Below, in pieces: positions 1 to 64,000 of a DNA stretch of 64,000 nucleotides. The stretch spans positions 12,998-76,997 of the forward strand of contig CALXBQ010000046.1 in NCBI GenBank assembly GCA_944386595.1, written 5' to 3'. The stretch is from an uncultured Clostridia bacterium (GTDB taxonomy: Bacteria > Bacillota > Clostridia > Peptostreptococcales > Anaerovoracaceae). Position 1 is the first letter of the stretch; the number at the start of each line of letters is the position of its first letter. The translations under genes were made by a program, and so were the position numbers. Under the pieces are notes generated by a model that was not told the DNA's origin, made no database searches, and saw only the letters and a list, made by a program, of their open reading frames with translations.

Positions 1-1240
1 ATAGGGAGCCGAAGATAACAACCGCGTCATCATCTTCCGACGCTTCCATGACCCGGCGTACGGCAGCGCCTATCGAGTCTGCCGCCTTTGCCCGGGGGTT
101 TACCTTTCTCACCGCATCAGCAAGCTTTTTTGCAGGAAGAGCCCTCGGATTTCCCGGAGTCTCGACGCACACAATCTCCTCAGCAAAAGGCGCGGTCAGC
201 TCTATTATCTTCTCATAGTCTTTGTCGGCAAACACCCCGAAAACGTACCTGACTTTCTTCCCTGCAAGGCACTGTTTTACGGATTCCGCCAAAGCCTTCG
301 CGCCTGCAGGATTGTGAGCGCCGTCCAGAATCACCGCAGGTTTTTGGTTTATAGCTGTAAACCTGTATGGCCATTTAGTGTTTACAAATCCTCTGTGAAT
401 CGCTTCATTGCTTATTTTATATCCCCGTTCTCTCAAAGCCATCAATACTTCCAGAGCCGTGCAGGCGTTTTCCATCTGATAGGTCCCGGCGAGGGATATT
501 TCAAACTCCTCTCCCCTGTACCTGAACCTCTGACCGTCAAGGCACGCGTTAATCCTCTCTATGGAATCCGTATCCACGGCAGTCAGATGACAGCCCTCCC
601 GGAGACATTTTTCTCTTATGACGTTCATGACCGCCTCGTCCTGAGGCGCCGTTACGACCCCTGCGCCGGGTTTTATAATTCCGGCCTTCTTCTCCGCAAT
701 CTCTGTCAGGGTATTCCCCAGAACCGATCCGTGATCCATGCTCACCGGAGTGATGACGCACACTTCGGCATTTTCTATTATGTTGGTAGCATCGTCACTT
801 CCTCCCAGGCCCGTCTCAAGCACCACGACGTCGCAGTTTTTCTTTTTGAAATATAAAAAGGCAAGGACCGTTTCCACTTCAAAAACCGTAGGCGTCCCTG
901 CTTTTTCTCTTTTCTGAGCATCGGCCGCCCGGGCAATCTGAGTCACAAGCTCTGCCAGGTCGGCTTTATCTATGGGGATTCCGTCTACCTGTATTTTCTC
1001 CTCGTAGGAGGAAACCACGGGTGAAATGTATCTTCCCACCCTGTAACCGGCTTCCATAAGCACCGACGAAACGTATGCCAGTACGGAGCCCTTGCCGTTG
1101 GTTCCGGCAATGTGGACGAATTTCAGCTGATTTTGGGGATTTCCCAGTCTTTCAGCCAGTTCCCTCATATTACTGAGACCAAGTACACTTCCGTATCCGG
1201 CGATTTCGTCCAGATATACTCTTGCTTCTTCGTAATTCAT
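1..1240 (-). CDS. folC: folylpolyglutamate synthase / dihydrofolate synthase; 3' end runs off the window start
   Basis: Own translation of the minus strand from ATG 1240..1238: MNYEEARVYLDEIAGYGS...FVHIAGTNGKGSVLAYV (Mur-ligase P-loop)...VILDGAHNPAGAKAL. Missing from the ORF track because no stop codon lies inside the window. Confidence 0.9.
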   Translation of the reverse strand, partial: MNYEEARVYLDEIAGYGSVLGLSNMRELAERLGNPQNQLKFVHIAGTNGKGSVLAYVSSVLMEAGYRVGRYISPVVSSYEEKIQVDGIPIDKADLAELVTQIARAADAQKREKAGTPTVFEVETVLAFLYFKKKNCDVVVLETGLGGSDDATNIIENAEVCVITPVSMDHGSVLGNTLTEIAEKKAGIIKPGAGVVTAPQDEAVMNVIREKCLREGCHLTAVDTDSIERINACLDGQRFRYRGEEFEISLAGTYQMENACTALEVLMALRERGYKISNEAIHRGFVNTKWPYRFTAINQKPAVILDGAHNPAGAKALAESVKQCLAGKKVRYVFGVFADKDYEKIIELTAPFAEEIVCVETPGNPRALPAKKLADAVRKVNPRAKAADSIGAAVRRVMEASEDDDAVVIFGSL

Positions 1241-1310
1241 TTTGCTCCCGTATTCTGTTTTTATGAGGGACAAAGGGCTCAAGACCTGCACTCTTTGTCC
1301 CCTGAATTCA

Positions 1311-2501
1311 TTAAGAAATATAGTTATCGAAATATCCCTGAACCAGTACCACCGGCGTTCCCTTGTCTCCGGAGCCGCTTGTAAGGTCGCAGAGGGAACC
1401 GATAAGGTCAGTAAGTCTTCTCGGAGTGGTTCCCTGAGAAGACATGTCTCCCGTAAGGTCGGATTTCTTTGACTTTATCTTCTCGGAAATGGCGTCTCTT
1501 AAAGCCTCTCCGGAAAGGTCCTTAAAGTCGTTGTCCGCAAGATACTTAAGCTTCAGCTCGTTAGGCGTTCCGTTAAGGCCTTCCGTTGCGGCAACTCCCA
1601 CTACAGGGTCTGCAAGCTCCCAAATCTTTCCCACAGGATCCTTGAACGCTCCGTCGCCGTAAATCATTACCTCGACGTGCTTTCCCGTCGCCTTCAGTAT
1701 CTTCTCCTGAATTTCGTGAACCACAGGGTCGCCGTTTTCAGGGAAGAGCTTTATGGTGTCCTCCGTGGCCTTGTTGGAGCCTAAGAGTCCGTATCTGCTG
1801 TTGTATCCGCTTCCGTCTACGGATTCGTTCATTATGTCGTCAAGACCGCATACCGCCTTTGCGCCTGCTGCCTTAAGTATTCTCTTGGTGCGCGCTCTGG
1901 TGTGAATGTCGCAGGTCAGAACGCTGTCTGCGTATTTCAGAATCTCCCTCGGATTGTTGGCAAAGATTATCTCACACTCCGCGCCTGCCTCCTCTACGAG
2001 GGACTTGTAGTACGCCACGTAGTCGATGCCGGTGAACGGGTGAAGGTTCTCGCCGAAGAGCTCTCTGTACTTTTCCAGGGTGAGAACGTCGGAATAAGGG
2101 TTTATCTCCTTTTCATCGAGCTGGTCTAAAGACACGAGCGCATTTCCCACCTCGTCGGAAGGATAGCTGAGCATGAGAACCACCTTCTCCGCTCCTCCGG
2201 CGATTCCCTTAAGGCAGATTGCGAATCTGTTTCTGGAAAGTATAGGGAATATGACGCCTATGGTCTTTCCGCCCAGCTTTTTCTTTACGTCCTTTGATAT
2301 GGCGGAAACAGGGGCGTAGTTTCCCTGAGCCCTTGCGACTACAGATTCGGTCACACATATGACGTCTCTGTCTCTTATTTCAAAGCCGTCGCACTCTGCG
2401 GCCTCAAGGACGCTCTTTACGACTATATCTGCAACGTTGTCCCCTTCTCTGAAAATGGGACATCTTATACCTCTGGATATTGTACCGGTTCTTCTCTCCA
2501 T
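1311..2501 (-). CDS. CofE/FbiB-like gamma-glutamyl ligase family protein (F420-0:L-glutamate ligase-like)
   Basis: 396-aa ORF with ATG at 2501. N-terminal PIFREGDNVADIVV...DRDVICVTESVVARAQG and later EVMIYGDGAFKDP resemble the CofE fold signature. Family call is from memory only. Confidence 0.5.
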   Translation of the reverse strand: MERRTGTISRGIRCPIFREGDNVADIVVKSVLEAAECDGFEIRDRDVICVTESVVARAQGNYAPVSAISKDVKKKLGGKTIGVIFPILSRNRFAICLKGIAGGAEKVVLMLSYPSDEVGNALVSLDQLDEKEINPYSDVLTLEKYRELFGENLHPFTGIDYVAYYKSLVEEAGAECEIIFANNPREILKYADSVLTCDIHTRARTKRILKAAGAKAVCGLDDIMNESVDGSGYNSRYGLLGSNKATEDTIKLFPENGDPVVHEIQEKILKATGKHVEVMIYGDGAFKDPVGKIWELADPVVGVAATEGLNGTPNELKLKYLADNDFKDLSGEALRDAISEKIKSKKSDLTGDMSSQGTTPRRLTDLIGSLCDLTSGSGDKGTPVVLVQGYFDNYIS

Positions 2502-2535
2502 TATTTTCTCCTACTCTCTTTTTAAATGAATCGCG

Positions 2536-3471
2536 CTAACCTCTCAAGAAACCCTCTATTATCTTCTTCTCAGCCTCTTCCTCAGTAAGTCCCAGAGTTC
2601 TCAGTTTCATTATCTGCTCGCCTGCCACCTTTCCGATAGCCGCCTCGTGAATGAGGGAGGCGTCAAGGTGTCCCGCGTAAAGCTCGGGAGCCGCATTGAC
2701 TCTGCCCTTTCCAACCAGTATGGCGTCGCACTCGGAGTGTCCGGTGCAGCGGTTGTTTCCCGCAATGCGGGAGTGGTAAGTCTGATAGGAATTATCCCTC
2801 GCAACGGATCTTGAGATAAGGTCTACGGCGCTGTCTTCGCCATTCATCTCAACGTCGAAATCCGTCTCGGCGTATTCCTCTCCGTCCGTCATTATGCTTT
2901 CGTGGATTACGAGTCTCGCCCTGTCCGCCAGCTTTCCGCTGGTCTTTCTGATGCTGCTGTCAACTCCGCTTATCTGAACGGTGTTCATCTCAAGACATGA
3001 ATCTTCGGCAAGTTCCACGTGGGTGACAGGGTCGATGCGCTTTTTGCCGGCATTGTCTCCCGTTCCAATGTGCTTTTCCTCGTATATAACGTGAGCGCCT
3101 TTTTCAAGGAAAAACCTGTGTATTCCGTGATGAAGAGCCTCCCCTTCGCCGTCTGTGTGAACGCCGCATCCTGCGATAATTCTCACGTCCGCGTCCTCGC
3201 CAACGTGAAAGTCGTTATACACCACGTCCTTAACGTTGCTTCTCGTCACGCAGGCCGGAATGTAGACCTTTTCGCTCTTCGTTCCCGGCGCAATGTAGAT
3301 GTCTATTCCAGTGCCGCCTTCCTTAGGCTCGATTTTTATGTGCTCCGTGGAATGTCTTCCTGCGCAGCCACCATCCTCTCTGATGTTATACGCCGCTCCG
3401 TCAAAATCTCCGCTGACCCAGTCCGTAACGGCTCTCAAAAGTTCCTCGGTGACCTTGTTCATCTCAGCCAT
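2536..3471 (-). CDS. SufB/SufD-family Fe-S cluster assembly protein
   Basis: ATG at 3471 is preceded by AGGAGG 8 nt upstream. C-terminal ...GHSECDAILVG...DASLIHEAAIGKVAGEQIMKLRTLGLTEEEA is typical of SufB/SufD. The 350-aa track ORF carries an N-terminal extension that overlaps sufC. Confidence 0.8.
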   Translation of the reverse strand: MAEMNKVTEELLRAVTDWVSGDFDGAAYNIREDGGCAGRHSTEHIKIEPKEGGTGIDIYIAPGTKSEKVYIPACVTRSNVKDVVYNDFHVGEDADVRIIAGCGVHTDGEGEALHHGIHRFFLEKGAHVIYEEKHIGTGDNAGKKRIDPVTHVELAEDSCLEMNTVQISGVDSSIRKTSGKLADRARLVIHESIMTDGEEYAETDFDVEMNGEDSAVDLISRSVARDNSYQTYHSRIAGNNRCTGHSECDAILVGKGRVNAAPELYAGHLDASLIHEAAIGKVAGEQIMKLRTLGLTEEEAEKKIIEGFLRG

Positions 3472-4207
3472 TACTTCTCGCCTCCTTTTCAAACTTCCCG
3501 ATAGGGCAACCGCCCGACTTCTCGTCGTGCATGAGCTCCGGAAGTATCTCTTTCGCAGGGCCTGAAATTCTAACCTTTCCGTCGGCAATGACGACGATTT
3601 CGTCAGCTATTTCAAGAAGCCTCTCCTGATGGGAAATAACGAGAAGGGCCTTGTCCTTCTCCTTCTTCAGTTCCTCAAAGGCTTCAATGAGTCCCGCAAA
3701 GCTCCAAAGATCTATTCCGGCTTCCGGCTCATCAAAGATGAGCAGCCTGCTGTCCTTCCTGCAGAGAACCGTTGCAATTTCAATTCTCTTTATCTCGCCT
3801 CCCGACAGGCTGGCGTTGACTTCCCTGTCTATGTAGTCCTTTGTACATAGTCCCACCTTGTTCATGACGGTGCAGACATCTTCATCGGGAATGGTTCCAC
3901 CTGCCGCAAGATCCAGAAGGTCCTTAACCGTAAGTCCCTTAAACCTAACCGGCTGCTGGAACGCATAGCTTATGCCCCTGTTCGCCCTTTCGGTAATATC
4001 AAGATTCGTTATATCTTCGCCTTCCAGCAGAATCTGTCCGCCGGTTGCCTGTCTCAGCCCGGAAATGACCTTGGCAAGGGAAGTCTTTCCTCCTCCGTTA
4101 GGTCCCGTAACGACGGTCAGCTTTCCGGTCTCGACCGTAAGGTCGATGCCCTTTAACACCTCGTCGCCGTCGTCAGGCTTCCACTTTACGTTTTTAAGTG
4201 TAAGCAT
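3464..4207 (-). CDS. sufC: Fe-S cluster assembly ATPase SufC
   Basis: Walker A GPNGGGKTS, ABC signature LSGGEIKR, Walker B LLIFDEPEAGID. ATG at 4207 follows GGAGG. Confidence 0.85.
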   Translation of the reverse strand: MLTLKNVKWKPDDGDEVLKGIDLTVETGKLTVVTGPNGGGKTSLAKVISGLRQATGGQILLEGEDITNLDITERANRGISYAFQQPVRFKGLTVKDLLDLAAGGTIPDEDVCTVMNKVGLCTKDYIDREVNASLSGGEIKRIEIATVLCRKDSRLLIFDEPEAGIDLWSFAGLIEAFEELKKEKDKALLVISHQERLLEIADEIVVIADGKVRISGPAKEILPELMHDEKSGGCPIGKFEKEARSNG

Positions 4208-4459
4208 CAGCTTTCCTCCTCTATGTCGACGCCGCATTCATGCCGATGCGGCCTGTTTACTCCAACAAGTTATTATACCCTAAAACACGTGTCTCTAACA
4301 AGTACTAAATTCGGACAAAGGGTGGGGTGGCGGCTTTACGGTGGGCGCAAAGGCCGTGCCACCTTTACAAAAATTTTACCTTTATTTAATGAAAACGCGA
4401 TAGTCCGCCCCGGCCCAAAGTCCCATAATATAGACAGAAGTTGCAGGGAGGTAACGGAC

Positions 4460-4597
4460 ATGATGAGCATTCTTGATTATTTTGACTATCTGAACAATAT
4501 AGTAGTCTGGTCGGTGGTTGCGGTTTTTGCTGCGGCGGGCCTTATCTGCGACTGGGTCAAGGCCAGAAAAACGCGGCAAACAAATAAGGAAGGCTGA
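4460..4597 (+). CDS. small (45 aa) single-TM membrane peptide, hypothetical
   Basis: AGGGAGG lies 7 nt upstream of ATGATG. Product is MMSILDYFDYLNNIVVWSVVAVFAAAGLICDWVKARKTRQTNKEG, with one hydrophobic helix and a basic tail. It is the 3' part of track ORF 4223..4597. Confidence 0.35.
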   Translation: MMSILDYFDYLNNIVVWSVVAVFAAAGLICDWVKARKTRQTNKEG

Positions 4598-4750
4598 TTT
4601 TTTAACCTAACCTTCCCTTTCATTCTTTCTTTTCAGCCTCCACCTTTTTCCGGTGCTTTCGCGGCAATCTTCCTAGCTGCGGAGGCGCTTTTTATTTTTT
4701 GTCTTAACTTTCCCGGCGCGCACCCTTTGTCTGAGCTCCCCGCGGCAGAA

Positions 4751-5239
4751 TTAAATCTGTCTGAAAATCGTACTCTTATGCCTTTCCAGAACGGCCGCAA
4801 GCATTAGCCCTAAAACACCGACGGATACGACTTCGCCTATTCCCACGGTGCACATCATAAACGGGATTGAGAAAGGCTCGCCGTAGGCGTACTTCAGCAC
4901 AAAAGGCACGATGGCCGCGTTGGAGATTATCGGCGGCAGCACCGCGATTATGCGGTTTTTCTCCCTGAGCCTGTACGTGAGCACTGCTCCGATGAGGGTC
5001 GCTGCGGTTCCGCAGATAACGTCCGGCAGTATGGCGCCGCCCAGGATATTTGCGATAAAGCATCCCAGAGCCACTCCCGGCACCGCAGCCGGCGTAAAAA
5101 TCGGCAGCACGCACAGCATTTCCGAAATTCTCACCTGAACCGGGCCAAAACCGAGGGGCCTCAAAATCACCGTCACTACGACGTAGATGGCCGCAATCAG
5201 CGCAGCCTGAGTCATGTAGACTACTTTCCTGTTTTTCAT
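4751..5239 (-). CDS. queT: queuosine-precursor transporter QueT family
   Basis: 162-aa polytopic membrane protein (MTQAALIAAIYVVVTVILRPLGFGPVQVRISEML...). A preQ1-I-like leader lies directly upstream. Confidence 0.8.
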   Translation of the reverse strand: MKNRKVVYMTQAALIAAIYVVVTVILRPLGFGPVQVRISEMLCVLPIFTPAAVPGVALGCFIANILGGAILPDVICGTAATLIGAVLTYRLREKNRIIAVLPPIISNAAIVPFVLKYAYGEPFSIPFMMCTVGIGEVVSVGVLGLMLAAVLERHKSTIFRQI

Positions 5240-5250
5240 TTTTCATTTCT

Positions 5251-5296
5251 CCTTTAGTTTTGTTTTACGTGAGGAAGGTCTCGAACTCACGATTTT
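5251..5296 (-). promoter_or_regulatory. preQ1-I-like riboswitch (translational, sequesters the SD)
   Basis: Minus-strand RNA reads CGUGAG-UUCGAGACCUUC-CUCACG-UAAAACAAAACUAAAGGAG. It has a 6-bp P1, a 12-nt loop and an A-rich tail. Loop CCUU can pair with tail AAGG, which is part of the queT SD. The layout resembles the T. tengcongensis and B. subtilis preQ1-I aptamers. Confidence 0.6.
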
Positions 5297-5455
5297 CTGC
5301 CGTCAAAAAGCCGGCCTGACTATTTTAGCAGAATACGGCCGCAGGCGCAAGGGGAGTTGTAAATCGTATTAAAATACCGCACACCATTATATATTGGAAT
5401 ATCCAGGTATGCGGCATACTTGTAAACTTTATTTTTTGATTTGGTTTACATAGAT

Positions 5456-7303
5456 TTAGGCAGCATTTGCAGCGTTATATATCTTCTGAACAGTCTCTGC
5501 AGACACTGCGTTAACACCGCCGATAACGGTCATATCGTACTTCTTTTCCTTTATGATTTTCGAAGCCGCATCAGTATCGTTGACGTTCACCAGAAGCAGC
5601 GGGCATCCGGTATGTGCCGCAAGTGCTCCGCCTGTGAGGGCGTCAGCATAATTGAGGCCGTAAGCTATGTACGCGGTCTTGCCGGCTTTGTTCTCGAAGA
5701 ACTTATCTACAACCATTTCATTGGTTTCATATCTGGTTTCGCCTGCAAGGCGTACAACGTCTGCACTGGCGCCTGTGGTAGTGTCCTCTACGTAATCAAG
5801 ACTTCTGAGATCGCTCTCAACACCTGCACTTACAGCCGTCGTTCCTCCGATTACATAGTACATGTCGTTAACAGATTTTATGCTCTTAAGATATTCGTCC
5901 TGTTCTGCGGTCAATGCGCTTCCTACCAGCAGAACCGGCATTCCGGTAGCGGATACGGAAAGAGCGTCAGGATAATTAAGCCCTGCGCATACGGCAATAT
6001 CCTTTAAATGATTTTCCCCGTTTTCCTTATCGATTTCAGCAATCTGCTTCAGAATCGCAATATTGGTGTCGTATCTGGTTTCTCCTCCAAGTCTTACCTC
6101 GTCGAATTTTTCCACAGCCTTCTCAAAGTCTGCGGACACCGCACTGGTTCCGCCGAGGATGTATACCTTTCCCTGGTAATCCATATGCTTGTTTATGTAT
6201 TCTACAACCATGTCCTCGGTTTCACCGTTTACAAGGAGTATAGGCGCATTCTCAACGTATGCGAGAGCGGTTCCGGAGAGAGCATCCGCAAAATCAGTTC
6301 CATCGGCAACGAGAACGGCGTTGAATCTCTTTCCGCTGAGAGTGTTTCTGAGTTTCTCTGCAACATTGATAGCAGTTTCATATCTGGTAGCGCCGGAAAT
6401 TCTTTCAGCCACTGCAAGAGGCGCATTTCCGCTGCCCCAGGACACAGTACCGAAGATTCCTGATCCGTCTTTGTAAGTAACCGTAACACCTATGACTGCG
6501 CCTTTTGTCTTATCGCTGTCTTCGATTTTGCAGGAAAGTCCGGTTCCGATAGTCTCGGTTTTTCCGTTCTTATCTGCGGTCCATCTTACGTTCACGTAGT
6601 TATTGAGATCAAAATCTTCAGCGGAAAGCACGGTGTTGTAATCCAGTGTTATGCTGTCAATCTTATAGGTTTCGCCGGCAACAGGCTGGGTTGCAGCTTC
6701 TCCCTCACTGTCCACAACCCGGACACTTTTAATGTTCTCAGGATAGTCAACGTACATTATGTGCTTATGGGCAGAGGCCTGGGCATGCAGGCTGATTACG
6801 CCCGTCACGTTCTCCGGAAATCCTTCGGCCGTCATGGTTCCTACCGTTGTCGAAGCCTTTCCGTACTGCTGAACCTCAACGGTCACGCCGTCCTTATCCA
6901 CGGTCCAGTCAAAAGCGCAGATTCCCGAAAGTCCCACAGCCTTCTCACCGGTTCCGCCCAGCTGAGCCTCATACACGGCAGGATCAGCATTAGCGGCACT
7001 GGTCTTCTTCAAAACGAGCTCAAGAGATTTGTCCTGAGAGTAGTTCAGGCTGAAAGTAAGGGTGTTGCCCACTCCGTAGGACTTACAGTTATTCAGGTCC
7101 ACGACGGTGCTGAAGCTGATTCCGTCTTCAATGTCGCCCTTAACCTTTTCGGTAGTTATGCCTTTATCGTCAACAACCACCACGTTAGGGTTCTCATTTT
7201 CGACCTGAGTCGTTTCACCCCAGCCGCTTACAGCAAACACAGGTACGGCACTCGTAACGAGCATGACTGCCGTAACCGCAAAAGCCACGATTTTCTTTTT
7301 CAT
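5456..7303 (-). CDS. secreted cell-wall/S-layer-type protein, variable N-terminal domains + 3x CWB2 anchor (paralog 1)
   Basis: Signal peptide MKKKIVAFAVTAVMLVTSAVPVFA. The C-terminal third has three ~95-aa repeats, each RxSGxTRYETA...ADGTDFADALSG...APILLV (cell wall binding repeat 2 type). Confidence 0.9.
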   Translation of the reverse strand: MKKKIVAFAVTAVMLVTSAVPVFAVSGWGETTQVENENPNVVVVDDKGITTEKVKGDIEDGISFSTVVDLNNCKSYGVGNTLTFSLNYSQDKSLELVLKKTSAANADPAVYEAQLGGTGEKAVGLSGICAFDWTVDKDGVTVEVQQYGKASTTVGTMTAEGFPENVTGVISLHAQASAHKHIMYVDYPENIKSVRVVDSEGEAATQPVAGETYKIDSITLDYNTVLSAEDFDLNNYVNVRWTADKNGKTETIGTGLSCKIEDSDKTKGAVIGVTVTYKDGSGIFGTVSWGSGNAPLAVAERISGATRYETAINVAEKLRNTLSGKRFNAVLVADGTDFADALSGTALAYVENAPILLVNGETEDMVVEYINKHMDYQGKVYILGGTSAVSADFEKAVEKFDEVRLGGETRYDTNIAILKQIAEIDKENGENHLKDIAVCAGLNYPDALSVSATGMPVLLVGSALTAEQDEYLKSIKSVNDMYYVIGGTTAVSAGVESDLRSLDYVEDTTTGASADVVRLAGETRYETNEMVVDKFFENKAGKTAYIAYGLNYADALTGGALAAHTGCPLLLVNVNDTDAASKIIKEKKYDMTVIGGVNAVSAETVQKIYNAANAA

Positions 7304-7382
7304 TAAATAAATTCCTCCTTTTTCCCTTTCACATCAAAGTGTGAAAAGCGTTCTGTCAAAAACAAAACCGTTCGTATAGAAG

Positions 7383-7411
7383 AGAGTACCACGGACGCAG
7401 AGAAAATTCAA
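7383..7411 (-). promoter_or_regulatory. candidate sigma-A promoter of paralog 1 (TTGAAT-17-TGGTACTCT)
   Basis: Minus strand reads TTGAAT, a 17-nt spacer, then TACTCT preceded by TGG (extended -10). It lies about 80 nt upstream of ATG 7303. There is no homopolymer in the spacer. Confidence 0.4.
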
Positions 7412-7433
7412 GAGGGAAATCATTCATATCTCA

Positions 7434-7961
7434 TCAATTGGATTTCGCCTCAAGATATTCCGTAAACGAATTAGCACCTAGCTTTCTACGTTTAGACAAC
7501 ATTCTGCTCCATATAACATTCCCCTGAGATTCACTTATTATATTCCGTCTATATGCTTCCACCATAATGTCTCCAGTAGTAAAATGCCCTAACCCGTACT
7601 CTTCGATAAATACATTAATATCTCTCAGATTATTACTTGCAACCGCTCCTCCGTATGTCTTTGCAAGGGCTATGGATGCCGCCTCGCCCTTTCCTATTAT
7701 TCTATGCCCCGGAGTCGGCTCTTCTGTCAGCTGATAAAAAACGGTGTATTCTTCAGTTCCGATTTCAATATTCCTTAATATGACCTGCCCGGTTCTCAAA
7801 AGAACGTCTGTGGCGTTTCTCAGATGCGGGACGCTGGGTCGGCTCAACTCTACATATACAGGTTCCGGTATAACAATTCTGTTCGGATACAGTTTAGTAA
7901 GCATACCTTCTTCTCCAACCCATAAAAACGCCGACAGACAATCGGTGTCAAAATACAGCAT
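7434..7961 (-). CDS. PIN-like nuclease domain protein (toxin-like third gene of the XRE/ImmA module)
   Basis: MLYFDTDCLSAF... (N-terminal acidic D), GKGEAASIALA and SNNLRD motifs are typical of PIN-like domains (DUF4411/DUF3368-like). ATG 7961 starts 1 nt after the ImmA stop. The track ORF start at 8024 would overlap ImmA by 62 nt; ATG 7994 is an alternative. Confidence 0.65.
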   Translation of the reverse strand: MLYFDTDCLSAFLWVGEEGMLTKLYPNRIVIPEPVYVELSRPSVPHLRNATDVLLRTGQVILRNIEIGTEEYTVFYQLTEEPTPGHRIIGKGEAASIALAKTYGGAVASNNLRDINVFIEEYGLGHFTTGDIMVEAYRRNIISESQGNVIWSRMLSKRRKLGANSFTEYLEAKSN

Positions 7962-7962
7962 A

Positions 7963-8718
7963 TCAATCAATGACAGCTCCCCCTTCTGATTCATCTCCAA
8001 AGACAATATCGTCTCTAAAAGCATCCAGCAGCAGTTCTTCGTATTTTCCCTCTGAAATGATATCAGATTTAAATAACTTCTCCGCCTGGCTTACATAATG
8101 TCCCAATACCTTTACATTCTCACCCTGAGGTGAAGGCTTATACAGTGAAACGTTCATTCCCATTTTCGCAGTTCTGCTTATTATACCTGCCTGAATCACT
8201 TCTACATCTGCAGGTGTAATTTCTCCATCATCCTTTAAACGAACCAGCATCGCCTGATGACTTATACCGAAGTACTGCTCCAATCTGATAATCTCCTCCG
8301 GAGTGATTTTCCGTTCTTCACCTGCTTTAATGCTCTGTATTTCCTCGTACAGTGCCGCCTGCGGCATCAGCAGATATGAAGCAAACTGATCCGCTTTCTT
8401 CTCATTCTCATTTCCGGTGCCGATTTTCGATGAGCACACTGTTGATTTAACGCCGTCGTCAAAATAGTAATGATACAGTTCATGAGCTAGGGTATATCGC
8501 TGTCTTCCCACCGATTTAGCCGAATTCACTACTATAATCGCCGATGCCTCACCCCTGAAGCAGGCTCCACTTATACTTTCTCCTAACGGATAAAAGATTA
8601 AAGTCAACGAGTCAATCATCTGAACCAATGCAAAAATGTCGATTGGCGAAAGCTCATTCTCACCCAGTTTTCGCCTTATGTATACCGCCTTATTATTCAG
8701 TTCTGTTTTATTTATCAT
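7963..8718 (-). CDS. ImmA/IrrE-family zinc metallopeptidase (COG2856)
   Basis: HEXXH motif in TLAHELYHYYFDDG. Overlaps the upstream XRE gene by 11 nt, the usual XRE-ImmA arrangement. Confidence 0.85.
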   Translation of the reverse strand: MINKTELNNKAVYIRRKLGENELSPIDIFALVQMIDSLTLIFYPLGESISGACFRGEASAIIVVNSAKSVGRQRYTLAHELYHYYFDDGVKSTVCSSKIGTGNENEKKADQFASYLLMPQAALYEEIQSIKAGEERKITPEEIIRLEQYFGISHQAMLVRLKDDGEITPADVEVIQAGIISRTAKMGMNVSLYKPSPQGENVKVLGHYVSQAEKLFKSDIISEGKYEELLLDAFRDDIVFGDESEGGAVID

Positions 8719-9061
8719 TTTTCACGTCCTCATAAAGTTTATCCATTTTAAACTGATTCAGTGCAATCTTATTTATTACAGCCAAGGATGATAAATCGTC
8801 ACGTTTAAAATCCGATGTTCTGAAAGCAATCGAATATGTAGGTGTAATTTTTTCACCTGATATAATACTGGAAACAGGGCAGCAAAAGAGTGTAGCCAAC
8901 TGCTCCAGTGCGCTTGAAGTTATCGTTCTTTCTCCCTTTTCGAACTTTGAAATCAGGCTCTGGTCTACCGATAAATAATCTGCAACCTGCTTCTGTGTAA
9001 GTCCAGATTTCTCACGCAAGTTCTTCATTTTTTCACCGATCTCATATATATCTGCGTTCAT
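8708..9061 (-). CDS. XRE-family helix-turn-helix transcriptional regulator
   Basis: LREKSGLTQKQVADYLSVDQSLISKFEKGERTITSSALEQLATLF is a canonical Cro/CI-type HTH. GAGGAGG precedes ATG 9061. Confidence 0.9.
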   Translation of the reverse strand: MNADIYEIGEKMKNLREKSGLTQKQVADYLSVDQSLISKFEKGERTITSSALEQLATLFCCPVSSIISGEKITPTYSIAFRTSDFKRDDLSSLAVINKIALNQFKMDKLYEDVKNDK

Positions 9062-9097
9062 TTCATTTCGTCCTCCTCAATTACATTATACGCATTT

Positions 9098-9139
9098 TTG
9101 TCATATTGTAAATATATTTTTATATTAACAATATGACAA
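9098..9139. promoter_or_regulatory. operator: perfect 12-bp inverted repeat overlapping the XRE promoter
   Basis: TTGTCATATTGT (9098-9109), an 18-nt spacer, then ACAATATGACAA (9128-9139). On the minus strand TTTACA-16-TATAAT follows or overlaps the right arm, and GAGGAGG precedes the XRE start. Confidence 0.6.
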
Positions 9140-9246
9140 GGCCGGTAGTGCACACCTCTATCCGGGTGAGGCAAATCGCCTTATAAAAATAAATAATTCC
9201 TATCATTGAATCCCGTATTTCATCAATGTGAAAATTTCTTAGGATA

Positions 9247-10368
9247 CTATCTCTTACCAGGGAAAGAGGAAATTGCCACAGGTATTATTACCAGCGTAGA
9301 GATTAGATCAAAAAATACCAAACATGGATTATCAGAGTTCAAGTTAGTTGCCAAAATGAAATCTAATATTATCAGCTCTGATACTATTACAATCTTACAA
9401 AATCGACAAATGTTTTTCTTAAAATGTCCAACTCCCATTAAACCAGCTAATGTCCCCAGTGCTTTTTTCTCCAGAAGCATCAGCAGATATCGTACTGCAT
9501 GTACCCTTTCCTTTAAATAGTTTCGGAAAAATAAGCAAATCTTAATAACTTGATATTTCCCATTTCCCTTGTTTCCGTTGCCATGATTCTGAAGTTCATA
9601 AATCATAAATCTCTCTAGCCTTTTGTTTACTTCTTCGATCCGGATTTTTTGTGATAAAAGGCCGATGAATGAGTAAATATATATATAATGACATATTAAT
9701 GTAATAAGAATGTAACCTACTATCAGTGATATCATTAATATCTTTATTTCACTGTTCTCTGACTGAATAATGCCACGATAGATGTACATGACCCAATTTT
9801 CCCTGGTAAATAAAATTTGAAATTCAAACCACGCTAAAGGTAGAGATGTAATTCCTAACATCTTTTTCTGGTGAAATATGCTTGCTGTATTTATTTGTTT
9901 AATAAAAACCGCGCAGTAATTAACTATCTCCAATATCAATAAAAGTGCACAAACAAAACATATCACAAATGAAACAGTACTTTTCCCATGGTTGCTGCAT
10001 ATAACAAACGTGGTGGTTATAGCAATAAGCATTATCATATCTCTATATTGGCCCGGCTCGTCTGTAGCTGTACCATTTTCAATATCATTGATCAGCTTTT
10101 GTGGAATTTCAATATTAAGTTCCTTCTCAATGTTTTGAATTTCAGTAAGTTTGTGTTCACGTATCATATTAAAAATACCAAGAGCCACTTTTGCACAACA
10201 TATTAATCCAATCCCTGCGGAAGCCTTTGTAAAATACGAGATTAGATTAATATACAGTTCAATTTCCCCCGTATACGTGACAACATTGTAGTAAATTACA
10301 TATAGCGTTCCCACTATTATCACTGCAACAAAAATTTTCAACAACCGAACAAAAGTCTTTTCTTTCAT
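9247..10368 (-). CDS. hypothetical polytopic membrane protein (373 aa), very AT-rich
   Basis: At least 6 hydrophobic helices (LLKIFVAVIIVGTLYVIYY, VSFVICFVCALLLILEIV, ILMISLIVGYILITLICHYIYIY...). No recognisable motif. Ends in TAG. Confidence 0.65.
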   Translation of the reverse strand: MKEKTFVRLLKIFVAVIIVGTLYVIYYNVVTYTGEIELYINLISYFTKASAGIGLICCAKVALGIFNMIREHKLTEIQNIEKELNIEIPQKLINDIENGTATDEPGQYRDMIMLIAITTTFVICSNHGKSTVSFVICFVCALLLILEIVNYCAVFIKQINTASIFHQKKMLGITSLPLAWFEFQILFTRENWVMYIYRGIIQSENSEIKILMISLIVGYILITLICHYIYIYSFIGLLSQKIRIEEVNKRLERFMIYELQNHGNGNKGNGKYQVIKICLFFRNYLKERVHAVRYLLMLLEKKALGTLAGLMGVGHFKKNICRFCKIVIVSELIILDFILATNLNSDNPCLVFFDLISTLVIIPVAISSFPGKR

Positions 10369-10648
10369 ATCTCTTATCTCACAATGGCAATTTACGTTTC
10401 AGGAAATCACTTTTCCAGTAGTTGGAAAAATTGCATGCCAGATATCAAAAACGTTTTATTTCCCCTTCTCTCCCACCTAAAATATTTCGCTCTCACTTTA
10501 GTGCCATGCGTCAAGGCATGTGTCAATGTGTTGTCCAGACCATCACTGTATCCATTGCGCAAATCAAGCTCGATTAAAGTTCTCAAATACAAGTGGAACG
10601 CTCAGAGCAGAATAATATCGCGTTAAAGGGGTGCCTTTATGCCATATT

Positions 10649-11911
10649 TTAGATGCAATATCCTCCGGAATATTTAACGTCTTCCTGCTTAATACATTCA
10701 CATGCTTTAAAATACATTTGAATTTGTCCCAATGGTAATTTTGAAATATTTATTTTCTCTCTTTTTATACTTGCGAGAACATACTTCATCATCGGTATAG
10801 CTTTCAATTTTATACATACATCCAACAAGTCAATCACCAAATCCACACACATTATTAGACTAATCCCATCCATCAATTCTTTAATAGCCGCTAGAGCATT
10901 ATCAATCTCATTTTTGCTAACTATGTATCCCATTTCCAATTGGCTATGAAGCTCCTTTAAAAACTTAATTCGTGTACTATATTCAAATAATGTCAATGTT
11001 GAGTAATTATATATATCAATAATCTGCTTAAATAATTCCTTGACTCGAGCAGCATCGTAGAATTCCTTTGATCTCCTAATAAAATTAATTCTTTGCTCAA
11101 TCATTCTGCACCTCTCATGCACGCACTCAGTTGACAGCGTTCTCTCATAATCACCTATATCCTTATCTGCAGATTCTACAGCATATTTTATCAATTTCTC
11201 TCCCAATTCTTCGTATTTTCTCATATGTGCTTCCGAAACACCCGACGCAAACGGCATAAAGTGAATTACATCAACTTTACTAGGCATTGGTAAACTATCC
11301 ACATCCTCAAAACTGCTCCATATATCATTTAACACTTCTTCAGCTTCAAAGCCCCCATTAATTAAAAGTTGCAAGATATTTATTTTTAATTTCATTTTTT
11401 CGTCATCGAGTAACTCCATATCTTTTATATGCCAGTATAACTCTCTAATTACAGCTTCCTCCTTTGCCTTATCGCCTGTTTGTCGTGCAAGTCTAAGTTT
11501 AAAATCGTAAACGTGTTCAAGAATATTCAAATTTTTACTATCTTCTAGAACAAACAATCGATTCTTTATATCTTCATACTCCTCTTTATGCTTATCATCG
11601 TTCTCAATTAAAAAGAGGTAGTCCGTATATACCATGGACTTTATATTATTATCCTCAAAGTTTCTTGCCCTATCTACAGATTTTTGCATGAAAAAGATAG
11701 CTTCACCCATATTCCCTGCACGTACTGAAATATTTCCCATAAACGCATACAGCAAAATTGCAAATCTTTTATGAGATGCATCATCGATGAGATGACTTTC
11801 ACTTTTTAAAGCATACTCTCTTGCCCTTGGTAGGTTTCCCTGACAAAAATAAATCCTTGCTCGTAAGAAAAAGCATACCGCTTTATCCTTCTCTTCAGTA
11901 TCCTTTATCAT
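10649..11911 (-). CDS. TPR-like all-helical repeat protein (420 aa from the first ATG); possibly the C-terminal part of a 616-aa frame interrupted by TAG
   Basis: Helical-repeat text (FFLRARIYFCQGNLPRAREYALKS, LLYAFMGNISVRAGNMGEAIFFMQKSVDRA). No good SD before ATG 11911. The frame stays open 31 codons upstream, to the TAG of ORF 12005..12499. Confidence 0.6.
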   Translation of the reverse strand: MIKDTEEKDKAVCFFLRARIYFCQGNLPRAREYALKSESHLIDDASHKRFAILLYAFMGNISVRAGNMGEAIFFMQKSVDRARNFEDNNIKSMVYTDYLFLIENDDKHKEEYEDIKNRLFVLEDSKNLNILEHVYDFKLRLARQTGDKAKEEAVIRELYWHIKDMELLDDEKMKLKINILQLLINGGFEAEEVLNDIWSSFEDVDSLPMPSKVDVIHFMPFASGVSEAHMRKYEELGEKLIKYAVESADKDIGDYERTLSTECVHERCRMIEQRINFIRRSKEFYDAARVKELFKQIIDIYNYSTLTLFEYSTRIKFLKELHSQLEMGYIVSKNEIDNALAAIKELMDGISLIMCVDLVIDLLDVCIKLKAIPMMKYVLASIKREKINISKLPLGQIQMYFKACECIKQEDVKYSGGYCI

Positions 11912-12004
11912 TGATTCCGCTCTTGGAATATCACCAAGCGAAATTAAATGAGATGTTCGATCAATTAAAATGTGTGTCCATTCCTCCGGATATAAATATT
12001 CTGC

Positions 12005-12499
12005 CTAATTATTTAGAATCTCATCTAATGTTTTATATGCGCCAACTATATCTAGCATTGCACTTTGGTATTCGCTTTTTACCCTCAGATATCCTATTTT
12101 TTCATTTTTAAACTTACAATAACATGGAGGTTTCTCAATAAAATCCCTATGTGCAAGCACCTGTCCTTTCTGATACCATGCTATTTGACATTTAAATAAA
12201 GCTAATGGATTCTTAGCTATGTAGAAGATCTCTAGTGCCCATAAGATCAAAAAAACTGTAATACCTGCGCTAATTTCCAGTGAAATATGGATTTTAGTAA
12301 CAATATAAAGAAAAAAACATAAGCTGGTTATCCAAAACACAATTTTAAAATAGTTTCTTCTGTGCAAAATCTTTGACCATATATTGGAACCATATGACAC
12401 TATTCCATATCTCAAAACAAAAAACAATAGCATAAAAGGGACCAATACATATATTGTCATGCCGAAGCCTTTTGCTATTTCTAAGAAAAAATCACTCAT
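12005..12499 (-). CDS. hypothetical membrane protein (164 aa, ~4 TM), in frame with the downstream TPR-like ORF
   Basis: MTIYVLVPFMLLFFVL, IVFWITSLCFFLYIV and GITVFLILWALEIFYI helices. Ends at TAG 12007..12005. GGAGGG lies upstream of ATG 12499 and TGGTATAAT further upstream. Confidence 0.6.
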   Translation of the reverse strand: MSDFFLEIAKGFGMTIYVLVPFMLLFFVLRYGIVSYGSNIWSKILHRRNYFKIVFWITSLCFFLYIVTKIHISLEISAGITVFLILWALEIFYIAKNPLALFKCQIAWYQKGQVLAHRDFIEKPPCYCKFKNEKIGYLRVKSEYQSAMLDIVGAYKTLDEILNN

Positions 12500-12682
12500 C
12501 TTCTATACTTTCCCTCCAGAATTTCCAACTCAAATTGTAATGCAGGCAAATATATCAAAATTATAAAACAAAATGTCCAAATATAATTAAGCCTATAACC
12601 CATCATATTCAAGGGATATGCAAATTATACCATATATCAATAAGAGCAGCAACGATTCGGAACGTATGTTCGCACGATACGT

Positions 12683-12714
12683 AAAATAAAGGACCACATT
12701 TCTGTGATCCTTTA
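12683..12714 (-). terminator. rho-independent terminator downstream of paralog 2
   Basis: Minus strand reads AAAGGAUCACA-GAAA-UGUGGUCCUUU followed by AUUUUA. Confidence 0.6.
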
Positions 12715-12758
12715 TTCCGTCGAAAATCTCTTTTTCTAAAACATTACTTATGTTGCTG

Positions 12759-14675
12759 TTACGCGATTTTCTGAACTGTTGCGTTGGAAACTGCGTTCTC
12801 TCCGCCGATTACAACCAGGCCTACATAGTTAGGACTAGCTTTAACTGCATCGATAGTGTCCTGAGCTGCATCGATATTGTTCTGGTTTACGAGAACCAGA
12901 GGTGCATGATTCTGAGCTGCGAGAACTCCACCAGTAAGAGCGTCGGCATAATCCATTCCAGTAGCTACAAATGCATACTTAGCCGTACTCATATTTAATG
13001 CTGAATCGTAGCTATTGTTATATTTTGCCATTACCATCTGATTGGTTTCATATCTGTCGGCTCCGCCTGTACGAGTTACCGTAGCATCATACAGATCAGT
13101 CTCAGAAAGCTCATCTTTGATATCGTCACTTACAGCATTTCTTCCACCGATAATGTCATAAGTTCTATGACCGCCTCTAGTTAATCCGTGCAGATAGCTT
13201 CTCTGCTCCCTAGTCAGCTCAGTTCCAACAAGAAGAACAGGTTTTCCAGTAGCTGCTGCAGAGAGTGCATCTGGGTAATTAGTTCCAGATGCTACTAAGA
13301 TATTGTCGAGATTTGTCGGGTCAGCTCCAACCACTCCTAAAGCATCATATTCCTGCATAACCTTGATATTGGTGTCATATCTAGTCTCTCCGGCGATTCT
13401 CTCTACGTCAACATTGTACTGTCCGAGACTGTCTTCGAACTCTGCAGATACTGCGTTAGTTCCACCTACAATATAAACAGTGGTTCCTGCATAGCTTGCA
13501 GTGTTCTGATCAATGTATGCTTTTACTTCATCCTCGTAATCGCTATTTACAAGAAGTATCGGTGCATTCATAGCATTAGCCAATGCCGTTACAGAAAGTG
13601 CATCTGCATAGTTGGTTCCGGTAGCTACGAAAATCTTAGTGAAGTTACCAGCGTTGTCCATCTGGTCAGCTACGAGCATAGCTGTTTCGTATCTGTTAGC
13701 TCCTGCCAGTCTGTCATAGATGGCAAGTGGGTTCATATCGCCTCCCCAAGTGTAGGTTCTGAAGATTCCAGAAGTCTGATTGCCTTTTACTTCTAAGGTA
13801 ATATAGCAGCCTTCATAAGTATTATCCAGAAGATTGATATATCTTCCGTCCCAACCAATATAGCCACTACCAGTGTCGATAACCGTAACGTTCCCGTTCT
13901 TGTCAGTTGCCTTCCAAGTAAGATCTGCATAATCAAGCATTTCATCTATGGACACTTCTGTGCCATCGTCAAACGTGATGCTCTCAACTCTGTAAGCTTC
14001 ACCTTTAACTACCTGATCCACAACCTGTTCTCTATCATACTTGTCAAGTTCAACACTCCAATCAGCCGGATCAGCCTTAACAATCTTCACATCAGTAACC
14101 TTAGTAGGTACAGCGTTCTGATAAACAACGGTGTGATAGTCAGTGTTGGTAGCGCTTGCCCAAGGTCTAACTTCTACAGATACAACTGTTACAGGCTCTA
14201 CAGAACCAAGATCCCATCTGAGATAGTCTTCAACTCCTGCACTGGTGCCCTTCTCGTCAACATTCAGGAATACAAATCCGTTGGCAGTATCAACATTCCA
14301 AGAGAAAGTTGTTATGCTCTTTTCAATCGGATTGCCATCATGGTTTGCATTTCCATACTTCCAAACACCATCATTATCAAAGTTTGCGACATAATGGTAT
14401 AAATCACCATTTGTGCCCCTGAGTGTAAGGTCGATTTCCCAGATTCCACTAGTTCTGAGCATATCAACATTAACATCATAGGACTTGTCGGCGCTTATAG
14501 ATTCATTATAGGTGTTCTCAATGCCACCTTTGAGATCATTCGCATCGTCTAGTACAACCGCATTAGCAGTAGGCATATCTACCTTATCAGACGGCTCCCA
14601 GACAGCGAATACAGGTACAGCGCTGGTAACAACCATAGCGGCTGTAACTGCAAAAGCCACAAGTTTCTTTTTCAT
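12759..14675 (-). CDS. secreted cell-wall/S-layer-type protein, variable N-terminus + 3x CWB2 (paralog 2)
   Basis: Signal peptide MKKKLVAFAVTAAMVVTSAVPVFA. Three repeats of RLAGANRYETA...ATGTNYADALS...APILLVN. C-terminus is ...GGENAVSNATVQKIA. Confidence 0.9.
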   Translation of the reverse strand: MKKKLVAFAVTAAMVVTSAVPVFAVWEPSDKVDMPTANAVVLDDANDLKGGIENTYNESISADKSYDVNVDMLRTSGIWEIDLTLRGTNGDLYHYVANFDNDGVWKYGNANHDGNPIEKSITTFSWNVDTANGFVFLNVDEKGTSAGVEDYLRWDLGSVEPVTVVSVEVRPWASATNTDYHTVVYQNAVPTKVTDVKIVKADPADWSVELDKYDREQVVDQVVKGEAYRVESITFDDGTEVSIDEMLDYADLTWKATDKNGNVTVIDTGSGYIGWDGRYINLLDNTYEGCYITLEVKGNQTSGIFRTYTWGGDMNPLAIYDRLAGANRYETAMLVADQMDNAGNFTKIFVATGTNYADALSVTALANAMNAPILLVNSDYEDEVKAYIDQNTASYAGTTVYIVGGTNAVSAEFEDSLGQYNVDVERIAGETRYDTNIKVMQEYDALGVVGADPTNLDNILVASGTNYPDALSAAATGKPVLLVGTELTREQRSYLHGLTRGGHRTYDIIGGRNAVSDDIKDELSETDLYDATVTRTGGADRYETNQMVMAKYNNSYDSALNMSTAKYAFVATGMDYADALTGGVLAAQNHAPLVLVNQNNIDAAQDTIDAVKASPNYVGLVVIGGENAVSNATVQKIA

Positions 14676-14751
14676 TACATCCTCCTTCTCACTTTTTTCA
14701 AAAGTGAACGTGTTTTAGTTTGATAATACAGCAACATAAATTATCGTGATA

Positions 14752-14781
14752 AGAGTACCACAGGCTTCTAAATTTTGTCAA
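14752..14781 (-). promoter_or_regulatory. candidate promoter of paralog 2 (TTGACA-18-TGGTACTCT)
   Basis: Minus strand reads TTGACA (14781-14776), an 18-nt spacer, then TACTCT (14757-14752) preceded by TGG. The leader box AGCAACATAAAT lies at 14730-14741. There is no homopolymer. Confidence 0.4.
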
Positions 14782-15022
14782 GACACAAAAAACCTTGTGA
14801 AATCGCGGGAAATCATCGGAGTTAAATACATAATTGACAAAGACTGTAATTTTTTATCCGTCAAAGTACACCTACAAAATCTAAAGTCTACAATTATATG
14901 TCCGGCATTTTTTGATTTGTAGTTTCAGATTCTCTGTCGGAATGTTTGTTCAGAAAAATATACAAGAAATTTTTTCAAAAAAACAATTAAAGACTCGTCG
15001 GGTTCTCGGGACGTCTTTTCGC

Positions 15023-15061
15023 AAAAACAAAAACAGAACCCCGGTGCGAACCGAGGTTCTG
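15023..15061 (-). terminator. rho-independent terminator ending the paralog 3 transcript
   Basis: Minus strand reads CAGAACCUCGG-UUCGCA-CCGGGGUUCUG followed by UUUUUGUUUUUG. Confidence 0.75.
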
Positions 15062-15234
15062 CAAGAAACACCAACGCGATTTTTCTATGTTGCTGCATTA
15101 TCAAAATCTGACGGAGGTGTTTTCAGCTATTTTTTTCCGAATAAATGTCCGGAATACATATCGAGTCGCGACCACCTAGGTCGCGACTCAATATCCTTGA
15201 AAATCGTTTTTATTAGTCTATTTATGTTGCTATG
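15023..15234 (-). other. conserved structured 3' UTR module of paralog 3
   Basis: In mRNA order: an 8-bp stem GAAAAUCG/CGAUUUUC (15199-15247) encloses the stop codon and box UAGCAACAUAAAU (15220-15232). Next is a 16-bp GC hairpin (15158-15194). Then an inverted pseudo-leader with CACCUCC and UGCAGCAACAUA (15085-15120). The terminator is last. Confidence 0.55.
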
Positions 15235-17205
15235 TTATGCGATTTTCTGAACTGTTGCGTTGGAAACTGCGTTCTCTCCGCCGATTACTACCATACCTGC
15301 GTAGTCAGTATTGTCTGCAACTCTGTCTACAGTATCACTTGCAGGATCTGTTACGTTAGCATTTACAAGAGCCAGAGGTGCACCGTTCTGAGCTGCGAGA
15401 ACTCCTCCAGTTAACGCATCTGGATAATCCATACCGGATGCTACGAATACATACTTAGCGCTGTCTATTGTCGGTACGAACTTATCCATAACCATCATGT
15501 TAGTCTCGTATCTGTTAACGCCACCGACACGAGTTACGCTATTAGCACTGTATGCCTTTTCGAGAAGCTCATCCTTGATGTCATCGCTTACTGCAACTCT
15601 TCCGCCTACAATAACATAATCCACATCACTGTAAGTGCTGATCACATCATGTAAGTAAGTTCTCTGAGCCTTAGTAAGTTCATCACCCACAAGAAGAACT
15701 GGCTTGCCAGTAGCTGCTGCAGAAAGGGCATCTGGATAATCCATTCCGGATGCTACAAGGATCTCTCCCATGCTACCGTTCACCGTACCGATTCCACCCT
15801 TAGTCTCATCATTGTCAAATGCCTTGAGTACTTCGATATTAGTATCGTATCTGGTGTCACCGGCAATTCTCTCTACATCAACTACAAATTTCTTCAGTTC
15901 TTTTTCGAATGATGCAGATACAGCACTAGTTCCGCCTACAATATAAACCTCAGCGTTGTAGCTGGACAGATTAGCCTTGATGTAAGCAGCAACTTCATCT
16001 TCATGAGCTGCATTCACAAGAAGGATAGGTGCATCTACTTTGTTAGCGAGAGCTGTTACAGAAAGTGCATCAGCATAGTTAGTTCCGGTTGCTACGAAGA
16101 TTTTATCAAATCCGGTTCCGTCATTCATCTGGTCAGCAACTTTCATAGCGGTATCATATCTGTCATCACCAGCAATTCTCTGCTGGATTGCGAGAGATTC
16201 AGCATCCTCTCCCCATGTGGTTTCACCAAAGATACCGGAAGTCTTGTTACCGGTAACAGTTAAAGTTACATATGCGCCTTCGTACTTATCCGAAACGTAG
16301 AATTCAGTACCACCATAGCTCTTATCGTTAAGCTTATTTCCGGCAGCATCATACATATTCATTGCTGTTCCGTCTCTCTTGGTAACCTCCCAGCTAAGAT
16401 TTACATATTCTTCAACTGCGTTCTTGTCACCAGTTACATTCTTAACCTCAACCGGATTTCCATTATCATCAACAGTCCATCCGTTGATTACAGTTCCGTC
16501 ATTGAAAGTTATGCTTTTTACAACATACCAATCTTTAATTACCGGCTGATCTACAACCTGAAAATCTCCATATCTGTCAAGTATAGGGGTACCGGTTTTG
16601 TCAGCAAGAACAACTTCCACGCTAGCTACCTCGTCAGGAATCTGATTCTGGTAAACTACCGCAGTACCACTTACATCATTTCCGCCCCATCCTTCGAAAA
16701 CTACTGATTCTACATATTCAACTTCAGGATCAAGCTCTATAACGTAAGTTCTCTCTGTTCCATAAATGCCCTGATCATCGACGATCATTTCTACAAACTT
16801 CGTATCATGGGAAGTGTCAAATCTCCATGTCAAAGTGGTGATTCCACTTACACCGCATAAATCTTCGTTCGCTTCATGGCCTTTGATAAATACATGAGAG
16901 CCCGAATCACGATTTATTCCGAGAATCTGCTGGTATTCCTTGCCGTTGTTTCCTGTCATGTTCAGAACATACTGGTAGCTACCACCCGTTCTGTTCATGT
17001 CAACGGTTATACTATACTCAGCGTCATCAGTGATTTTGGTATGGTTGTAATTTTCAACAATACCGCCCTCCAGATGGGTACTGGTGAGTACGACCTCGTT
17101 ACTTTCAGGCACGCTGTCACCAGTAGCAGTCCAAGCAAGTGCAGGTACAGCGCTGGTGATCACCATAGCGGCTGTAACTGCAAAAGCCACAAGTTTCTTT
17201 TTCAT
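15235..17205 (-). CDS. secreted cell-wall/S-layer-type protein, variable N-terminus + 3x CWB2 (paralog 3)
   Basis: Signal peptide MKKKLVAFAVTAAMVITSAVPALA. Three repeats of RIAGDDRYDTA...ATGTNYADALS...APILLVN. C-terminus is GGENAVSNATVQKIA. Confidence 0.9.
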   Translation of the reverse strand: MKKKLVAFAVTAAMVITSAVPALAWTATGDSVPESNEVVLTSTHLEGGIVENYNHTKITDDAEYSITVDMNRTGGSYQYVLNMTGNNGKEYQQILGINRDSGSHVFIKGHEANEDLCGVSGITTLTWRFDTSHDTKFVEMIVDDQGIYGTERTYVIELDPEVEYVESVVFEGWGGNDVSGTAVVYQNQIPDEVASVEVVLADKTGTPILDRYGDFQVVDQPVIKDWYVVKSITFNDGTVINGWTVDDNGNPVEVKNVTGDKNAVEEYVNLSWEVTKRDGTAMNMYDAAGNKLNDKSYGGTEFYVSDKYEGAYVTLTVTGNKTSGIFGETTWGEDAESLAIQQRIAGDDRYDTAMKVADQMNDGTGFDKIFVATGTNYADALSVTALANKVDAPILLVNAAHEDEVAAYIKANLSSYNAEVYIVGGTSAVSASFEKELKKFVVDVERIAGDTRYDTNIEVLKAFDNDETKGGIGTVNGSMGEILVASGMDYPDALSAAATGKPVLLVGDELTKAQRTYLHDVISTYSDVDYVIVGGRVAVSDDIKDELLEKAYSANSVTRVGGVNRYETNMMVMDKFVPTIDSAKYVFVASGMDYPDALTGGVLAAQNGAPLALVNANVTDPASDTVDRVADNTDYAGMVVIGGENAVSNATVQKIA

Positions 17206-17277
17206 TACATCCTCCTTCTCACTTTGTTAAAGTGATGTTTGCTTTGATTAAGTTTTAGCAACATAAATTTCACAGTA

Positions 17278-17308
17278 AGTATACCCCCCCCCGGTAAATA
17301 TTTGTCAA
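17278..17308 (-). promoter_or_regulatory. sigma-A promoter of paralog 3 with a G9 tract in the spacer
   Basis: Minus strand reads TTGACA (17308-17303), AATATTTACC, G9 (C-run 17284-17292), TATACT (17283-17278). The spacer is 19 nt. An A-rich UP-like stretch lies upstream. Confidence 0.7.
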
Positions 17309-17707
17309 CACCTAATTTTTGCCCCTATGGGGGATAATACGGATGGTTTTGACAAAAAGCTCATCGTAATGACTATGCCTCTATTCCTTGATAATTTAAG
17401 GCTATAGCCTGTTTTAGTGTTCCTGCAAAGTCGTGAGAACCGGTTTTCTGCGCAGATAATTTCGCAAAAAAACTTTTTTATTCATTGCTGTTTTTGGCCA
17501 TTTTCCCTCTTCCGTAGACTCGTGTAAGTTAAATTCATTAAACCTCGCTCAGAGGGGCAAATTTCGCTTCCATTTTTTTACAAATCGTTGAAATTTCAAC
17601 GATTTTCGCGATTTTTCGCGGACTTTCTCAAAGTGGCCCCGGCTTCGTAAAAATCCACTTTTTTCCGTATCTCAAAAAACCACCATTTCCAACGTTTTTG
17701 AGCACAC

Positions 17708-17732
17708 AAAAAGAACCGCATCATTGCGGTCC
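17708..17732 (-). terminator. rho-independent terminator ending the paralog 4 transcript
   Basis: Minus strand reads GGACCGCA-AUGA-UGCGGUUC followed by UUUUUGUG. Confidence 0.75.
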
Positions 17733-17900
17733 TTAATTGAAAATCACCCGGCGATTCATTATGTTGCTGCACTATCAAACCGCCGGAGGTGTTTCCCACT
17801 TATTTTGTTATAATCCCGGATACAATATCGAGCCGTGACCTTACGGTCACGACTCAATATCCCTGAAAATCGTTTTTATTAGTCTATTTATGTTGCTATG
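17708..17900 (-). other. conserved structured 3' UTR module of paralog 4
   Basis: Same order as in paralog 3: post-stop box at 17886-17898, GC hairpin at 17825-17860, pseudo-leader / anti-SD at 17759-17795, then the terminator. Confidence 0.55.
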
Positions 17901-19832
17901 TTATGCGATTTTCTGAACTAATTCGTTGGATACTGCATTTTCTCCACCGAATACTACCATTCCGTATGCTGGATCTACAGCCTTAACGATTCTCTTAGCA
18001 GCCTTGTAGTTGCTGTCATTTACGAGTACCAGAGGTGCTCCTTCCTTAGCAGCGAGTACTCCACCAGCAAGTGCATCTGCATAATCGTTTCCGGTTGCTA
18101 CAAATACATAAGCTGCATCCTTGTAGTTAGGAACAAGCTTTTCAACGATGTTTCTGTTGGTTGCATATCTGTCAGCTCCACCGATACGTTCTACCTTCTT
18201 AGCATCAGCGATGTAGCTTCTTCCAGCAAGCTCGTTAAGGATGTTGCCGTTAACTGCAGTTGTTCCACCGAGAACCTTGATGTTCTTTACTGCGTAGTTT
18301 ACACCATCAGTGAGGTCTTCTCTTAAGAATTCTCTCTGATCCTTAGTCAGTCTATCACCAACAAGAAGTACAGGATATCCAGTTGCGGATGCAGAGAGTG
18401 CATCTGCATAATTGGTACCGGTAGCTACAAGGAGTGTTCTCATTCCATCATGATATCCGGTTCCAAGATTATTTGTCACCTCATCGTATGCCTTAAGCAC
18501 TTCAAGGTTAGTATCATATCTGTTGTCGCCTGCAAGTCTTTCAACATCTACGTCGAGCTTATAGAGCTTATCGGTAAATGCCTTGGATACAGCTTCATAT
18601 CCACCGATTACATAAACGTTAACATTGTAGCTAGCAGCATTGTCCATGATGTAATCTGCAACTGTATCTTCAGTTCCTGCGTTTACAAGAAGTATAGGCG
18701 CACCAATCGCCTTAGCAAAAGCTGTAGCGGACAGAGCATCTGCATACTGGTTAGCATTTCCTGTAGCAACAACATAGTTGGTGAATCCCTTTGCAAGCTT
18801 CATCTCATCAGCGATTGCCATAGCAGTTTCAAATCTGTCAGCACCTGCGATTCTGTCCATAATAGCGAGTGCGGAAGCATCATCACCCCATGTACCGTCG
18901 GTAAATATTCCGGAAGCCTTTTTTGCAACTGCCTTCAATGTAACATACTTACCCTTATAGCCATCTTTCACGGTAAATACATTAGATGCACTTTCTCCAT
19001 GATTAGTACCATCTGAATTAGTGATTACCCACTTGTAGTCAGCATATTTTGAAATCTCACCACCGTTCCACTTATAGGAACCATCTTTGTCAAGATTGTA
19101 GTTGGAAATTACAGTCTCATCATCAAAGGTAATGCTGTAAATAGCGTAAGTTTCTCCTATTACTGGCTGATCAGCAAACTGAAGCTTACCATATTTATCC
19201 AACTCAGGAACTCCAGCTTCAGTTGACTTAATTACCTGAACATCTACAATCTTGCTAGGAAGCTGCTCATCATAAACGATAGCCTGATGTCCATCCTTTA
19301 CATCTCCGTCCCAACCTTCGAACACTACGTTTTCAACGGATTCTACTTCCTTATCGAGTTTGATAGTGAACACCTCGTCAACGCCCTTTGTTCCCTGGTT
19401 GTCCACTTCTAAGTAGAGATATTTCTGATTAGGATCTCCGGCAATGTCAAACTTCCAGGTAAGAGTAGTAATCGCTGCAGGAACGGCAACATTCTTTCCC
19501 GAATCAACTACGCTCAAACCTTTTGCACCGAGACTGGTATCAATTGCCAATACCTCATCATACTTCTGTCCCTGGTTACCTACCATGTTGATAGCATACC
19601 TGAAGGTACCCTTTGTTCTCAAGAAGTCAACATTAACGGTGTAGGTATCACCGTCACTAATTGTGGTTCCGGTCTGGGAAATACCGCCCTTGAGATGAGT
19701 GTTGTCGATGAGCACCTCATTTGTCTCAGGCATGGTCTGGGTATTGTCCGGACCCCAAACAGCGAATGCAGGTACAGCGCTTGTTACAATCATAGCGGCT
19801 GTAACTGCAAAAGCCACAAGTTTCTTTTTCAT
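17901..19832 (-). CDS. secreted cell-wall/S-layer-type protein, variable N-terminus + 3x CWB2 (paralog 4)
   Basis: Signal peptide MKKKLVAFAVTAAMIVTSAVPAFA. Three repeats of RIAGADRFETA...ATGNANQYADALS...APILLVN. C-terminus is GGENAVSNELVQKIA. Confidence 0.9.
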   Translation of the reverse strand: MKKKLVAFAVTAAMIVTSAVPAFAVWGPDNTQTMPETNEVLIDNTHLKGGISQTGTTISDGDTYTVNVDFLRTKGTFRYAINMVGNQGQKYDEVLAIDTSLGAKGLSVVDSGKNVAVPAAITTLTWKFDIAGDPNQKYLYLEVDNQGTKGVDEVFTIKLDKEVESVENVVFEGWDGDVKDGHQAIVYDEQLPSKIVDVQVIKSTEAGVPELDKYGKLQFADQPVIGETYAIYSITFDDETVISNYNLDKDGSYKWNGGEISKYADYKWVITNSDGTNHGESASNVFTVKDGYKGKYVTLKAVAKKASGIFTDGTWGDDASALAIMDRIAGADRFETAMAIADEMKLAKGFTNYVVATGNANQYADALSATAFAKAIGAPILLVNAGTEDTVADYIMDNAASYNVNVYVIGGYEAVSKAFTDKLYKLDVDVERLAGDNRYDTNLEVLKAYDEVTNNLGTGYHDGMRTLLVATGTNYADALSASATGYPVLLVGDRLTKDQREFLREDLTDGVNYAVKNIKVLGGTTAVNGNILNELAGRSYIADAKKVERIGGADRYATNRNIVEKLVPNYKDAAYVFVATGNDYADALAGGVLAAKEGAPLVLVNDSNYKAAKRIVKAVDPAYGMVVFGGENAVSNELVQKIA

Positions 19833-19902
19833 TACATCCTCCTTCTCACTTTATAAAAGTGATGTTTGCTTGATTAAGTTTAGCAACATAAATTTCACAG
19901 TA

Positions 19903-19933
19903 AGTATACCCCCCCCCGGTAAATATTTGTCAA
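19903..19933 (-). promoter_or_regulatory. sigma-A promoter of paralog 4 with a G9 tract in the spacer
   Basis: TTGACA (19933-19928), 19-nt spacer with C-run 19909-19917, TATACT (19908-19903). Confidence 0.7.
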
Positions 19934-20754
19934 CACCTAATTTTTTCGCCTTCGGCGGAGGTTTATGAGAATTTTGACTGAAATTTCATCGGATCCGATA
20001 TGGCTTCAGACGTTGAAAATCACGGGATACAGCCGGTTTTGCGCGGAACGGTATGCACGTTTTGTGAGAGAAATGGCAGCGAAAATCCTCTAAAAACTTT
20101 TTTCTTGTCTCACCGATTTTCCGCATCTTCCGTGTAACTCTTCGCATCTTCAGAAAAACCCCGCTCAGAGGCGAAATTTAGGCTTCCAATTTCTTACAGA
20201 CCCTTGAAATTCCAACGATTTTCGCCATTTTTCGCCGCATTTTCTCTTTTGTCTCTAAAAGCCGAAACATCGCCGCCCGCAGCCGTTGAAATTCCAACGT
20301 TTGCGACGCTCAGAATTTCACTTTAAAATACCTGGCGCATAGGCTATATTAAAGCTGGATGGTTTGGCTTTCGTTAGGTTAACCGCTCTTCACCTGTCCT
20401 CTTGGTCCTGCCATTATGCCACGGCTTCAGCGCTGTGGTTTTTTGCAATTTACTGTTTTTACCATATGGCAGCAATGGGCGTGCACACTTCTACCTTATT
20501 CCGCCTGGCACTGCGCTTTGGTCTAACGAAATTCTAACAAAAACGCTGCAATACGCTGTTTGGTAGAACTTTTCAGGCTTAACAAAGCTCATTCCGGATA
20601 AATTCTTCTACCAAATCTTGTGACCTCTGTTGAAAAATCTAATATCGTTAGATTGAAATCCCGAAACCACCGCAAAAAGTAGAACCCTCGTCAGCGCAGC
20701 AGCCCGAATACCTATAGCCAAAGCGCGCTTCTCCCATCCGGCCTTTGATCCCAC

Positions 20755-20785
20755 GAAAAAAGACCGCAGGTTTCCCCGCGGCCCT
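20755..20785 (-). terminator. rho-independent terminator ending the paralog 5 transcript
   Basis: Minus strand reads GGCCGCGG-GGAAA-CCUGCGGUC followed by UUUUUUCG. Confidence 0.7.
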
Positions 20786-20983
20786 AGAAATCACCTGGCG
20801 ATTTATCTATGTTGCTGCACTATCAAATCACCGGAGGTGTTTCTTGTTATTAAATTTCGCCGCGCAAAACCCGCAGCCTCGTTAATCTCAATAATTCCTG
20901 AGACAATATCGAGCCGCGACCTTCCTGGCCGCGACTCAATATACTGAAAATCGTGTTTACTTTAGTCTATTTATGTTGCTATG
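20755..20983 (-). other. conserved structured 3' UTR module of paralog 5
   Basis: Post-stop box at 20969-20981, GC hairpin at 20906-20942, pseudo-leader / anti-SD at 20807-20845, then the terminator. Confidence 0.55.
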
Positions 20984-22933
20984 TTATGCGATTTTCTGAA
21001 CTAATTCGTTGGATACTGCATTTTCTCCACCGATTACTACAAGTCCTGCATAGTTGGAATTAGATCCTGTGTTAACCATCTCAATGATGTCCTTAGCAGG
21101 GTCGATTTCGCTGTTGTTTACCAGTACGAGCGGTGCACCATTGTGTGCAGCCAGTGCTCCACCGGTAAGTGCGTCTGCATAATCGTTTCCAGTTGCAACG
21201 AATACATACTTAGCAGAACCCTTATTTTCAACGAACTTTTCCATAACCATCATGTTGGTTTCAAATCTGTCAGCTCCGCCTATTCTGGTTACGCTCTTTG
21301 CTTTGTAAGCTTTAGAGGAAAGTTCATCTTTTACATCATCGCTTACAGCATTTCTTCCGCCAATGATTGTGTAGTTTCTCTGATCTGCTGCTTCGCTATT
21401 AATCTCATAGATATAATTTCTCTGCTCCTTTGTAAGCGCATCTCCTACCAGAAGAACCGGCTTGCCAGTAGCAGCTGCAGAAAGTGCATCTGGGAAATTA
21501 TTACCGGAAGCTACGAGAATATCAAACATATCTCCGTCTGCTCCTATACCTTCTGGTGCCTTGTTATCAAATGCCTTCAGAACCGCAATGTTAGTTGCAT
21601 ATCTGTCAGCACCTGCAATTCTGTCTACATCTACTGCGAACTTCTTAAGCGCTGTTTCAAAGTCTGCGGATACAGCCTTTTCTCCACCAACGATATACAC
21701 GTTAGCATTGTAATTTGCTGCGTTATCCTTAATGTACTGTGCTACTTTTTCTTCATAATCGCCATTTACCAGAAGAACCGGTGCGCCTACTTTATCAGCA
21801 AGTGCGGTTACAGAAAGTGCATCTGCGTAGTTAGCTCCTGTAGCTACGAAAATGTTGGTAAATCCGTCTGCTGGCTTCATCTGATCAGCAACCTTTATAG
21901 CGGTTTCATATCTGTCAGCGCCAGCGATTCTCTGCTGAATAGCAATGGATTCTGCATCTTCACCCCATGTTGCCTCGCCGAAAATACCAGAAGTCTTGTT
22001 GCCGGAAACAGTAGCCGTTACATATGCACCCTTGTAATTGTCGTTGTTAACTTCGAAGTGAACATTCTTAGAAAGATTTTCTAACTTAACTTCTGTACCG
22101 TCTCTCTTAGTAACTGCCCAGTTATAGTTAACATACTCTCCTACATCACCAGTGTAACCCGTTACCTTTCCGTCTTTGATGACAAAGTTACTAATTTCAG
22201 TTCCATCATTAAAGGTGATGCTGTTAACCACATACTTTCCACCGAAAACCGGCTGGTCTACTACCTGAACTCTGCCATATTTATCAAGGTCAGGAATCCA
22301 TCCGGTCATTTCGTTCACTCCATTTACATACTCAGCCTTAACTACTTCTACGTCAGTTACATATTCAGGAACCTGATCCTGGTAAATGGTAGTAGTATCG
22401 CTAGCAGCACCAGCTTTGTAACCATCTCTGTTAACAACCGATACGGATACTACTTCTTCTGCTTCTGTTGGGAGATCCCACTCAAGGTAAGTATCTACAG
22501 CCGTTGTAGTATTCAGTGAGTCAACATTAAGAAAAATCTTCTTGGCTTTTTCGCTTACTTCCCAAGAGAAAGTAGTGATTCCCGTATTGATAGTCTTGTG
22601 TGATCCAGGTACACCGCCCTTCCAAACCTGATCATTATCAAATACAGCCTTTGTTGTGATAATCTTATCCTTATTGGTTCTCAGGTCAAGACTTAAAACA
22701 TAGTTACCACTGGTCTTTAACAGGTCAACGGTAACACCGTAGGTAGCACCTTCTGTTATAGAGGCTTCAATCTCGTTAGTGATTCCGCCTTTAAGGGTAT
22801 CCTTATCGAGAACAACTGCATTGGCTTCAGGCCAATCAGCCTGTCCTGCAGGACCCCACTCAGCAAATACAGGTACAGCGCTGGTTACTACCATAGCGGC
22901 TGTAACTGCAAAAGCCACAAGTTTCTTTTTCAT
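20984..22933 (-). CDS. secreted cell-wall/S-layer-type protein, variable N-terminus + 3x CWB2 (paralog 5)
   Basis: Signal peptide MKKKLVAFAVTAAMVVTSAVPVFA. Three repeats of RIAGADRYETA...ATGANYADALS...APVLLVN. C-terminus is GGENAVSNELVQKIA. Confidence 0.9.
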   Translation of the reverse strand: MKKKLVAFAVTAAMVVTSAVPVFAEWGPAGQADWPEANAVVLDKDTLKGGITNEIEASITEGATYGVTVDLLKTSGNYVLSLDLRTNKDKIITTKAVFDNDQVWKGGVPGSHKTINTGITTFSWEVSEKAKKIFLNVDSLNTTTAVDTYLEWDLPTEAEEVVSVSVVNRDGYKAGAASDTTTIYQDQVPEYVTDVEVVKAEYVNGVNEMTGWIPDLDKYGRVQVVDQPVFGGKYVVNSITFNDGTEISNFVIKDGKVTGYTGDVGEYVNYNWAVTKRDGTEVKLENLSKNVHFEVNNDNYKGAYVTATVSGNKTSGIFGEATWGEDAESIAIQQRIAGADRYETAIKVADQMKPADGFTNIFVATGANYADALSVTALADKVGAPVLLVNGDYEEKVAQYIKDNAANYNANVYIVGGEKAVSADFETALKKFAVDVDRIAGADRYATNIAVLKAFDNKAPEGIGADGDMFDILVASGNNFPDALSAAATGKPVLLVGDALTKEQRNYIYEINSEAADQRNYTIIGGRNAVSDDVKDELSSKAYKAKSVTRIGGADRFETNMMVMEKFVENKGSAKYVFVATGNDYADALTGGALAAHNGAPLVLVNNSEIDPAKDIIEMVNTGSNSNYAGLVVIGGENAVSNELVQKIA

Positions 22934-23004
22934 TACATCCTCCTTCTCACTTTTGCAAGTGATGTTTGCTTTGATTAAGTTTTAGCAACATAAATTTCAC
23001 AGTA

Positions 23005-23034
23005 AGTATACCCCCCCCGGTAAATATTTGTCAA
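23005..23034 (-). promoter_or_regulatory. sigma-A promoter of paralog 5 with a G8 tract in the spacer (the only 18-nt spacer)
   Basis: TTGACA (23034-23029), 18-nt spacer with C-run 23011-23018 (8 C), TATACT (23010-23005). Confidence 0.7.
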
Positions 23035-23269
23035 CACCTATTTTTTGAACCCGTGAGAAATCTTTCAGCGAATTTTGACTCAAACGCCGACGGAACCGGT
23101 GTGGGGGTATAAGCCAAAATAGGAGGATTACAGGGGGTTTTGCCCAAATAGGCAGGTGAGGATTTTGAAGCAAAGAATGTTTGTTATTAGAAAAACATTT
23201 CTGCAACGTCGATCAACTTTTTTCGGCTTTACGGTTGAAAGTCGCGAAAGGTTAGATTATAATAAAGCC

Positions 23270-23358
23270 AAGAGGAAGCGGGTAGCCGACTTTCTGATAG
23301 AGTTTTAATTAAAATCAAAACCGTCTCAGGTGGTCAGACCTGGGGCGGTTTACTTTTT
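23270..23358 (+). ncRNA. candidate antitoxin sRNA (~90 nt), convergent with and 3'-overlapping the small toxin ORF
   Basis: Near-consensus promoter: TTGAAA (23235-23240), 17 nt, TATAAT (23258-23263). The transcript would start near 23270. It would end at hairpin AAAACCGUCUCAGGU-GGUCAG-ACCUGGGGCGGUUU followed by ACUUUUU. Confidence 0.45.
23317..23358. terminator. bidirectional terminator shared by the toxin mRNA and the sRNA
   Basis: A 12-bp stem flanked by AAAAUCAAAA on one side and UUUACUUUUU on the other. It pairs fully (with two G-U) in the plus transcript and has two C-A mismatches in the minus transcript. Confidence 0.55.
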
Positions 23359-23427
23359 ACGGTGGTTATCCCATCTGATTAACCCCATAATCATCAAGAC
23401 GATTACGAGGATTTCATAATCAGACAT
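23350..23427 (-). CDS. type I toxin-like 25-aa hydrophobic peptide
   Basis: GGAAAGGAGCC then ATG. Product is MSDYEILVIVLMIMGLIRWDNHRKK, one TM helix plus a basic tail. An extended -10 TGGTATAAT (core at 23482-23477) lies upstream. The stop codon abuts the shared hairpin. Below the 60-aa cutoff of the ORF track. Confidence 0.5.
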   Translation of the reverse strand: MSDYEILVIVLMIMGLIRWDNHRKK

Positions 23428-23633
23428 AAGGCTCCTTTCCGAAAGTCGACCGCCTCCCGTCCTCTTGGCAAGTTTGATTATACCACAGTCGTCACACCAT
23501 TTCTGTAGCATACCCCTCATATACAAAAACAGAATTTCCAGACATAATTTCAGAAAATGAATTGTAGGGGAAACCGGGACAATTCAACATCGCAGGTTTT
23601 CACTGATTAATTATGCGTCACAATCACGACACG

Positions 23634-23662
23634 AAAAACCGCAGACATTTGCGCCTGCGGTT
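23634..23662 (-). terminator. rho-independent terminator ending the paralog 6 transcript
   Basis: Minus strand reads AACCGCAG-GCGCAAAUGU-CUGCGGUU followed by UUUCGUG. Confidence 0.75.
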
Positions 23663-23969
23663 TCGTTCGAAAATCCCTTGTGGCTTTTGCTTTATGTTGC
23701 TGCATAAACTTAATCACTGGGAGATTTTCCTTGTTTTGTTTTCGTGGGGTATCCCCCCGAAAGGACAAAGTGTGCCGCCCGGATCTTCGGCATCCGGGTT
23801 ATGAGCCCGACGCGCTTACCAGCACCGGCCTGTCGCTTGCCTCAAGCGTTCTGTAATCTTCCTCCTGTCTTTTCGGTGAGACACTTTTTATATAATATCG
23901 AGCCGCGGGCATTAACTCCGCGACTCGATATCTTTTGAAAATCGTGTTTACTTTAGTCTATTTATGTTG
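23634..23969 (-). other. conserved structured 3' UTR module of paralog 6 (longer variant)
   Basis: Post-stop box at 23960-23972 overlaps the TAG stop. GC hairpin at 23895-23931. Pseudo-leader at 23691-23735, where TTTATGTTGCTGCATAAACTTAATCA mirrors the 5' leader TTTATGTTGCTAAAACTTAATCA. Confidence 0.55.
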
Positions 23970-25820
23970 CTACTGTCCTACTACGATTTCCTGAACCAAT
24001 TCGTTGGAAACTGCAGCCGTTCCACCGAATACGAAGATTCTGCCCTCACTAGCAACACCTTCACTTGCGATAATGTAGTTAGCAGTTTCAACGTTGTTAT
24101 TGTTTACCAATGCCAGAGGGTAAGGACCATAAGCTGCGGCATTTGCTGCGGCAACGAGACCGTCTGCAAAATCATCGCCCGTCGCTACGTATACAGCAGG
24201 TGTAGAATTCCACTTATCAGAGAATGCCTGATATACTCTCTCATTAGTTGTATATCTGTTATCTCCTGCCACTCTTACAACATCAGTCAGTACATTTGCT
24301 ACATATTCTCCACTCTGCAGTTCACCGAACAAATCAGCACTTACAGCATTGGTGCCACCAATTACGTAGTACTTGTCATTCTGTCCGAGAGAGCCTAAGA
24401 ACTTTCTCTGTGCACTGTTAAGGCTGTCACCTACCAGAAGCACTGGTTCTCCGGTTGCAGCTGCTGAAAGAACATCTGCATACGAGGTTCCAGATGCAAC
24501 GAGTATTTCAGCTGAAGAATCTATTTCCAGCTCATCGAGTACTGCAAGATTTGTTACATATCTATCTGCACCCGCAAGTCTCTCTACATCAGCGTATCTA
24601 TAAAGAGCATCTTCAAAACCCTGAGAAACGACGCTGGTTCCACCGATGATGTAAATCTTGGTTCCATTATAAGTTGCATTTGCATTTATAAAGTCTACGA
24701 CTGCCTCTTCATAATCGTCATTTACCAGAAGTACTGGATATTTTTTCTCAGCTGCAAGTGCAACTGCAGAAAGTGCATCAGGATAATCCGCACCGCTTGC
24801 AATTACAACTCCACCGAACTTCTGTCCTGACTGCAATGTTGCTTTCGCAAGATTCATCGCAGTTTCATATCTGTTAGCACCTGCATAACGTGTAAATCTT
24901 GCAAGAGCCTCAGAGTCAGCACCCCAAACTACTTCATCGAATACTCCAGTTCCTGCCTTACCGGATACCACTGCAGTAATCTTATGTCCCTGATCGTCAG
25001 CGGTTGGAGTGTACTTAACGTCTGTACCAACAACAGTAACACCATCTCTCAGCCAGGCGATATCAGTGTATGTTTTAATATCATCGGCTGTCGTAAGCTT
25101 GGTATCAGCTGTCAGTGTAACTTCGCTTATAGTGAGTTCCTGTCCGAGAACGGCCTGAGTAGCCTCAACATATTCAGGAACAGTATAACTTGCTCCCTGT
25201 CTTGCGGCCTCTATAGGGTCGTATTCTTCATTCTTAACGATAACCTTGAGGCTTTCTACGTTTTCCGGATGCTCATAATACATAGTCATTGCGACATCTC
25301 CGCCTGCATTGAAGTGAGAAATCCAGTCAGCTCCTTCAGCAAGTCCAAGCTTCTTTGTGGTTACTTTTGGGGTCTGAAGCCCAAGTTCAATAACCGATAC
25401 ATCCACTCCGTATTCAGATACATCGTACACAAGTTCAATCATTCCCTTGGTGTTAGAAACTATCTGTTCACCATTCACAGTGATATTAGATCCTGTGCTC
25501 CAACCACGAACAACGGTTGAAATCTGATCCTTCTGAGTACCATTTTCCTTGTCGGCAAAGAATAAATCGTACTGATAATAGTGTCCCTCTCCAGGACCCT
25601 TGTTTAAATCAATCACCTGACTGAAGTGAGCACCATCAGCAGCAGGGCCAGCTACAGCATAAGTTGCCCTATTCTCACCTGCATTTAAGGTGATCACATT
25701 TGGATTCGGATTAGTCGTCGGAGTAGTCGGCTTATCCGTCCAGTCTACAGCAAATACAGGTACAGCGCTGGTGATTATCATAGCTGCCGTAACTGCAAAA
25801 GCTACAAGTTTCTTTTTCAT
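23970..25820 (-). CDS. secreted cell-wall/S-layer-type protein, variable N-terminus + 3x CWB2 (paralog 6)
   Basis: Signal peptide MKKKLVAFAVTAAMIITSAVPVFA. Three repeats of RYAGANRYETA...ASGADYPDALS...YPVLLVN. The N-terminal type resembles paralog 1 (MYYEHPENVESL vs MYVDYPENIKSV). Confidence 0.9.
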   Translation of the reverse strand: MKKKLVAFAVTAAMIITSAVPVFAVDWTDKPTTPTTNPNPNVITLNAGENRATYAVAGPAADGAHFSQVIDLNKGPGEGHYYQYDLFFADKENGTQKDQISTVVRGWSTGSNITVNGEQIVSNTKGMIELVYDVSEYGVDVSVIELGLQTPKVTTKKLGLAEGADWISHFNAGGDVAMTMYYEHPENVESLKVIVKNEEYDPIEAARQGASYTVPEYVEATQAVLGQELTISEVTLTADTKLTTADDIKTYTDIAWLRDGVTVVGTDVKYTPTADDQGHKITAVVSGKAGTGVFDEVVWGADSEALARFTRYAGANRYETAMNLAKATLQSGQKFGGVVIASGADYPDALSAVALAAEKKYPVLLVNDDYEEAVVDFINANATYNGTKIYIIGGTSVVSQGFEDALYRYADVERLAGADRYVTNLAVLDELEIDSSAEILVASGTSYADVLSAAATGEPVLLVGDSLNSAQRKFLGSLGQNDKYYVIGGTNAVSADLFGELQSGEYVANVLTDVVRVAGDNRYTTNERVYQAFSDKWNSTPAVYVATGDDFADGLVAAANAAAYGPYPLALVNNNNVETANYIIASEGVASEGRIFVFGGTAAVSNELVQEIVVGQ

Positions 25821-25888
25821 TACATCCTCCTTCTCACTTTGTTAAAGTGATGTTTGCTTATTAGTTTAGCAACATAAATTTCACAGTA

Positions 25889-25919
25889 AGTATACCCCCC
25901 CCCGGTAAATATTTGTCAA
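25889..25919 (-). promoter_or_regulatory. sigma-A promoter of paralog 6 with a G9 tract in the spacer
   Basis: TTGACA (25919-25914), 19-nt spacer with C-run 25895-25903, TATACT (25894-25889). Confidence 0.7.
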
Positions 25920-26032
25920 CACCTATTTTTTTGAACCTGTGAGAAATCTTTCAGCGGATTTTAATCTAAACGCCGGCGGAACCGGTGTGGGGGCATTGCC
26001 GGAAGTCTGTGGATAAGCGCAAAAGGCAACAC

Positions 26033-26069
26033 TAAAACAGCCTGCGAAGGATTTCTCCCTCGCAGGCTC
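26033..26069 (-). terminator. rho-independent terminator ending the paralog 7 transcript
   Basis: Minus strand reads GAGCCUGCGAGGG-AGAAAU-CCUUCGCAGGCU followed by GUUUUAG. Confidence 0.65.
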
Positions 26070-26301
26070 AGTAATGAAAATCACATGTGGCTTTGAAATT
26101 TATGTTGCTGTAATATGCGATTTTCGGATGTGTTTTGTGAAGCGGCGCTCCACTTGAAACCTGCGGCTTTTGTCCGATATGCACGCGGCAAGTTTCAAAA
26201 GAAGCACTTGCGTTTATATGATACCGAGCCGCTGACCTTTCGGCCGCGGCCCGGTATTTCTTTAGAAAATCGTTTTCTATTCGTTTATGATTATGTTGCT
26301 A
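26033..26301 (-). other. conserved structured 3' UTR module of paralog 7 (diverged)
   Basis: Post-stop box variant TTATGTTGCTA at 26291-26301. Hairpin at 26221-26257. Second box AATTTATGTTGCTGTAA at 26098-26114, followed by TATGCGATTTTCGGA, which looks like a decayed copy of a gene 3' end. Confidence 0.45.
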
Positions 26302-28242
26302 TTATGCGATTTTCTGAACTACTTCGTTGGATACAGCGTTCTCTCCACCGATTACGATGAAGCGGTCGAATGCTGCTTCTCCGATATCAGTCTTGATGTT
26401 GCTTACGATATTCTTAGCCACCTTAGTGTTAGATTCGCTTACGAGTACGAGCGGTGCTCCATACTGTGAATTGGTTGCTGCAAGTACGCCACCGGTAAGA
26501 GCATCTGCATATCCGTTTCCGGACGCAACATATACAACATTTGCTGATCCTGCGCTGTACTTACCGCCAACCTTGAAGAAAGTCTCCACAATCTTCTTGT
26601 TGGTAGCATATCTGTCGGTTCCGCCGAGACGGGTTACCTGAGTTGTATCAGTTATGTAATCCTTAGACTTCAGCGCCTTCTCAACGCTCTTCGATACAGC
26701 GCTGGTTCCTCCTGCAATGTATATTGCATCTACTGTGTCAGCATCTTCAAGAGCCTTAAGATAAGTGTCCTGAACCGGCTTAATGCTGTCTCCTACGAGA
26801 AGCACAGGTCTTGCTGTTGCAGCTGCAGTCAGTGCGTCTGCGTAATTATTTCCAGTTGCTACAAAGAGCTGGCTCATTGCACCATCAGTTGCACCAAGTC
26901 CGGTGCCGGCAGTTTCGTTGCCTGCGTAAGCCTTGAGTATTGCAACGTTAGTCTGATATCTGTTAGCGCCTTCAAGTCTTGTTACATTCTTATACTTGTA
27001 AAGGCTGTCTTCAAAGCTCTGAGATACTGCACTTGTTCCACCAAGAACTACAATCTGAGTATTGCTGAAGCTTTTTGCATTTTCATCGATATATGCTTTT
27101 ACTGCAGCTTCGTGGCTTCCATCTACCAGAAGTATAGGAGCCTCAAGTTTGCTGGCAAGAGCAGTTGCAGAAAGTGCGTCTGCATAATCAGTTCCGGTAG
27201 CTACGATTACGTACTCAAGTTTGCCATTCTTAGCAATCATCTTGTCTGCAACCTTCATTGCAGTTTCATATCTGTCGTCACCGGCGATTCTGTCTTTAGT
27301 TGCAAGAGCCTCTGCATCAGCACCCCAGGTTACAGTATCAAAGATGCCGGATACTTTGTTACCCTTTACAGTAACGGTAACGAGAGCTCCCTCGAACTTC
27401 TTGACATCACTTATCATGAGACCATTACCGTCGTAAATCAAATCACAATCTGATGCGCCAATCGGGCTAATCTGATTCACACCATTCTTCATGGCTTTCC
27501 ATTCTACTGTTACATACTTTGCGAGATCGTCATAGCCGATAACTGTTCCATCATCTAACGTTACGCTGTTTACTCTGTATGCCTTGCCTGCTACCGGCTG
27601 GGTTGCAACCACAGGCTTGCCATCAGTACCAGTAACTACTGCAAAATTATTAGCAGGATCACACTCAACAACCTCTACAGACTGTACATCTACAGGAGCT
27701 TCGTTCTGATAGATAACGAACTGACCCGTTGTACTTAAAACTACAGATGATACAGTGTCAAACTCGCCAACAAGCTTCGAAGATACTGTTATTTCATCCC
27801 TTTCCGTCTCACCGAGTTCATCCATGACGAGAGTAACCTCTCCTGCTTTGAAAGTCCATTTCAAATTAACAATACCTTTAACTACTTTCTCTGTAGAATA
27901 GTCCTCTCCAATTCTAACACGAGCAGACCTGGATGTGTCAGGCCAAACCCAAGTCTTTACCAATCCAGCTTTGGCATTATCACCCTTACCTAAATGGATG
28001 TCAACTACGCTGTTGCCCGCAATTCTGTTGGTATCAACAATCATCTCGTAAGTAGCACCCTCTTCAGTAATAGCTGCGTTGATGTTTTCAACGATACCCT
28101 GTGACTGAGCCGGTGTCACTATAACCTCATTCTTGGTGAGGTCGATAGATGGCTGACCGCCGATCTCCCAAGCAAGTGCAGGTACAGCGCTGGCAACTAC
28201 CATAGCGGCTGTAACTGCAAAAGCTACAAGTTTCTTTTTCAT
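26302..28242 (-). CDS. secreted cell-wall/S-layer-type protein, variable N-terminus + 3x CWB2 (paralog 7)
   Basis: Signal peptide MKKKLVAFAVTAAMVVASAVPALA. Three repeats of RIAGDDRYETA...ATGTDYADALS...APILLVD. C-terminus is GGENAVSNEVVQKIA. Confidence 0.9.
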   Translation of the reverse strand: MKKKLVAFAVTAAMVVASAVPALAWEIGGQPSIDLTKNEVIVTPAQSQGIVENINAAITEEGATYEMIVDTNRIAGNSVVDIHLGKGDNAKAGLVKTWVWPDTSRSARVRIGEDYSTEKVVKGIVNLKWTFKAGEVTLVMDELGETERDEITVSSKLVGEFDTVSSVVLSTTGQFVIYQNEAPVDVQSVEVVECDPANNFAVVTGTDGKPVVATQPVAGKAYRVNSVTLDDGTVIGYDDLAKYVTVEWKAMKNGVNQISPIGASDCDLIYDGNGLMISDVKKFEGALVTVTVKGNKVSGIFDTVTWGADAEALATKDRIAGDDRYETAMKVADKMIAKNGKLEYVIVATGTDYADALSATALASKLEAPILLVDGSHEAAVKAYIDENAKSFSNTQIVVLGGTSAVSQSFEDSLYKYKNVTRLEGANRYQTNVAILKAYAGNETAGTGLGATDGAMSQLFVATGNNYADALTAAATARPVLLVGDSIKPVQDTYLKALEDADTVDAIYIAGGTSAVSKSVEKALKSKDYITDTTQVTRLGGTDRYATNKKIVETFFKVGGKYSAGSANVVYVASGNGYADALTGGVLAATNSQYGAPLVLVSESNTKVAKNIVSNIKTDIGEAAFDRFIVIGGENAVSNEVVQKIA

Positions 28243-28317
28243 TACATCCTCCTTCTCACTTATCTCTAAGTGAATGTTTGCTTTGATTTAAAATAGCAAC
28301 ATAATTTGTTCTCTGTA

Positions 28318-28348
28318 AGTATACCCCCCCCCGGTAAATATTTGTCAA
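28318..28348 (-). promoter_or_regulatory. sigma-A promoter of paralog 7 with a G9 tract in the spacer
   Basis: TTGACA (28348-28343), 19-nt spacer with C-run 28324-28332, TATACT (28323-28318). Confidence 0.7.
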
Positions 28349-28610
28349 CACCTATTTTCACAACCTTACGGGAAATTTTCGAAATTGTTTCCTGCTGCGG
28401 CCGGAAACCGGGCGTGGGGTCATGGAGGTTTTGTATGACCGTGCGAGCTCTGCTGCCGCCACCCTCCCCGCCGGAATGCTCCTGTGGCGTCCTGTTTGCG
28501 TTTCTGGCGGATTTTGTTCCTTTAATCGGGTGAATCTTCACCTGCGGCCGTATCGCGTTCTTAAATCGCCGATTTTGGGCTGCCGTGAATTCTGTCGATG
28601 GCGAGTCAGA

Positions 28611-28862
28611 GTGTGGGCCAAATGACGATTAGACGAAAGGATGGCCCGCAGATCTCGTCAGTTTGCGGGCCAGATTAAATTTTTAAGAGACCATGGCCCG
28701 CAGTGTACCATGAAAACGTGGGCCAAATCTCAGTCATACGGGTAGATGGCCCGCAAATTCAGCTCAGGCGTGGGCCAGACTGCAGTTTAACGAAAAATTG
28801 GCCCGCAGATTCCGTTAGTTTGCGGGCCAAATTAAATTTTTAAAAGAATATGGCCCGCAACT
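28611..28862. repeat. five phased (52-53 bp) copies of an inverted-repeat unit GGGCCA...TGGCCCGCA
   Basis: TGGCCCGCA occurs at 28642, 28694, 28747, 28799 and 28851. GGGCCA occurs at 28615, 28667, 28720, 28772 and 28824. Units 1-2 (28641-28700) and 4-5 (28797-28860) are roughly 85-90 percent identical by eye and include the hairpin GGCCCGCA-N13-TGCGGGCC followed by ATTAAATTTTTAA. Confidence 0.8.
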
Positions 28863-29052
28863 GCAAAACGGCGGCAACTGCGCAGCCACAAACGCAAGGC
28901 CGCCGCAAACTGCCGAAAATTCTTCCCTTTCCCTTGAATTCCCGCTCCGACGGATATAGAATATCTAATATAGGTAAAAAACGGTTATACGGGCGTTTAG
29001 GGCCCTTCTCAAAGCTTTGGGAAAGCTATCAGACACGGAGGTGTTACGGACT

Positions 29053-29946
29053 ATGAAATTTTACATTGCTGATGCGTTTACGGATTCTCTTTTCGGCGGC
29101 AACCCGGCAGGGGTTGTCATACTCGACGGTGACGGCGGCTTCCCGCCTGACGAGATCATGAGAAAAACGGCCGCCGAGCTTCGCTACTCGGAGACCGCTT
29201 TCATTAAAGTTCTGGGCGACAGGGAATTTCAGATAAGATATTTTACGCCGGCTGCGGAAGTGGATCTTTGCGGACACGCCACCATCGCATCTTTTGTATG
29301 CCTGGTCAAAGCCGGCATTCTGCCGGAGAACTGCGCCTGCATCAACCACACCCTGGCAGGCGACCTCAACATTGAAATCAAAGACGGCTTTGTCATGATG
29401 GACATGGCGTCCCCTGTGGAAATGGGCGCAATATCCGAGCCCGGGGAAATCCAGCGCCTTTACGACGTTATGGGCTACGGCGGGGAAGTTCCCGATTTTG
29501 GCGGGCTGAAGCCTCAGCTCATCTCCACCGGACTTCCGGACATTATGATGCCTGTGGGAAGCTGCGCGGAGCTTGACGCCCTCAACCCGGATATGAAGGC
29601 TCTCTCGGACCTTTCCGCCGAGTACAAGGTTACCGGCGTCCACGCGTTTACGGTAAACTGCGACGACGCCACCGCCCACTGCAGGAATTTTGCGCCCCTC
29701 TATGACATAGACGAGGAGGCTGCGACGGGAACCTCCAACGGCGCTCTCACCTACTACTTCAAACTCAACGGACTTCTGCCTGAAGCCGCTGCCGACGGCT
29801 CCGTATCATGCCGCATCGTTCAGGGCGAGAAGATGGACAGGCCGTCCGTTATCCTCACTGACATTCGCGAAGACGCTGACGGCGGATGCCTTATCCGCGT
29901 GGGAGGCAGCGCCGTTCTCCTGGCCGAGGGCGACATAAAGCTGTAG
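29053..29946 (+). CDS. PhzF-family (phenazine biosynthesis-like) isomerase
   Basis: MKFYIADAFTDSLFGGNPAGVVIL..., ETAFI...RYFTP..EVDLCGHATIA, and TGTSNGAL near the C-terminus. ATG 29053 lies downstream of GGAGG; the track ORF starts at an upstream TTG. Confidence 0.8.
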   Translation: MKFYIADAFTDSLFGGNPAGVVILDGDGGFPPDEIMRKTAAELRYSETAFIKVLGDREFQIRYFTPAAEVDLCGHATIASFVCLVKAGILPENCACINHTLAGDLNIEIKDGFVMMDMASPVEMGAISEPGEIQRLYDVMGYGGEVPDFGGLKPQLISTGLPDIMMPVGSCAELDALNPDMKALSDLSAEYKVTGVHAFTVNCDDATAHCRNFAPLYDIDEEAATGTSNGALTYYFKLNGLLPEAAADGSVSCRIVQGEKMDRPSVILTDIREDADGGCLIRVGGSAVLLAEGDIKL

Positions 29947-30228
29947 GTTGTGAGGCTCTCATCGTCTCTATATGTTTCGATTTTTACGGCTTCGACAAAA
30001 TCGTCTGTTCCGGGCGGTTTTGCCGAAGCTTTTTCGGCTTAAAAGACCGGTTTTTCAGGTTTTGTCGAAGATTCACCGGTCAAAACCTGCGCGACCGGCC
30101 ACTTTTTTCGGCAGATTGCGGTTTTAAGGGCAAAAATGTCGAAAAGCCTTCGACAACTTCCCGGAAAAACCGTTTCGTTGTCGAAGACTTCCTTAAAATC
30201 TAAAAATCCGACATATATTAACCGCCGC

Positions 30229-31146
30229 CTACTCTTCCTTTTCCCCGTTGAGTATGCTGCAGCTCAGTATTATCGACGAAACCCTTCCCCTTACGGTGGA
30301 TTCCCTCGACGTCATGGAGATCGGGCATCTACCGCCCAGTATTACGCCGCCCATGGTTGCGCCGCCGAAGGTGTAGATGGATTTAACAAGCATGTTGCCT
30401 GCGGCTATTCCCGGCACCAGAATTATGTCGGCGTCTCCGGCCACGGGACTTGCGAATTTCTTTACCTTTGAGGCTTCCGGAATCATGGCAAGGTCGAAGG
30501 AAATAGGGCCCTCCACTATGCAGCCTCCGATTTCTCCTCTTTCGCTCATTCCTTTAAGGGCTGCGGCCTCCACCGTCTCCGGCATCTTCGGGTTTATCTC
30601 CTCTACGGCGCACATGCACGCCACCTTAGGCTTCTTCACGCCGAAGCTGTGGAAGAGCTCCACGGTGCTCTCTATGATTTCCTTCTTCTGAGCCAGGTTC
30701 GGGGCTATCTGCATTCCGCCGTCGGTGATTGCGAAAAGCTTATGGTAGTAGTCCGATTCGAAGACGGCGACGTAGTTCATCATCTTTCCCGCTCTGAGAC
30801 CGTGCTCCTTGTTGACAACGGCCTTCAGCATGGTAGACGTGTGAAGGAGCCCCTTCTGCAGAAAATCGGCGTCGCCGCTTCTGATAAGCTCCACCGCCTT
30901 TACTGCAGATTCGTGGTCGCTTTCGGCGTCTATTATCCTCGACCTGTCTACGGTTCTGCCTATCTCCTCGGCCGTCTTAAGTATTTCGTCTCTGGGGCCC
31001 GTCAGAATGTAGTCCACAAGTCCCATGTCGTGGGCCTCTAAAACAGCTTCGAGGGTTTTGTCCTCGATGGCCGAAGCCACGGCTACGGTACGCTTTGTGT
31101 CCGACTTCATATTTTGTCTGATGTCGTCAAAATTTTTCAGAACCAT
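30229..31146 (-). CDS. phosphate butyryl/acetyltransferase family protein
   Basis: 305 aa with VAVASAIEDKTLEAVLEAHDMGLVDYILTG... and VPGIAAGNMLVKS, typical of the Ptb/Pta_PtaB family. Confidence 0.75.
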   Translation of the reverse strand: MVLKNFDDIRQNMKSDTKRTVAVASAIEDKTLEAVLEAHDMGLVDYILTGPRDEILKTAEEIGRTVDRSRIIDAESDHESAVKAVELIRSGDADFLQKGLLHTSTMLKAVVNKEHGLRAGKMMNYVAVFESDYYHKLFAITDGGMQIAPNLAQKKEIIESTVELFHSFGVKKPKVACMCAVEEINPKMPETVEAAALKGMSERGEIGGCIVEGPISFDLAMIPEASKVKKFASPVAGDADIILVPGIAAGNMLVKSIYTFGGATMGGVILGGRCPISMTSRESTVRGRVSSIILSCSILNGEKEE

Positions 31147-31182
31147 ATCAATCCCTTCCTTTCGTCAATCATAACCTGACGC

Positions 31183-31692
31183 TTAACCAAGCGCCTTTAT
31201 TATTCTCTCTATTACATCCTCCACCGTGCCGCCGTCGGCTTTTACCCTGACGTCGCACCTGGATTCGTAAAGAGGAGTCCTCGCGTTGTAGAGATCCTCG
31301 AGGGTCTGGCCCTTTTCCAGCGTCACCCCTCTTGTCTTAATGTTCCTCAGCCTTTCCAGCACCGATTCAAGTGTAATGTCAAGATATACAACGGTGCCGG
31401 ATTTTCTGAACTTCTCCAGAGCGTCGGGAAAATACACTGCGCTTCCTCCCGTGGCTATTACGGTGTTTTCAGCCTCCACGCCGAGAAGAACCGCCTCTTC
31501 CACCCTGTGAAAGTAGTCGTTTCCCTTTTCGTTGATTATCTCCTGAAGGGTCTTTCCCTCCCTCTGCTGAATAAGAAGATCCGTGTCAATGAAGGCTTTG
31601 CCGAGAGTCTTGGCGAGTATTACTCCTACGGTGCTCTTTCCCGACGAAGGCATTCCTATGAGTATTATATTTCCGCTCTTTCCGCAAGCCAT
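31183..31692 (-). CDS. aroK: shikimate kinase
   Basis: NIILIGMPSSGKSTVGVILAKTLGKAFIDTDLLIQQREGKTLQEI (P-loop plus shikimate-binding motif). Confidence 0.9.
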   Translation of the reverse strand: MACGKSGNIILIGMPSSGKSTVGVILAKTLGKAFIDTDLLIQQREGKTLQEIINEKGNDYFHRVEEAVLLGVEAENTVIATGGSAVYFPDALEKFRKSGTVVYLDITLESVLERLRNIKTRGVTLEKGQTLEDLYNARTPLYESRCDVRVKADGGTVEDVIERIIKALG

Positions 31693-32306
31693 AGGCTGTC
31701 CACCTCCGCGTATTTTCCGGCGGGAATCCTGAGGGCATATCCGTAGTCATCTTCCAGCCTTTTGTACAGTCCGTCGTCCAGGAGAACCGTAAGCTTCTCG
31801 TCTCCCGGCGCAGTGCTCTCGTCCCAGATTATGAGATATTCCTCCCCGTCGTTGGCATAGTAGATGAGATCCACCGGCGTCACGTCCGGCCAGTCCTCTC
31901 TGATGCTTTCGGTCACTACGGCCTTGTAAAGCTCCATGACCCTGTCGTCTCTGCCGTTATCGAATATCATAATCTTCTCCAGAAGCTGAGAGCTGAAGCT
32001 TACGACTCTGAATACGGCCTCCTCGTCCACCGCTTCATCGGGTATTTCAAGGCTGTTAAGCTGATCCACCAGGCCCGGCTCGTGATCCGGCGCAAGGTAA
32101 ATGGTAAGCTTTTTCTCCGGGTCCATGTACATGACCGGATACTCCACCAGCGTCTCGTCGCCGCAGGAGGGACATTTCACCATGAAAAAGCTGCCGTCCA
32201 GAATTGCGTCCTTGTATTTCGGGTCTTCGGAGACGTCGACGAACTCCGTCATCGGCACGTTCATCTCTTCTCCGCAGTTTTCACAAATAAGTTTAAACGT
32301 GTTCAT
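31665..32306 (-). CDS. CpXC domain-containing protein
   Basis: Two CxxC pairs (CENCGEE..., KCPSCGDE) in the N-terminal ~50 aa followed by an acidic domain. The family name is from memory. Confidence 0.6.
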   Translation of the reverse strand: MNTFKLICENCGEEMNVPMTEFVDVSEDPKYKDAILDGSFFMVKCPSCGDETLVEYPVMYMDPEKKLTIYLAPDHEPGLVDQLNSLEIPDEAVDEEAVFRVVSFSSQLLEKIMIFDNGRDDRVMELYKAVVTESIREDWPDVTPVDLIYYANDGEEYLIIWDESTAPGDEKLTVLLDDGLYKRLEDDYGYALRIPAGKYAEVDSLWLAERAEI

Positions 32307-32895
32307 CGTTAACCTCCGGGAACTTCATCTGCTCGCTTCCGTCATCTTCGTACTCGTCGTCCCCCGAGGACAGAACCCCCTCAAGGTCGTTTATCTCGGG
32401 AAGCTCCTTTATGGAGCTGAATCCGAAATGCTTTAAAAACTCGTCGGTGGTTCCGTAGAGAATCGGCCTTCCAACAGCTTCGGATCTTCCCTTCTCCTCC
32501 ACAAGCCCCTTTGCGGCAAGGCCTTCCATGACTCTGTCGCATTTTACTCCTCTGATAGAGTCGATCTCGGCCTTTGTCACAGGCTGCTTATAGGCGACTA
32601 TGGCGAGAACCTCAAGGGCCGACTGGGACAGCTTTCTCACCCTTACCGGTGTGCAGAGCCTCTCTATGAATTCTGCGTTTTCCGGCCTGGTGGCAAACTG
32701 AAAGCTCTTTCCTATCTGTCTTATCATTATGCCCCGGCCCTCTTTGTCGTACTCTTCCCTAAGCTCCGTAAGGTACGCCATGGCATCTTCTTTTGATATA
32801 TTGCAGACCTCCGCCGCCGTCTTCACCTCCAGAGGCTGTCCCCATACGTACATCATGGACTCCAGGGCGGATTTTATGGTTTTCTTACTGTTCAA
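32293..32895 (-). CDS. scpB: segregation and condensation protein B
   Basis: LSQSALEVLAIVAYKQPVTKAEIDSIRGVKCDRVMEGLAAKGLVEE...GRPILYGTTDEFLKHFG. Likely TTG start at 32895, 8 nt after GGAGG. The track ATG at 32940 lies inside scpA. Confidence 0.85.
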   Translation of the reverse strand: MNSKKTIKSALESMMYVWGQPLEVKTAAEVCNISKEDAMAYLTELREEYDKEGRGIMIRQIGKSFQFATRPENAEFIERLCTPVRVRKLSQSALEVLAIVAYKQPVTKAEIDSIRGVKCDRVMEGLAAKGLVEEKGRSEAVGRPILYGTTDEFLKHFGFSSIKELPEINDLEGVLSSGDDEYEDDGSEQMKFPEVNDEHV

Positions 32896-33652
32896 TTTCT
32901 CTATCCTCCTCGTCCGCAAGGGAAATGGATATGTCGCCATACAGAGACTTCTGCTCGGCGGTTATCTCGTGGTCTCTCATCATCTGCAGCACGGAGACAA
33001 AGCTTACGGCTATGTCGTACTTATCCTTCCTGTCCGGAACCGTCTCCTTAAAGCTTATGCGCCTGCTTCCGCCTTTCAGGGCTCTCGTCAGGTGCTCTCT
33101 GATGAAGGTCATTCTGTCCTCCATGGTGGCCCTGTCCCTTTCGATGCGGGTATATCTGGCCCGGACCTCGTCGGCCCGCTGCTTTTTCGTAAGGAAAAGG
33201 TCAAAGGCTGCCGCGAACTGATCCAGGTTAAGCCTTAAAAGCTCGTCGGGGCTGTCCGTGTACTCGGAGATGTCCTCCTGAGGCTTTTCGTATATCAAAG
33301 CCGTCAGCTCCTCGCGTTCTTTGAGCATCTGGGCGCACTCTTTGAACCTTCTGTATTCCAGAAGTTTTTCCACCAGAGCGCTTCTCGGATCTTCCTCGTA
33401 ATCTCCGCCTTCAAGAGGCTTCGGTCTCGGAAGTATCATTCTGGACTTTATATCTATGAGAGTCGCCGCAAGAACCATAAACTCGGTGGCCGCGGCAACG
33501 TCGGTTTTCTTTATTTCGTTTACGTACTCGATGTACTGCTCCGTGATTTCGGAAATGCGTATGTCGTATATGTCCATCCTGGCGTTCTCAATGAGGTACA
33601 CCAGCAGGTCGAAAGGCCCCTCAAAGCTGTGAAGTCTTACTTTATAGCTCAT
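32885..33652 (-). CDS. scpA: segregation and condensation protein A
   Basis: MSYKVRLHSFEGPFDLLVYLIENARMDIYDIRISEITEQYIEYV is the canonical ScpA N-terminus. Confidence 0.9.
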   Translation of the reverse strand: MSYKVRLHSFEGPFDLLVYLIENARMDIYDIRISEITEQYIEYVNEIKKTDVAAATEFMVLAATLIDIKSRMILPRPKPLEGGDYEEDPRSALVEKLLEYRRFKECAQMLKEREELTALIYEKPQEDISEYTDSPDELLRLNLDQFAAAFDLFLTKKQRADEVRARYTRIERDRATMEDRMTFIREHLTRALKGGSRRISFKETVPDRKDKYDIAVSFVSVLQMMRDHEITAEQKSLYGDISISLADEEDREIEQ

Positions 33653-34575
33653 TTCCTTCCTCCCTGATTTTTAAGAGCTTCCTTCTCGGCGATGCCCGTG
33701 TGGTAGTTATAGTAGAGAAGTCCCGTAACGACTACGGCGCAGCCCACTATCTCCCAGCCTTCCGGAATCTGTCCCAGGAAGATTATGCCAAGGACAATGG
33801 CAAACACCGATTCTCCCGACTCCCATGCCGAAACGTAGAGGGAATCCACGTAGCCGAAGCAGAGATTGAACACGGCGTGGGCCCCGATCTGGCACACAAA
33901 GGTCATCGCCACTATGAGCAGGTAGTCGTGAGCGCTGTATCCTAAGACCGGCGTCTTTGTCGCTACGATTCCTATGACGAAACAAATCCAGCAGGACGCG
34001 AACACGAGAAAAACGTATACGCTTCCCGCTACGGTCTTTCTCACCTCGTTTCCTATGGCAAAATATATGCCCATGCAGATTGCTGCGCCCAAAGCCAGCA
34101 TATCGCCGGTGAAGTTTCCCGATGAAAGCTGCCTGTAGTCAAAGCCTGCAACCATGCAGCAGCCTAAAAGAGCCAGGACTATTCCCATTACCGGCCTTAT
34201 TCCCACCTTTCTACGGAGAAGGAAAACCGTTATGACGAGAACCACCAGAGGGTGCATTGCGGCGAGCACCACGGCGCTTGCCACGTTAGTCAGCTTCACT
34301 GCGTTAAACCAGGTGAAATAGTGGCCGAACAGAAAGGCTCCGGCTATGAAGGTCCAGATAAGCTCCTTGGGCTTAACCGCCTTAAGCTGCTCCCTTTGTT
34401 TAAGGAAAACAGGAATGGCGCAGAAAGGAACGCCCACCGTCAGCCTCCAGAACCCTATGGCAAGGGACGGAGCCGCAATGGCGCTTCCGAATATTCCCGA
34501 CGACGAGCTTGCTACCACCGCCAGGACCACTACAATCTTCACGTATTTTTTCAAGAAAGCGTTTTCGTTGTTCAT
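33649..34575 (-). CDS. DMT-superfamily (EamA-like) transporter
   Basis: 308 aa, about 10 TM helices arranged as two similar halves. Confidence 0.75.
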   Translation of the reverse strand: MNNENAFLKKYVKIVVVLAVVASSSSGIFGSAIAAPSLAIGFWRLTVGVPFCAIPVFLKQREQLKAVKPKELIWTFIAGAFLFGHYFTWFNAVKLTNVASAVVLAAMHPLVVLVITVFLLRRKVGIRPVMGIVLALLGCCMVAGFDYRQLSSGNFTGDMLALGAAICMGIYFAIGNEVRKTVAGSVYVFLVFASCWICFVIGIVATKTPVLGYSAHDYLLIVAMTFVCQIGAHAVFNLCFGYVDSLYVSAWESGESVFAIVLGIIFLGQIPEGWEIVGCAVVVTGLLYYNYHTGIAEKEALKNQGGRK

Positions 34576-35640
34576 CTACTTATCTTCTCCTGTTACGAGA
34601 TTCCTGAGGCTCTCGGAATAAGGCGGGTACGCTATGCCCTTTTCCGTGATCACGGCCGTGATGTCGCCTGCGCATGTCACGTCAAAAGCCGGATTGAAGG
34701 TTTTGATTCCCGCAGGAGCCATAGGCCTTTCGTACCACATCTCATATATCTCTTTTCCGTCTCTTTCCTCTATGACGATGTCCTCACCCGTGGCCGTTTC
34801 AAGGTCGATGGTGGACGTAGGCACGAACATATAAAACGGAATGTTATACCTCTTCGCAAGGATTGCCACTGCCGACGTTCCTATCTTGTTGGCTCCGTCG
34901 CCGTTTGCCGCCATGCGGTCGCAGCCCACCACAACGGCGTCGATTTTTCCCTGCTTCATTACGGTTGCCGCCATGTTGTCGCATATCAGGGTCACGTCGA
35001 CTCCGGCTTTGTTAAGCTCCCAGGACGTAAGCCTTGCCCCCTGAAGGAGAGGCCTGGTCTCGTCGGCAAACACCCTGAAATCATAACCCTTTTCCATTCC
35101 CAGATAAATCGGTGAAAGGCAGGTTCCGTACCTGCTGGTTGCCAGGGCTCCGGCGTTGCAGTGGGTGAGAATTCCCATGCCCGGTTTGAGGAGGGTCAGG
35201 CCGTACTCTCCCATGGCTCTGCATGCCGCCTCGTCCTCGGCGTGAATGGCGGCAGCCTCATCTCTGATGATATCAATGGCTTGATTTACAGAGGTTATGG
35301 CAGTATTGTCAACTTTGTTTTTAATACGGTTTACAGCCCACATCAGGTTTACCGCCGTAGGTCTTGCCCCTTTTATGTACTCGCAGACTTTGTCAAAGAC
35401 TGCTCTGAATTCCTCTACCGTCTCCGGCACCTCGTGCTTCACCGCCACATAGACTCCGTAGCCTGCGGCAACTCCTATGGCAGGGGCGCCCCTCACCTTA
35501 AGCTTATATATGGCGTCCCAGATGTCGTCCGCCGTCTCCGGCTCCAGCCACTCCTCCGCGCCGGGAAGCCTGGTCTGATCCAGTATGTAAAGCCTGTCGC
35601 CCTCAAACTTCAGAGGCGTTATATCAGAATAATGTCCCAT
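34576..35640 (-). CDS. mtnA: S-methyl-5-thioribose-1-phosphate isomerase
   Basis: LYILDQTRLP...VRGAPAIGVAAGYG...THCNAGALAT...VVVGCDRMAANGD match the eIF2B-related MtnA family. Confidence 0.85.
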   Translation of the reverse strand: MGHYSDITPLKFEGDRLYILDQTRLPGAEEWLEPETADDIWDAIYKLKVRGAPAIGVAAGYGVYVAVKHEVPETVEEFRAVFDKVCEYIKGARPTAVNLMWAVNRIKNKVDNTAITSVNQAIDIIRDEAAAIHAEDEAACRAMGEYGLTLLKPGMGILTHCNAGALATSRYGTCLSPIYLGMEKGYDFRVFADETRPLLQGARLTSWELNKAGVDVTLICDNMAATVMKQGKIDAVVVGCDRMAANGDGANKIGTSAVAILAKRYNIPFYMFVPTSTIDLETATGEDIVIEERDGKEIYEMWYERPMAPAGIKTFNPAFDVTCAGDITAVITEKGIAYPPYSESLRNLVTGEDK

Positions 35641-35666
35641 GGATTTTTCTCCTTTTGTTTATTCTC

Positions 35667-36035
35667 CTATTCTTCGGCGCCCATAAGGGCCAGCTTCTCT
35701 CCAATCCACACTCCGGCAAGGCACGCCGCGAGACTTATCACGCAGTAAACCCCCGCCAGCAGCGTCCTGCCCTCCCGGTTCATGTTATATGCCTCCAGGG
35801 ACAAAGCCGACAGTGTGCTGAAGCCGCCGCAGAATCCCGTCTGCACGAAAAGCCTCAACTCCTCGGGCATATTCTTTCTCACCGTCAGTCCGGCAAAGAA
35901 GCCTATTACGACGGCCGCAGTTATATTGATAAGAAGGGTCCAGACCGGAAAGTCGGTCTTTACCGGAATAGATGAAATTCCGTATCTCAAAGCCGCTCCC
36001 AGAGCTCCGCCGACCCCCACAAAAAGAAAGTTCAT
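35667..36035 (-). CDS. crcB: fluoride efflux channel CrcB
   Basis: MNFLFVGVGGALGAALRYGIS... and GFCGGFSTLSALSLE; 122 aa with 4 TM helices. Confidence 0.9.
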   Translation of the reverse strand: MNFLFVGVGGALGAALRYGISSIPVKTDFPVWTLLINITAAVVIGFFAGLTVRKNMPEELRLFVQTGFCGGFSTLSALSLEAYNMNREGRTLLAGVYCVISLAACLAGVWIGEKLALMGAEE

Positions 36036-36110
36036 TTCCTAATTCTCCGCTGATTATAATTCTCCGCTGAAATATAAGCGATACGCGCGCAATCGCCCCG
36101 GCGTATTACG

Positions 36111-36148
36111 AAAAATTCGGTGTCCGTCAGAGCTTCGGCGAACACCGA
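36111..36148 (-). terminator. rho-independent terminator after the CobW-like gene
   Basis: Minus strand reads UCGGUGU...ACACCGA (7-bp outer stem plus inner pairs) followed by AUUUUU. Confidence 0.55.
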
Positions 36149-36238
36149 TTTAATTCCAATTTGAATTTTCGGCCCGCAGGCATTGCCCCGTCGGAACTCT
36201 GCCGCCTCGGGGCTTTGCGGCTCTTTCGCCGCCGGGCT

Positions 36239-37339
36239 CTACAGTCCGAAAAGCTCCTTTACCGCGTCCTCTTCAAGGTCCGCGCCTATTACGCAGATCT
36301 TACCTGTAACGTCGGCGCTTCCGTACCGTACATCAGGTTCTCCGGGAACGTAGTCGAAGTGGATCCATCTTCCGTCCTCGCCCTCGACGATTCCCTTGGC
36401 TCTGAGCACCTGACCGTACTCGGTGAAGTTCCCCAGCTTTACGAGAGCTTCTTCTATGCCCTCAGCAGTGAACTTCTTCGCCGTTTCCACACCGAAGCTG
36501 GTGAACACTTCGTCGGCATGGTGGTGATGGTGGTCATGATGATGCTCATGGTCGTGATGGTCGTGACCGCAGCCGCACTCATCGTCATGGTCGTGATGAT
36601 GATGGTCATGTTCATGGTGATGCTCGTGGTCGTGATGGTCGTGGCCGCAGCCGCACTCGTCGTCGTGGTCGTGATGCTCATGCTCATGATGATGGTCGTG
36701 CTCCGCCACCTCGGCCGCAAGCTTTTCTATCTCTATCTGAATGGTATTCTTTCGCTCCATGGTCTCGAGAATCTGCGCCCCGGTAAGTTCCTCCCACGGC
36801 GTGGTTATGAGGGAAGCCTTGTCGTTGTGGCCTTTTATCAGCTCAACGCACTGATCAAGCTTCTCCTGGGAAAGCCCGGAAGTGTGGCTCAAAACTATGG
36901 TGCTGGCGTTTTCTATCTGATTGTTGAAAAACTCACCGAAATTCTTCATGTACATCTTGCACTTTTTGGCGTCTACCACGGTGGTAAACCCGTTGAGAGC
37001 GATCTTCTCGTTGTGAAGTCCCTCCACAGCCAGAATAACGTCGCTGAGCTTGCCCACTCCCGACGGCTCGATGAGAATTCTGTCAGGATCGTAGTCTGCG
37101 ATTACCTGATCCAGCGCACGACCGAAATCCCCCACGAGAGAGCAGCAGATGCAGCCCGAATTCATCTCGTTGATCTTCACTCCGGCATCTTTCAAAAATC
37201 CGCCGTCTATGCCGATTTCGCCAAACTCGTTCTCTATGAGAACCACCTGCTCGCCCTTATAGGTCTCCTCGATGAGCTTTTTGATAAGAGTCGTCTTTCC
37301 CGCTCCGAGGAATCCCGAAAAAATATCTACCTTAGCCAT
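36239..37339 (-). CDS. CobW/COG0523-family GTPase metallochaperone with His-rich insertion
   Basis: FSGFLGAGKTTLIKKLI (P-loop) and CICCS motif. The His/Asp/Cys-rich stretch contains a tandem 26-aa unit DHDDECGCGHDHHDHEHHH. Confidence 0.85.
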   Translation of the reverse strand: MAKVDIFSGFLGAGKTTLIKKLIEETYKGEQVVLIENEFGEIGIDGGFLKDAGVKINEMNSGCICCSLVGDFGRALDQVIADYDPDRILIEPSGVGKLSDVILAVEGLHNEKIALNGFTTVVDAKKCKMYMKNFGEFFNNQIENASTIVLSHTSGLSQEKLDQCVELIKGHNDKASLITTPWEELTGAQILETMERKNTIQIEIEKLAAEVAEHDHHHEHEHHDHDDECGCGHDHHDHEHHHEHDHHHHDHDDECGCGHDHHDHEHHHDHHHHHADEVFTSFGVETAKKFTAEGIEEALVKLGNFTEYGQVLRAKGIVEGEDGRWIHFDYVPGEPDVRYGSADVTGKICVIGADLEEDAVKELFGL

Positions 37340-37344
37340 TTATA

Positions 37345-38118
37345 TCATCTCTTTCCTGAAAAATTATTACAAAACTGCCCCTCTATTATACCACTTTTTT
37401 CGGCTTTTGCACTATGTATTGCAGTATTGCGCGGAAAATCAGGTGATGGGCCCGTCGCCTCATCGAACTCCCCTTCACCGTACAGCGTAAAGCGGCTCTT
37501 CCTGTAATCGATTAGACCGTCCCGCTTCATTCGGGAAAGCTCGGCGCTCATGGCGCTCCTGTCCACGGAAAGGTAATCGGCAAGGCCCTGCCTGTCGAAA
37601 GGTATATCGAAGGTGCGGCTTCCTTTGCGCCTCATCTCATAAGTCAGGTACGACAAAAGCTTCTCCCTGGTGCTGCGCCTGGACAGGTGCTCGATCTTCC
37701 TGTTCAGCATCAGATTCTTTCCGGCGATGACTCCGAGAAGGCTCGTCACCAGCTTTTCCCCGCCGTTTTCAAGAATCTCCCGCACCTTTATCCAGGTTAC
37801 CCGGCTGTCCGCCTCCGCCTCTACGTCCACGGAAATCACGGCTTCCTTTACGCTGGCAAAGACCTCGGCGAACAGCTCCCCCGGCTCAATTTCGGAGATG
37901 ATGTTTCTGTTTCCCGCAAAGTCTTCCGTTACTATCCGCAGAGCGCCCTCCGTCAAAATCCCCAGACTGTCGGTAACGTCTCCCTGCCTCAGCACAAAGC
38001 TTCCCTTCGGGTACTTTCTCTCCGCCGCGTGAAGGTTTCCCAGCAGGTTTTCAATGTCTTCAGCCTTTGTCCCCCGAAAAAGGCTGCACTTTTCAAGAAT
38101 CTCAAATTTTTTCTCCAT
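37345..38118 (-). CDS. Crp/Fnr-family transcriptional regulator
   Basis: A cNMP-binding-like N-terminus (LFRGTKAEDIENLL...GELFAEVFAS) and a C-terminal HTH (RQGLADYLSVDRSAMSAELSRMKRDGLI). ATG at 38118. Confidence 0.85.
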   Translation of the reverse strand: MEKKFEILEKCSLFRGTKAEDIENLLGNLHAAERKYPKGSFVLRQGDVTDSLGILTEGALRIVTEDFAGNRNIISEIEPGELFAEVFASVKEAVISVDVEAEADSRVTWIKVREILENGGEKLVTSLLGVIAGKNLMLNRKIEHLSRRSTREKLLSYLTYEMRRKGSRTFDIPFDRQGLADYLSVDRSAMSAELSRMKRDGLIDYRKSRFTLYGEGEFDEATGPSPDFPRNTAIHSAKAEKSGIIEGQFCNNFSGKR

Positions 38119-38172
38119 ATTTTTTCCTTTCGTTGTAAAAACAACGTACTTTTCCTCCATAGTAGCCTATAC

Positions 38173-38188
38173 TGTGACCATAGTCAAC
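38173..38188. promoter_or_regulatory. CRP/FNR-type box TGTGA-N6-TCAAC in the divergent intergenic region
   Basis: TGTGACCATAGTCAAC lies between the Crp/Fnr gene start (38118) and the ferredoxin-domain gene start (38222). Confidence 0.45.
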
Positions 38189-38221
38189 GGAATTTCAAAG
38201 TTTAAAGAAAGGAAACGAGAA

Positions 38222-39031
38222 ATGATAAGAAAGATAATACACATAGATCAGGACAAATGCAACGGCTGCGGACTTTGCGCCAAAGCCTGCCACGAGGGGG
38301 CCATCGGAATGGTGGACGGAAAGGCGACCCTCCTGAGAGACGACTACTGCGACGGCCTGGGAGACTGCCTGCCGACGTGCCCTACCGGAGCAATAAGTTT
38401 TGTGGAGAGAGAAGCCCTCGCATACGACGAGGCTGCGGTTAAAGCCAATATGGCCGCCCGCGCAAAGGCTGCAAACTCCGCAACCTCTACAAACTCCTCA
38501 ACCTCTGCAGGAGCCGGAGCCGAAGAGCCCCTTGCCTGCGGTTGTCCCGGTTCCCACAGCAGAGCAATAAACCGCTCCTGTGAAGATATGAGCGCCTCAC
38601 CAGCAGCGTCCGGAGCTTCAGCTGCGCCGACAGCGCCTTCGACAGCTCCGGCTTTCAGACAAAACACCAGCCGCCTTTCCCAGTGGCCGGTTCAGATAAA
38701 GCTCGCCCCGGTAAACGCTCCGTATTTTGACGGCGCCAACCTTCTCGTAGCCGCAGACTGCACCGCCTACGCCTACGGCAGCTTCCACGAGGACTTCATC
38801 AGGAACAAGATTACCCTGATAGGCTGCCCGAAGCTGGACGGCGTGGACTACTCCGAAAAGCTCACGGAGATTATAAGGAACAACGACATTAGAAGCGTCA
38901 CCGTGGTGAGAATGGAGGTTCCCTGCTGCGGAGGCATAGAAATGGCCGTGAAGAAAGCGCTTCAGGACAGCGGAAAATTTATCCCTTGGCAGGTGGTCAC
39001 CATCTCCACCGAAGGGGAAATACTGGAGTAA
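38222..39031 (+). CDS. 4Fe-4S dicluster domain protein with a Cys-rich C-terminal domain
   Basis: CNGCGLCAKAC and CDGLGDCLPTCP ferredoxin motifs. An Ala/Ser-rich linker. C-terminal ...ADCTAYAYG...IGCPKLDG...EVPCCGG. ATG at 38222. Confidence 0.8.
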   Translation: MIRKIIHIDQDKCNGCGLCAKACHEGAIGMVDGKATLLRDDYCDGLGDCLPTCPTGAISFVEREALAYDEAAVKANMAARAKAANSATSTNSSTSAGAGAEEPLACGCPGSHSRAINRSCEDMSASPAASGASAAPTAPSTAPAFRQNTSRLSQWPVQIKLAPVNAPYFDGANLLVAADCTAYAYGSFHEDFIRNKITLIGCPKLDGVDYSEKLTEIIRNNDIRSVTVVRMEVPCCGGIEMAVKKALQDSGKFIPWQVVTISTEGEILE

Positions 39032-39048
39032 ACGTCTGCAAGGATTTT

Positions 39049-39090
39049 GCACCCTGAGAGGTAACAGCTGCCTCTTAGGGTGTATTTTTT
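39049..39090 (+). terminator. rho-independent terminator
   Basis: GCACCCUGAGAGG-UAACAGCUG-CCUCUUAGGGUG followed by UAUUUUUU. Confidence 0.8.
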
Positions 39091-39190
39091 CTCCTTTTAG
39101 TAGCAATCGCTCCGCCTGTAGATTCATTTTTGGCCGTTTTTCACCGGTTTACACTATACCCGTGATATTCACGAAAGGAGACCGGAGAAA

Positions 39191-39589
39191 ATGGCGGCAA
39201 AGCTTTACACAAAACCCGAGCTTAAGGAGCTGAACCACATTCACATGGGCAGACGCATCAGAACCCAGCGCGAGCATCTGGATATGACGAGAGAAGACCT
39301 TGCCTTCGCAACCGACCTTTCGCCAAAGTTCATCGCAGAGGTTGAGTACGGCAACAAGGGCATCGCCCTGGGCAACCTCTACAAAATCAGCCAGGTCCTC
39401 GACGTGTCCTGCGACTATCTGATAGCCGGCGCGTACACCGGCGTCGAGTTGGAGGAGCAGGTTTCAAGAATCGCCGAGGACGTTATCGAGCCGATGATGG
39501 GTTTCAGCCCCGACGAAGTCAAATTCATAGAAAGCGTTGCGACATCCTACAAAGCCCTTCGCAAGAAGCTGAACAAACAGGACAGGTAA
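39191..39589 (+). CDS. XRE-family HTH transcriptional regulator
   Basis: IRTQREHLDMTREDLAFATDLSPKFIAEVEYGNKGIALGNLYKISQVL. Confidence 0.85.
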   Translation: MAAKLYTKPELKELNHIHMGRRIRTQREHLDMTREDLAFATDLSPKFIAEVEYGNKGIALGNLYKISQVLDVSCDYLIAGAYTGVELEEQVSRIAEDVIEPMMGFSPDEVKFIESVATSYKALRKKLNKQDR

Positions 39590-39842
39590 CCGCCCGCTTT
39601 CAATGGAGCGCAGGCGCAGGCGGCTGTTTTGTCGTGCCCTGAAAAGCCCAATCTGCTGACATCAGCCTTTCAATATTGTTTTTTCCTCGCCTTCCGGAAG
39701 GCTGTTCGACCTCGAGGGCTTTTTTCGCTTTTCAGGTTGAACGTTTTTTCGACCTCAAAGCTTGAGAACGCGGTTTTCATCGAACACTTTCTTAAATTCC
39801 ATAATTAATCTCGAGTCGCAGGCCTCTGTACATCGATAAGCC

Positions 39843-41027
39843 CTATTCTTCATTCTCAGCTGTCGCAGTGCCGCCTACCGCGCCAGGCGCCCCAGCCTCG
39901 TCGCCAGCTTCAGCCTCTTCCTCGGCGGCGGCGCGCTCCGAAGCCGCCTGCTTCTTCTCCTCCTTGGCGATGTTGACGGCTTTGATGTGAGGCATCTTGT
40001 GGTTAGGGTCCGTCAGGAACACGTAGAGGTAGACGGCGGCGATAACAGCAAGGGCCGCAGCGTCTTTGTAGAGCTCGCGGCTTATGAGTACGGCGGCCAT
40101 TCCCATAATGGCGCTGATGCCGTAGAGCATGAGTACCGCCCTGCGCTGACCGTAGCCCGCATCCATGAGACGGTGGTGAAGATGGCCTTTGTCCGCTTCC
40201 ATGATAGGCTTGCGGTTTACGATGCGCCTTACTATGGCAAAGGACGTATCGAAAATAGGAATGGCCAGAACCACTACAGGCACCACCACTGCGATTACAG
40301 TGGAACGCTTTAAAGGTCCGATGACGGAAAGAACCGCTATCATAAAGCCGAGGAACAGCGCCCCTCCGTCGCCCATGAAGGTTTTGGCCGGTGAAAAGTT
40401 ATACGGCAGAAATCCCAGGCAGGAGCCTGCAAGAGCCAGCATCGCCACGCACACGGTCGCCATTCCGAAGGTATCTCCGTGAATATAGGCGATGTACGCG
40501 ATGCATAGCGCCGCTATGGCTGAAGTCCCGGCCGCAAGACCGTCAAGACCGTCTATGAGGTTTATGGTGTTTGTGATACCGACTATCCATAATACCGTAA
40601 CTATAAAGCAGATGGCGTCGCTTAAAATCCAGTTGCCCGGCCCGAAGTAATTGTTTATTATGCTTATCCTGATGCCCATGGCGTAGATCATAACCGCCAC
40701 GGCTATCTGATATCCGAACTTTATCCCCGCGTGGAGGTTTTTCAGGTCGTCCACGACGCCCAGGACGTACATCAGCGCGCCGCCCAGCATGGCAACGCGT
40801 ATCTTCGGATCGTCCCACAGGAAAAACCCCACGGTTATCATGGTTCCCGCAAAAACCGCAAGACCTCCGAACCGGGGTATGGTTCTTCTGTGCATGCGCC
40901 GGCTGTCCTTCGGCACATCTACTGCGCCTATCTTCGGCGCTATTTTTATGCTGAGCGGGGTGACGATAAATGCGATCATAAACGCCACGCCCAAAATCAG
41001 CAGAACACTGCGCAGTGTAATTTCCAT
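39843..41027 (-). CDS. glycosyltransferase family 4 (undecaprenyl-phosphate HexNAc-1-phosphate transferase, TagO/WecA-like)
   Basis: DVPKDSRRMHRRTIPRFGG, NTINLIDGLDGLAAG and GDGGALFLGF motifs. About 10 TM helices and an Ala/Glu-rich tail. Confidence 0.85.
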   Translation of the reverse strand: MEITLRSVLLILGVAFMIAFIVTPLSIKIAPKIGAVDVPKDSRRMHRRTIPRFGGLAVFAGTMITVGFFLWDDPKIRVAMLGGALMYVLGVVDDLKNLHAGIKFGYQIAVAVMIYAMGIRISIINNYFGPGNWILSDAICFIVTVLWIVGITNTINLIDGLDGLAAGTSAIAALCIAYIAYIHGDTFGMATVCVAMLALAGSCLGFLPYNFSPAKTFMGDGGALFLGFMIAVLSVIGPLKRSTVIAVVVPVVVLAIPIFDTSFAIVRRIVNRKPIMEADKGHLHHRLMDAGYGQRRAVLMLYGISAIMGMAAVLISRELYKDAAALAVIAAVYLYVFLTDPNHKMPHIKAVNIAKEEKKQAASERAAAEEEAEAGDEAGAPGAVGGTATAENEE

Positions 41028-41035
41028 TTTATCTC

Positions 41036-41500
41036 CTAAGCGTCCTTCAGCATGACTATCCTAAGTCCCGCTTCTGCAAGAATCTCCACCGAAAGCTCGT
41101 CCGGGTAACCGTCCTTCACCACGATGCGCTCAATTCCCGCGTTGATAATCATCTTCGCGCATATCACGCACGGCTGATTGGTGATGTAGATGGTCGCTCC
41201 CTCTATGCTCTGGCCTAAAGTCGCCGCCTGGATTATGGCGTTCTGCTCGGCGTGAAGAGCCCGGCAGAGCTCGTGTCTTTCTCCCGACGGCACGCCCAGC
41301 TTCTCTCTCAGGCAGCCTCCCTTTTCGTCGCAGTGGGCGATTCCCCTCGGGGCTCCGTTGTATCCCGTTGCGATTATATGCTTATCCTTTACGATAACCG
41401 CGCCTACGTGGCGGCGAAGGCAGGTGGAGCGCTGAGCCGTAAGCTCCGCCATCTGCATGAAGTAGTGATCCCAGTCCGGGCGATTTTTGCTCTCGTACAT
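41036..41500 (-). CDS. comEB: dCMP deaminase (ComEB-type)
   Basis: HAEQNAI and [14 protein letters not shown] zinc-binding motifs. Confidence 0.9.
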
Positions 41501-41501
41501 G

Positions 41502-42293
41502 CTATCCTCTCATTTCTTCCCGGTCGTAATAGACCTTTGCAAGGTAAAGACCTCTCGCCGGCGCCGTGTGCCCGGCCTTCGTGCGGTCCTTTGCTTCAAG
41601 AATATCCTTAAGGGACGCTGCCGGAATTTTCCCCAGGCCCGCGTCCACCAGGGTTCCTGCGATAATTCTCACCATATTGTACAGAAATCCGTCGCCGGTT
41701 ATCTCCATTGTGATGTAGTCTCCGGCGCTCCCGTCAATTCTCAGATCGTACACGGTTCTGACGGTGGTCTCTCTCTCGTTTCCTCCCGCCGCCTGAAAGC
41801 TTGCGAAGTCATGTTCTCCTGTGACAAAGGCTGCAGCCTCTCTCATGGCCTCTGCGTCAAGTCTCTGCTGAACGTGGTAGCAGCGGTTTCTCATGAATAT
41901 GTCAGGCTCGGAACTGTTGTTTATAAGGTACCTGTACGTCTTTCCCACCGAGCTGAATCTGGCGTGGAAGTCAGCCGGAACCTCTTCAGCCCTTATTATT
42001 CTCACGTCCGACGGCTGACGGGCCGGCTTCTTCCCTCCATCGAGGAGGTTATTGGCCACCTCCGCTATTTTCTCGACCGGTATGGCAAAATCCGCGGAAA
42101 AGGTTGCCTTCTGGTCCAGAGCGTGAACTCCCGCGTCAGTCCTGCTCACTCCGTTTATCTCTATCTTCCGGGCGCAGATGACGCTTAAAACCTTTTCTAT
42201 TTCACCCTGAACCGTCCTGACGTCGGGCTGCCTCTGCCAGCCGAAAAAGTCCGTTCCGTCGTACTCTACGGTTAAAAGTATGTTCTTCTCCAT
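41502..42293 (-). CDS. truA: tRNA pseudouridine(38-40) synthase
   Basis: [17 protein letters not shown] and SRTDAGVHA catalytic motif. Confidence 0.9.
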
Positions 42294-42299
42294 GGCTTG

Positions 42300-42593
42300 C
42301 TACTTCGGCAGATAAATCTTCTTGTTGTCCTTTGACTCTCTGTAGAGGACGAATTTGCGGCCTATGGCCTGAACGAACTCGGCCCCCAGCATATCCGCCA
42401 GCCTGTTTGCCGTCTCCTTCGGGTCGAGGAGAGAGCTTTCCTGTATCTTCACCTTCACCAGCTCCCTGGCGTTGAGAACGTTGTCTATCTCTTTTATTAC
42501 TGTATCCGTCAGGTCCGCCTTGCCGATGAACACCAGCGGATCCAGCTGATTGGCAAGACCTTTAAGATAACTTCTCTGCTTTCCTGTAATCAT
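42300..42593 (-). CDS. yhbY: ribosome-assembly RNA-binding protein YhbY (CRM domain)
   Basis: ITGKQRSYLKGLANQLDPLVFIGKADLTDTVIKEIDNVLNARELVKVKI. Confidence 0.85.
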   Translation of the reverse strand: MITGKQRSYLKGLANQLDPLVFIGKADLTDTVIKEIDNVLNARELVKVKIQESSLLDPKETANRLADMLGAEFVQAIGRKFVLYRESKDNKKIYLPK

Positions 42594-42622
42594 ATTCGAA
42601 TCTCCTTAATCGGTTTATTATA

Positions 42623-43345
42623 TCAAAAATTCATAAGTCCTGCAAACAGGGTTTCCTCGATGCCGTACCCGAATACCAGATAAATGCAGGAAGCTATGGC
42701 TATATACGGTGCCATGGCGATGGTATCTGTTCTCTTCAGTTTTCCTCTCGCCATCAGAATCACGGCGTGGCCAGCGCTGAGAAGAGCCGTCATCATGAAC
42801 ACCAGTATTATCCCTCCCGGCCCGCACACGAGGCCGAGGGCCGAAAACAGCTTGATGTCTCCTCCCCCTACGGTATCGCGCCTGTATGTAATCTTTCCCA
42901 GGATTGCCGTCAGAGCCATAAATCCGAAGCCTATGATAACGCCGTAAAGGCACCTCTGCCAGCTTCCGTGGAACGGAATAAGCCCTATGCCGCACACCGC
43001 GATGAGAACCACCAGCTGATCGGGGATTATCCTGTATTTGCTGTCGGCTATGGCGGTCTCAAGAAGCAGCCAGAGAACGCAGGCTCCCGCGGCGGCAAGC
43101 TGCACGTCCTCCGTTACCAGCTTTATGTAGAGCACGGAAAAGAGCATGGTGAACACGAACTTCCACGGGTAGCTCTTCACCCTTTGGGTGTAAGGGTCCA
43201 GAAGCTCCTCCGAAGGCTTTTCCCCGTAGTCCGTAAGCCATGCCGCAGGCATTTTATTGAAGAAGTACACGGCGCCGTTTCCCGCGAAAATTCCGGCGAG
43301 GACGGCGGCGAGACACTTTATTAAAGTGATGAGCGCGTCGGTCAT
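42623..43345 (-). CDS. A24-family prepilin peptidase
   Basis: IIPDQLVV and GGGDIKLFSALGL aspartyl-protease motifs, polytopic. ATG 43345 follows GGGGAGGGG. The longer track ORF extension is rejected. Confidence 0.8.
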   Translation of the reverse strand: MTDALITLIKCLAAVLAGIFAGNGAVYFFNKMPAAWLTDYGEKPSEELLDPYTQRVKSYPWKFVFTMLFSVLYIKLVTEDVQLAAAGACVLWLLLETAIADSKYRIIPDQLVVLIAVCGIGLIPFHGSWQRCLYGVIIGFGFMALTAILGKITYRRDTVGGGDIKLFSALGLVCGPGGIILVFMMTALLSAGHAVILMARGKLKRTDTIAMAPYIAIASCIYLVFGYGIEETLFAGLMNF

Positions 43346-43503
43346 TTTCCCCTCCCCTTCAGGCCGTTTTTTTCGTAGTGACATTTTACCGTTTTTTGGA
43401 AGAATTTGCAAGATGAAAATATAGGGTGAAACCTGCCCGATATGTGGTATAATAAACAAGATAGGCACCAGACAAAAAGTGCCGGGACAGGAGACAATTA
43501 AAA

Positions 43504-44940
43504 ATGATTAAAACGAAAAACCTGACTATGCTTACGGATTTCTACGAAATCACCATGGCAAACGGATACTTTCAGTCAGGTAAGGTGGACGAGATCGCTT
43601 ATTTTGACATGTTCTTCAGAACAGTGCCCGACGGCGGAGGCTACGCCATCATGGCCGGAATAAGCCAGCTCATCGACTACCTTGATAATCTCACCTTTAC
43701 GGACGAAGACATCGAGTATTTAAGGGAGAAGAACCTCTTCTGCGATGACTTTCTGGAATACCTGAGAAACTTCAGGTTCACCTGCGACGTTTGGGCCGTT
43801 CCGGAAGGAACACCTATATTCCCTCACGAGCCTATAGTCACGGTAAGAGGCCCCGTTATCCAGGCTCAGTTCGTGGAGACCATGATTCTTCTCACCGTCA
43901 ACCACCAGTGCCTCATAGCCACCAAGGCCAACAGAATCGTAAGAGCGGCCAAGGGCCGTCCTGTCATGGAGTTCGGTACAAGAAGAGCTCACGGAACCGC
44001 AGCCGCAGTATACGGAGCCAGAGCGGCCTACATCGCAGGCTGCGCGGGAACGGCGTGTACCATCGCGGACAGGGATTACGGCATCGCGGCTCTCGGAACC
44101 ATGGCCCACAGCTGGGTTCAGATGTTCCCAAGCGAATACGAGGCCTTCAAGAAGTACGCTGAGATCTACCCTGACAACTGCGTACTCCTCGTCGACACCT
44201 ACAACGTGCTGAAGTCGGGGGTTCCGGCCGCCATCAAAATCTTCAAAGAAATGAAGCCTGCCCGAATGGGCATAAGAATAGACAGCGGCGACATCACCTA
44301 TCTGACGAAGAAAGCCAGAAAGATGCTGGACGACGCCGGTCTTAAGGACTGCACCATCACCGTCTCCAACTCGCTGGACGAGTACATCATCAGAGACGTA
44401 ATACTGGAAGGCGCCGAGATAGATAACTTCGGCGTAGGCGAAAGGCTCATTACGGCAAAATCGGAGCCCGTGTTCGGCGGAGTGTACAAGCTTGCCGCCC
44501 TTGAAAAGGACGGAGAGATTATACCTAAGATAAAGATTTCCGAAAACGTGGGCAAGATTACCAACCCGGGCTTTAAGACTCTCTACAGGCTTTACGACAA
44601 AGACAGCCACAAGGCGCTTGCGGACGTTATGACCCTGGACGGCGAAACCATCCCCGAGGTGGACGGATATGAAATCTTCGATCCGGACGCCGTATGGAAG
44701 AGGAAGAAGCTCTACAACTTCTACGCAAAGAACCTGAGAGTTCAGCTCTTCGATCACGGAAAACTGGTCTACGACGAGCCCGATATCGAGGACGTAAAGA
44801 CTTACTGCAGAGAGCAGATAGACACTCTCTGGGATGAAACCCTGAGATTTGAAAACCCGCAGACCTACTACGTGGATCTTTCCCAGAAGCTGTGGGACGT
44901 TAAGGATAAGCTCATAAAGGAGCATACGGAGGAAAAATAA
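43504..44940 (+). CDS. pncB: nicotinate phosphoribosyltransferase
   Basis: LTMLTDFYEITMANGYF..., FGTRRAHG, GTMAHSWVQ, RIDSGD. Confidence 0.9.
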   Translation: MIKTKNLTMLTDFYEITMANGYFQSGKVDEIAYFDMFFRTVPDGGGYAIMAGISQLIDYLDNLTFTDEDIEYLREKNLFCDDFLEYLRNFRFTCDVWAVPEGTPIFPHEPIVTVRGPVIQAQFVETMILLTVNHQCLIATKANRIVRAAKGRPVMEFGTRRAHGTAAAVYGARAAYIAGCAGTACTIADRDYGIAALGTMAHSWVQMFPSEYEAFKKYAEIYPDNCVLLVDTYNVLKSGVPAAIKIFKEMKPARMGIRIDSGDITYLTKKARKMLDDAGLKDCTITVSNSLDEYIIRDVILEGAEIDNFGVGERLITAKSEPVFGGVYKLAALEKDGEIIPKIKISENVGKITNPGFKTLYRLYDKDSHKALADVMTLDGETIPEVDGYEIFDPDAVWKRKKLYNFYAKNLRVQLFDHGKLVYDEPDIEDVKTYCREQIDTLWDETLRFENPQTYYVDLSQKLWDVKDKLIKEHTEEK

Positions 44941-45629
44941 TGAACAATTACATGGATACCGCCGGAAACTATTCCGGCATCGGAACCAATAAGCTTTTAG
45001 GAAAGAGCTTCATATGGATGTTTATAGGAATGATCGTCTCGGGAGGCGCGGCGTGGTTCACGTATTCGTCGGGCCTGTGGATGCGGGTGTTTACATCGGG
45101 AATGTTTACGGGACTTCTTCTTACGGAGCTTGCAGCCGTGGTCATCTTCTCATTCCTCTTCAGAAGGCTGCCCGCTTTCATGGTGACCTTCCTTTACCTG
45201 CTCTACGCCCTCATAAACGGCGTAACCCTTTCGTGCATATTCGTGGTTTACGAGCTCGGCTCCATAGTGATGCTGTTCGGCGTTGCCGCTCTTGCATTCG
45301 GAGCTCTCGGAATCATAGGCTATAACTCGAAGAAGGATATGACCGGCTGGGGAGTATATCTGTTCGTATTCCTCATCGCCGCCATCATCATCGAGGCGCT
45401 GAACATATTCCTCTTCAAAAGCGATTTCACCCAGCTTCTCATAAACGCCGGCGTGCTGACCCTTTTCTTTGCAATCACCATCTACGACGTGAACAAGCTG
45501 AAGAACACTCAGAACTACGGCTACTACGACGTGAGCAAGGCTCACATCTACTTCGCAATGCAGCTTTATCTGGACTTTATCAACATCTTCTTAAGGCTCC
45601 TCGCTCTCTTCGGAAAGCAGAAGAGCTAA
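44940..45629 (+). CDS. Bax inhibitor-1/YccA-family membrane protein
   Basis: 229 aa, 7 TM helices. The C-terminal AMQLYLDFINIFLRLLALFG motif is typical of the family. Confidence 0.8.
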   Translation: MNNYMDTAGNYSGIGTNKLLGKSFIWMFIGMIVSGGAAWFTYSSGLWMRVFTSGMFTGLLLTELAAVVIFSFLFRRLPAFMVTFLYLLYALINGVTLSCIFVVYELGSIVMLFGVAALAFGALGIIGYNSKKDMTGWGVYLFVFLIAAIIIEALNIFLFKSDFTQLLINAGVLTLFFAITIYDVNKLKNTQNYGYYDVSKAHIYFAMQLYLDFINIFLRLLALFGKQKS

Positions 45630-45657
45630 GCTGCGATTGTTTGGGATTTTACAAGGG

Positions 45658-45692
45658 GCTGCCCGGCAGATTTACGCCGGGCGGCGTTTTAT
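45658..45692 (+). terminator. rho-independent terminator
   Basis: GCUGCCCGGC-AGAUUUAC-GCCGGGCGGC followed by GUUUUAU. Confidence 0.7.
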
Positions 45693-45708
45693 GTTAAAGG
45701 GATAAAAA

Positions 45709-47040
45709 ATGAAACAGATGTCATTTTTTGAAAACAGCATGAGCCAGCCCCTGGCGGCCCGGGTGAGACCCCGCACCCTGGACGAATTCGTAGGTCAGAA
45801 GCACCTTCTAGGCGAGGGAAAAGTCCTGAGGAAACTCATAGAGGAAGACAACATTTCCTCCATGATATTCTGGGGGCCTCCGGGCGTGGGCAAGACTACC
45901 CTTGCACGGATCATAGCGGGCCAAACCCGCTCCGAGTTCGTGGATTTCTCCGCCGTTACCAGCGGCATAAAGGAAATACGCCAGGTCATGAAGCAGGCTG
46001 ATGAAAACGGCTTTACCGGCCGCAGGACCATAGTGTTCGTTGACGAGATTCACCGCTTCAACAAGGCACAGCAGGACGCCTTCCTTCCTTTCGTGGAAAA
46101 GGGCAGCATAATCCTCATAGGCGCGACTACGGAAAATCCGTCCTTTGAGGTCAACAGCGCTCTTCTGTCCAGGTGCAAGGTTTTCGTCCTTCAGGGGCTT
46201 ACTGTAGACGACCTGACGGAGCTTCTTTCAAGAGCGGTGAAAAATCCCTTAGGCTTCGGGGACCAGAAGGTGGAGATAGACGAGGACGCTTTAAGGCTCA
46301 TCGCAGAATTTGCAAACGGAGATGCAAGGACTGCTCTTTCCACCCTCGAGATGGCCGTCCTTAACGGCGAAGCCCTTGAAGGAGGCGGCACGGCCGTAAC
46401 GGAAGATGTGCTCAGGCAGTGCATCTCCACGAAATCCCTTCTCTACGACAAAAACGGCGAAGAGCACTACAACATAATCTCCGCCCTTCACAAGTCCATG
46501 AGAAACTCGGATCCCGACGCGGCCGTCTACTGGCTTGCCAGAATGCTTGAAGCGGGAGAGGACCCTCTCTACGTTGCCAGAAGGGTTGTCCGCTTTGCCA
46601 GCGAGGACGTGGGCCTTGCCGATTCCAGAGCTCTCGAGGTTGCCGTGGCGGCCTACCAGGCCTGTCACTTTATAGGCATGCCCGAGTGCTCCGTAAACCT
46701 TACTCATGCCGTGGTTTACATGTCTATGGCGCCTAAGTCAAACGCCATGGAGGTTGCGTATAACCGCGCAAAGGACGACGCGCTGAACACTTTGAGCGAG
46801 CCCGTTCCTCTCGTGATACGAAACGCCCCGACCCGCCTCATGAAAGACCTGAAGTACGGCGAGGGCTACGTGTACGCCCATAACACCAAGGAAAAGATGG
46901 CCGCCATGCAGTGCCTTCCCGATTCCCTTAAGGACAGAGTCTACTACGAACCGACGGAGCAGGGCCTTGAGGCCAGGTACAAGGAGCGCCTCGCTTCCAT
47001 CAAGGACTGGAAACGCCGTCATCAGAAACAGGAGAAATAG
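45709..47040 (+). CDS. rarA: replication-associated recombination protein A (AAA+ ATPase)
   Basis: [69 protein letters not shown]. Confidence 0.9.
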
Positions 47041-47046
47041 CTTTAA

Positions 47047-47274
47047 ATGAAACTGAGCCAGTGTGTACCCGGAAAAACCTACCGGGTTAAAAATATAGAC
47101 TTGCCCGAAGCTCTTGCGAAAAGGCTGGAGGTTTTGGGCATGATTGAAAACACTCCCATATCCGTCTACAACAGGAAGGGCAGGGGAATCCTCATCGTAT
47201 ACGTGAGAGGCACCCGTCTCGCCCTTGGGGTGAACATCACCGAAAACATCACCGTGGAAGGAGGCGATAACTGA
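47047..47274 (+). CDS. feoA: ferrous iron transport protein A
   Basis: A 75-aa SH3-like FeoA (LSQCVPGKTYRVKNI...RLEVLGM...) directly upstream of feoB. Confidence 0.85.
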   Translation: MKLSQCVPGKTYRVKNIDLPEALAKRLEVLGMIENTPISVYNRKGRGILIVYVRGTRLALGVNITENITVEGGDN

Positions 47275-49310
47275 TGTCCATGACAATAGGCTTTATCGGA
47301 AACCCTAACTGCGGAAAGACGACGCTGTTCAACGCCTACACCGGAGCCAACCTGAAAGTTGCCAACTGGCCGGGAGTTACCGTCGAAAGGACCGAAGGAA
47401 CCATTACGAGAAACGGCGAAGAGATACGCCTTGTGGATCTTCCCGGAACATACAGCCTCACCTCCTACACAATGGAGGAGCAGGTTGCCAGAAACTTCAT
47501 AATGAGCGAGGAGGCCGACGTAATAATCGACGTTGTGGACGCTTCCGTTCTTGAGAGAAATCTTTACCTTACCCTCCAGCTTTTGGAACTGGGAAAGCCG
47601 GTAGTCGTTGCCCTCAACATGATGGACATAGTAAAGAAGCGCGGCGCGGAAATAGACATGCACAGGCTTCCGGAAATGCTGGGCTGCCCTGTGATTCCCA
47701 TTTCCGCAAGGAAGAGAACGGGTCTTTCCATACTCATGCACGCCGCGGAGCACCACAAGGACGCGCAGGTTCACGACCCTCTCATTCACGAGCACGCCTA
47801 CGACTCCGGACACCGTCACGACCATCATGCCGAATTTGCCATGGTTTACAGCGACGAGATAGAGGATAAGATAGACGTCATTATGGACGCTCTTTCCGAA
47901 AAGTATCCGGATATCGAAAACCCGAGATGGCACGCCATAAAGCTTTTGGAACAGGACGGCGAGGTCTGTCGGAATTATCCCGTAGATCTTCCGGACGTCC
48001 TTGACAGAAGCTACGAGTCGGACATTATAAATCAGAAATACGACTTCATTCAGGAAATCATCGACGAGGTTCTCGTCAAAAGCGAAAAGGCCGAGGCTCT
48101 CACCGAGAAAATCGACGGACTCCTCACCAGCAGAATCTGGGGCGTTCCGTGTTTCCTCGCCATCATGGCCGTGGTATTCATTCTGACCTTTGCCTTCGGC
48201 GACTGGATCAAAGGCTTCATGGAGGTGGGGATCGACTCCCTTTCGTCGGGCCTTTCCGAAGGCCTTGAAGCCCTGGGCGCAAGTCCCGTTATAATATCCC
48301 TCATAGTAGACGGCATCGTTGCGGGCGTGGGAGGAATTCTCACGTTCCTGCCTAACATATTCATACTGTTTCTCGCTCTGGCCCTCCTTGAAGACAGCGG
48401 CTATATGTCCAGAGTCGCCTACGTCATGGAAGGCATCATGAGCAGACTGGGCGTAAGCGGCAGAGCTTTCATTCCGATGATTTTAGGCTTCGGCTGCACC
48501 GTGCCGGCCATCATGGCGAGCCGTACCCTTGAAAACGTGAGGGACAGACAGAAAATTATGCTGGTGACTCCGTTTATGAGCTGCAGCGCCCGTCTTCCCA
48601 TTTACATACTGTTTTCGGGCATGTTCTTTCCGGACAGCCCCGCTCTCATAGCCTTCTGCCTCTACGTGGGAGGACTGCTGACGGCCATCATCGTACTTGC
48701 GGTCTTTCACGCCGTGGATAAGAGAAGAGATCCGGGCAGGCTTTTGATCGAGCTTCCCGACTACAAGCTTCCGGGGGCGCGGACGGTGGGAATATACGTC
48801 TGGGAAAAGGTTAAGGACTACCTGACAAAGGCAGGAACCACCATATTCATAGCCTCCATAATCCTCTGGGCTCTCATGAGCTTCGGAAGCGGCGGCTACA
48901 CGTCCGATATGACGGAAAGCTTTGCCGCGGTTATAGGAAAGGCTCTGGTGCCGTTCTTTGCGCCTGTCGGCCTCGGAATCTGGCAGATAGCGGTTGCCCT
49001 TATCGCAGGTATCTCCGCAAAGGAAGTAGTGGTATCGAGCTGCGCCGTTCTGTTCGGCATCGGCAACATAAACTCCGCAGACGGCATGAGCGAAATGGCC
49101 GGTATTCTGGCCTCCTTAGGCTTCGGTCAGCTTAACGCCCTGTGCCTCATGGTGTTCTGCCTCCTCTACATACCTTGCGCCGCCACCCTTGCCACCATCA
49201 GGAAAGAGGCCGGCAGCACGAAGTGGATGTTCATAGCGGCCGGCTTTCAGCTTGCCGTGGCATGGGCCGTCACCTTCATCGTGTACAGAATCGGACTTCT
49301 TATCGTATAG
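47274..49310 (+). CDS. feoB: ferrous iron transporter B
   Basis: G-domain GNPNCGKTTLFN, DLPGTYSL and NMMD, followed by a polytopic membrane domain. Confidence 0.9.
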   Translation: MSMTIGFIGNPNCGKTTLFNAYTGANLKVANWPGVTVERTEGTITRNGEEIRLVDLPGTYSLTSYTMEEQVARNFIMSEEADVIIDVVDASVLERNLYLTLQLLELGKPVVVALNMMDIVKKRGAEIDMHRLPEMLGCPVIPISARKRTGLSILMHAAEHHKDAQVHDPLIHEHAYDSGHRHDHHAEFAMVYSDEIEDKIDVIMDALSEKYPDIENPRWHAIKLLEQDGEVCRNYPVDLPDVLDRSYESDIINQKYDFIQEIIDEVLVKSEKAEALTEKIDGLLTSRIWGVPCFLAIMAVVFILTFAFGDWIKGFMEVGIDSLSSGLSEGLEALGASPVIISLIVDGIVAGVGGILTFLPNIFILFLALALLEDSGYMSRVAYVMEGIMSRLGVSGRAFIPMILGFGCTVPAIMASRTLENVRDRQKIMLVTPFMSCSARLPIYILFSGMFFPDSPALIAFCLYVGGLLTAIIVLAVFHAVDKRRDPGRLLIELPDYKLPGARTVGIYVWEKVKDYLTKAGTTIFIASIILWALMSFGSGGYTSDMTESFAAVIGKALVPFFAPVGLGIWQIAVALIAGISAKEVVVSSCAVLFGIGNINSADGMSEMAGILASLGFGQLNALCLMVFCLLYIPCAATLATIRKEAGSTKWMFIAAGFQLAVAWAVTFIVYRIGLLIV

Positions 49311-49319
49311 GAGAATTCA

Positions 49320-50264
49320 ATGCTCGTAGTAATCGAAAAGGTTTTAGTCATATTTCTAATGATATTGGTAGGCTTTGTGGCAAACAAGGCCCGGGTGCTA
49401 CCGGACAGCGCGTCGGGCCCTCTTTCCAACCTGATGCTCTACGTTACGGCGCCCTGTATGGCCATGTGCTCCATATACGACAAAGAGCTTTCGCCGGAGA
49501 TAATCTCCTCCACGGTGCAGGTTCTCGCAGGCTCCGCCGTATACTTTGCGGCGGCAACCTTTATCGGCCTCGGTGTGGTGCGGATTTTCAAATTCAGCCC
49601 TAAGGAGGACTTCGGCATATACGTCGCCGCAACCGCCTGCGTCAACAGCGGATTCATGGGCTTTCCCGTCACCATGGCCATATTCGGAAGCGACATCTTC
49701 TATCTCATGGTCATGCAGAACATCATACTCAACGTCTACATGTACGGGGCCGTGCCTCCCGTTCTGGAGCTGGGACACAGGGAAAAGCCCGATGTAAAGG
49801 CGACCCTTAAATCCATGTGCAACATCTCCATGCTTGCGGTAATCGCGGGAATCGTAATGCTCCTTACGGGAGTTCAGCCTCCCGCCATGCTGGACGAGGT
49901 CATAGTCACCTTAAGCGACGTGACCGTTCCCCTTTCCATGATAATAGTGGGAATCCGTCTCGGCTCCGCCGACATAGGAAAGATGTTCTCTGACAGGCAG
50001 ATGGTGATAACCAACTTCGTTTCAATGCTGGTAATCCCTCTGCTGGTCTTTGCGGTAACTGCGCCTCTTGATTTTCTCCACGACGACGCGAAGATTACCC
50101 TGGTATTTGCCGCAACCTTCCCAAGCGCCATGGTGCCCGTCGCTCTTGCCGAACAAAAAAAGAAAAACAGCCAGTTAATGGCTGAAATCGTTTCTCTCAC
50201 CACCTTCACCTCGCTTATCACCATACCCCTTATGGCGATGCTTCTGATGTGGTGGTACTATTAA
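49320..50264 (+). CDS. AEC-family (auxin efflux carrier-like) transporter
   Basis: 314 aa, about 10 TM helices, two-lobed topology. Confidence 0.7.
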   Translation: MLVVIEKVLVIFLMILVGFVANKARVLPDSASGPLSNLMLYVTAPCMAMCSIYDKELSPEIISSTVQVLAGSAVYFAAATFIGLGVVRIFKFSPKEDFGIYVAATACVNSGFMGFPVTMAIFGSDIFYLMVMQNIILNVYMYGAVPPVLELGHREKPDVKATLKSMCNISMLAVIAGIVMLLTGVQPPAMLDEVIVTLSDVTVPLSMIIVGIRLGSADIGKMFSDRQMVITNFVSMLVIPLLVFAVTAPLDFLHDDAKITLVFAATFPSAMVPVALAEQKKKNSQLMAEIVSLTTFTSLITIPLMAMLLMWWYY

Positions 50265-50500
50265 AGATTTTCACCGCAGGCTGCGGCAGCTTCAAGAAGC
50301 TCCCTGCGTTCGTCCTCCGAAAGGAGCATGCCTTCGCACATCTTCATCAGAGCTTCTTCCGTCGGTATGAATCCGTCCTCCGTGCAGAGCCTGGTAAAAT
50401 CGTTCTTTGATATTCCGCTTCGGGAAAAGGTTATCTCTCCCGAAGCTATTTTTCTGTCGTAAATTCTGAAGAACACCTGCTTAAAGGTCGTCATGGTCAT
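50261..50500 (-). CDS. hypothetical small protein (79 aa)
   Basis: Soluble and helical (…ISKNDFTRLCTEDGFIPTEEALMKMCEGMLLSEDERRELLEAA). Family not recognised. Confidence 0.45.
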   Translation of the reverse strand: MTMTTFKQVFFRIYDRKIASGEITFSRSGISKNDFTRLCTEDGFIPTEEALMKMCEGMLLSEDERRELLEAAAACGENL

Positions 50501-51221
50501 CTTTTTCCTCCTCTGCAGCCTTTGGCGCGTACTCCATGAGCATATGGAAAACCGCCGCTACGGCAGCTCCCAGAAGCGGCGCGGCAACGAAAACCCACAG
50601 CTGGCTGAGGGGATTGCCGTTAGTCTGCCAGATGGCGGCCCCCATGGACTTTGCAGGATTTGACGAGCCTCCTGTGAAAGGAATCTCCACCATATATACG
50701 GCCGCAAAGGTAAGACCGTATATGATTCCCGCCGGATTTTTCATATCATCTTTTCCCGATACGTTAAGATAGACTGTCACAAGAGCGAAGGTCATCACCA
50801 CGTCGACGATTACGGCCTGCCACATTTCAAGGCCGAAGGTGCTCATATTTTCGTAGCCGCTGGAAAAGAGAGTCTCCCTCGTTCCCATGATTGCCGCAAC
50901 CAGTCCCGCTCCGGCTATGCCTCCTCCGATCTGGGCCACTGCGTATACGGCAAAGTCCACAGGACTCAGCTTTCCCGACAGCATAAGGCCGAAGGAAACG
51001 GCAGGGTTCAGGTTTGCCCCGGAAATGTGTCCGAAGCAGTAGTACATGGCCGTAATTCCGAGGCCGAAGGCCAGCGCCGTAACGGTGACGCTGAATCCCA
51101 TAGGCACTCCCACGCTGTTTGCCGACAGCATGGTGTTTACCGATATGGCTACGGCAATTCCCGTAAAAATCATTATCGCGGTTCCGACAAACTCCGCCGC
51201 GAATTTTTTAACTGTGTTCAA
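50481..51221 (-). CDS. MIP-family aquaporin/glycerol facilitator
   Basis: Two NPA boxes (NLNPAVSFG, SSNPAKSMG). Likely TTG start at 51221, 8 nt after GGAGG. The track start at 51236 is also TTG and includes the SD itself. Confidence 0.85.
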   Translation of the reverse strand: MNTVKKFAAEFVGTAIMIFTGIAVAISVNTMLSANSVGVPMGFSVTVTALAFGLGITAMYYCFGHISGANLNPAVSFGLMLSGKLSPVDFAVYAVAQIGGGIAGAGLVAAIMGTRETLFSSGYENMSTFGLEMWQAVIVDVVMTFALVTVYLNVSGKDDMKNPAGIIYGLTFAAVYMVEIPFTGGSSNPAKSMGAAIWQTNGNPLSQLWVFVAAPLLGAAVAAVFHMLMEYAPKAAEEEKDDHDDL

Positions 51222-51915
51222 TGTCTTTTCCTCCAATAATATCTCTTATTATCTCTCCGGCCATCATAAGCCCCGCTGCCGGCGGCACGAAGCTGATGCT
51301 GGCGGGAGTCCTGCTTCCCGTCTTTGCGGGCGGCTCCTTTGAGAAAAGGACCTTTACGCCCTCCTCAATCCCCACTTCCCTTAAACGCTTTCTTACGGCC
51401 TTTGCCAGGGGACAGACGCTGGTGCGGCTTATATCGTCTATTACGAATCCGTCGCCGTGAAGCTTGTTTCCCGTTCCCATGGACGAGATTACGGGAACTC
51501 CGCCGTCGATGCAGGCCTTTATCAGGTGAACTTTAGACGAAACGCTGTCTATAGCGTCGGCCACGTAATCGTATCCGGTGACGTCGGGCTGAACCCCTTC
51601 CCCGTCAGGGTAGAATACGGGATATTTCCTCACGATGCAGTCCGGATTTATGCGTCCGATTCTCTCCTCCATGACGTCCGTCTTGAGGCGGCCCAGGGTA
51701 GTGTAATCGGCTATTATCTGCCTGTTTATGTTGCTTTCCGCCACTCTGTCGGAGTCCACGATTCCTATGGTTCCCACTCCGGCCCGGGCGAGGGCTTCGG
51801 CTATGTAGCCCCCTACTCCGCCGATACCGGCGATGAGCACTTTGGCGTTCTTCAGCTTTTCAAGGGCGTCCCCGCCTATGAGGGCGGCCGTTCTTGCGTC
51901 TCTTTCCAAAATCAT
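51208..51915 (-). CDS. tcdA: tRNA threonylcarbamoyladenosine dehydratase (ThiF/MoeB-like)
   Basis: VLIAGIGGVGGYIAEALARAGVGTIGIVDSDRVAESNINRQI. Confidence 0.8.
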   Translation of the reverse strand: MILERDARTAALIGGDALEKLKNAKVLIAGIGGVGGYIAEALARAGVGTIGIVDSDRVAESNINRQIIADYTTLGRLKTDVMEERIGRINPDCIVRKYPVFYPDGEGVQPDVTGYDYVADAIDSVSSKVHLIKACIDGGVPVISSMGTGNKLHGDGFVIDDISRTSVCPLAKAVRKRLREVGIEEGVKVLFSKEPPAKTGSRTPASISFVPPAAGLMMAGEIIRDIIGGKDIEHS

Positions 51916-51921
51916 ATGGTC

Positions 51922-52404
51922 TTAATTCTCTTCCTCAAGATACCTTTCAACGCGCCGGAGAGTCTCGTAGAAGATACTGGGCGAATATCCGTAGGAGGCA
52001 AGTCTCCTGCCTATGCGGCCTTTGACCTTCTCCGTAAACTCCTCCCGCGAAAGGATATCCGAACTTCTGACGATTGAAAGGGCTGCGGCAAACGCCCTGT
52101 CCGCCTCGGAAATTCCGCCCTCTCTTACGTACTCCGTTAAAGCGTCCCTGCCCGTTTCGGGGCTTACTCCCCGCTTTTCAAGCTCGGCGGCGATTCTCCT
52201 GTCCGACCAGCCTTTGCCCGCGCCGTAGGCGGCAAAATCCGCCGAATACCGGCGGTCGTCCAGATATCCGTAATCTGTGAAATCGTTTATTACGGCTTCT
52301 ATTTCCCCGGGTTCAAAGCCCTTATCCTTAAGGTGCTTTCTAACCTCAGAAACCGTCCTGCTCCTTGAGGCAACGTATTTTGCCCCCGCGTCGTATGCGT
52401 TCAT
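51922..52404 (-). CDS. recX: recombination regulator RecX
   Basis: SRSRTVSEVRKHLKDKGF...INDFTDYGYLDDRRYS shows the three-helix repeat pattern of RecX. Confidence 0.8.
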   Translation of the reverse strand: MNAYDAGAKYVASRSRTVSEVRKHLKDKGFEPGEIEAVINDFTDYGYLDDRRYSADFAAYGAGKGWSDRRIAAELEKRGVSPETGRDALTEYVREGGISEADRAFAAALSIVRSSDILSREEFTEKVKGRIGRRLASYGYSPSIFYETLRRVERYLEEEN

Positions 52405-52407
52405 GAC

Positions 52408-53250
52408 TTAAAACTCGTACTTTCTACCGGCCGTAGCTGCGGAGCATCTGTCCTTAAGCCGGTTTTTCAGCATGCATATGGCGTCGATTCCCGTGCAGTG
52501 AACGGGAATCACCAGGTCGGGATTAAGCCCTGCGATTTTCTCTACCGCCCTTTCCCTTTCCTCGTCGCTTACACAGTAAAGGTGCATTCCGGCTATGACT
52601 GCGGCGATGCGTTCCCCGGGAAAAAGCTCTCCCGCATACTCTATGGCGGGAATTATGCCCTTGTGGCTGCATCCCGAAAAAAGAAACACGCCTTTTTCCG
52701 TTCTGGCGGCCAGAAACTGCTCGTGGCTTAAGGAATCCTCCCTGTATACCGCTTTTCCCTCTGCGTCCGTTTCCTTAACGTAAAACTTCTCCGGCGGCTC
52801 GCAGCCCGATATATCGGGTATGGTTCCCGATATCACTATGTTATCCGTAAGCCACAATGGTCCGTCGGTCAGAACGAGTCTGGGCTTCACCTGCGCCTGC
52901 TCTTCCCCGTCCCACATTATTCCGCATGGCTTACTGTCTATCTTTCCCCCGTGACTTCCGTAAAAGTCGCCGAAGGCGTCTTTGTGAATGTATACGGGAG
53001 CTTTTTCGTTTATTTCCGTAAAGAGGGGAACTCCTCCCGTGTGGTCGTAGTGACCGTGGCTTATGACGCAGCAGTCCGCGTCCGCAAGCCGGACTCTCTT
53101 TCTCACCGCATTTTCGGCGTACATGTCGCTGGCGCCTGCGTCGAAGAGAATCTTCATCTCCTCCGTCTCTATGAATACGGAAAGACCGTGTTCCGCCGTA
53201 CATGGCGGCGCGTCGGTCTTGTTCTCCACAAGAAATCTGAACCTGATCAT
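52408..53250 (-). CDS. MBL-fold metallo-hydrolase
   Basis: HGLSVFIE...ISHGHYDHTGG motif. ATG 53250 overlaps the upstream stop (ATGA). The 379-aa track ORF extension is rejected. Confidence 0.8.
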   Translation of the reverse strand: MIRFRFLVENKTDAPPCTAEHGLSVFIETEEMKILFDAGASDMYAENAVRKRVRLADADCCVISHGHYDHTGGVPLFTEINEKAPVYIHKDAFGDFYGSHGGKIDSKPCGIMWDGEEQAQVKPRLVLTDGPLWLTDNIVISGTIPDISGCEPPEKFYVKETDAEGKAVYREDSLSHEQFLAARTEKGVFLFSGCSHKGIIPAIEYAGELFPGERIAAVIAGMHLYCVSDEERERAVEKIAGLNPDLVIPVHCTGIDAICMLKNRLKDRCSAATAGRKYEF

Positions 53251-53807
53251 ATGAGCAGTCTCACCTCCGGCTCCTCGTCCCTTTCTGAGCAAAATGCGCA
53301 CTTTATATCGTCGGCAATATATATTTCCCGCATGAAGAGCCTCTTCCCGTCGGCCTCGACTGTTTCCGCCGGGTCGATGTTTTCGTCCACGGTCTGAGGC
53401 ATGTGGCTGAAAAAGCCCTTTCCCGTGTACTTTGCCAGGGCTTCCTTTCTGACCCACACCTGGAAAAAGCCTTCCTCGCCGAAAAGCTCCGCATACCTTA
53501 TCTCCCTGTCTGTGAAGTTTCTCTCGGCAATCTTCTCCCAGCTGCATTTTCTCATCTTCTGCACGTCAAGACCGCAGGGCGTATCTGCGAACATGCACAT
53601 CCACATGGATTCGGAGTGGGACAGGGAAAAATACATGGGAAAATCCAGAAAATACGGCTTTCCCTTTTCCTCCCTCAAAATCTGCAGGTCTTCGGGAATC
53701 TCTATACCGTTCTCCTCCCCGAAGAGCTCTGCCGCCCTTTTTATCATGGGAAATCCGGCGTCTCCCGTGGAGAAGTCGCCTTCGTAGATATATATGAGGG
53801 GTTTCAT
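53247..53807 (-). CDS. 4'-phosphopantetheinyl transferase (Sfp type)
   Basis: FSLSHSESMWMCMFA...GLDVQ and WVRKEALAKYTGKG motifs. Confidence 0.8.
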   Translation of the reverse strand: MKPLIYIYEGDFSTGDAGFPMIKRAAELFGEENGIEIPEDLQILREEKGKPYFLDFPMYFSLSHSESMWMCMFADTPCGLDVQKMRKCSWEKIAERNFTDREIRYAELFGEEGFFQVWVRKEALAKYTGKGFFSHMPQTVDENIDPAETVEADGKRLFMREIYIADDIKCAFCSERDEEPEVRLLI

Positions 53808-53808
53808 T

Positions 53809-54111
53809 CTACTTTTCCTCTTCGGACAGCCTGTCCAGGACTCTTCTGTATCCGTCGGCTCCGTAGACTAGGCATTTGTTGATTCTGCTTATGGTCGCCG
53901 TTGAAGCCTTTGTCTCCTCCTCTATTTCCGTGTACGTCTTCTTCTGCGAAAGGAGCTTGGCCACCTGAAGCCTCTGGGCTATGGCGTGAATTTCATTCAC
54001 CGTGCATATGTCCTCAAAAAACCTGTAGCAGTCCTCTCTGTCCTTTAGCGTGAGAATGCCGTCGAACAGTTCGTCAATATCCTCTCTCTGAAATTTGGAT
54101 TCGTATGACAT
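53809..54111 (-). CDS. YerC/YecD-family TrpR-like protein
   Basis: LKDREDCYRFFEDICTVNEIHAIAQRLQVAKLL...TYTEIEEETKASTATISRINKCL. Confidence 0.8.
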   Translation of the reverse strand: MSYESKFQREDIDELFDGILTLKDREDCYRFFEDICTVNEIHAIAQRLQVAKLLSQKKTYTEIEEETKASTATISRINKCLVYGADGYRRVLDRLSEEEK

Positions 54112-54112
54112 C

Positions 54113-55300
54113 TTAACGTCCTTTCCCGGGCTGACCCGTTATCTCCTCTATGGCCGCTTCAAGCTGAAGGTCTCTGCCCCTCTCGTCGCCTGTACCGGTC
54201 TCTATATCCGGCTTTACCCCTTTCTCATGAATGGTCGCTCCCGAAGGAGAAAAGTACTGTCTCGCAGTAAGGCTCACTCCCGTTCCGTCGTCAAAGAAAA
54301 CGGTCTCCTGAATGACCCCTTTGCCGTAGGTTCTCTCACCTATGAGCTTTCCTCCGCCGTTGTCCTTTACTGCCGCAGCCACTATTTCCGCAGCGCTTGC
54401 CGTCTCACCGTCTACGAGAAGAACGTACTTCAGCGAAGTGCATACGCTGTCGGAATTGAAGGTTTCCCTGTCACCGTTTTTGTCCTCGGTGTACACTATG
54501 GTCCCCTCGGGGAGGAGCGCGTCCGCAATGGCTATTCCCTGCTCCATCAGCCCCCCGGAATTACCTCTCAGGTCTATGATTACGCCTTGAACCTGTCTTT
54601 TCTCCATGGCCGAAAGCTCCGAGGCAAAGTCGTCGGCCGTCTTTTCGCCGAAGGTCTTAATGCGTATGTATCCGACGTTATCCTCCAGCATAACCGAATT
54701 TACGCTGCTGTCCCGGATTTCGCCGCGAACCAGAGAGACCGTCGTTTCCTCCCCGTCTCTCTCATATGTTACTGATACCGTTGTCCCAGCCTCTCCGTAA
54801 AGAGCCGAGGAGACCTCCTCCGTGGTCGACACTTTTTTTCCGTCTATTTTTCTGATTATGTCTCCCGCTTCAATGCCCGACGCGTCCGCAGGGCTTTCCG
54901 AAATTACGTCGCTTACGGCGGGAGCTCCGTCTTCATTTTCGTAAATCCTGATTCCCACGCCCACCATGTCGCCGGACAGGCGGCTCTCCATACCCGCTAT
55001 TTCCTCTTCGCTCAGGTATCTGCTGTAGGGATCTCCCAGGGCTGCTAAAAGAGCGTCGCAGGCCGCCTCCAAAAGCGCGTTTTCGTCGGCGTCCCAGAGA
55101 TAGTCGCTTTCTATAAGCTCTTCTATTTCGGCAAGCTTTGCGTACCTCCTTGCGGTTTCCCGGTAGTCCTCATATGTCTTTTCGTCGGCGAGCATGGTGC
55201 CGGTGGCCTTCATCCATCCGTAAACGCCTCCTGCGGTTACCCCGACGCCGAGGACAAAGGCTGCCGCTGCCGCTATTATTCTTTTCTTTCCTTCGTTCAT
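54113..55300 (-). CDS. S41-family C-terminal processing peptidase
   Basis: N-terminal TM anchor, PDZ-like segment (GIEAGDIIRKIDGK) and IIDLRGNSGG...ETASAAEI catalytic region. Confidence 0.85.
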   Translation of the reverse strand: MNEGKKRIIAAAAAFVLGVGVTAGGVYGWMKATGTMLADEKTYEDYRETARRYAKLAEIEELIESDYLWDADENALLEAACDALLAALGDPYSRYLSEEEIAGMESRLSGDMVGVGIRIYENEDGAPAVSDVISESPADASGIEAGDIIRKIDGKKVSTTEEVSSALYGEAGTTVSVTYERDGEETTVSLVRGEIRDSSVNSVMLEDNVGYIRIKTFGEKTADDFASELSAMEKRQVQGVIIDLRGNSGGLMEQGIAIADALLPEGTIVYTEDKNGDRETFNSDSVCTSLKYVLLVDGETASAAEIVAAAVKDNGGGKLIGERTYGKGVIQETVFFDDGTGVSLTARQYFSPSGATIHEKGVKPDIETGTGDERGRDLQLEAAIEEITGQPGKGR

Positions 55301-55319
55301 CTCAATCGTCTCCGCCGGA

Positions 55320-56975
55320 TTACCTGGCTCCGGTTACCTGAAGCTGCAGGTATTTTCTTCCGTTCCAGCTCTGACCGCTCAAAAATCCCTTTAACGTTAC
55401 GGCTTTTCCTGCCCCTTCGTCTCCCCGGGATCTGATTACCGCTTCCGTATCGTCGGCGTTTTTAAAATCCACGCATCTGAGCTCCCTGCCGTCTCCGAGG
55501 ACCGCCGTAAAGCTCAGGTACTTTCCGTCCCTTCCGATTCGCTTAAGGGCTCTTGCAGACGCCGAAATCACCACCTCGGGCTCCGGATTGTCCCTGCCAA
55601 AGGGCGCAATCCGCGCAAGCTGCTCCGCAGTTTTAAGTGTAACTTCCGAGGAATCAAAAAATATATCCCCGAACGGTCTTTCTTCGCGCAGGCAGCGGGC
55701 CTCCTCCAGCATAGGTTCAATATCTCTTTTCAGATTCTCCCGCAGCCGGGGAAGCTTATCCTTTTCCATGGTGAAGCCGCAGGCTGCGCTGTGGCCCCCG
55801 AACTTAAGAAAAAGCTCTCTGCTCCTGTTCAGCAGGTCGAATATGTTTATGCCTTCCACGCTTCTCCCCGTTCCCTTTAGCAGGCCGTTTTCCGTCGGCG
55901 TAACGATGATTGCCGGCTTTGAGAAGCGTTCCTTCAGCTTTCCCGCAACTATTCCCGTTATGCCCTCGTGGGCATCGTCAGCCTCTACAAGCAGAACGTC
56001 GTCCTGCTCATATTTCTCCGAGACAACGGCGCAGCACTTCTGAAACTCCTTTTCCTGAACGTCCCTGCGCTGTCTGTTTAGCTCCGTAAGCTTTTCCGCC
56101 AGAGCGCGGGCTTTTTCGTCGTCCTTCGTTCTGAGAAGCTCCACGGCCACGGACGCGTCCTCCATGCGACCCGCAGCATTGAGGTGAGGCACTATGACGA
56201 AGGAAATCTGCTCCGGGGTTATATGTCCCGGCTTAAGGCCTGCCGCTTCGGCGAGAGCCTTGAGTCCTTTTCTCTCTCCCAGATTCAGCATTCTTATTCC
56301 GTACTTGGCCCACGTCCTGTTTTCGTCTCTTAAGGGAACGATGTCGCCTATGGTTCCTATCCCCACCAGATCCAGATTTCCCGTGAGAACCCTTCTGTCG
56401 AGGCCCGCGGAATCCGCCAGGGCCTGCGCCAGCTTGAACGCTACTCCCACACCCGCAAGGTAGTTAAACGGGTACGGGCAGTCCTCCCTGGCAGGGTTTA
56501 TGAACGGGCAGTCCGGGGCCAGCTCCTTTACGGCCGTATGGTGATCGGTAACCACCATCTTAAGACCCAGGCTCTCTCCGTACCTTACCTCCTCCGCCGA
56601 CACGCTGCCGCAGTCCACGGTTATGACAAGGCCTGCGCCTGCCTCACGTATCCTGTAAAGGGCTTCACGGTTCAGGCCGTACCCTTCGTCAAAACGTGAA
56701 GGTATGTAGTAGAAGACGTCGTCGGTAAGCTCCGAAAGGACGTCCGTAAGCAGCGCCACCGAAGTGATTCCGTCGGCATCGTAGTCTCCGTAGACGCACA
56801 CGGTCTCCCCTTCGTCTATGGCTGATAATATTAAATCCACCCCCGGGTCCATATCAAGGAGCAGGAATGGATCGTATGCTTTGCGGGGTTTGTCGGAGAG
56901 GAACTCAGAGAGCTCCTCTTCCGTATCATATCCCAGTGTGTTCAGATATTCCAGTATCTTATGATTCAGTTCCAT
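55320..56975 (-). CDS. recJ: single-stranded-DNA-specific exonuclease RecJ
   Basis: DHH motifs: VYGDYDADGITS, VITVDCG, VVTDHH, GGHSAACG. Confidence 0.9.
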   Translation of the reverse strand: MELNHKILEYLNTLGYDTEEELSEFLSDKPRKAYDPFLLLDMDPGVDLILSAIDEGETVCVYGDYDADGITSVALLTDVLSELTDDVFYYIPSRFDEGYGLNREALYRIREAGAGLVITVDCGSVSAEEVRYGESLGLKMVVTDHHTAVKELAPDCPFINPAREDCPYPFNYLAGVGVAFKLAQALADSAGLDRRVLTGNLDLVGIGTIGDIVPLRDENRTWAKYGIRMLNLGERKGLKALAEAAGLKPGHITPEQISFVIVPHLNAAGRMEDASVAVELLRTKDDEKARALAEKLTELNRQRRDVQEKEFQKCCAVVSEKYEQDDVLLVEADDAHEGITGIVAGKLKERFSKPAIIVTPTENGLLKGTGRSVEGINIFDLLNRSRELFLKFGGHSAACGFTMEKDKLPRLRENLKRDIEPMLEEARCLREERPFGDIFFDSSEVTLKTAEQLARIAPFGRDNPEPEVVISASARALKRIGRDGKYLSFTAVLGDGRELRCVDFKNADDTEAVIRSRGDEGAGKAVTLKGFLSGQSWNGRKYLQLQVTGAR

Positions 56976-57003
56976 ATCGTAAGTTCTTATCCCAATCCGC
57001 TAA

Positions 57004-58077
57004 TTAAGACAGGTAGTTCCGCGGTTCCGTAACCACTCCGTTTATTCTCACCTCGAAGTGACAGTGAGGTCCCGTGGAGTTTCCGGTGGAGCCTGCGGCC
57101 GCTATGGTCTGTCCCTTGCTCACCTGCTGTCCCACGCTGACGTTAAGGGCGCTGTTGTGCCCGTAAAGGGTGGAAATTCCGCCGCCGTGGTCTATTACCA
57201 CGCAGTTTCCGTATCCGCCGTACCACTGGGCCAAAATTACGGTTCCCGACTCGGCTGCCGCTATGGCCGTTCCCGTAGGTACCGCTATGTCCATACCGCT
57301 GTGGTATCTGTAATCTCCGAATATAGGGTGAATTCTCCAGCCGAAGTAGGAGGTTATGGTTCCGTAGCATGGCCACTGGAAGCTTCCGCTTCCCTCATAC
57401 TCTTTATCCGGATTCTGACTTGCCGCAATCTGAGCGCTAATGTTGGCCGCATCGGCATTGAGTTCGTCAAGCTTTGCGTCCAGGGCGTCAAGCTCGGCCT
57501 GCATGGAATCCTTCTTCTCCTGAGCTTCCTTCTGCTTCTCGCTGAGAGCCTTCTTCTCCTCTTCAAGAGCCGCCTGCTGTCTTTCCAGCTCCGCGTACTG
57601 CTGCTCCAGAAGCTGCTGCTGCTTTTCCAGCTCGTTCATGGTCTCCTGATCGCTCTGATAGAGTCTCTGAACCATGGAGAGGTTGCTTAGGAATTCGGAA
57701 AGGCTGTTGGATCCCAGGATAACGTCTATATATCCTACAGAGCCGTTCTTGTACATGGTTCTCAGCCTGAGCCCCAAGTCCTCTTCTCTCTGCTCTATAT
57801 CCTTCTTAGTCTTTTCTATCTTTTCCTTGGTTGCTTTAATCTCGGCCTCGGCAGCTGCTATTTCGGCTTCCTTTGCGGAGACGGCAGCCTCGATTTCGTC
57901 AAGCTCCGCCTTCTGCTTTTCCAGGCTGTCCTCAAGCTCAGCCATGTCGTTTGAAACCTGGTCCTTCTGGTTGTTAATGTCTTCAAGCTCGCTGTTCAGG
58001 TCCGCATATACGTACGCCGGAACCATGGCAAGAACCAGCAGCGCGGCAAGAGCGCATGACAGGATTTTCTTTTTCAT
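57004..58077 (-). CDS. coiled-coil M23-family peptidoglycan hydrolase/activator
   Basis: Signal peptide, about 200 aa of heptad-rich sequence, then YHSGMDIAVPTGTAI...HGGGISTLYGHNS...GPHCHFEV (LytM/M23 motifs). Sits next to ftsEX. Confidence 0.85.
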   Translation of the reverse strand: MKKKILSCALAALLVLAMVPAYVYADLNSELEDINNQKDQVSNDMAELEDSLEKQKAELDEIEAAVSAKEAEIAAAEAEIKATKEKIEKTKKDIEQREEDLGLRLRTMYKNGSVGYIDVILGSNSLSEFLSNLSMVQRLYQSDQETMNELEKQQQLLEQQYAELERQQAALEEEKKALSEKQKEAQEKKDSMQAELDALDAKLDELNADAANISAQIAASQNPDKEYEGSGSFQWPCYGTITSYFGWRIHPIFGDYRYHSGMDIAVPTGTAIAAAESGTVILAQWYGGYGNCVVIDHGGGISTLYGHNSALNVSVGQQVSKGQTIAAAGSTGNSTGPHCHFEVRINGVVTEPRNYLS

Positions 58078-58098
58078 CTTCCAAAGTCTCTCCCTTCA

Positions 58099-58989
58099 TC
58101 AGGTATCAAGAAATCTCCTCATGGATATTATGCTTCCGCAGGCGCCTATGGATACTCCCATGGCTGCGAAAACGGCCACCAGGTTCATGGCAAGGTAAGT
58201 TGCCGGAACCATCGGGCAGGACAGGATAGTCATGACGTCCGTCCCTATGATATCCACTATCTTATCGTATATCAGATAGGTAACTCCCGCCGAAACCAGC
58301 GCGGAGAATATGCCTATTATTATACCTTCGACCAGGAACGGTCCCCTTATGAACCAGTTGGACGCTCCTATGTACTTCATTATGGAAATCTCTCTGGCTC
58401 TTGCAAAAACCGTAAGCTTTATGGTGTTGGATACCACCACCACCGAAACCACTATGAGGAACGCCATGACCACCAGAGCGCCTATCTGAAGGGAATCGGT
58501 TATGGACGTCAGCTTTTCAACGGTTTCCTTGTAGTACTTCACGTCCTCGATTCCGTCCATCCCTTCCGCCGCCTCGGTAATCTTTGAAGCGTTTTCAGGA
58601 GAGTCAACCGTTACGAGAACTGAATCCGGCAGAGGGTTGTCTCCCAGAGAATCCAGAAGATATCCGTTTTCTCCCCACCTCTGCTTCATTATCTTCATGG
58701 CGTCGTCCTTTGAGCGGAAGGCAACCTCCTGAACCCCCGGCTCGTTTTCGAACTTGTCCATTATGGCCTGGGCTTCGTCGGCATCGGTTCCGTCCTCCAG
58801 GAAGAATTCCACCTCGTCGTATTCGGATTTCAGCATTTCCGAAAAGAGATTCACGTTTACCGTTATTACGAAAAAGAGTCCCAGTATGAGCATCATGGCG
58901 GTTATGGCAAACACCGAAGCCAGGCTCATACCCTTGTTTCTGCCTATCTGAAGGAAGGCCTGCTTGAGATTATAGCCTATCGTACGCAT
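58099..58989 (-). CDS. ftsX: cell-division ABC transporter permease FtsX
   Basis: 4-TM FtsX topology with a large extracellular loop. ATG 58989 lies 9 nt after GGAGGAGG. The track start at 58995 is TTG. Confidence 0.85.
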   Translation of the reverse strand: MRTIGYNLKQAFLQIGRNKGMSLASVFAITAMMLILGLFFVITVNVNLFSEMLKSEYDEVEFFLEDGTDADEAQAIMDKFENEPGVQEVAFRSKDDAMKIMKQRWGENGYLLDSLGDNPLPDSVLVTVDSPENASKITEAAEGMDGIEDVKYYKETVEKLTSITDSLQIGALVVMAFLIVVSVVVVSNTIKLTVFARAREISIMKYIGASNWFIRGPFLVEGIIIGIFSALVSAGVTYLIYDKIVDIIGTDVMTILSCPMVPATYLAMNLVAVFAAMGVSIGACGSIISMRRFLDT

Positions 58990-59701
58990 CGTCAAAGACC
59001 TCCTCCTTCACATCGTCCTGCGCCATTTCATAGCCGTACTGTCCCTGCTCGTCTCTTACGATGTGGCCGGACTCTATGGCGATAACGCGCTTATTCATCT
59101 TGTCAACTATATCCTTGGCATGGGTAACCATAACTATGGTAGTTCCCGACATATTTATCTTATTCAGCAGATCCATGATGTCGTCTGCCGTTGCAGGGTC
59201 AAGATTTCCCGTAGGCTCGTCCGCAATGAGAAGGGACGGCTTATTTATTATGGCGCGGGCTATGGCAACTCTCTGCTGCTCGCCGGCGGAAAGCTCGTCC
59301 GGGTATTTATCGGCCTTATCGGGAATTCCAACCAGGGCGAGAGCCTGAGGAACCCTCTTCTTTATCTGCTTTCTGGACTTATGGAGGATCTCCATGGCAA
59401 AGGCCACGTTCTCGTAAACCGTCTTCTTCGGAAGAAGCCTGAAGTCCTGAAACACTATTCCTATCTTTCTTCTGAGCAGCGGAACCTCTCGGTTGCTGAG
59501 GCGGGTCACCTCCTGACCGTCTACGACTATGCTGCCCGAATCGGCGTCTATCTCCTTAAGAAGGAGCTTGATGAACGTGGATTTTCCGGCTCCGCTGGGG
59601 CCTACCAGAAACACGAAATCGCCCTTATCTATATGTATGCTGGCATCTTCCAGACCAATATTGCTGGAATATGTCTTAGTAACATTCTCAAGAGTTATCA
59701 T
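58970..59701 (-). CDS. ftsE: cell-division ABC transporter ATPase FtsE
   Basis: [40 protein letters not shown]. Confidence 0.9.
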
Positions 59702-59783
59702 CGAATTACCTCATCAAAACTTTTTCGCGTACACAGGCTACATTATACTACAAAATCTATTTTTTTTAAACCGCCATAAGCCA

Positions 59784-60566
59784 TTATATTCCAAGACTTT
59801 GTGAAATTTTAGTGAAAATGCTGTCATATTCTGACATTACCTCCCTGTCGCTGTGGGCAAGTCCGCACCTGAACTCGGCCGTATATATCTTCTCTGCCGG
59901 CACATCCCCCGCGAACAAAATCTGCTCTTCCCGAAGGAATCCCTGAACCTGCCTTTTGCTGACGCCGTCGTTCATTCTGTTTACGACCCACAGGATTCTG
60001 TTTCCCGCAGCTCCTGTTTTCTTAAGGGCCTTTATCCTGTCCTTCTGCCGCAGGAGCTTCGAGGGCATGGGGTCCGCCACCGCTATTATGAGATCCATGT
60101 CCAGAAGATGTCTGTCAAGGCCCTCGTCTGCCTGCACGTCGAACACCTGAATCGTCCCCCGCGCCGTGGATATGAGCCTTGCCGTCTCTCCCGGATCAAG
60201 CTCCACGCCGCAGGCGGCGTCCTCCTCCGTAATGACTCTCCAGAACACGCCGTCCACGGGATTTTCCCCCTCCTTCAGAGGCTTTGAATCCTTTACGGCG
60301 GAGTAGACGGACGTTACGTTTTCCTTTCCAAGCCTCCTGTCCAGGGCGAGACTGTCGTACATGAGCCTTCTCATTTCCGCCGGTCTTCCCACCTCGGTGT
60401 AACTGGTTCTTACCCCTTTACGCGCAAAAAACAGGCAGAGGCCTGAGGCGATAAAAGTCGCCCCTACGCACTCTCCTGTTCCCGTCACAGCTATTTTTCT
60501 CACTCCGGAAGGATATACGAATCCTCCGGCGTTTCCGCTTTTAACCGCAAATCGTTCCTTAAACAT
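59784..60566 (-). CDS. hypothetical protein, possibly ParA/MinD-like fold with a degenerate P-loop
   Basis: KIAVTGTGECVGATFIASGL sits where a deviant Walker A would be but lacks the Lys. A later DLIIAVADP is Walker-B-like. The call is weak. Confidence 0.4.
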   Translation of the reverse strand: MFKERFAVKSGNAGGFVYPSGVRKIAVTGTGECVGATFIASGLCLFFARKGVRTSYTEVGRPAEMRRLMYDSLALDRRLGKENVTSVYSAVKDSKPLKEGENPVDGVFWRVITEEDAACGVELDPGETARLISTARGTIQVFDVQADEGLDRHLLDMDLIIAVADPMPSKLLRQKDRIKALKKTGAAGNRILWVVNRMNDGVSKRQVQGFLREEQILFAGDVPAEKIYTAEFRCGLAHSDREVMSEYDSIFTKISQSLGI

Positions 60567-60665
60567 GATTTCTCCCCGATCTGTCGTTTAAGCCCCGATT
60601 CTTTAAGTCCCGTTTATTTTAATCGATCCGGTTCTATGTAATTCAATGTATTTGATGCCTTTATT

Positions 60666-62162
60666 TTACAGCACTTCTCCGCCCGGCGCAAGCTGTTTTT
60701 TCTCGAGAAGGGCCACGGCTTCCGATTCGGCCGTGTGAGGAAACATATCCACCGGCGCGGCCTTTGTCAGAACGTAGCCAAGTCCCGAAAGGTACTTCAC
60801 GTCTCTGGACAGGGTTCCGCTGTCGCAGGAGACGTAGACGATTCTTTTTGCCCCCGCTTTTGCCACGGCATCTAAGAGCTCTTCCCTGCACCCTGCCCGA
60901 GGCGGATCGAGAACGGCTATGTCTGCCTTTTCAAGAGTTATTCCGCCAACCTCTTCACCGCCTGCAAGACGAGGCAGAACCTCCTCCGCCTTTCCGCATA
61001 TGTATCTGGCGTTTACGATTCCGTTTATAACGGCGTTTCTGTTGGCGTCAAGAACCGCATCTCTGACCGATTCTATTCCTATGACCGTCCCTGCGCCTTT
61101 TCTTGCAAGCCACAGGCCGATGCTTCCCACGCCGCAGTAAAGGTCGAGAACCGTCTTTCCCGAAAGTCCTTCCTTCCCTCCCGCAAAATCTGCGGCGATG
61201 TCGTAAAGACTTTCCATCTGAACCGGGTTTACCTGATAGAAGGACGCCGGCGAAATCTCAAAATCTAGCCCGCCTATGCGTTCGTGTATCACCGGGCTTC
61301 CCGCCACGGTCGTAAATTCGTCGCCGAAGACGCTTCCCCGGCCGTTCCCCTTTTTGCAGCTTACGACAACGCTTTCAAGGCTGTATTCCGTTCCGTCAGG
61401 TCCCGGCGGTAGGTCGTATATTGCGTCGTCCAGCATGCCGATAAGCTTCTGCGCGTTGGGAATTCCTTTGCCGTTTATGACAAAGACTGCCATCACCTCT
61501 CCGGTGCCGAAAGCGGTTCTTATCATCATGTGACGCATGAGACCCTTTTCCCACTTCGGGTCGTAGGCCGTAATGTTATCCGATATCATAAACTCCTTTA
61601 CGGCGCGGGCAGCGGCTGCCACCGTCGGCGCCTGAAGCATGCAGTCGCCGCAGTCCACCACGTCATGGCTTCCCCGGCGGTGAAAGCCTATTACGGGCTC
61701 TCCCGCGTTTTTCTGTATGCCGCCCTTCAGCGTTATGAGACCTCCTGCCGTAATCTCCATGACGGCTTTGTTCCTGTATCTGAAAGGCTCCTCCATGGTT
61801 ACCGTGTCGGACGCTATTCCGTCCGCCCGGGCTCCGCCTATTCTCTCAAGCCTGTCCGAAAGGTGCTTTTTCCTTATTTCGGCCTGAGCCTCGTATGCCA
61901 GGGTGCCGAAAGGGCACCCTCCGCACTCTCCCGCTGCCGGGCAGAACGGCTCCCTGCGGTCCTTCGACGGCTCCTCCACGGATATGAGCTCTCCTTCGGC
62001 AAAATTCTTCTTCACCTTGGAAAGCCTTGCCGTCACTACGTCTCCCGTCACCGCTCCCGGAACAAAAACAGCAAAGCCGGCATCTTTTCCGATTCCGGCT
62101 CCGCTGTCCGCCATGTCAACTATCTTAACTTTTACCGTTTCACCTTTTGTTCTCTTTTCCAT
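60666..62162 (-). CDS. TRAM-domain 23S rRNA (uracil-5)-methyltransferase, RlmD/RumA family
   Basis: N-terminal TRAM (VKIVDMADSGAGIGK...VTARLSKVKKNFAEGEL), Cys cluster CPAAGECGGCPF, SAM motif LDLYCGVGSIGL, and catalytic YVSCD. Confidence 0.85.
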   Translation of the reverse strand: MEKRTKGETVKVKIVDMADSGAGIGKDAGFAVFVPGAVTGDVVTARLSKVKKNFAEGELISVEEPSKDRREPFCPAAGECGGCPFGTLAYEAQAEIRKKHLSDRLERIGGARADGIASDTVTMEEPFRYRNKAVMEITAGGLITLKGGIQKNAGEPVIGFHRRGSHDVVDCGDCMLQAPTVAAAARAVKEFMISDNITAYDPKWEKGLMRHMMIRTAFGTGEVMAVFVINGKGIPNAQKLIGMLDDAIYDLPPGPDGTEYSLESVVVSCKKGNGRGSVFGDEFTTVAGSPVIHERIGGLDFEISPASFYQVNPVQMESLYDIAADFAGGKEGLSGKTVLDLYCGVGSIGLWLARKGAGTVIGIESVRDAVLDANRNAVINGIVNARYICGKAEEVLPRLAGGEEVGGITLEKADIAVLDPPRAGCREELLDAVAKAGAKRIVYVSCDSGTLSRDVKYLSGLGYVLTKAAPVDMFPHTAESEAVALLEKKQLAPGGEVL

Positions 62163-62178
62163 TGGTTCACCGACAGGC

Positions 62179-63108
62179 TTAATATACTTCTCTCACGGCC
62201 TTCACTATGTCGGCCGCCGTCATGCCGTACTTTTCCTTAAGCTCCTCAGGCTTACCCGACTCGCCGTAGGTGTCGTGCTGGCCCACCATCTCGATTCTCA
62301 CAGGGCAGTGCTTTGACGTCACCTCTGCTACCGCAGAGCCCAGTCCGCCTATGACGGAGTGCTCTTCGGCGGTTACGATTTTTCCCGTGGTCTTCGCTGC
62401 GTTTATGACGGCCTCCTCGTCCAGAGGCTTTATGGTGTGCATGTCTATCACGCCTACGTCGATTCCTTCCTCTGCAAGCTGAGATGCGGCCATCATGGCC
62501 TCGGAAACCATTATGCCCGTCGCGATGACCGTAACGTCCCTTCCTTCCCTGAGGACGTTGGCTTTTCCTATGGTTACGGAATCCTCCTCGTTATAGAAAA
62601 CGGGAACGGCCGCTCTTCCAAGCCTTACGTATGCCGGGCCCTTAAATCCTATAACCTGCTCCAAAAGCTTTTCGGCGCTTACGGCGTCGCACGGGTTCAC
62701 CACGGTCATGCCCGGTATGGTCCTCATAAGGGCGATGTCCTCGAAAGTCTGGTGGCTGGCGCCGTCCTCGCCTACGGTGATTCCCGCATGGGTCGCGCAG
62801 ACTTTGACGTTGGCCCCCGTATATCCTATGGAATTTCTTATTATCTCAAAAGCTCTTCCAGCCGCGAACATTGCAAATGTGGAAGCGCAGACGGTCTTTC
62901 CCGAAAGAGCCAGCCCCGCAGCCGTGCCGTAAAGGTTCTGCTCGGCGATGCCCATGTTGAAAAATCTCTCCGGATACGCCTTCGCAAATTCCGCGGTCAT
63001 GGTGGACTTGGAAAGGTCGGCGTCCATTACGATAAGGTCCTTGTCGGTCTCTCCCAGCTTTACAAGAGTCTTTCCGTAAGCTGCTCTCGTTGCGATTTTG
63101 TCTGTCAT
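62179..63108 (-). CDS. transketolase, C-terminal (pyrimidine-binding) subunit
   Basis: RAAYGKTLVKLG..., FNMGIAEQNL, HAGITVGEDGASHQ. ATG 63108 overlaps the upstream TAA (TAATG). Confidence 0.9.
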   Translation of the reverse strand: MTDKIATRAAYGKTLVKLGETDKDLIVMDADLSKSTMTAEFAKAYPERFFNMGIAEQNLYGTAAGLALSGKTVCASTFAMFAAGRAFEIIRNSIGYTGANVKVCATHAGITVGEDGASHQTFEDIALMRTIPGMTVVNPCDAVSAEKLLEQVIGFKGPAYVRLGRAAVPVFYNEEDSVTIGKANVLREGRDVTVIATGIMVSEAMMAASQLAEEGIDVGVIDMHTIKPLDEEAVINAAKTTGKIVTAEEHSVIGGLGSAVAEVTSKHCPVRIEMVGQHDTYGESGKPEELKEKYGMTAADIVKAVREVY

Positions 63109-63926
63109 TACCACTCACCTCCAAGTTCCTCTACTGCCTGCTTTGCCTGCTCCTCGTTCGGGGCCTTGCCGTGCCAGCCCGCTTCGTCCTCCATGAAGGA
63201 AACGCCTTTTCCCTTATGGGTTTTCGCTATGATCGCGGTCGGCTTTCCCTTGCACTCTCTGGCCTGATCAAAGGCTTTAAATATCTCCTCAAAATCGTGT
63301 CCGTCTATTACGATGACGTTCCAACCGAAGGCCCTGAATTTCTCGTCCACAGGTGCAACGGTCATGACCTTTTCGTTGGGGCCGTCTATCTGAAGTCCGT
63401 TGTAGTCGAGAATCGCCACCAGATTGTCCAGCTTATAGTGAGCCGCCGACATTGCGGCCTCCCACACCAGGCCCTCCTGAATCTCGCCGTCGCCTAAAAG
63501 GGTGTAGATTCTTCCCGGATTTCCGTCTATCTTATTCGCAAGAGCCATTCCTACGGACACGGAAATCCCCTGGCCCAGGGAGCCCGTGGACATCTCAATG
63601 CCCGGGACCTTGTGCATGTTCGGGTGTCCCTGAAACGGACTGCCCAGTTTTCTAAGGCTCATCATATCCTCCACCGGATAATATCCCCTCTCAGCAAGGG
63701 CCGCATACTGCACCGGGCCCGCGTGACCCTTTGACAGTATGAACTTGTCCCTGTCCGGCTTGTCCGGGTTCTTCGGGTCGATGTTCATCTCCTTAAAATA
63801 GAGCGCCGTAACGATGTCGGCGGCGGAAAGGCTTCCGCCCGGGTGTCCCGACCCTGCGTGGTATATGGCCTTTATAACGTCAATTCTGACCCTTGCGGCC
63901 ACATCGGCAAAATACTTTGTGTCCAT
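63108..63926 (-). CDS. transketolase, N-terminal (TPP-binding) subunit
   Basis: GSGHPGGSLSAADI, SKGHAGP, GSLGQGISVSVGMA, GDGEIQEG. ATG 63926 follows AAGGAG. Confidence 0.9.
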   Translation of the reverse strand: MDTKYFADVAARVRIDVIKAIYHAGSGHPGGSLSAADIVTALYFKEMNIDPKNPDKPDRDKFILSKGHAGPVQYAALAERGYYPVEDMMSLRKLGSPFQGHPNMHKVPGIEMSTGSLGQGISVSVGMALANKIDGNPGRIYTLLGDGEIQEGLVWEAAMSAAHYKLDNLVAILDYNGLQIDGPNEKVMTVAPVDEKFRAFGWNVIVIDGHDFEEIFKAFDQARECKGKPTAIIAKTHKGKGVSFMEDEAGWHGKAPNEEQAKQAVEELGGEW

Positions 63927-64000
63927 AGCGTATCTCCTTATATAATCATTTGCACCGGCTGACATGAATTACCGCATCAGGCAGCCTCTCTACAATATCC

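Follow-up and report, generated by a model that had tools for sequence, protein, structure and literature searches.

How does a gut-type Firmicute that has not been cultured diversify a set of seven related minus-strand genes for cell-wall-anchored surface proteins, and how could such a set be expressed? We addressed this in a window of 64,000 nt (the whole stretch of DNA that was analysed) and in related arrays from other strains.

Organisation of the array

All seven copies are co-oriented, complete open reading frames of 615–656 aa with a single architecture, in agreement with the initial annotation, and each has its own promoter, Shine-Dalgarno sequence and start codon. Each array gene is a separate transcription unit; the idea that the genes are silent cassettes was rejected, every copy being complete in this sense. 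The earlier description of one tandem array holds for six copies, while copy 1 stands apart, past a low-GC island of ~ 5.4 kb:

5456..7303, minus strand: copy 1, 615 aa; signal peptide, N-terminal variable region, three CWB2 repeats; tract-free promoter
7434..12499, minus strand: inserted island splitting the array, 35% GC; HTH protein (CapH-like), ImmA/M78 peptidase (CapP-like), TPR protein, membrane ORFs
12759..14675, minus strand: copy 2, 638 aa; CWB2 paralog
15235..17205, minus strand: copy 3, 656 aa; CWB2 paralog with a mosaic orthologue (E2_6)
17901..19832, minus strand: copy 4, 643 aa; CWB2 paralog
20984..22933, minus strand: copy 5, 649 aa; CWB2 paralog whose N-terminal region was modelled
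23970..25820, minus strand: copy 6, 616 aa; CWB2 paralog
26302..28242, minus strand: copy 7, 646 aa; CWB2 paralog

Other strains have different cargo in the island slot. The array is less GC-rich than its flanks, as was first remarked (39–45% vs 51–55%, with a genome mean of 49%).

Protein architecture

The PF04122 profile search proposed with the initial annotation found three CWB2 repeats in the C-terminal half of all seven products (E 7e-48 to 1.6e-58; 161–196 bits vs a cut-off of 24.9 bits). By inspection, the N-terminal Sec signal peptide reads MKKKLVAFAVTAAMVVTSAVPVFA followed by V or W, passing from positive charge through a hydrophobic stretch to an A-x-A type site; it lacks a lipobox. 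Mean amino acid identity among copies was 87% in the signal peptide, 50% in the CWB2 half and just 30% in the N-terminal region (~ 300 aa), whose strong divergence had been noted earlier. Two N-terminal subtypes, one of them uniting copies 1 and 6, had also been proposed, but these proved to be motif variants inside a single homologous family: in this region copies 1 and 6 share just 27% identity, and overall they resemble each other no more than they resemble the remaining copies. Apart from the CWB2 repeats, the genes showed no families of intragenic tandem repeats. Of the two wall-anchor types sought in the genome, SLH and CWB2, only CWB2 was detected.

Sequence matches in the PDB comprised Cwp6, Cwp8 and SlpA HMW, with coverage limited to the CWB2 part. 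As whole proteins the copies fall below the curated cut-off of the SlpA equivalog NCBIfam NF033435 (71–114 bits vs 650 bits), with scores in the CWB2 stretch only and copy 1 unmatched. For the N-terminal region, Pfam and NCBIfam profile searches gave no match. An AF2 model of this region in copy 5 had a pLDDT of 89.9, and Foldseek returned weak matches of the N-terminal domain to GH16, legume lectins, galectins and SPRY (E 1e-4 to 1e-3, target-normalised TM 0.3–0.5). The region is probably a lineage-restricted pair of β-sandwiches, the first of which weakly resembles a ConA-like jelly roll.

Conserved gene ends

At the DNA level, likeness among copies is limited to the ends, namely promoter, leader and signal peptide on the 5′ side and the last ~ 50 nt plus 3′UTR on the other. 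The fraction of conserved residues encoded by the same codon was 0.80–0.88 in the signal peptide and 0.66–0.78 in the last 20 codons vs 0.43–0.49 in the gene body, in keeping with the earlier claim that the ends are more conserved than the middles. The CWB2 half, which had been described as conserved, is so as a protein domain only, with its synonymous sites scrambled (same-codon fraction 0.49). A near-identical leader was likewise borne out: a 59-nt string is exact in copies 2–5, with one mismatch in copy 7 and three in copy 6 (0 matches in shuffles), and the leaders of copies 3–6 are 94–96% identical. A permutation test within the window located shared tracts at 3′ ends only (copies 2 and 3, p = 0.0005; copies 4 and 5, p = 0.001) and no conversion tracts inside gene bodies.

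The conserved ends contain the following elements:

17256..17268, minus strand: 5′ leader box ATTTATGTTGCTA; also 19881–19893, 22983–22995 and 25867–25879, with variants at 28294–28305 and 14729–14741
15221..15232, minus strand: post-stop box TAGCAACATAAA(T); also 17887–17898, 20970–20981 and 23961–23972, with variants at 26290–26301 and 12747–12758
17212..17234, minus strand: hairpin adjoining the Shine-Dalgarno sequence (CACTTT..AAAGTG-AGAAGGAGG), with a counterpart in 7/7 leaders
15158..15194, minus strand: conserved 3′UTR GC hairpin; also 17825–17860, 20906–20942, 23895–23931 and 26221–26257

The post-stop box is the reverse complement of the 5′ leader box, and box variants covary within the same gene. 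The stem of the Shine-Dalgarno hairpin is preserved in other strains via compensatory changes (CACCC/GGGTG, CACCT/AGGTG). A promoter and a terminator had been assigned to every gene; the promoter is present in all seven, but T-run terminator-like hairpins lie downstream of copies 3, 4, 5 and 7 only.

Homopolymeric tracts in promoter spacers

The promoters fall into forms with and without a poly-G tract:

7383..7411, minus strand: copy 1 promoter, TTGAAT-17-TACTCT preceded by TGG (extended −10); without poly-G
14752..14781, minus strand: copy 2 promoter, TTGACA-18-TACTCT with TGG extended −10; without poly-G; leader class C
17278..17308, minus strand: copy 3 promoter, TTGACA-AATATTTACC-G9-TATACT; spacer 19 nt, tract at 17284–17292
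19903..19933, minus strand: copy 4 promoter; G9 at 19909–19917, spacer 19 nt
23005..23034, minus strand: copy 5 promoter; G8 at 23011–23018, spacer 18 nt
25889..25919, minus strand: copy 6 promoter; G9 at 25895–25903, spacer 19 nt
28318..28348, minus strand: copy 7 promoter; G9 at 28324–28332, leader class B

Copies 3–7 share the form TTGACA-N10-Gn-TATACT, in which a perfect −35 hexamer and a −10 hexamer without TG extension are separated by a spacer of 19 or 18 nt ending in G9 or G8. The copy 5 promoter is the sole one of the five to fall inside a scan with the 16–18 nt spacer consensus. The 64-kb window has no G/C runs of 8 or more besides these five tracts. Leader class C occupies the same array position in four other sequences (E1, E2, L024 and L027). 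The initial annotation is silent on the G8/G9 promoter-spacer tracts, the likely control device.

The genome-wide distribution of G/C run lengths is bimodal (58 runs of length 6 and 8 of length 7, followed by 4, 6, 4 and 1 of lengths 8, 9, 10 and 11), and at least four further tracts likewise occupy a spacer between −35 and −10 hexamers; two of these precede other CWB2 genes. Across eight source sequences, all of them metagenome assemblies in which homopolymer length can be mis-called, pure tracts were mostly G9 and about a quarter G8, with one G10, and interrupted tracts were G3AG6 (before a frameshifted copy) and AG7. G7, equivalent to the optimal 17-nt spacer, was never seen among these tracts. 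Tract length differed in each of the four strictly orthologous groups of promoters (G8/G9; G9/G10/G3AG6), while the ~ 38-nt core around it showed one single-base and one two-base variant and nothing else in the retrieved copies. For instance, the orthologous promoter of copy 7 has G9 in E1 and L028 and G8 in E2. Tract states were repeated in independent samples (G9 in both L024 and L025; G8 in both E1_4 and E2_3), and at the position corresponding to copy 5 G8 is common to the window, E1 and E2, a pattern as consistent with a slowly changing indel as with rapid switching. The genome encodes MutS and MutL, so there is no repair defect to boost slippage. Within the genus, TAC-G8+ promoter tracts co-occur with CWB2 expansion in G000 and G001 only; CWB2 proteins are absent from two of the four other genus species and from the 14 other family genomes searched.

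Exchange of gene bodies between strains

In the syntenic arrays of E1 and E2, whose flanks are 94–96% identical to those of the window, orthologues were found only for copies 6, 1 and 3. Copy 1 is kept across strains (98% amino acid identity to E1_9) and copy 6 is 98–99% identical to E1_3 at the amino acid level. Copy 3 and E2_6 form a mosaic pair, with 97–100% nucleotide identity over 1.6 kb followed by 57–72% over ~ 400 nt, and with dS of 0.024 in the N-terminal part vs 0.478 in the CWB2 part. Elsewhere, mostly different gene bodies stand behind the same leaders, even identical ones, with breakpoints at the end of the signal peptide and ~ 50 nt before the stop codon. In E1, E2 and L028, an unrelated gene of 615 aa takes the place of the copy 7 body (roughly 26355–28172); compared with E1_1, copy 7 is 86–100% identical as far as the end of the signal peptide, 35–50% beyond it and ~ 75% over the stretch that begins 53 nt ahead of the stop codon.

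The array occupies the site between PhzF and QueT in both assemblies for which both borders were retrieved and is PhzF-adjacent in three more; the leaders and the intergenic segments have orthologues at corresponding positions in other arrays, and the difference is limited to the bodies. The conserved leaders and 3′ ends around differing bodies, together with the position of the breakpoints, argue for real cassette exchange, and from these alignments we conclude that gene bodies are exchanged like cassettes between strains. The initial proposal of exchangeable cassettes undergoing gene conversion is thus upheld for the swapped bodies and the shared 3′-end tracts, but not for the CWB2 anchor, which is not homogenised.

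A model of the locus and its alternatives

We favour, with a probability of roughly 0.6, a surface-protein repertoire that varies among strains and undergoes phase variation by slipped-strand mispairing, a prediction made from sequence; the layout would be that of Mycoplasma hyorhinis vlp, the proteins of the clostridial Cwp/SlpA type. The proteins would be secreted by means of the Sec signal peptide and held non-covalently on the wall via the triple CWB2 anchor, with a putatively exposed part of ~ 300 aa. The near-invariant 5′ module (promoter, 5′UTR, signal-peptide codons) and the conserved 3′ module (last ~ 50 nt, 3′UTR) that bracket each gene serve as homology arms, between which unrelated bodies are swapped and single genes become mosaic. 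Slipped-strand mispairing at the G tract would toggle spacer length, and we infer that 18 nt is probably the stronger state and 19 nt weak or off; the G8/G9 tract would probably switch each of the five genes on and off independently. Copies 1 and 2, with tract-free TGn extended −10 promoters, may be steadily expressed.

Alternatively, these could be ordinary diverged wall-protein paralogs with ends kept alike by nucleotide-level constraint (strong promoter, structured UTR, efficient signal peptide), the tract being passive or structural, e.g. a regulator site, and the G8/G9 differences slow indels or assembly noise, without programmed switching. We regard this as possible but doubtful. The predominance of G9, the shared G8 in three assemblies, the missing G7, intact mismatch repair genes and constrained RNA elements in the UTR are all compatible with it; however, it has to contend with a tract that varies in every orthologous group inside an almost invariant core and with the bimodal run lengths. 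Moreover, the Gn-in-spacer device recurs in unrelated promoters with different flanks, which argues against a sequence-specific binding site, and identical leaders before unrelated bodies are unexplained by constraint alone.

Independent acquisitions of a mainly horizontally acquired low-GC island, with no exchange at a fixed locus, would agree with the base composition of the array and with the patchy occurrence of CWB2 proteins in the genus and family. Such a history seems unlikely, given the common PhzF ... QueT site and the positional orthology of everything except the bodies; if the G000/G001 lineage gained the entire system in ancient times, this would accord with phase variation and cassette exchange and not compete with them. 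More improbable still is a system in which one copy is expressed and the others donate sequence to it by gene conversion or site-specific inversion, as in the silent-cassette or expression-site arrangements of pilE/pilS, Campylobacter fetus sap and Mycoplasma vsa. Both conserved ends, the 12–13-nt inverted boxes flanking each gene and the one mosaic orthologue pair speak for it, but all seven copies are co-oriented and fully equipped for expression, gene bodies in the window are free of conversion tracts, and searches of the scanned ORFs and of the gene calls in the retrieved syntenic loci turned up no recombinase.

Relation to known systems

The locus resembles Clostridioides difficile Cwp/SlpA in its signal peptide, variable exposed part and triple CWB2 anchor and in the clustering of paralogs in one locus. 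The C. difficile CWB2 proteins bind an anionic, PSII-type wall polymer (Willing 2015, as cited in PMC6254364), and in the S-layer cassette a strain-variable exposed domain is exchanged by homologous recombination (Dingle 2013, as summarised in PMC6254364), a likeness to the strain-variable part exchanged here. Unlike in that species, there are 5–9 similar-sized tandem paralogs with the same leader on each, similarity is confined to CWB2, and the N-terminal domain family is unrelated and restricted to this lineage; no secA2 or cwp84 context was seen. CwpV is a CWB2 protein with phase-variable expression, driven by a recombinase acting on a 195-bp invertible element downstream of the promoter (PMC2784873). 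Phase variation of a CWB2 protein is common to both, albeit as a candidate only here, where neither an invertible element nor a recombinase was found and the candidate switch is a promoter-spacer repeat tract.

The vlp genes of Mycoplasma hyorhinis have a 5′ region, including the signal peptide, that is highly conserved among them. Both loci combine a cluster of divergent surface-protein genes and such a 5′ region with a per-gene homopolymer promoter (5/7 copies here). Insertions or deletions in a poly-A tract of the vlp promoters switch transcription (Citti and Wise 1995, as summarised in PMC10502178), whereas the tract here is poly-G and switching is predicted. Vlp are lipoproteins, in contrast to the type I signal peptide and CWB2 anchoring of a walled Firmicute, and the genes here showed no in-frame tandem repeats that could vary protein size.

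In Neisseria porA and opc, the length of the promoter spacer, and with it the strength of the promoter, depends on a homopolymer within the spacer. Campylobacter has intergenic poly-G tracts, typically G8–G11 (PMC8355987). These tracts share with the present ones a G/C run between or near the −35 and −10 hexamers, but they belong to Gram-negative pathogens and usually to one gene per switch, while here one conserved module is replicated before a tandem paralog family. If expression is indeed phase-variable, cells would display differing combinations of paralogs, plausibly a putative surface antigen or adhesin repertoire, with phages and host antibodies as likely selective agents.

Array layout and genomic setting

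The seven CWB2 surface-protein genes (c1–c7, numbered by rising coordinate) all lie on the minus strand and are transcribed from c7 towards c1; they form a real, non-chance feature of a 1.86-Mb draft genome (67 contigs, 49% GC, 94% complete; window at C46:12998–76997). Pairwise amino acid identity among the seven full products ranged from 36 to 58%. The initial annotation described a tandem array of seven genes, less GC-rich than the flanking core genes. Six genes (c7–c2) do stand in tandem, but c1 is set apart by a 5.4-kb island (35% GC); the difference in GC content was borne out (39–45% in the array vs 51–55% in the flanks). No gene remnants or silent cassettes were detected by tblastn in the long intergenic regions, and no known RNA families were found inside the array, the sole match of note being a sub-threshold preQ1 element outside it.

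Features beside the array (window coordinates)
7434–12499, minus strand: variable island after the c2-type gene, with CapH/CapP-like HTH and M78 peptidase (capP, E 4e-27), a TPR protein and membrane ORFs
28613–28859: cluster of hairpin-forming repeats spaced by ~52 bp (GTGGGCCA...TGGCCCGCA; family D17), between the c7 promoter and the PhzF gene
5248–5296, minus strand: preQ1 riboswitch-like match in the classical position, immediately 5' of the QueT transporter gene (4751–5239); below threshold at 26.7 bits vs a gathering score of 39 (E 0.12)

The same island slot held Mrr_cat and AAA_13 in the syntenic array E1 (ERZ16268232; L022 12184–14114), DUF1848 and nSTAND3 in locus L024 (12308–18346) and an AAA_23/AAA_21 ATPase in locus L027 (11937–13196), and looks like a defence-island hotspot beside the surface-protein array. 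A c1-type gene comes after the island in both the window and E1. A ParE / Phd-YefM toxin–antitoxin pair comes after the first array gene (L021 3694–4267, L023 6575–6847, L028 12119–12692); this insertion was present in E1, in a second syntenic array, E2 (ERZ16268096), and in L028, and absent from the window.

CWB2 anchor and exposed domain

A PF04122 profile search located three CWB2 repeats in the C-terminal half of all seven products (E 7e-48 to 1.6e-58), confirming the triple C-terminal anchor proposed initially. The only solved relatives found in PDB by sequence were C. difficile Cwp6, Cwp8 and SlpA HMW, with the match limited to the CWB2 part, and the SlpA equivalog profile gave 71–114 bits vs a cut-off of 650 bits. 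By these scores the array proteins group with the CWB2 Cwp-like family and not with SlpA equivalogs. SLH domains were absent from the genome. We infer that the c1–c7 products are surface-exposed S-layer-type or adhesin components.

Approximately 15 CWB2 proteins were counted in this genome and ~15 in another species of the same genus (G001), with one, none and none in three further genomes of the genus (G002, G003 and G004), none in 14 other genomes of the family searched and ~12 in a single genome from a different family of the same order. This patchy distribution points to acquisition of the entire anchoring system by a single sublineage.

The N-terminal regions were homologous across all seven copies in a profile search (the profile itself included c6), with no match in Pfam or NCBIfam. 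An AlphaFold model of c5 residues 25–335 (pLDDT 89.9, pTM 0.87) was all-beta with two domains; its Foldseek matches in PDB were weak (E 1e-4 to 1e-3, TM 0.3–0.5) and comprised ConA-like jelly rolls (GH16 glucanases, legume lectins, galectins, SPRY domains), a generic beta-sandwich resemblance, and among viral structures (BFVD) nothing specific was retrieved beyond similarly weak beta-sandwich matches. Exhaustive search of 1.84 billion representatives with the N-terminal profile returned 34 proteins at E <= 1e-3, in most of which the domain begins at about residue 25, right behind the signal peptide, and a word-indexed search returned 59 proteins, all of which carried CWB2; the N-terminal family is therefore confined to its lineage and highly diversified within it. 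Most homologues were located on contigs of 2–5 kb. A scan of JGI metagenomes with the protein profile and promoter pattern found nothing, and exact look-up of the copy 5 sequence gave no record.

Conservation at the gene ends

Mean pairwise conservation over the seven copies (amino acid identity; same-codon fraction at conserved residues)
Signal peptide: 0.87; 0.80 (0.88 for c2–c7)
N-terminal region: 0.30; 0.43
CWB2 half: 0.50; 0.49
Last 20 codons: 0.71; 0.66 (0.78 for c2–c7)

The strong N-terminal divergence and near-identical leaders described at the outset were both recovered: mean N-terminal identity was 0.30, and a 59-nt leader string was identical in c2–c5, with one mismatch in c7 and three in c6. 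Upstream of the genes, ~115 nt were 94–96% identical among c3–c6 (86% for c7), and conservation extended about 80–160 nt past the stop codon. In a GENECONV-like permutation test, significant shared tracts were confined to the extreme 3' ends (c2/c3, p = 0.0005; c4/c5, p = 0.001), and none was found in the gene bodies of the seven copies. Taken with the codon data, this result restricts DNA-level homogenisation to the two gene ends. The initial annotation took the conserved ends to fit concerted evolution by gene conversion; the CWB2 half is not homogenised in this way, its same-codon fraction being only 0.49, and to judge from the sequences the anchor is maintained by ordinary protein-level selection.

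Predicted RNA structures account for part of the nucleotide conservation at the gene ends. In c2–c7, the leader contains a 12–13-nt box whose reverse complement stands 0–5 nt past the stop of the same gene, and copy 1 carries no such pair. In c3 the pair is:

17256–17268 with 15221–15232, minus strand: leader box and post-stop box, with equivalents at every copy c2–c7

Across strains the two boxes covary in three classes (ATTTATGTTGCTA matched with TAGCAACATAAAT, ATTATGTTGCTA with TAGCAACATAAT, and TTATGTTGCTG with CAGCAACATAA), and the two compensatory changes favour pairing between the 5' and 3' UTRs inside one mRNA, as the sequences of c2–c7 suggest. In a hairpin adjoining the Shine-Dalgarno sequence, stem pairing is maintained in the CACTTT/AAAGTG, CACCC/GGGTG and CACCT/AGGTG variants, and a conserved GC hairpin lies ~45 nt past the stop. 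Long-lived, highly translated mRNAs are usual for S-layer genes, and these UTR elements suggest such transcripts here.

Cassette exchange between strains

Syntenic arrays in other assemblies were reached via homologues of the N-terminal region. In two of them one side carried the PhzF/PTA border, and in one of these QueT/SufC was present on the opposite side as well. Flanks of E1 and E2 were 94–96% identical to the window and 98.5% to each other, and those of G001 were 87% identical to the window. Despite the 94–96% flanks, few gene bodies were common to the window and E1/E2: c6 matched E1_3 (98–99% aa), c1 matched E1_9 (98% aa) and c3 matched E2_6 (99% in the N-terminal part, 86% in CWB2), and the remaining bodies were 25–50% identical in the N-terminal part.

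Cassettes have been replaced, and are mosaic, between strains. The c7 gene and its positional counterpart in E1 were 86–100% identical across the promoter, the UTR and the signal-peptide region, then 35–50%, returning to ~75% from 53 nt 5' of the stop; the c5 leader was identical over 83 nt to that of E1_6, ahead of N-terminal regions only 32% identical. Nucleotide identity of c3 to E2_6 was 97–100% over 1.6 kb, 57–72% over ~400 nt and then 92–94%, with dS rising from 0.024 in the first of these parts to 0.478 in the second; a donor of the divergent CWB2 segment was absent among the sampled paralogs. The idea of exchangeable cassettes was thus largely right, with bodies replaced between the same 5' and 3' modules, and the exchange breakpoints, as placed by these alignments, fall at the borders of the conserved modules. 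Partial leader duplications (L021 about 6760–6815, L023 about 15480–15558), a tandem duplication of the unit G9-TATACTTACAGAGAACAAATTATGTTGCT (L028 9860–9925), which may be an assembly artefact, and a frameshifted copy with an interrupted tract, G3AG6 (L021 4440–4600), look like possible recombination scars.

Positive selection by point mutation was ruled out for the orthologue pairs, in which dN/dS was 0.07–0.28, indicating purifying selection; the diversity therefore stems from swapped old alleles and not from rapid point change.

Promoter G tracts

The initial annotation was largely right about the cassettes; its text did not contain the probable control mechanism, a G tract in the promoters. 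Promoters of c3–c7 have the form TTGACA-AATATTTACC-Gn-TATACT, without a TG extended -10, where n is 9 in c3, c4, c6 and c7 and 8 in c5, giving spacers of 19 and 18 nt, respectively. A consensus scan allowing spacers of 16–18 nt recovered only c5 among these five, whose tracts are the only G/C runs of at least 8 in the window. The c1 and c2 promoters have no tract, a TGG-TACTCT extended -10 and spacers of 17 and 18 nt, respectively.

Across eight source sequences, all compared sequences being metagenome assemblies, pure tracts were mostly G9; roughly one in four was G8, and G10 occurred once. Interrupted forms were G3AG6 (before the frameshifted copy) and AG7. When promoters were grouped by unique upstream sequence to define strict orthologues, the length of the spacer tract differed within all four groups.

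Tract states within strictly orthologous promoter groups
First position: G9, G8, G9, G9
c3 position: G9, G8, G9
Third group: G9, G8
Fourth group: G9, G10, G3AG6

Around the tract, a core of ~38 nt showed only one single-base and one two-base variant among the retrieved copies, and tract states recurred in independent samples (L024 and L025 both G9; E1_4 and E2_3 both G8).

Genome-wide, G/C runs were bimodal, with 58 of length 6, 8 of length 7, and then 4, 6, 4 and 1 of lengths 8–11. Several long tracts lie in or beside promoter spacers on other contigs, and from their placement are candidates for a genome-wide set of contingency promoters.

G tracts elsewhere in the genome
C49:4089–4098: G10 between promoter hexamers, before a large CWB2 protein (1154 aa); G10 also in G001
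C60:31639–31649: G11 between promoter hexamers, before a large CWB2 protein (1030 aa)
C9:3429–3438: between promoter hexamers, before a membrane transporter
C3:68867–68874: between promoter hexamers, before a lipoprotein-type binding protein
C22:1324–1332 and C44:583–592: further G8–G11 tracts in or beside promoter spacers

Of the genomes in the genus, only this one and G001 had TAC-G8+ tracts and the CWB2 expansion. A family-wide poly-G habit was ruled out, as most genomes of the family had 0–2 runs of G9 or longer.

Discussion

We give slightly less than even odds (about 45%) to the reading that this walled Firmicute carries a contingency system in the style of the Mycoplasma Vlp proteins, with one portable control module placed before five to seven swappable CWB2 cassettes for combinatorial, reversible S-layer-type display. 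The module would consist of a spacing-sensitive G8/G9 promoter, a structured leader with a 5' box that pairs with the covarying post-stop box of the same gene, and a fixed signal peptide. Slippage between G8 and G9 would alter spacer length and thereby the strength of the promoter, the 18-nt spacer probably being the ON state and the 19-nt spacer OFF or low; individual cells would display reversible combinatorial sets of the paralogs, strains would trade cassettes by recombination at module borders, and phages and antibodies would be the selective agents.

A fast switch is disfavoured because G9 dominates, G7 was never seen, one G8 state is common to three assemblies, and MutS and MutL are present. 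The presence of both proteins in the genome also rules out loss of mismatch repair as a cause of tract instability.

The vlp genes of M. hyorhinis share a conserved 5' region, as do the genes of the present array. Each vlp gene also has its own homopolymer promoter (PMC10502178), a gene-by-gene layout similar to the one seen here. Strain-level cassette exchange is likewise reminiscent of C. difficile, in which an S-layer cassette recombines (PMC6254364). In C. difficile CwpV, however, the switch is invertible (PMC2784873), whereas here it is a candidate spacer repeat tract. No repeat-tract switch or phase variation of this type was found for CWB2 or S-layer genes in the literature searched, and the present family, if the reading is true, would be the first.

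To our knowledge, nearly all known phase variation of Clostridia and gut commensals operates via invertible DNA (CwpV, Bacteroides promoters); a repeat-tract switch copied across a tandem surface-protein family would, if real, constitute a second route. The same reading would account for the fragmentation of array loci in metagenome assemblies, and the conserved 190-nt leader offers a handle by which the repertoire, together with its tract states, could be amplified and typed from metagenomes. S-layer and Cwp-type proteins of C. difficile are phage receptors and immune targets (PMC10100898), and a switchable, strain-exchangeable repertoire would, if confirmed, shape the phage susceptibility and antibody recognition of this uncultured gut lineage.

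What the first reader, a model, noticed from the sequence alone, without database searches (positions are those of the whole stretch)
15220..17268. 13-nt box at the mRNA 5' end is the exact reverse complement of a box placed right after the stop codon, repeated around every paralog
Plus-strand TAGCAACATAAAT lies a few nt downstream of the -10 element on the coding strand, at the predicted 5' end of the leader. Positions are 17256-17268, 19881-19893, 22983-22995 and 25867-25879. Variants lie at 28294-28305 and 14730-14741.

Its reverse complement ATTTATGTTGCTA sits 2 nt past the stop codon, or overlapping it. Positions are 15220-15232, 17886-17898, 20969-20981 and 23960-23972. Variants lie at 26291-26301 and 12748-12757.

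Each gene is therefore bracketed by 13-bp inverted repeats. Each intergenic promoter segment is bracketed as well. Tandem duplication alone does not explain a conserved inverted relationship.

Three readings are possible:
- 5'-3' end pairing of the mRNA, for stability or translational control;
- trans pairing between the 3' UTR of one paralog and the leaders of the others, giving cross-silencing or mutually exclusive expression;
- recombinase target sites for inversion of gene or promoter segments. No recombinase gene lies in this window.
Basis: seen in the sequence. Interest (0 to 1): 0.8.

Follow-up and report, generated by a model that had tools for sequence, protein, structure and literature searches.

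The report
Leader/3'UTR antisense boxes, surface-protein array
Every gene in a tandem array of cell-wall-anchored surface proteins has a short sequence at the start of its mRNA that is the exact complement of sequences in its 3' untranslated region; this most likely acts through RNA-RNA pairing rather than as a DNA-flipping switch, and the array also carries a separate poly-G promoter switch.

Summary
The box occurs 8 times exactly and 8 times as a variant, against 1.3 expected by chance. It brackets six tandem minus-strand CWB2 surface-protein genes. A seventh paralog has neither box.

The boxes are conserved in 15 further contigs from one narrow clade of uncultured Firmicutes.

The DNA-inversion reading found no support:
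- All 39 array promoters and about 40 genes are co-oriented.
- No promoter is joined to a reverse-complemented gene end.
- The first promoter has no upstream partner box.
- No recombinase lies in the window or in the neighbouring loci.

The evidence fits RNA pairing better:
- Both boxes lie inside the predicted transcript.
- Twelve base pairs hold in all 11 distinct gene types, with two compensatory swaps and G·U wobbles.
- The post-stop copy sits in a conserved hairpin loop.

It sits at the apex of a hairpin just before the true terminator. In g2 to g4 it is a 23-27 bp antisense copy of the leader of the last paralog, which lacks poly-G.

A G7-G9 tract in the promoter spacer is the likelier on/off switch.

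I read this as a new variant of 5'/3'-UTR and mRNA-mRNA interaction. It is unproven. Interest is about 0.55.

The parts
12759..14675 (-). g1, the last gene of the array ('T1' type): a CWB2 surface protein of 638 aa
   Evidence: ORF; three PF04122 domains, 1e-54
15235..17205 (-). g2, CWB2 surface protein, 656 aa
   Evidence: matches Cwp8, Cwp6 and SlpA in the PDB
17901..19832 (-). g3, CWB2 surface protein, 643 aa
20984..22933 (-). g4, CWB2 surface protein, 649 aa
23970..25820 (-). g5, CWB2 surface protein, 616 aa; its TAG stop codon lies inside the box
26302..28242 (-). g6, the first gene of the array ('T6' type), 646 aa
14729..14741 (-). Leader box of g1 (ATTTATGTTGCTG). It sits in the loop of the GAUAAU/AUUAUC hairpin at 14718-14748; 30 nt here are invariant in all strains
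17256..17268 (-). Leader box of g2 (ATTTATGTTGCTA)
19881..19893 (-). Leader box of g3
22983..22995 (-). Leader box of g4
25867..25879 (-). Leader box of g5
28294..28306 (-). Leader box of g6 (variant AATTATGTTGCTA); no partner box lies upstream of it
12722..12771 (-). g1 post-stop module: stem GAAAAUC/GAUUUUC enclosing the stop codon and the anti-box CAGCAACAUAAG (12746-12758)
15199..15247 (-). g2 post-stop module: stem GAAAAUCG/CGAUUUUC with the anti-box 15220-15232 in the loop
17865..17913 (-). g3 post-stop module, anti-box 17886-17898
20946..20996 (-). g4 post-stop module, anti-box 20969-20981
23937..23991 (-). g5 post-stop module, anti-box 23960-23972; the stem is kept as GGAAAUCG/CGAUUUUC although the end of the coding sequence differs
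26265..26314 (-). g6 post-stop module, anti-box 26289-26301 (variant that forms 14 bp with the g6 leader)
15067..15121 (-). Inner hairpin of the g2 3' UTR, anti-box at the apex (15085-15094); antisense to the g1 leader (-32.6 kcal/mol)
17745..17791 (-). Inner hairpin of the g3 3' UTR, anti-box 17759-17768; antisense to the g1 leader (-37.1 kcal/mol; 29-nt inverted repeat with 14718-14746)
   Evidence: I1
20787..20843 (-). Inner hairpin of the g4 3' UTR, anti-box 20807-20816; antisense to the g1 leader (-34.5 kcal/mol)
23689..23717 (-). Inner element of the g5 3' UTR; antisense to the type A leader (box plus AACUUAAUCA; -23 kcal/mol)
   Evidence: I13, I14
26076..26125 (-). Inner module of the g6 3' UTR (a degenerate copy of the post-stop module). 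A 19-nt inverted repeat links it to the g5 leader 204 nt away (-23 kcal/mol)
   Evidence: I6
17711..17734 (-). Intrinsic terminator of g3, directly after the inner hairpin. Equivalents: 15033-15062 (g2), 20760-20785 (g4), 23632-23663 (g5), 26039-26068 (g6), 12683-12716 (g1)
   Evidence: (covarying stem)
17278..17308 (-). g2 promoter TTGACA-N10-G9-TATACT (19-nt spacer). The same promoter lies at 19903-19933 (g3), 25889-25919 (g5) and 28318-28348 (g6)
23005..23034 (-). g4 promoter with G8 (18-nt spacer); the only poly-G promoter that passes the sigma-70 spacing scan
14752..14781 (-). g1 promoter without poly-G (TTGACA-N18-TACTCT, preceded by TGG)
17220..17234 (-). Leader hairpin 2 just upstream of the ribosome-binding site; it covaries across genes (CACUU/AAGUG, CACCC/GGGUG, CACCU/AGGUG)
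5456..7303 (-). g0, a seventh CWB2 paralog outside the array with neither box; serves as a negative control

Best explanation
The boxes are most likely RNA-RNA pairing elements, not DNA recombination sites.

**Anatomy.** Each array gene is transcribed from its own promoter. The mRNA starts with the box (A)UUUAUGUUGCU(A/G) within its first 20 nt or so. Its 3' UTR carries the complementary 'anti-box' up to twice:
1. Once directly after the stop codon, in a loop closed by GAAAAUCG/CGAUUUUC.
2. In every gene except the last, once more at the apex of a long hairpin placed just before the real intrinsic terminator.

**Inferred mechanism.** The post-stop copy pairs with the 5' end of the same mRNA over 13-14 bp. 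This would be a long-range 5'/3'-UTR interaction of the kind shown for B. subtilis hbs, tying mRNA stability or translation to ribosome traffic; a terminating ribosome would cover the post-stop copy.

The inner hairpins act on the leaders of other paralogs. In g2, g3 and g4 they are 23-27 bp antisense copies of the leader hairpin of the last gene, g1. That gene is the only array member whose promoter lacks the poly-G tract. Transcription of any switchable paralog would therefore down-regulate the 'default' paralog.

On/off choice of the switchable paralogs would come from slippage of the G7-G9 tract in the promoter spacer, not from inversion.

**Shown versus inferred.**
- Shown: the sequence complementarity, its conservation and covariation, the predicted hairpin context, and the uniform DNA orientation.
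- Inferred: that the RNAs actually pair, and what that pairing does.
For: **1. Real and conserved.** 16 matches against 1.3 expected. Both boxes are present at every array gene in 15 related contigs. The one paralog that lacks the leader box also lacks the 3' box.

**2. The unit is the transcript.** The first gene has a leader box but no upstream partner. The last gene has a 3' box but no downstream gene.

**3. Both boxes are predicted to be transcribed.** The leader box begins 10-12 nt after the -10 hexamer in all three promoter and leader types. Canonical terminators lie after the inner element.

**4. Complementarity is maintained.** In 11 distinct leader/3' pairs, 12 consecutive pairs are never broken. 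Two pairs show changes on both sides (U-A to A-U; A-U to G-C), and three cells are U·G, which would be mismatches in a DNA inverted repeat. Paired cells are 83% in register against 28-53% when the partner is slid. 0 of 500 shuffles reach the covariation score.

**5. Own-type duplexes are best for the two divergent types.** The g6 type gives -16.6 against -13.9 to -15.2; the g1 type gives -19.3 against -14.8.

**6. Hairpin presentation.** The post-stop anti-box lies in a conserved stem-closed loop in all types, including g5, where the end of the coding sequence differs. The inner anti-box lies at a hairpin apex followed by a terminator whose stem covaries. The g1 leader box lies in a hairpin loop.

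**7. The inner elements of g2-g4 match the g1 leader far better than any other leader.** Duplexes are -32.6 to -37.1 kcal/mol against -15 to -22 for other leaders. The 30 nt of the g1 leader that they match are invariant across all strains, while the sequence further downstream varies. g1 itself has no inner element.

**8. Substitutions favour wobble.** Differences between the inner elements and a perfect anti-g1 sequence are mostly wobble-compatible transitions: 29 against 5, or about 8 against 1 distinct sites in the central region. About 55% would be expected from base composition.

**9. The leader is under RNA-structure selection.** Hairpin 2 covaries.

**10. Precedent.** A 14-nt, AU-rich (-19 kcal/mol) 5'/3'-UTR interaction in B. 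subtilis hbs was validated by compensatory mutation (PMC5737220). icaR shows a comparable interaction (PMC3868564). hly-prsA2 is an mRNA-mRNA interaction (PMC8722363).
Against: - There are no transcript data. Transcription start sites, 3' ends and pairing are all predictions.
- All sequences come from one narrow clade in which the core is invariant. Covariation therefore rests on two pairs and a few wobbles among related sequences, and the shuffle control ignores that relatedness.
- The 13-bp duplex is AU-rich (-14 to -16 kcal/mol). It spans about 2 kb of translated mRNA, and in type A leaders it competes with a weak local hairpin.
- The inner elements match the g1 leader on both sides of the core, including a few bases that are probably upstream of the transcription start. 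This points to origin by inverted DNA duplication, so the complementarity could be inherited rather than selected.
- The first 3' hairpin may terminate part of the transcripts before the inner element.
- An anti-box common to all paralogs cannot by itself distinguish self from non-self.
Confidence: 0.45

Rival explanations
1. Inherited relic with no present function. An ancestral gene acquired inverted copies of its leader segment in its 3' region. Tandem duplication then copied the whole unit, and gene conversion among paralogs keeps all non-coding flanks alike.
For: - The whole promoter, leader and first 60 nt or so of the 3' UTR are highly similar among paralogs, not only the box.
- The inner elements match the g1 leader on both sides of the core and up to about 60 nt in one class (L003 12176), which looks like copying of DNA.
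- The array is visibly plastic: deletions, a 28-nt tandem duplication and Bro-N insertions.
Against: - The 10-nt core is an island that survives in the g1 and g6 types, where the surrounding leader and 3' sequences have diverged.
- The flanking pairs changed in a compensatory way.
- Substitutions are biased towards wobble-compatible ones.
- The anti-boxes are consistently placed in hairpin loops.
- The invariant 30 nt of the g1 leader coincide with the antisense match.
Confidence: 0.2
2. DNA inversion sites. A recombinase encoded elsewhere in the genome flips promoter segments or whole genes between inverted boxes, as in invertons or shufflons, giving phase variation.
For: - Inverted repeats bracket 5 of 6 promoter segments and all 6 genes.
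- A 19-nt inverted repeat lies 204 nt apart around the g5 promoter, and a 27-nt imperfect repeat lies about 340 nt apart around the g1 promoter.
- Surface proteins of this domain family are known to be switched this way: cwpV has 21-bp inverted repeats around 195 bp, with RecV encoded elsewhere (PMC2784873).
Against: - 30 of 30 poly-G promoters and 9 of 9 g1-type promoters are in the same orientation as their gene, across the window and related contigs.
- 42 canonical promoter-box-leader junctions were found, and none in which a real promoter is joined to a reverse-complemented gene end. The one flagged case is the fossil g6 inner module.
- All array genes are co-oriented. The only inverted fragment (L010 430-1790) has breakpoints away from any box.
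- The first promoter has no partner box.
- No recombinase lies in the window or in the neighbour tables.
- The box is short and has no dyad of half-sites.
- U·G positions are mismatches at the DNA level.
- The poly-G tract already provides a switch.
Confidence: 0.12
3. Operator for a DNA-binding regulator. An asymmetric 10-bp site (TTATGTTGCT) is bound in either orientation at +5 of each promoter and at the gene ends, for example by a repressor that loops or spreads.
For: The core is invariant, lies at a classic repressor position just downstream of the transcription start, and occurs 2-3 times per gene.
Against: - It does not explain the compensatory and wobble changes in flanking positions.
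- It does not explain the strict orientation rule: sense in leaders and antisense in every 3' copy.
- It does not explain placement in RNA hairpin loops upstream of terminators.
- It does not explain the 23-27-nt extended antisense matches.
Confidence: 0.08
4. Terminal inverted repeats of a non-autonomous mobile gene cassette (leader plus gene) that was inserted behind resident promoters.
For: Perfect 13-bp inverted repeats bound a promoterless leader-plus-gene unit.
Against: - No target-site duplication: the flanks are GTGAA and AGACT.
- No transposase nearby.
- The position relative to the -10 hexamer and the stop codon is fixed, and the array is explained by tandem duplication.
Confidence: 0.03

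Closest known systems
B. subtilis hbs mRNA 5'/3'-UTR long-range interaction (PMC5737220)
   Same: - A Firmicute and a very highly expressed gene.
- A fully complementary, AU-rich stretch of about 14 nt in the 5' UTR and in the 3' UTR upstream of the terminator, with modest free energy (-19 kcal/mol there; -14 to -19 here).
- Proposed to link mRNA decay to translation.
   Different: - The 5' element here lies at the very 5' end, and the 3' element lies 2 nt after the stop codon.
- The pair is repeated on every member of a tandem paralog family.
- A second antisense copy is present.
- Nothing has been tested experimentally.
S. aureus icaR 5'/3'-UTR pairing (PMC3868564, cited in PMC5737220)
   Same: A 3' UTR motif pairs with the 5' UTR of the same mRNA to control translation and decay. 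The stems of the inner hairpins here contain CCUCC, the complement of the ribosome-binding site GGAGG.
   Different: The main complementarity here is to the 5'-terminal box, not to the ribosome-binding site. The CCUCC is predicted to be buried in a stem.
Listeria hly 3'UTR - prsA2 5'UTR mRNA-mRNA interaction (PMC8722363), and 3'UTR-derived antisense regulators in general
   Same: The 3' UTR of one mRNA carries extended complementarity to the 5' UTR of another gene's mRNA. The layout is hairpin plus terminator.
   Different: - Here the partners are paralogs of one family.
- The antisense element is an inverted copy of the target leader (23-27 bp).
- The predicted outcome is repression or hierarchy among variants, not co-activation.
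Invertible switches for surface proteins: C. difficile cwpV/RecV (PMC2784873); M. agalactiae Vpma/Xer1 (PMC2268961); M. penetrans mpl promoter inversions (from my own knowledge: Horino et al. 2003)
   Same: Surface-protein genes, including the CWB2 family. Short inverted repeats flank promoter-bearing or regulatory segments, and the recombinase can be encoded far away.
   Different: No orientation polymorphism in 39 promoters, one promoter unbracketed, all genes co-oriented, and repeats of only 13 nt.
Promoter-spacer homopolymer phase variation (from my own knowledge: M. hyorhinis vlp poly-A; Neisseria porA and opc poly-G/C)
   Same: A homopolymer lies between -35 and -10 of each member of a surface-protein family. 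Its length varies among strains (G7, G8, G9), giving spacers of 17-19 nt.
   Different: This concerns the poly-G tract, not the boxes. I am not aware of a description for CWB2 or S-layer-like arrays in Firmicutes.

Membership tests
Inverton / invertible promoter switch | Inverted repeats flank a promoter-bearing or regulatory segment | tested here: met
   5 of 6 intergenic promoter segments are bracketed. The first one (upstream of g6) is not.
Inverton / invertible promoter switch | Both orientations of the segment occur among cells, strains or assemblies | tested here: not met
   39 of 39 promoters are in the gene-proximal orientation, and there are no true recombinant junctions in the window or in the related contigs. 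Only consensus assemblies were examined; read-level data were not available.
Inverton / invertible promoter switch | A site-specific recombinase (tyrosine or serine) is available | tested here: inconclusive
   None in the 64-kb window or in the neighbouring gene tables of the fetched loci. The rest of the genome could not be searched.
Shufflon / multi-site inversion system (Rci, HvsR, Xer1 types) | Family members lie in both orientations because segments flip between multiple sites | tested here: not met
   All array genes are co-oriented in every contig. The partly inverted fragment in L010 has breakpoints that are not at boxes.
5'/3'-UTR long-range interaction (hbs and icaR type) | At least 10 nt or so of complementarity between the 5' UTR and 3' UTR of the same transcript | tested here: met
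   13-14 bp in every array gene, -14.3 to -19.3 kcal/mol.
5'/3'-UTR long-range interaction (hbs and icaR type) | Both elements lie inside the transcript (after the transcription start, before the terminator) | tested here: inconclusive
   Met by prediction only. The box lies 10-12 nt after the -10 hexamer, and canonical terminators lie downstream of both anti-boxes. No RNA data are available.
5'/3'-UTR long-range interaction (hbs and icaR type) | Pairing is maintained in evolution (compensatory changes) | tested here: met
   12 pairs are never broken in 11 distinct types. Two pairs changed on both sides and three cells are U·G. The slid controls collapse. The sample is small and the sequences are related.
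5'/3'-UTR long-range interaction (hbs and icaR type) | Mutating one side changes expression or stability, and a compensatory mutation restores it | not testable with these tools
   Needs an experiment.
3'UTR-borne antisense / mRNA-mRNA regulator | Extended complementarity of a 3' UTR element to the 5' UTR of another gene, with the target site conserved | tested here: met
   The inner elements of g2-g4 form 23-27 bp with the g1 leader, -32.6 to -37.1 kcal/mol. The matched 30 nt of the g1 leader are invariant across strains.
3'UTR-borne antisense / mRNA-mRNA regulator | The pairing region is exposed in a loop and followed by an intrinsic terminator | tested here: met
   Minimum-free-energy folds of all 15 distinct inner elements put the anti-box at the hairpin apex. 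The terminator stem covaries. These are predictions only.
Promoter-spacer slipped-strand phase variation (side finding) | A homopolymer inside the -35/-10 spacer whose length varies among strains | tested here: met
   G9 x21, G8 x7, AG7 x1, G6AGG x1. Orthologous promoters differ in length. Only the G8 promoter passes the 16-18 nt spacer scan in the window.

The most novel reading that the evidence does not exclude
The array may be a two-layer antigenic-variation circuit.

- **Layer 1:** poly-G slippage in each promoter spacer turns individual surface-protein paralogs on or off.
- **Layer 2:** every switchable paralog carries, in its 3' UTR, an antisense copy of the leader of the terminal paralog, which has a constitutive-looking promoter. 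Any 'on' variant would then silence the default coat protein through an mRNA-mRNA (kissing-loop) interaction.

The post-stop/5'-end pairing would additionally close each mRNA on itself in a translation-sensitive way. This would be RNA-enforced hierarchical or mutually exclusive expression within a bacterial surface-protein family.
Probability: 0.2. Interest if true: 0.8.

Novelty: new variant of a known kind. Interest (0 to 1): 0.55.

Why it matters
Bacteria usually vary surface coats by DNA inversion, gene conversion or repeat slippage.

If the boxes act as RNA pairing elements, this locus would show a different layer of control. The 3' UTRs of paralogous surface-protein mRNAs would talk to the 5' ends of the same and of sister mRNAs. 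This could set which coat protein is made once a poly-G promoter switch has fired.

It would extend the few validated bacterial 5'/3'-UTR and mRNA-mRNA interactions (hbs, icaR, hly-prsA2) to a whole gene family. It would also give a defined, mutable 13-nt element to test.

There is a caution for inverton-finding pipelines as well: short inverted repeats around promoters of surface genes are not by themselves evidence of an invertible switch.

Tried and rejected
- **Genome scan with g2 peptides:** no relatives found. The variable N-terminal words are strain-specific.
- **JGI metagenome scan** with the promoter-proximal 20-mer: two matches with no promoter or leader context around them, so read as chance. 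This organism is not in that collection.
- **Rfam**, at a permissive threshold, on the array: only two sub-threshold snoRNA matches, which are noise.
- **RNAalifold on the inner elements:** it recovered only the terminator, because indels misalign the long hairpin. I relied on single-sequence folds instead.
- **RNAduplex on whole leaders against whole 3' UTRs:** it gave meaningless long interior-loop solutions. I redid it on 35-45-nt windows.
- **Upstream ORF starting at the ATG inside the box:** frame and length are not conserved among leader variants. Rejected.
- **Resemblance of ...CGCATAA-CATAGC-AACATAAAT to a Xer/dif site:** the two 'arms' are direct repeats, not inverted (my inspection). 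Rejected.
- **The 14-nt exact inverted repeat between the g5 inner element and the signal-peptide coding sequence** (I25): about 0.6 such matches are expected by chance in 17.5 kb (my arithmetic). Not used.
- **The inverted gene fragment in L010** as evidence of box-mediated inversion: its breakpoints lie in the coding sequence and after a terminator, next to a Bro-N insertion, not at boxes. Rejected.
- **More divergent relatives with a different box sequence:** every contig I fetched belongs to the same narrow clade with an invariant core. The decisive comparative test could not be made.


Full report
**1. What is in the window**

Bases 12.7-28.3 kb hold six tandem genes on the minus strand. 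They encode 616-656-aa proteins with a signal peptide, a highly variable N-terminal half and three C-terminal CWB2 cell-wall-binding repeats. The repeats match C. difficile Cwp8, Cwp6 and the SlpA high-molecular-weight subunit in the PDB. I call the genes g6 (first transcribed) to g1 (last):

| Gene | Coordinates |
|---|---|
| g6 | 26302-28242 |
| g5 | 23970-25820 |
| g4 | 20984-22933 |
| g3 | 17901-19832 |
| g2 | 15235-17205 |
| g1 | 12759-14675 |

A seventh paralog, g0 (5456-7303), lies beyond a low-GC island. The only database relatives come from uncultured Firmicutes MAGs and metagenomes.

**2.

The 13-mer with up to 2 mismatches occurs 16 times against 1.34 expected; 0 of 100 shuffles reach that number.

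On the mRNA strand the leader box ATTTATGTTGCTA begins 10 nt after the -10 hexamer. Its complement begins 2 nt after TAA, or contains the TAG stop codon of g5.

The six pairs are copies of one ancestral pair, so the recurrence itself carries no independent weight. Even one such pair is unlikely by chance, at about 1e-4 by my arithmetic.

The 10-nt core is an island of identity in the g1 and g6 types, whose neighbouring leader and 3' sequences have diverged. g0, which lacks the leader box, also lacks the 3' box.

**3.

- **A second anti-box in each non-terminal 3' UTR.** It lies 130-270 nt after the stop codon. The canonical intrinsic terminators lie after this inner copy, so both copies are predicted to be in the mRNA.
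- **Poly-G promoters.** The promoters of g2-g6 are TTGACA-AATATTTACC-Gn-TATACT. In the window n = 9 for four promoters (19-nt spacer) and n = 8 for g4. g4 is the only one that passes a 16-18-nt spacer scan.
- **A different promoter for g1.** It has no poly-G tract.

**4. Related loci**

I fetched 15 related contigs: ENA and Logan assemblies of separate samples plus two contigs of one GTDB representative MAG. The loci are syntenic (PTA_PTB-SKI-CpXC-ScpB on one side; g0-QueT-SUF on the other) and carry arrays of 3-8 paralogs.

Every array gene with an intact promoter region has both boxes. A g1-type gene is always last, has the promoter without poly-G, and lacks the inner element.

Poly-G length differs between orthologous promoters: G9 x21, G8 x7, AG7 x1 and an interrupted G6AGG x1.

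**5. DNA inversion finds no support**

- All 30 poly-G promoters and all 9 g1-type promoters point at their gene.
- There are 42 canonical promoter-box-leader junctions and 39 canonical gene-end-box-3'-module junctions. No real promoter is joined to a reverse-complemented gene end. The one flagged case is the fossil-like g6 inner module.
- All array genes are co-oriented. The only inverted piece, in L010, has breakpoints inside the coding sequence and after a terminator, next to an inserted Bro-N gene, not at boxes.
- The promoter of the first gene has no upstream partner box.
- No recombinase is present in the window or in any neighbour table.
- The box has no dyad of half-sites.

Consensus assemblies cannot exclude rare inversion. 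In systems where several promoters are controlled by inversion, I would expect some assemblies to capture the other orientation.

**6. RNA pairing fits better**

*The bracketed unit is the transcript.* The first gene keeps its leader box and the last gene keeps its 3' box.

*Pairing is maintained.* I aligned 11 distinct leader/3' pairs in register. Twelve consecutive pairs are never broken. The two edge pairs changed on both sides: U-A to A-U in the g6 type, and A-U to G-C in the g1 type. Three cells are U·G, which would be mismatches in DNA. Sliding the partner by 1-3 columns drops pairing from 83% to 28-53%. No shuffle of 500 reaches the covariation score. The caveat is that the sequences are few and related.

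*Own-type duplexes are strongest for the two divergent types*.

*The post-stop anti-box sits in a conserved loop.* The loop is closed by GAAAAUCG (the last codons) and CGAUUUUC in every type, including g5, where the end of the coding sequence differs.

*The inner anti-box sits at the apex of a long hairpin.* This holds in 15 of 15 distinct sequences. The hairpin is followed by a terminator whose stem covaries.

*The g1 leader box lies in the loop of a 5'-proximal hairpin*.

*The leader is under RNA-structure selection.* Leader hairpin 2, next to the ribosome-binding site, covaries: CACUU/AAGUG, CACCC/GGGUG, CACCU/AGGUG.

**7. The inner elements**

In g2, g3 and g4 (and their orthologs) the inner elements are inverted copies of the g1 leader. 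They form 23-27 contiguous pairs at -32.6 to -37.1 kcal/mol, against -15 to -22 with type A leaders.

The g5 and g6 inner elements match type A leaders over 15-22 nt, at about -23 kcal/mol.

The 30 nt of the g1 leader that are matched are invariant in all strains, while its downstream part varies.

Differences between the inner elements and a perfect anti-g1 sequence are mainly A-to-G changes opposite U. There are 29 wobble-compatible transitions against 5 incompatible ones. That is about 8 against 1 distinct sites in the central part, where about 55% compatible would be expected from composition. My binomial estimate is roughly p = 0.04, and the events are not fully independent.

The match covers both sides of the core. 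In one class it extends to about 60 nt. The elements therefore arose by inverted duplication of leader DNA, not by crossover within the box. Whether they were kept for function is inferred, not shown.

**8. Proposed mechanism**

This is inference. Confidence that the boxes act at the RNA level is about 0.45.

- The post-stop anti-box pairs with the 5' end of its own mRNA. This would be a translation-sensitive long-range interaction like the 14-nt, AU-rich, -19 kcal/mol interaction of B. subtilis hbs, which was validated by compensatory mutations (PMC5737220, which also cites icaR, PMC3868564).
- The inner hairpins act in trans on sister leaders, above all on the g1 leader. This is analogous to the hly 3'UTR-prsA2 5'UTR interaction (PMC8722363).
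- The on/off choice of g2-g6 would come from poly-G slippage in the promoter spacer.

**9. Rivals**

| Rival explanation | Confidence |
|---|---|
| Inherited relic kept alike by gene conversion | 0.2 |
| Recombinase-mediated inversion | 0.12 |
| Orientation-independent operator for a DNA-binding regulator | 0.08 |
| Terminal repeats of a mobile cassette | 0.03 |

The evidence for and against each is given in the structured sections of this report.

**10. Comparison with known systems and verdict**

The locus resembles inverton-controlled surface genes such as cwpV (21-bp inverted repeats around 195 bp, RecV elsewhere; PMC2784873). It fails the defining test of orientation polymorphism.

It meets the sequence-level criteria of a 5'/3'-UTR interaction and of a 3'UTR-borne antisense element. 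The functional criteria are untested.

I rate it a new variant of a known kind, with interest about 0.55. The finding is genuine, conserved and has an unusual architecture. It sits in an uncultured organism and its mechanism rests on prediction.

Noticed in passing
window 17284-17292, 19909-19917, 23011-23018, 25895-25903, 28324-28332 (poly-G inside the promoters): Five of the six array promoters have a G8/G9 tract in the -35/-10 spacer, giving 18-19-nt spacers. Tract length differs between orthologous promoters of other strains (G7-G9, and one interrupted tract). This is a candidate slipped-strand phase-variation switch for a CWB2 surface-protein family.
   Followed up: partly
window 5456-7303 and 12759-14675: g0 (outside the array, no boxes) and g1 (last in the array) share a -10 context without poly-G (GTGGTACTCT). 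They look like constitutively expressed members, unlike g2-g6.
   Followed up: partly
window 7434-12499: A low-GC (35-37%) island lies between g0 and g1. It carries a CapP-like M78 peptidase (padloc capP, 4e-27), a TPR protein and ORFs with no family hit. In other strains the same slot holds different cargo (FRG+AAA_23+RloB; Mrr_cat+AAA_13; DUF1848+nSTAND3), so it looks like a defence-island hotspot.
   Followed up: partly
window 23350-23427 (minus strand), with plus-strand promoter 23235-23263 and terminator 23318-23351: A 25-aa hydrophobic ORF (MSDYEILVIVLMIMGLIRWDNHRKK) lies in the g5-g4 spacer. It faces a strong antisense promoter (11 of 12 consensus positions) and a terminator. The layout resembles a type I toxin-antitoxin pair. 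It has no Pfam hit.
   Followed up: partly
window 28610-28920: An array of about 8-9 GGCCCGCA/TGCGGGCC palindromic motifs (three 90-nt imperfect repeats) lies just upstream of the first array promoter. It could be a regulator-binding array or REP-like elements.
   Followed up: partly
window 15158-15194, 17822-17860 and equivalents after each post-stop module: A 16-17-bp near-perfect GC-rich hairpin without a clear U tract follows each post-stop module. Its stem covaries among genes (GUCGUGACC/GGUCACGGC, GUCGCGGCC/GGUCGCGGC, GUCGCCGG/CCGGCGGC). It could be a processing site, a stabiliser or a partial terminator.
   Followed up: partly
L010 1-3300 and L015 8690-10100: A Bro-N-domain gene is inserted within the array in two strains. 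In L010 it is accompanied by a partly inverted g5-type gene. In L015 a promoter deletion ends inside the leader box.
   Followed up: partly
L007 5230-5310; L004 15470-15507: Natural variants. One deletion fuses the poly-G tract directly to leader hairpin 2, removing the -10 hexamer and the box. Another strain has a 28-nt tandem duplication of the box plus the start of the leader.
   Followed up: no

Follow-up and report, generated by a model that had tools for sequence, protein, structure and literature searches.

Stem-loops and a covarying GC-rich hairpin in the 3' untranslated regions of a tandem array of CWB2 surface-protein genes, and the complementarity of the looped-out boxes to the 5' ends of the same mRNAs

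Organization of the paralog array

The window, i.e. the whole 64-kb stretch of DNA that was analysed, carries on its minus strand a tandem array of six CWB2 paralogs, which in this uncultured Firmicute encode variable surface proteins anchored to the cell wall. All array features described below are located on this strand. Paralog 7 is the first gene of the array, and the last array gene occupies positions 12759-14675; the variable region of the encoded proteins is N-terminal. Every array gene is preceded by a promoter of its own, whose poly-G spacer is variable. In paralog 3 (17278-17308) the promoter consists of TTGACA, a 19-nt spacer including G9, and TATACT. Transcript boundaries, i.e. transcription start sites, read-through of the hairpin described below and 3' ends, were predicted from promoter and terminator consensus sequences and are to be taken as putative throughout.

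Comparison of the paralogs showed conserved islands with identity values of 0.6-1.0 in the 5' region and in a segment comprising the last ~40 nt of the coding sequence plus ~100 nt of the 3' UTR, with values of mostly 0.2-0.7 in the coding sequence between them. Just 3' of the stop codon, five of the six paralogs possess a stem-loop (SL1) followed by a GC-rich hairpin (GC hairpin); in the last gene SL1 is followed by a canonical terminator instead. For comparative analyses a set of 35 distinct copies of this element from related metagenome contigs was used, all of which represent one narrow lineage.

A stem-loop overlapping the stop codon

In paralog 3, SL1 spans positions 15199-15247. Its stem is formed by GAAAAUCG (15240-15247) and CGAUUUUC (15199-15206) and is 100% paired. 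The 5' arm consists of the last sense codons (K-I-A), and the UAA stop codon and a short box, AGCAACAUAAAU (box 1; 15220-15231), reside within the loop. An 8-bp stem looping out stop codon and box had been described for this gene in a previous sequence-only reading, whose coordinates and sequences were reproduced here. Likewise, SL1 was present in copies 2, 4, 5 and 7, as stated there, and so was the variant stem of copy 6. The respective coordinates are 17865-17913 in paralog 4, 20946-20996 in paralog 5, 23937-23991 in paralog 6 (variant stem GGAAAUCGU/ACGAUUUUC), 26265-26314 in paralog 7, and 12722-12771 in the last array gene, where the box reads ACAGCAACAUAA.

The SL1 stem comprises 8-9 bp and is 100% paired in a model-based alignment of the 35 distinct copies. 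Three of its positions vary, and every one of these changes is compatible with a G·U pair; compensatory double changes were not found in SL1 among these copies. Covariation, the check proposed in the earlier reading, was seen in the GC hairpin (see below), and SL1 showed wobble-compatible single changes only. In the 5' arm, the K-I codons are AAA ATC in all 23 distinct gene ends, and synonymous sites upstream of them vary.

A covarying GC-rich hairpin downstream of SL1

The GC hairpin starts 3-8 nt 3' of SL1. In paralog 3 (15158-15194) it comprises 16 bp with the structure AUAUUGAGUCGCGACC-UAGGU-GGUCGCGACUCGAUAU and is devoid of a U-tract. The corresponding hairpins are located at 17825-17860 in paralog 4, 20906-20942 in paralog 5, 23895-23931 in paralog 6 (copy with irregular apical pairs) and 26221-26257 in paralog 7 (copy with a one-base bulge), and all five positions agreed with those given previously. 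The pattern of the hairpin arms was matched 10 times in the window, compared to 0.7 matches expected. SL1 and GC hairpin together span positions 17825-17913, 20906-20996, 23895-23991 and 26221-26314 in paralogs 4, 5, 6 and 7, and reached covariance model scores of 119.5, 105.7, 94.5 and 84.4 bits, respectively. Both helices were also found independently by RNAalifold, and their folding z-scores ranged from -5 to -7.

In the model-based alignment of the 35 distinct copies, the GC hairpin was 97% paired and five pairs showed compensatory double changes. When the 15 distinct arm variants were considered, 97.9% of the positions were paired and 5 pairs were altered on both sides, which was equalled by 0 of 500 shuffles; yet these shuffle statistics overstate the support because the copies, coming from a single narrow lineage and from paralogs that possibly undergo gene conversion, are not independent. 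In slid controls, pairing was ~32%. One of the compensatory changes noted in the sequence-only reading, from C-G in copy 3 to T-A in copy 4, is real and corresponds to a U-A pair in the mRNA (columns 12/25). Another one, described as a C-A mismatch restored to C-G, had been read on the wrong strand and represents, in the mRNA, a U·G wobble pair replaced by C-G.

The structure is also strand-specific. G·U pairs occupied 35 of 240 cells of the GC hairpin, where the opposite strand would read A·C. The calculated folding energy was -22 to -28.5 kcal/mol for the sense strand and -10 to -23 kcal/mol for the antisense strand, with the sense strand being more stable in every variant. Similarly, the covariance model of SL1 plus GC hairpin scored the sense strand with 76-126 bits and the antisense strand with 19-32 bits. 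The 97% pairing, the five compensated pairs and the G·U pairs specific to the mRNA strand identify the GC hairpin as an RNA structure of this strand that is conserved and covaries.

Terminators and a second stem-loop

U-tract terminators proper were located by scanning ~90-270 nt 3' of the GC hairpins, roughly as estimated before (100-300 nt). The intrinsic terminator of paralog 3 (15022-15062) consists of a 13-bp hairpin followed by UUUUUGUUUUU. Upstream of it lies a second long stem-loop (SL3; 15065-15124; z = -3.1) with a further box, GCAGCAACAUA (box 2; 15086-15094), in its apical loop. SL3 is found at 17739-17796 in paralog 4, 20787-20844 in paralog 5, 23669-23730 in paralog 6 and 26076-26127 in paralog 7. 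In the latter gene, SL3 and terminator (26029-26127) have the same layout as SL1 and GC hairpin, and matched the covariance model with 42.5 bits. Taken together, a box is presented in the apical loop of stems with unrelated sequences, i.e. in SL1 and in four SL3 subtypes, with z-scores of -2.1 to -3.7. Double changes were not detected in SL3 subtype a on a MAFFT alignment in which the arms were misaligned.

The GC hairpin shares with intrinsic or tandem terminators that it is GC-rich and located just 3' of a gene. Moreover, it occupies the exact site at which the last gene has its canonical terminator; SL1 plus terminator of this gene (12676-12771) scored 44.4 bits with the whole model, and full-length matches to SL1-terminator and SL3-terminator arrangements ranged from 37 to 50 bits. 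Because of this correspondence the GC hairpin could be a weak or factor-dependent (NusA/NusG-type) terminator, the first of a tandem pair that insulates independently switched genes, with SL1 being incidental. AU-rich base pairs (AUAU/AUAU) within the GC-rich hairpin resemble a paired A-tract and U-tract, and insulation would be useful for genes that each have their own promoter and variable poly-G spacer. However, the tails of the GC hairpins scored only 0.5-1.7, which is the level of random 15-mers (0.81±0.76), as compared to 2.0-5.0 for the real terminators of the array, and the GC hairpin was not called in a consensus terminator scan. In addition, a strong terminator is present 3' of the GC hairpin in every case, termination does not require conserved G·U positions or a conserved lower-stem sequence, and the boxes are left without explanation. 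We therefore regard a role as weak terminator as possible but doubtful. A canonical intrinsic terminator was rejected, as the stable GC-rich hairpin is present but a U-rich tract immediately 3' of it is not. For the proposal that these hairpins are conserved RNA structures inside the transcript and not terminators, this means that the conserved, covarying structure was borne out; 'inside the transcript' and 'not terminators' have the missing U-tract as their sole argument.

Complementarity between mRNA 5' ends and 3'-UTR loops

The 9-mer AGCAACATA was matched 18 times in the window (0.41 expected), and 17 of the 18 matches were within the array. Per gene, a single antisense copy lies close to where the mRNA is predicted to begin, and the 3' UTR holds one or two copies in sense orientation. 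In paralog 3, the start of the 5' UTR (17235-17267) contains the 5' box UUUAUGUUGCU (core 17257-17265), which is predicted to cover transcript positions of about +4 to +17. It has a local, imperfect partner, AGCAAACAU, in the 5' UTR, which could compete for the box. Together with the preceding U, box 1 of paralog 3 is a 13-nt complement to AUUUAUGUUGCUA, the 5' end of its own mRNA.

Between the 5' box and box 1 of the same gene, complementarity generally extends over 12-14 nt (10 nt in L008, one of the last-gene variants). The looped-out box, previously likened to the loops of kissing antisense partners, thus does have such a partner, namely the 5' end of its own mRNA. Past the core, the boxes carry class-specific extensions, i.e. 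ATTATGTTGCTATT in the first gene, ATTTATGTTGCTA in middle genes and TTATGTTGCTGT in the last gene; class specificity is modest, since complementarity is 12-14 nt to the own box and 11-12 nt to that of other classes, and cross-class matches are only 1-3 nt shorter. Cofolding of 5' end and 3' box yielded 7-12 kcal/mol over the separate folds. Substitutions in the 3' box were of three kinds, all of them A-to-G facing a U. A kissing-loop geometry would be plausible. In the last gene, the 5' hairpin (GAUAAU/AUUAUC) was not significantly stable (-1.1 kcal/mol; z = -0.27), and therefore a loop-loop geometry is not relied on there.

The box in SL3 of the first gene, AGCAACAUAAAUUUCA, is a perfect 16-nt complement to the mRNA 5' end of the next gene and of the middle genes in general, compared to 10 nt with its own 5' end, and most SL3 boxes are CAGCAACAUA, which fits the 5' box of the last gene equally well or better than that of the own gene. 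With a seed of 9-16 nt in a stem-loop directly followed by a Rho-independent terminator, SL3 has a typical sRNA layout. SL3 plus terminator, possibly freed by cleavage 3' of the GC hairpin, might hence be a 3'-UTR-derived sRNA acting on the 5' ends of sibling mRNAs, in which case the GC hairpin would guard the upstream mRNA after the cut. Yet neither a promoter-like sequence nor a defined processing site was found between GC hairpin and SL3, the SL3 region had no match in Rfam, and an sRNA hitting all paralogs would hit its parent mRNA too. On balance, an sRNA function appears unlikely.

In a related but improbable scenario, the boxes would link the phase-variable paralogs in an RNA cross-talk network. 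Sibling mRNAs, that of the constitutive last gene included, would be bound in trans at their 5' ends by the 3'-UTR loops of the gene that is ON or by a processed sRNA consisting of SL3 and terminator, and the better-matched box 1 would protect the 5' end of the ON gene's own mRNA in cis. The resulting hierarchy or mutual exclusion would let a single surface protein predominate at any time.

The boxes could also function at the level of DNA, either as inverted-repeat sites of a site-specific recombinase (an invertible promoter or gene switch in the style of cwpV or fimS) or as operator half-sites of a regulator, with the hairpins forming in cruciform or single-stranded DNA. As inverted repeats of 9-16 bp they flank each segment of terminator and promoter as well as each gene, and the pair located in the first intergenic region is perfect over 16 bp, enclosing 217 bp with the promoter inside; the 5' box and AGCAAACAT make up an operator-like inverted repeat just 3' of the promoter, and the array genes code for variable surface proteins. 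Inversion would generate the junctions GAAATTTATGTTGCTATGTTATG and, for the first gene, ATTACAGCAACATAAATTTCACAGTAAG. However, ~47 promoter-gene units on independent array contigs were all in one orientation, and a recombinant junction was not observed at any locus. A scan of JGI metagenomes for the exact junctions gave 0 matches, which says little because this collection lacks the organism. A recombinase was not found among the 19 scanned ORFs flanking the array, most inverted repeats have only 9-13 bp in common, and the last gene retains its 3' box though no array promoter is located downstream. Furthermore, both the G·U-based asymmetry of the hairpin and the A-to-G substitutions of the boxes speak for pairing of RNA rather than identity of DNA. 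We consider a function as DNA sites very improbable.

Distribution of the element

In the 64-kb window as well as in 15 related loci, the covariance model and the patterns matched array genes only, and always at their 3' ends. The organism occurs in the ENA samples ERZ16268053-ERZ16268286. In a CWB2 paralog outside the array (5456-7303), 5' box, 3' box and hairpin are all missing together. Searches of Rfam returned no match for the whole window at the gathering score or for positions 14600-17400 at E ≤ 1. In GTDB genomes, a protein-based scan gave no match, and the only MAG in which a scan with the DNA pattern detected the element was CASFAX01 ('uncultured Firmicutes bacterium'); a pattern match in a Dysgonamonadaceae MAG was dismissed as a chance terminator-like palindrome. 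The SL1 pattern had only 4 chance matches in JGI metagenomes, a collection from which the organism is absent. A hairpin scan of IMG/VR yielded 0 matches, from which we infer that the element is not phage-borne. Its confinement to the array and its strand asymmetry ruled out REP/BIME or MITE sequences. Integron attC sites or DGR hairpins were rejected on the grounds that the conserved parts are loops and not arm ends, that the variable region is N-terminal, and that no reverse transcriptase or integrase was present among the scanned ORFs.

The restriction to one lineage would be in line with a functionless relic of the duplication unit (a gene end plus a former terminator) that is kept alike by gene conversion. 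SL3 plus terminator of the first gene indeed retains a gene-end remnant (GAAAAUCGCAUAU...), and therefore 3' ends of genes were duplicated. Nevertheless, a mere relic is distinctly unlikely, given that compensatory double changes and 97% pairing were kept across diverged copies, that the islands are sharply bounded beside coding sequence of ~30-70% identity, that the SL1 arm does not vary at synonymous sites, and that 5' and 3' boxes are either both there or both missing.

Proposed function of the 3'-UTR module

We tentatively interpret the element as a two-part 3'-UTR RNA module, in which a loop docks the mRNA 5' end and a hairpin protects the 3' end, and assign to this reading a probability of roughly 0.4. 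The first part is SL1, repeated downstream as SL3; its large loop offers the box AGCAACAUA(AAU), the complement of which lies within ~20 nt of the predicted start of the respective mRNAs. The second part, 3-8 nt further on, is the very stable 16-bp hairpin, U-less after SL1 and a true terminator after SL3 or after SL1 of the last gene. Pairing of the 5'-terminal box with the 3'-UTR loop or loops in vivo would hide the 5' end from decay involving RNase J1, RppH or RNase Y, and the GC hairpin would stop 3'-to-5' exonucleases and/or mark a processed 3' end. In this way, the mRNA of an abundant surface (S-layer-like) protein would be closed end to end and long-lived. The 5' arm of SL1 is made up of the three final codons, so that SL1 has to be opened by ribosomes at termination, which would couple the 5'/3' interaction to translation.

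To our knowledge, functional 5'/3'-UTR pairing has been described for very few bacterial mRNAs, hbs and icaR being examples. The array would represent a family-wide case, offering numerous natural variants, complements that differ by class and a hairpin with covariation, in a setting of variable surface-protein genes whose promoters have hypermutable poly-G spacers. If true, it would reveal a bacterial route to long-lived, 'closed' mRNAs for abundant envelope proteins, and might reveal RNA-level coordination of phase-variable paralogs. With a size of ~100 nt the module is compact and can be tested easily in reporters.

Comparison with known systems

In the hbs mRNA of B. subtilis, a 14-bp interaction between 5' and 3' UTR modulates cleavage by RNase Y (Braun, Durand & Condon 2017, PMC5737220). 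The array resembles hbs in that a Firmicute mRNA for an abundant protein has a 5'/3'-UTR complement of ~14 bp, proposed to regulate how ribonucleases reach the 5' end. It differs in that the complement is placed in the loop of a stem overlapping the stop codon, occurs twice per 3' UTR, is common to a family of tandem paralogs and is coupled with a U-less GC hairpin. In S. aureus icaR, pairing of a 3'-UTR motif with the Shine-Dalgarno sequence prevents initiation and yields a substrate of RNase III (Ruiz de los Mozos et al. 2013, PMC3868564). A contiguous complement of at least ~7-14 nt between the two UTRs of the same gene, as in hbs and icaR, is present in the array. Its target, however, is the extreme 5' end, with the 5' box ~45-50 nt upstream of AGGAGG (Shine-Dalgarno). 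Pairing with the Shine-Dalgarno region in the manner of icaR was thus rejected, and direct translational repression is unlikely because of the distance of ~45 nt.

Resemblance to known classes is partial also for the remaining features. SL3 plus terminator is reminiscent of 3'-UTR-derived sRNAs in presenting a putative seed in a loop at the mRNA 3' end, but does not belong to an Rfam family. As in E. coli fimS and C. difficile cwpV/RecV, variable surface-protein genes have short inverted repeats around a promoter segment; the cwpV product is likewise a CWB2 protein. In contrast to these systems, orientation variants or a recombinase were not found for the array, the core of the repeat has 9 bp, and the strand-asymmetric G·U pairs point to RNA. 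Compared with intrinsic terminators, the GC hairpin is U-less and has a canonical terminator 90-270 nt 3' of it.

Finally, 3'-terminal hairpins that stabilize mRNAs include the 'positive retroregulator' of B. thuringiensis cry1Aa and E. coli REP sequences, e.g. that of malE-malF. Like these, the GC hairpin is stable and located 3' of a presumably highly expressed gene, where it could block 3'-to-5' exonucleases. The cry element is itself a terminator and REPs are scattered genome-wide, whereas the hairpin described here is restricted to the 3' side of array genes.

The array and its relatives

The tandem array (12.7-28.3 kb of the window) is made up of six minus-strand genes of ~620-656 aa each: paralog 7, the first gene (26302-28242), the middle genes paralog 6 (23970-25820), paralog 5 (20984-22933), paralog 4 (17901-19832) and paralog 3 (15235-17205), whose 3' flank is the subject of this analysis, and the last gene (12759-14675). 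In every array gene scanned, three C-terminal CWB2 cell-wall-binding repeats are combined with a variable N-terminal half. Conservation peaks in two islands, one covering promoter, 5' UTR and signal peptide and the other the last ~40 nt of coding sequence plus ~100 nt of 3' UTR; the coding sequence in between is far more diverged.

Many homologues of the paralog 3 protein were found on ENA metagenome contigs. For comparison, ~15 contigs with the same array were used, several of which are syntenic via PhzF and phosphate butyryltransferase flanks. The array genes of these contigs all share the UTR elements described below, their proteins being just 34-66% identical.

Structures downstream of paralog 3

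In mRNA sense, the 3' end of paralog 3 reads ...CAG AAA AUC GCA UAA CAU AGCAACAUAAAU AGACUAAUAAAAA CGAUUUUC AAGG AUAUUGAGUCGCGACC UAGGU GGUCGCGACUCGAUAU... Pairing of GAAAAUCG (15240-15247) with CGAUUUUC (15199-15206; both minus strand) forms a stem-loop, SL1, whose loop holds the stop codon and a sequence termed box 1. It is followed by a 16-bp hairpin, the GC hairpin (15158-15194, minus strand). Both were found where the sequence-only reading had placed them, and the pair recurs, as it had proposed, 3' of four further paralogs. Single-sequence folds of the copies gave z-scores of -5 to -7, and RNAalifold predicted exactly two helices from 28 copies, the SL1 stem and the GC hairpin. A covariance model trained on this 28-copy alignment detected 46 strong copies (76-126 bits), all directly 3' of an array gene. 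There were no matching families in Rfam.

In the covariance-model alignment SL1 is fully paired in 35/35 distinct copies. Three positions vary, each by an A-to-G change that yields a G·U pair (two on the coding side of the stem, one on the 3' side), and no compensatory double change occurs among these copies. In the coding arm the nucleotide sequence itself is frozen: its K-I is written AAA ATC in 23/23 distinct gene ends, whereas the codons just 5' of the arm differ synonymously (GGT/GGC/GGA, GAG/GAA, GTA/GTT, TCC/TCT and four Leu codons). SL1 is thus supported by conservation beyond coding need and not by covariation.

The arm pattern of the GC hairpin matched 10 times in the window (0.7 expected). 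Fifteen distinct variants were aligned by their arms only, with loops replaced by AAAA and a single bulge dropped so as to keep columns in register. In this set of paralogs and close orthologues, which are hence non-independent, 97.9% of positions were paired and both sides had changed in 5 of 16 pairs (C-G/U-A, G-C/C-G, C-G/G-C, C-G/U-A and U-A/C-G), among them the C-G to U-A change between copies 3 and 4 that the sequence-only reading had noted. The regex used for collection preset some of the lower stem; informative changes sit in the unconstrained upper stem. The covariation score was equalled by none of 500 shuffles, and slid controls were ~32% paired. Likewise, the covariance-model alignment (35 distinct rows) showed 96.8% pairing and five doubly changed pairs. 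Non-Watson-Crick cells are nearly all G·U in mRNA sense (35/240), which is A·C on the opposite strand. Sense folding was better in every variant (-22 to -28.5 versus -10 to -23 kcal/mol for antisense), and the covariance model reached only 19-32 bits on the antisense strand. The GC hairpin has been selected as an RNA structure, and the overall structure of the SL1/GC hairpin module is well supported. That the module is a duplication relic kept by gene conversion is improbable in view of the compensatory changes, the frozen synonymous sites and the sharp bounds of the conservation islands.

Relation of the GC hairpin to terminators

A consensus terminator scan called hairpins with U-runs further downstream (e.g. 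15033-15062, 17711-17734, 20760-20785 and 26039-26068) and left the GC hairpins uncalled. Their d'Aubenton-Carafa-type U-tail scores were 0.5-1.7 versus 2.0-5.0 for the true terminators; random 15-mers drawn from the window scored 0.81±0.76. A role as canonical terminator was rejected on these two grounds. The earlier claim that GC hairpins are not terminators therefore stands for the canonical type and is too broad for a weak, factor-dependent one: at the 3' end of the last gene (12676-12771), SL1 is followed by a canonical terminator at the very position taken elsewhere by the GC hairpin. Full-length matches of the covariance model also spanned SL1 plus terminator (44-50 bits) and, in the first gene, SL3 (a second long stem-loop) plus terminator (37-42 bits). 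The GC hairpin therefore corresponds by position to a terminator hairpin that lacks a U-tail. This equivalence would suit a leaky terminator forming one of a tandem pair; given the lack of a U-tract, we consider such a role unlikely.

Complementary boxes at both predicted mRNA ends

The window contains 18 copies of the 9-mer AGCAACATA (0.41 expected), 17 of them in the array. Sense copies are located in the 3' UTR: box 1 in the SL1 loop, and box 2 in the apical loop of SL3, just 5' of the true terminator, in every array gene except the last. SL3 exists as four subtypes whose stems are unrelated, the box being apical in all (z-scores -2.1 to -3.7). Each promoter is accompanied by one antisense copy (UAUGUUGCU) a few nt past the -10 element, at roughly positions +4 to +17 in the predicted mRNA. 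The looped-out post-stop box had been likened to a displayed kissing-loop antisense partner, and its complement indeed lies at the predicted 5' end of the same mRNAs: a gene's own 5' box matches its box 1 over 12-14 nt (10 nt in a last-gene variant of the related locus L008). The extensions vary by gene class (ATTATGTTGCTATT in the first, ATTTATGTTGCTA in middle and TTATGTTGCTGT in last genes); as cross-class complements still measure 11-12 nt, class specificity is modest. Cofolding of 5' leader and 3' UTR gained 7-12 kcal/mol over separate folds, and the three box substitutions in relatives are all A-to-G facing a U of the 5' box.

Outside the array, a seventh CWB2 paralog (5456-7303; flanks 5250-5480 and 7295-7440) provides a natural negative control. 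Its promoter and leader are its own, its 3' end is plain, and the AGCAACATA box (5' and 3'), SL1 and the GC hairpin are all missing. It is separated from the array by an island (7434-12499) coding for an HTH_3 protein and M78/ImmA-IrrE peptidase pair (7963-9061), a TPR-like protein and ORFs without Pfam match. As relatives carry AAA_23/RloB, FRG or Mrr genes at this position, it resembles a variable defence or mobile island.

In the first gene, the SL3 box (AGCAACATAAATTTCA, 26094-26109) forms a perfect 16-nt inverted repeat with the predicted mRNA 5' end of the next gene (25868-25883), enclosing 217 bp with terminator and promoter. The repeat is also present in the related loci L003, L004, L020 and L023. 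It could serve RNA pairing, in trans or on read-through transcripts, or else act as a site of DNA inversion; this segment was not seen in inverted form. Its perfect match to next genes' 5' ends would fit a trans-acting sRNA derived from SL3 plus terminator, for which neither promoter nor processing evidence was found, and we regard this as rather improbable. Boxes that act as DNA-level sites are least probable. They do form inverted repeats around each terminator-promoter segment, but ~47 units on independent contigs all have one orientation, no locus holds a recombinant junction, no recombinase was found among the 19 array-flanking ORFs scanned, and the G·U asymmetry favours RNA. A metagenome junction scan was also negative, which is weak evidence because the collection lacks the organism.

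Among GTDB species representatives, the SL1 pattern was found in a single MAG (CASFAX01, 'uncultured Firmicutes bacterium'), and scans of JGI metagenomes and IMG/VR returned no genuine SL1/GC hairpin copies; the element is thus specific to one lineage.

Possible function of the module

The repeated unit consists of a stem-loop that displays a box and, 3-8 nt downstream, a very stable hairpin. Given the transcript boundaries that we infer, the stem-loop would dock the 5' end of its mRNA in vivo and the hairpin would protect or define the 3' end, possibly resulting in a closed, nuclease-resistant and thus more stable mRNA for an abundant surface protein. We tentatively assign this reading a probability of about 0.4. 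Since the 5' arm of SL1 comprises the final three codons of the gene and the box starts 1-6 nt past the stop codon, a terminating ribosome would have to open SL1.

In B. subtilis, structures within a few nt of the 5' end stabilise mRNAs against RNase J1. The nearest precedent for the array is the B. subtilis hbs mRNA, where a 14-bp 5'/3'-UTR interaction limits RNase Y cleavage (PMC5737220). In contrast, 5'/3'-UTR pairing in icaR is aimed at the SD sequence (PMC3868564), whereas the array box lies ~45 nt upstream of the SD. The module belongs to a known but rare kind, bacterial 3'-UTR structures with 5'/3'-UTR complementarity. New features are a box shown in a loop overlapping the stop codon, its duplication in each 3' UTR, a U-less covarying hairpin within the module, and retention across an entire array of variable surface-protein genes.

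Promoters, leaders and variation among related loci

Five of six array promoters contain a poly-G run in the -35/-10 spacer (TTGACA-N10-Gn-TATACT; minus strand, e.g. 17278-17308). The runs lie at 17284-17292, 19909-19917, 23011-23018, 25895-25903 and 28324-28332 (n = 9, 9, 8, 9 and 9, respectively). Orthologous promoters of related contigs have 7-10 G, one of them interrupted (G6AG2, in L023). By sequence, these spacers look like sites of slipped-strand phase variation of each paralog, with homopolymer sequencing error as the alternative. The last-gene promoter (14753-14781) has a TG-extended TACTCT and no poly-G, and its 5' box reads UUAUGUUGCUGU; this gene may be a constitutive 'default' member of the array.

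Related arrays are also internally rearranged. L010 (1-4500) holds an inverted partial paralog beside a Bro-N gene, its breakpoints lying within coding and terminator sequence and not at a box. A Phd antitoxin gene is inserted in the arrays of L003 (3694-4267) and L004, with a ParE toxin gene alongside in L003. One promoter of L005 (5180-5310) lacks its -10 element as well as its 5' box.

Each array gene has an SD-adjacent hairpin (CACUUUaacaAAGUG) ~20-35 nt before its start codon (e.g. 17220-17234), directly 5' of GAGAAGGAGG. The hairpin shows covariation across paralogs and relatives (CACCCGaaaGGGUG, CACCUGaaaAGGUG, CACUUAgagaUAAGUG); it probably represents a leader element which stabilises the mRNA or positions ribosomes. 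Finally, a conserved segment 5' of several array promoters (~25930-25990 and equivalents; CCCCCACACCGGTTCCGCCGGCGTTT...GATTTCTCACAGGTTCAAAAAATAGGTG) includes a small CCGG hairpin and may represent an upstream promoter or regulator-binding element.
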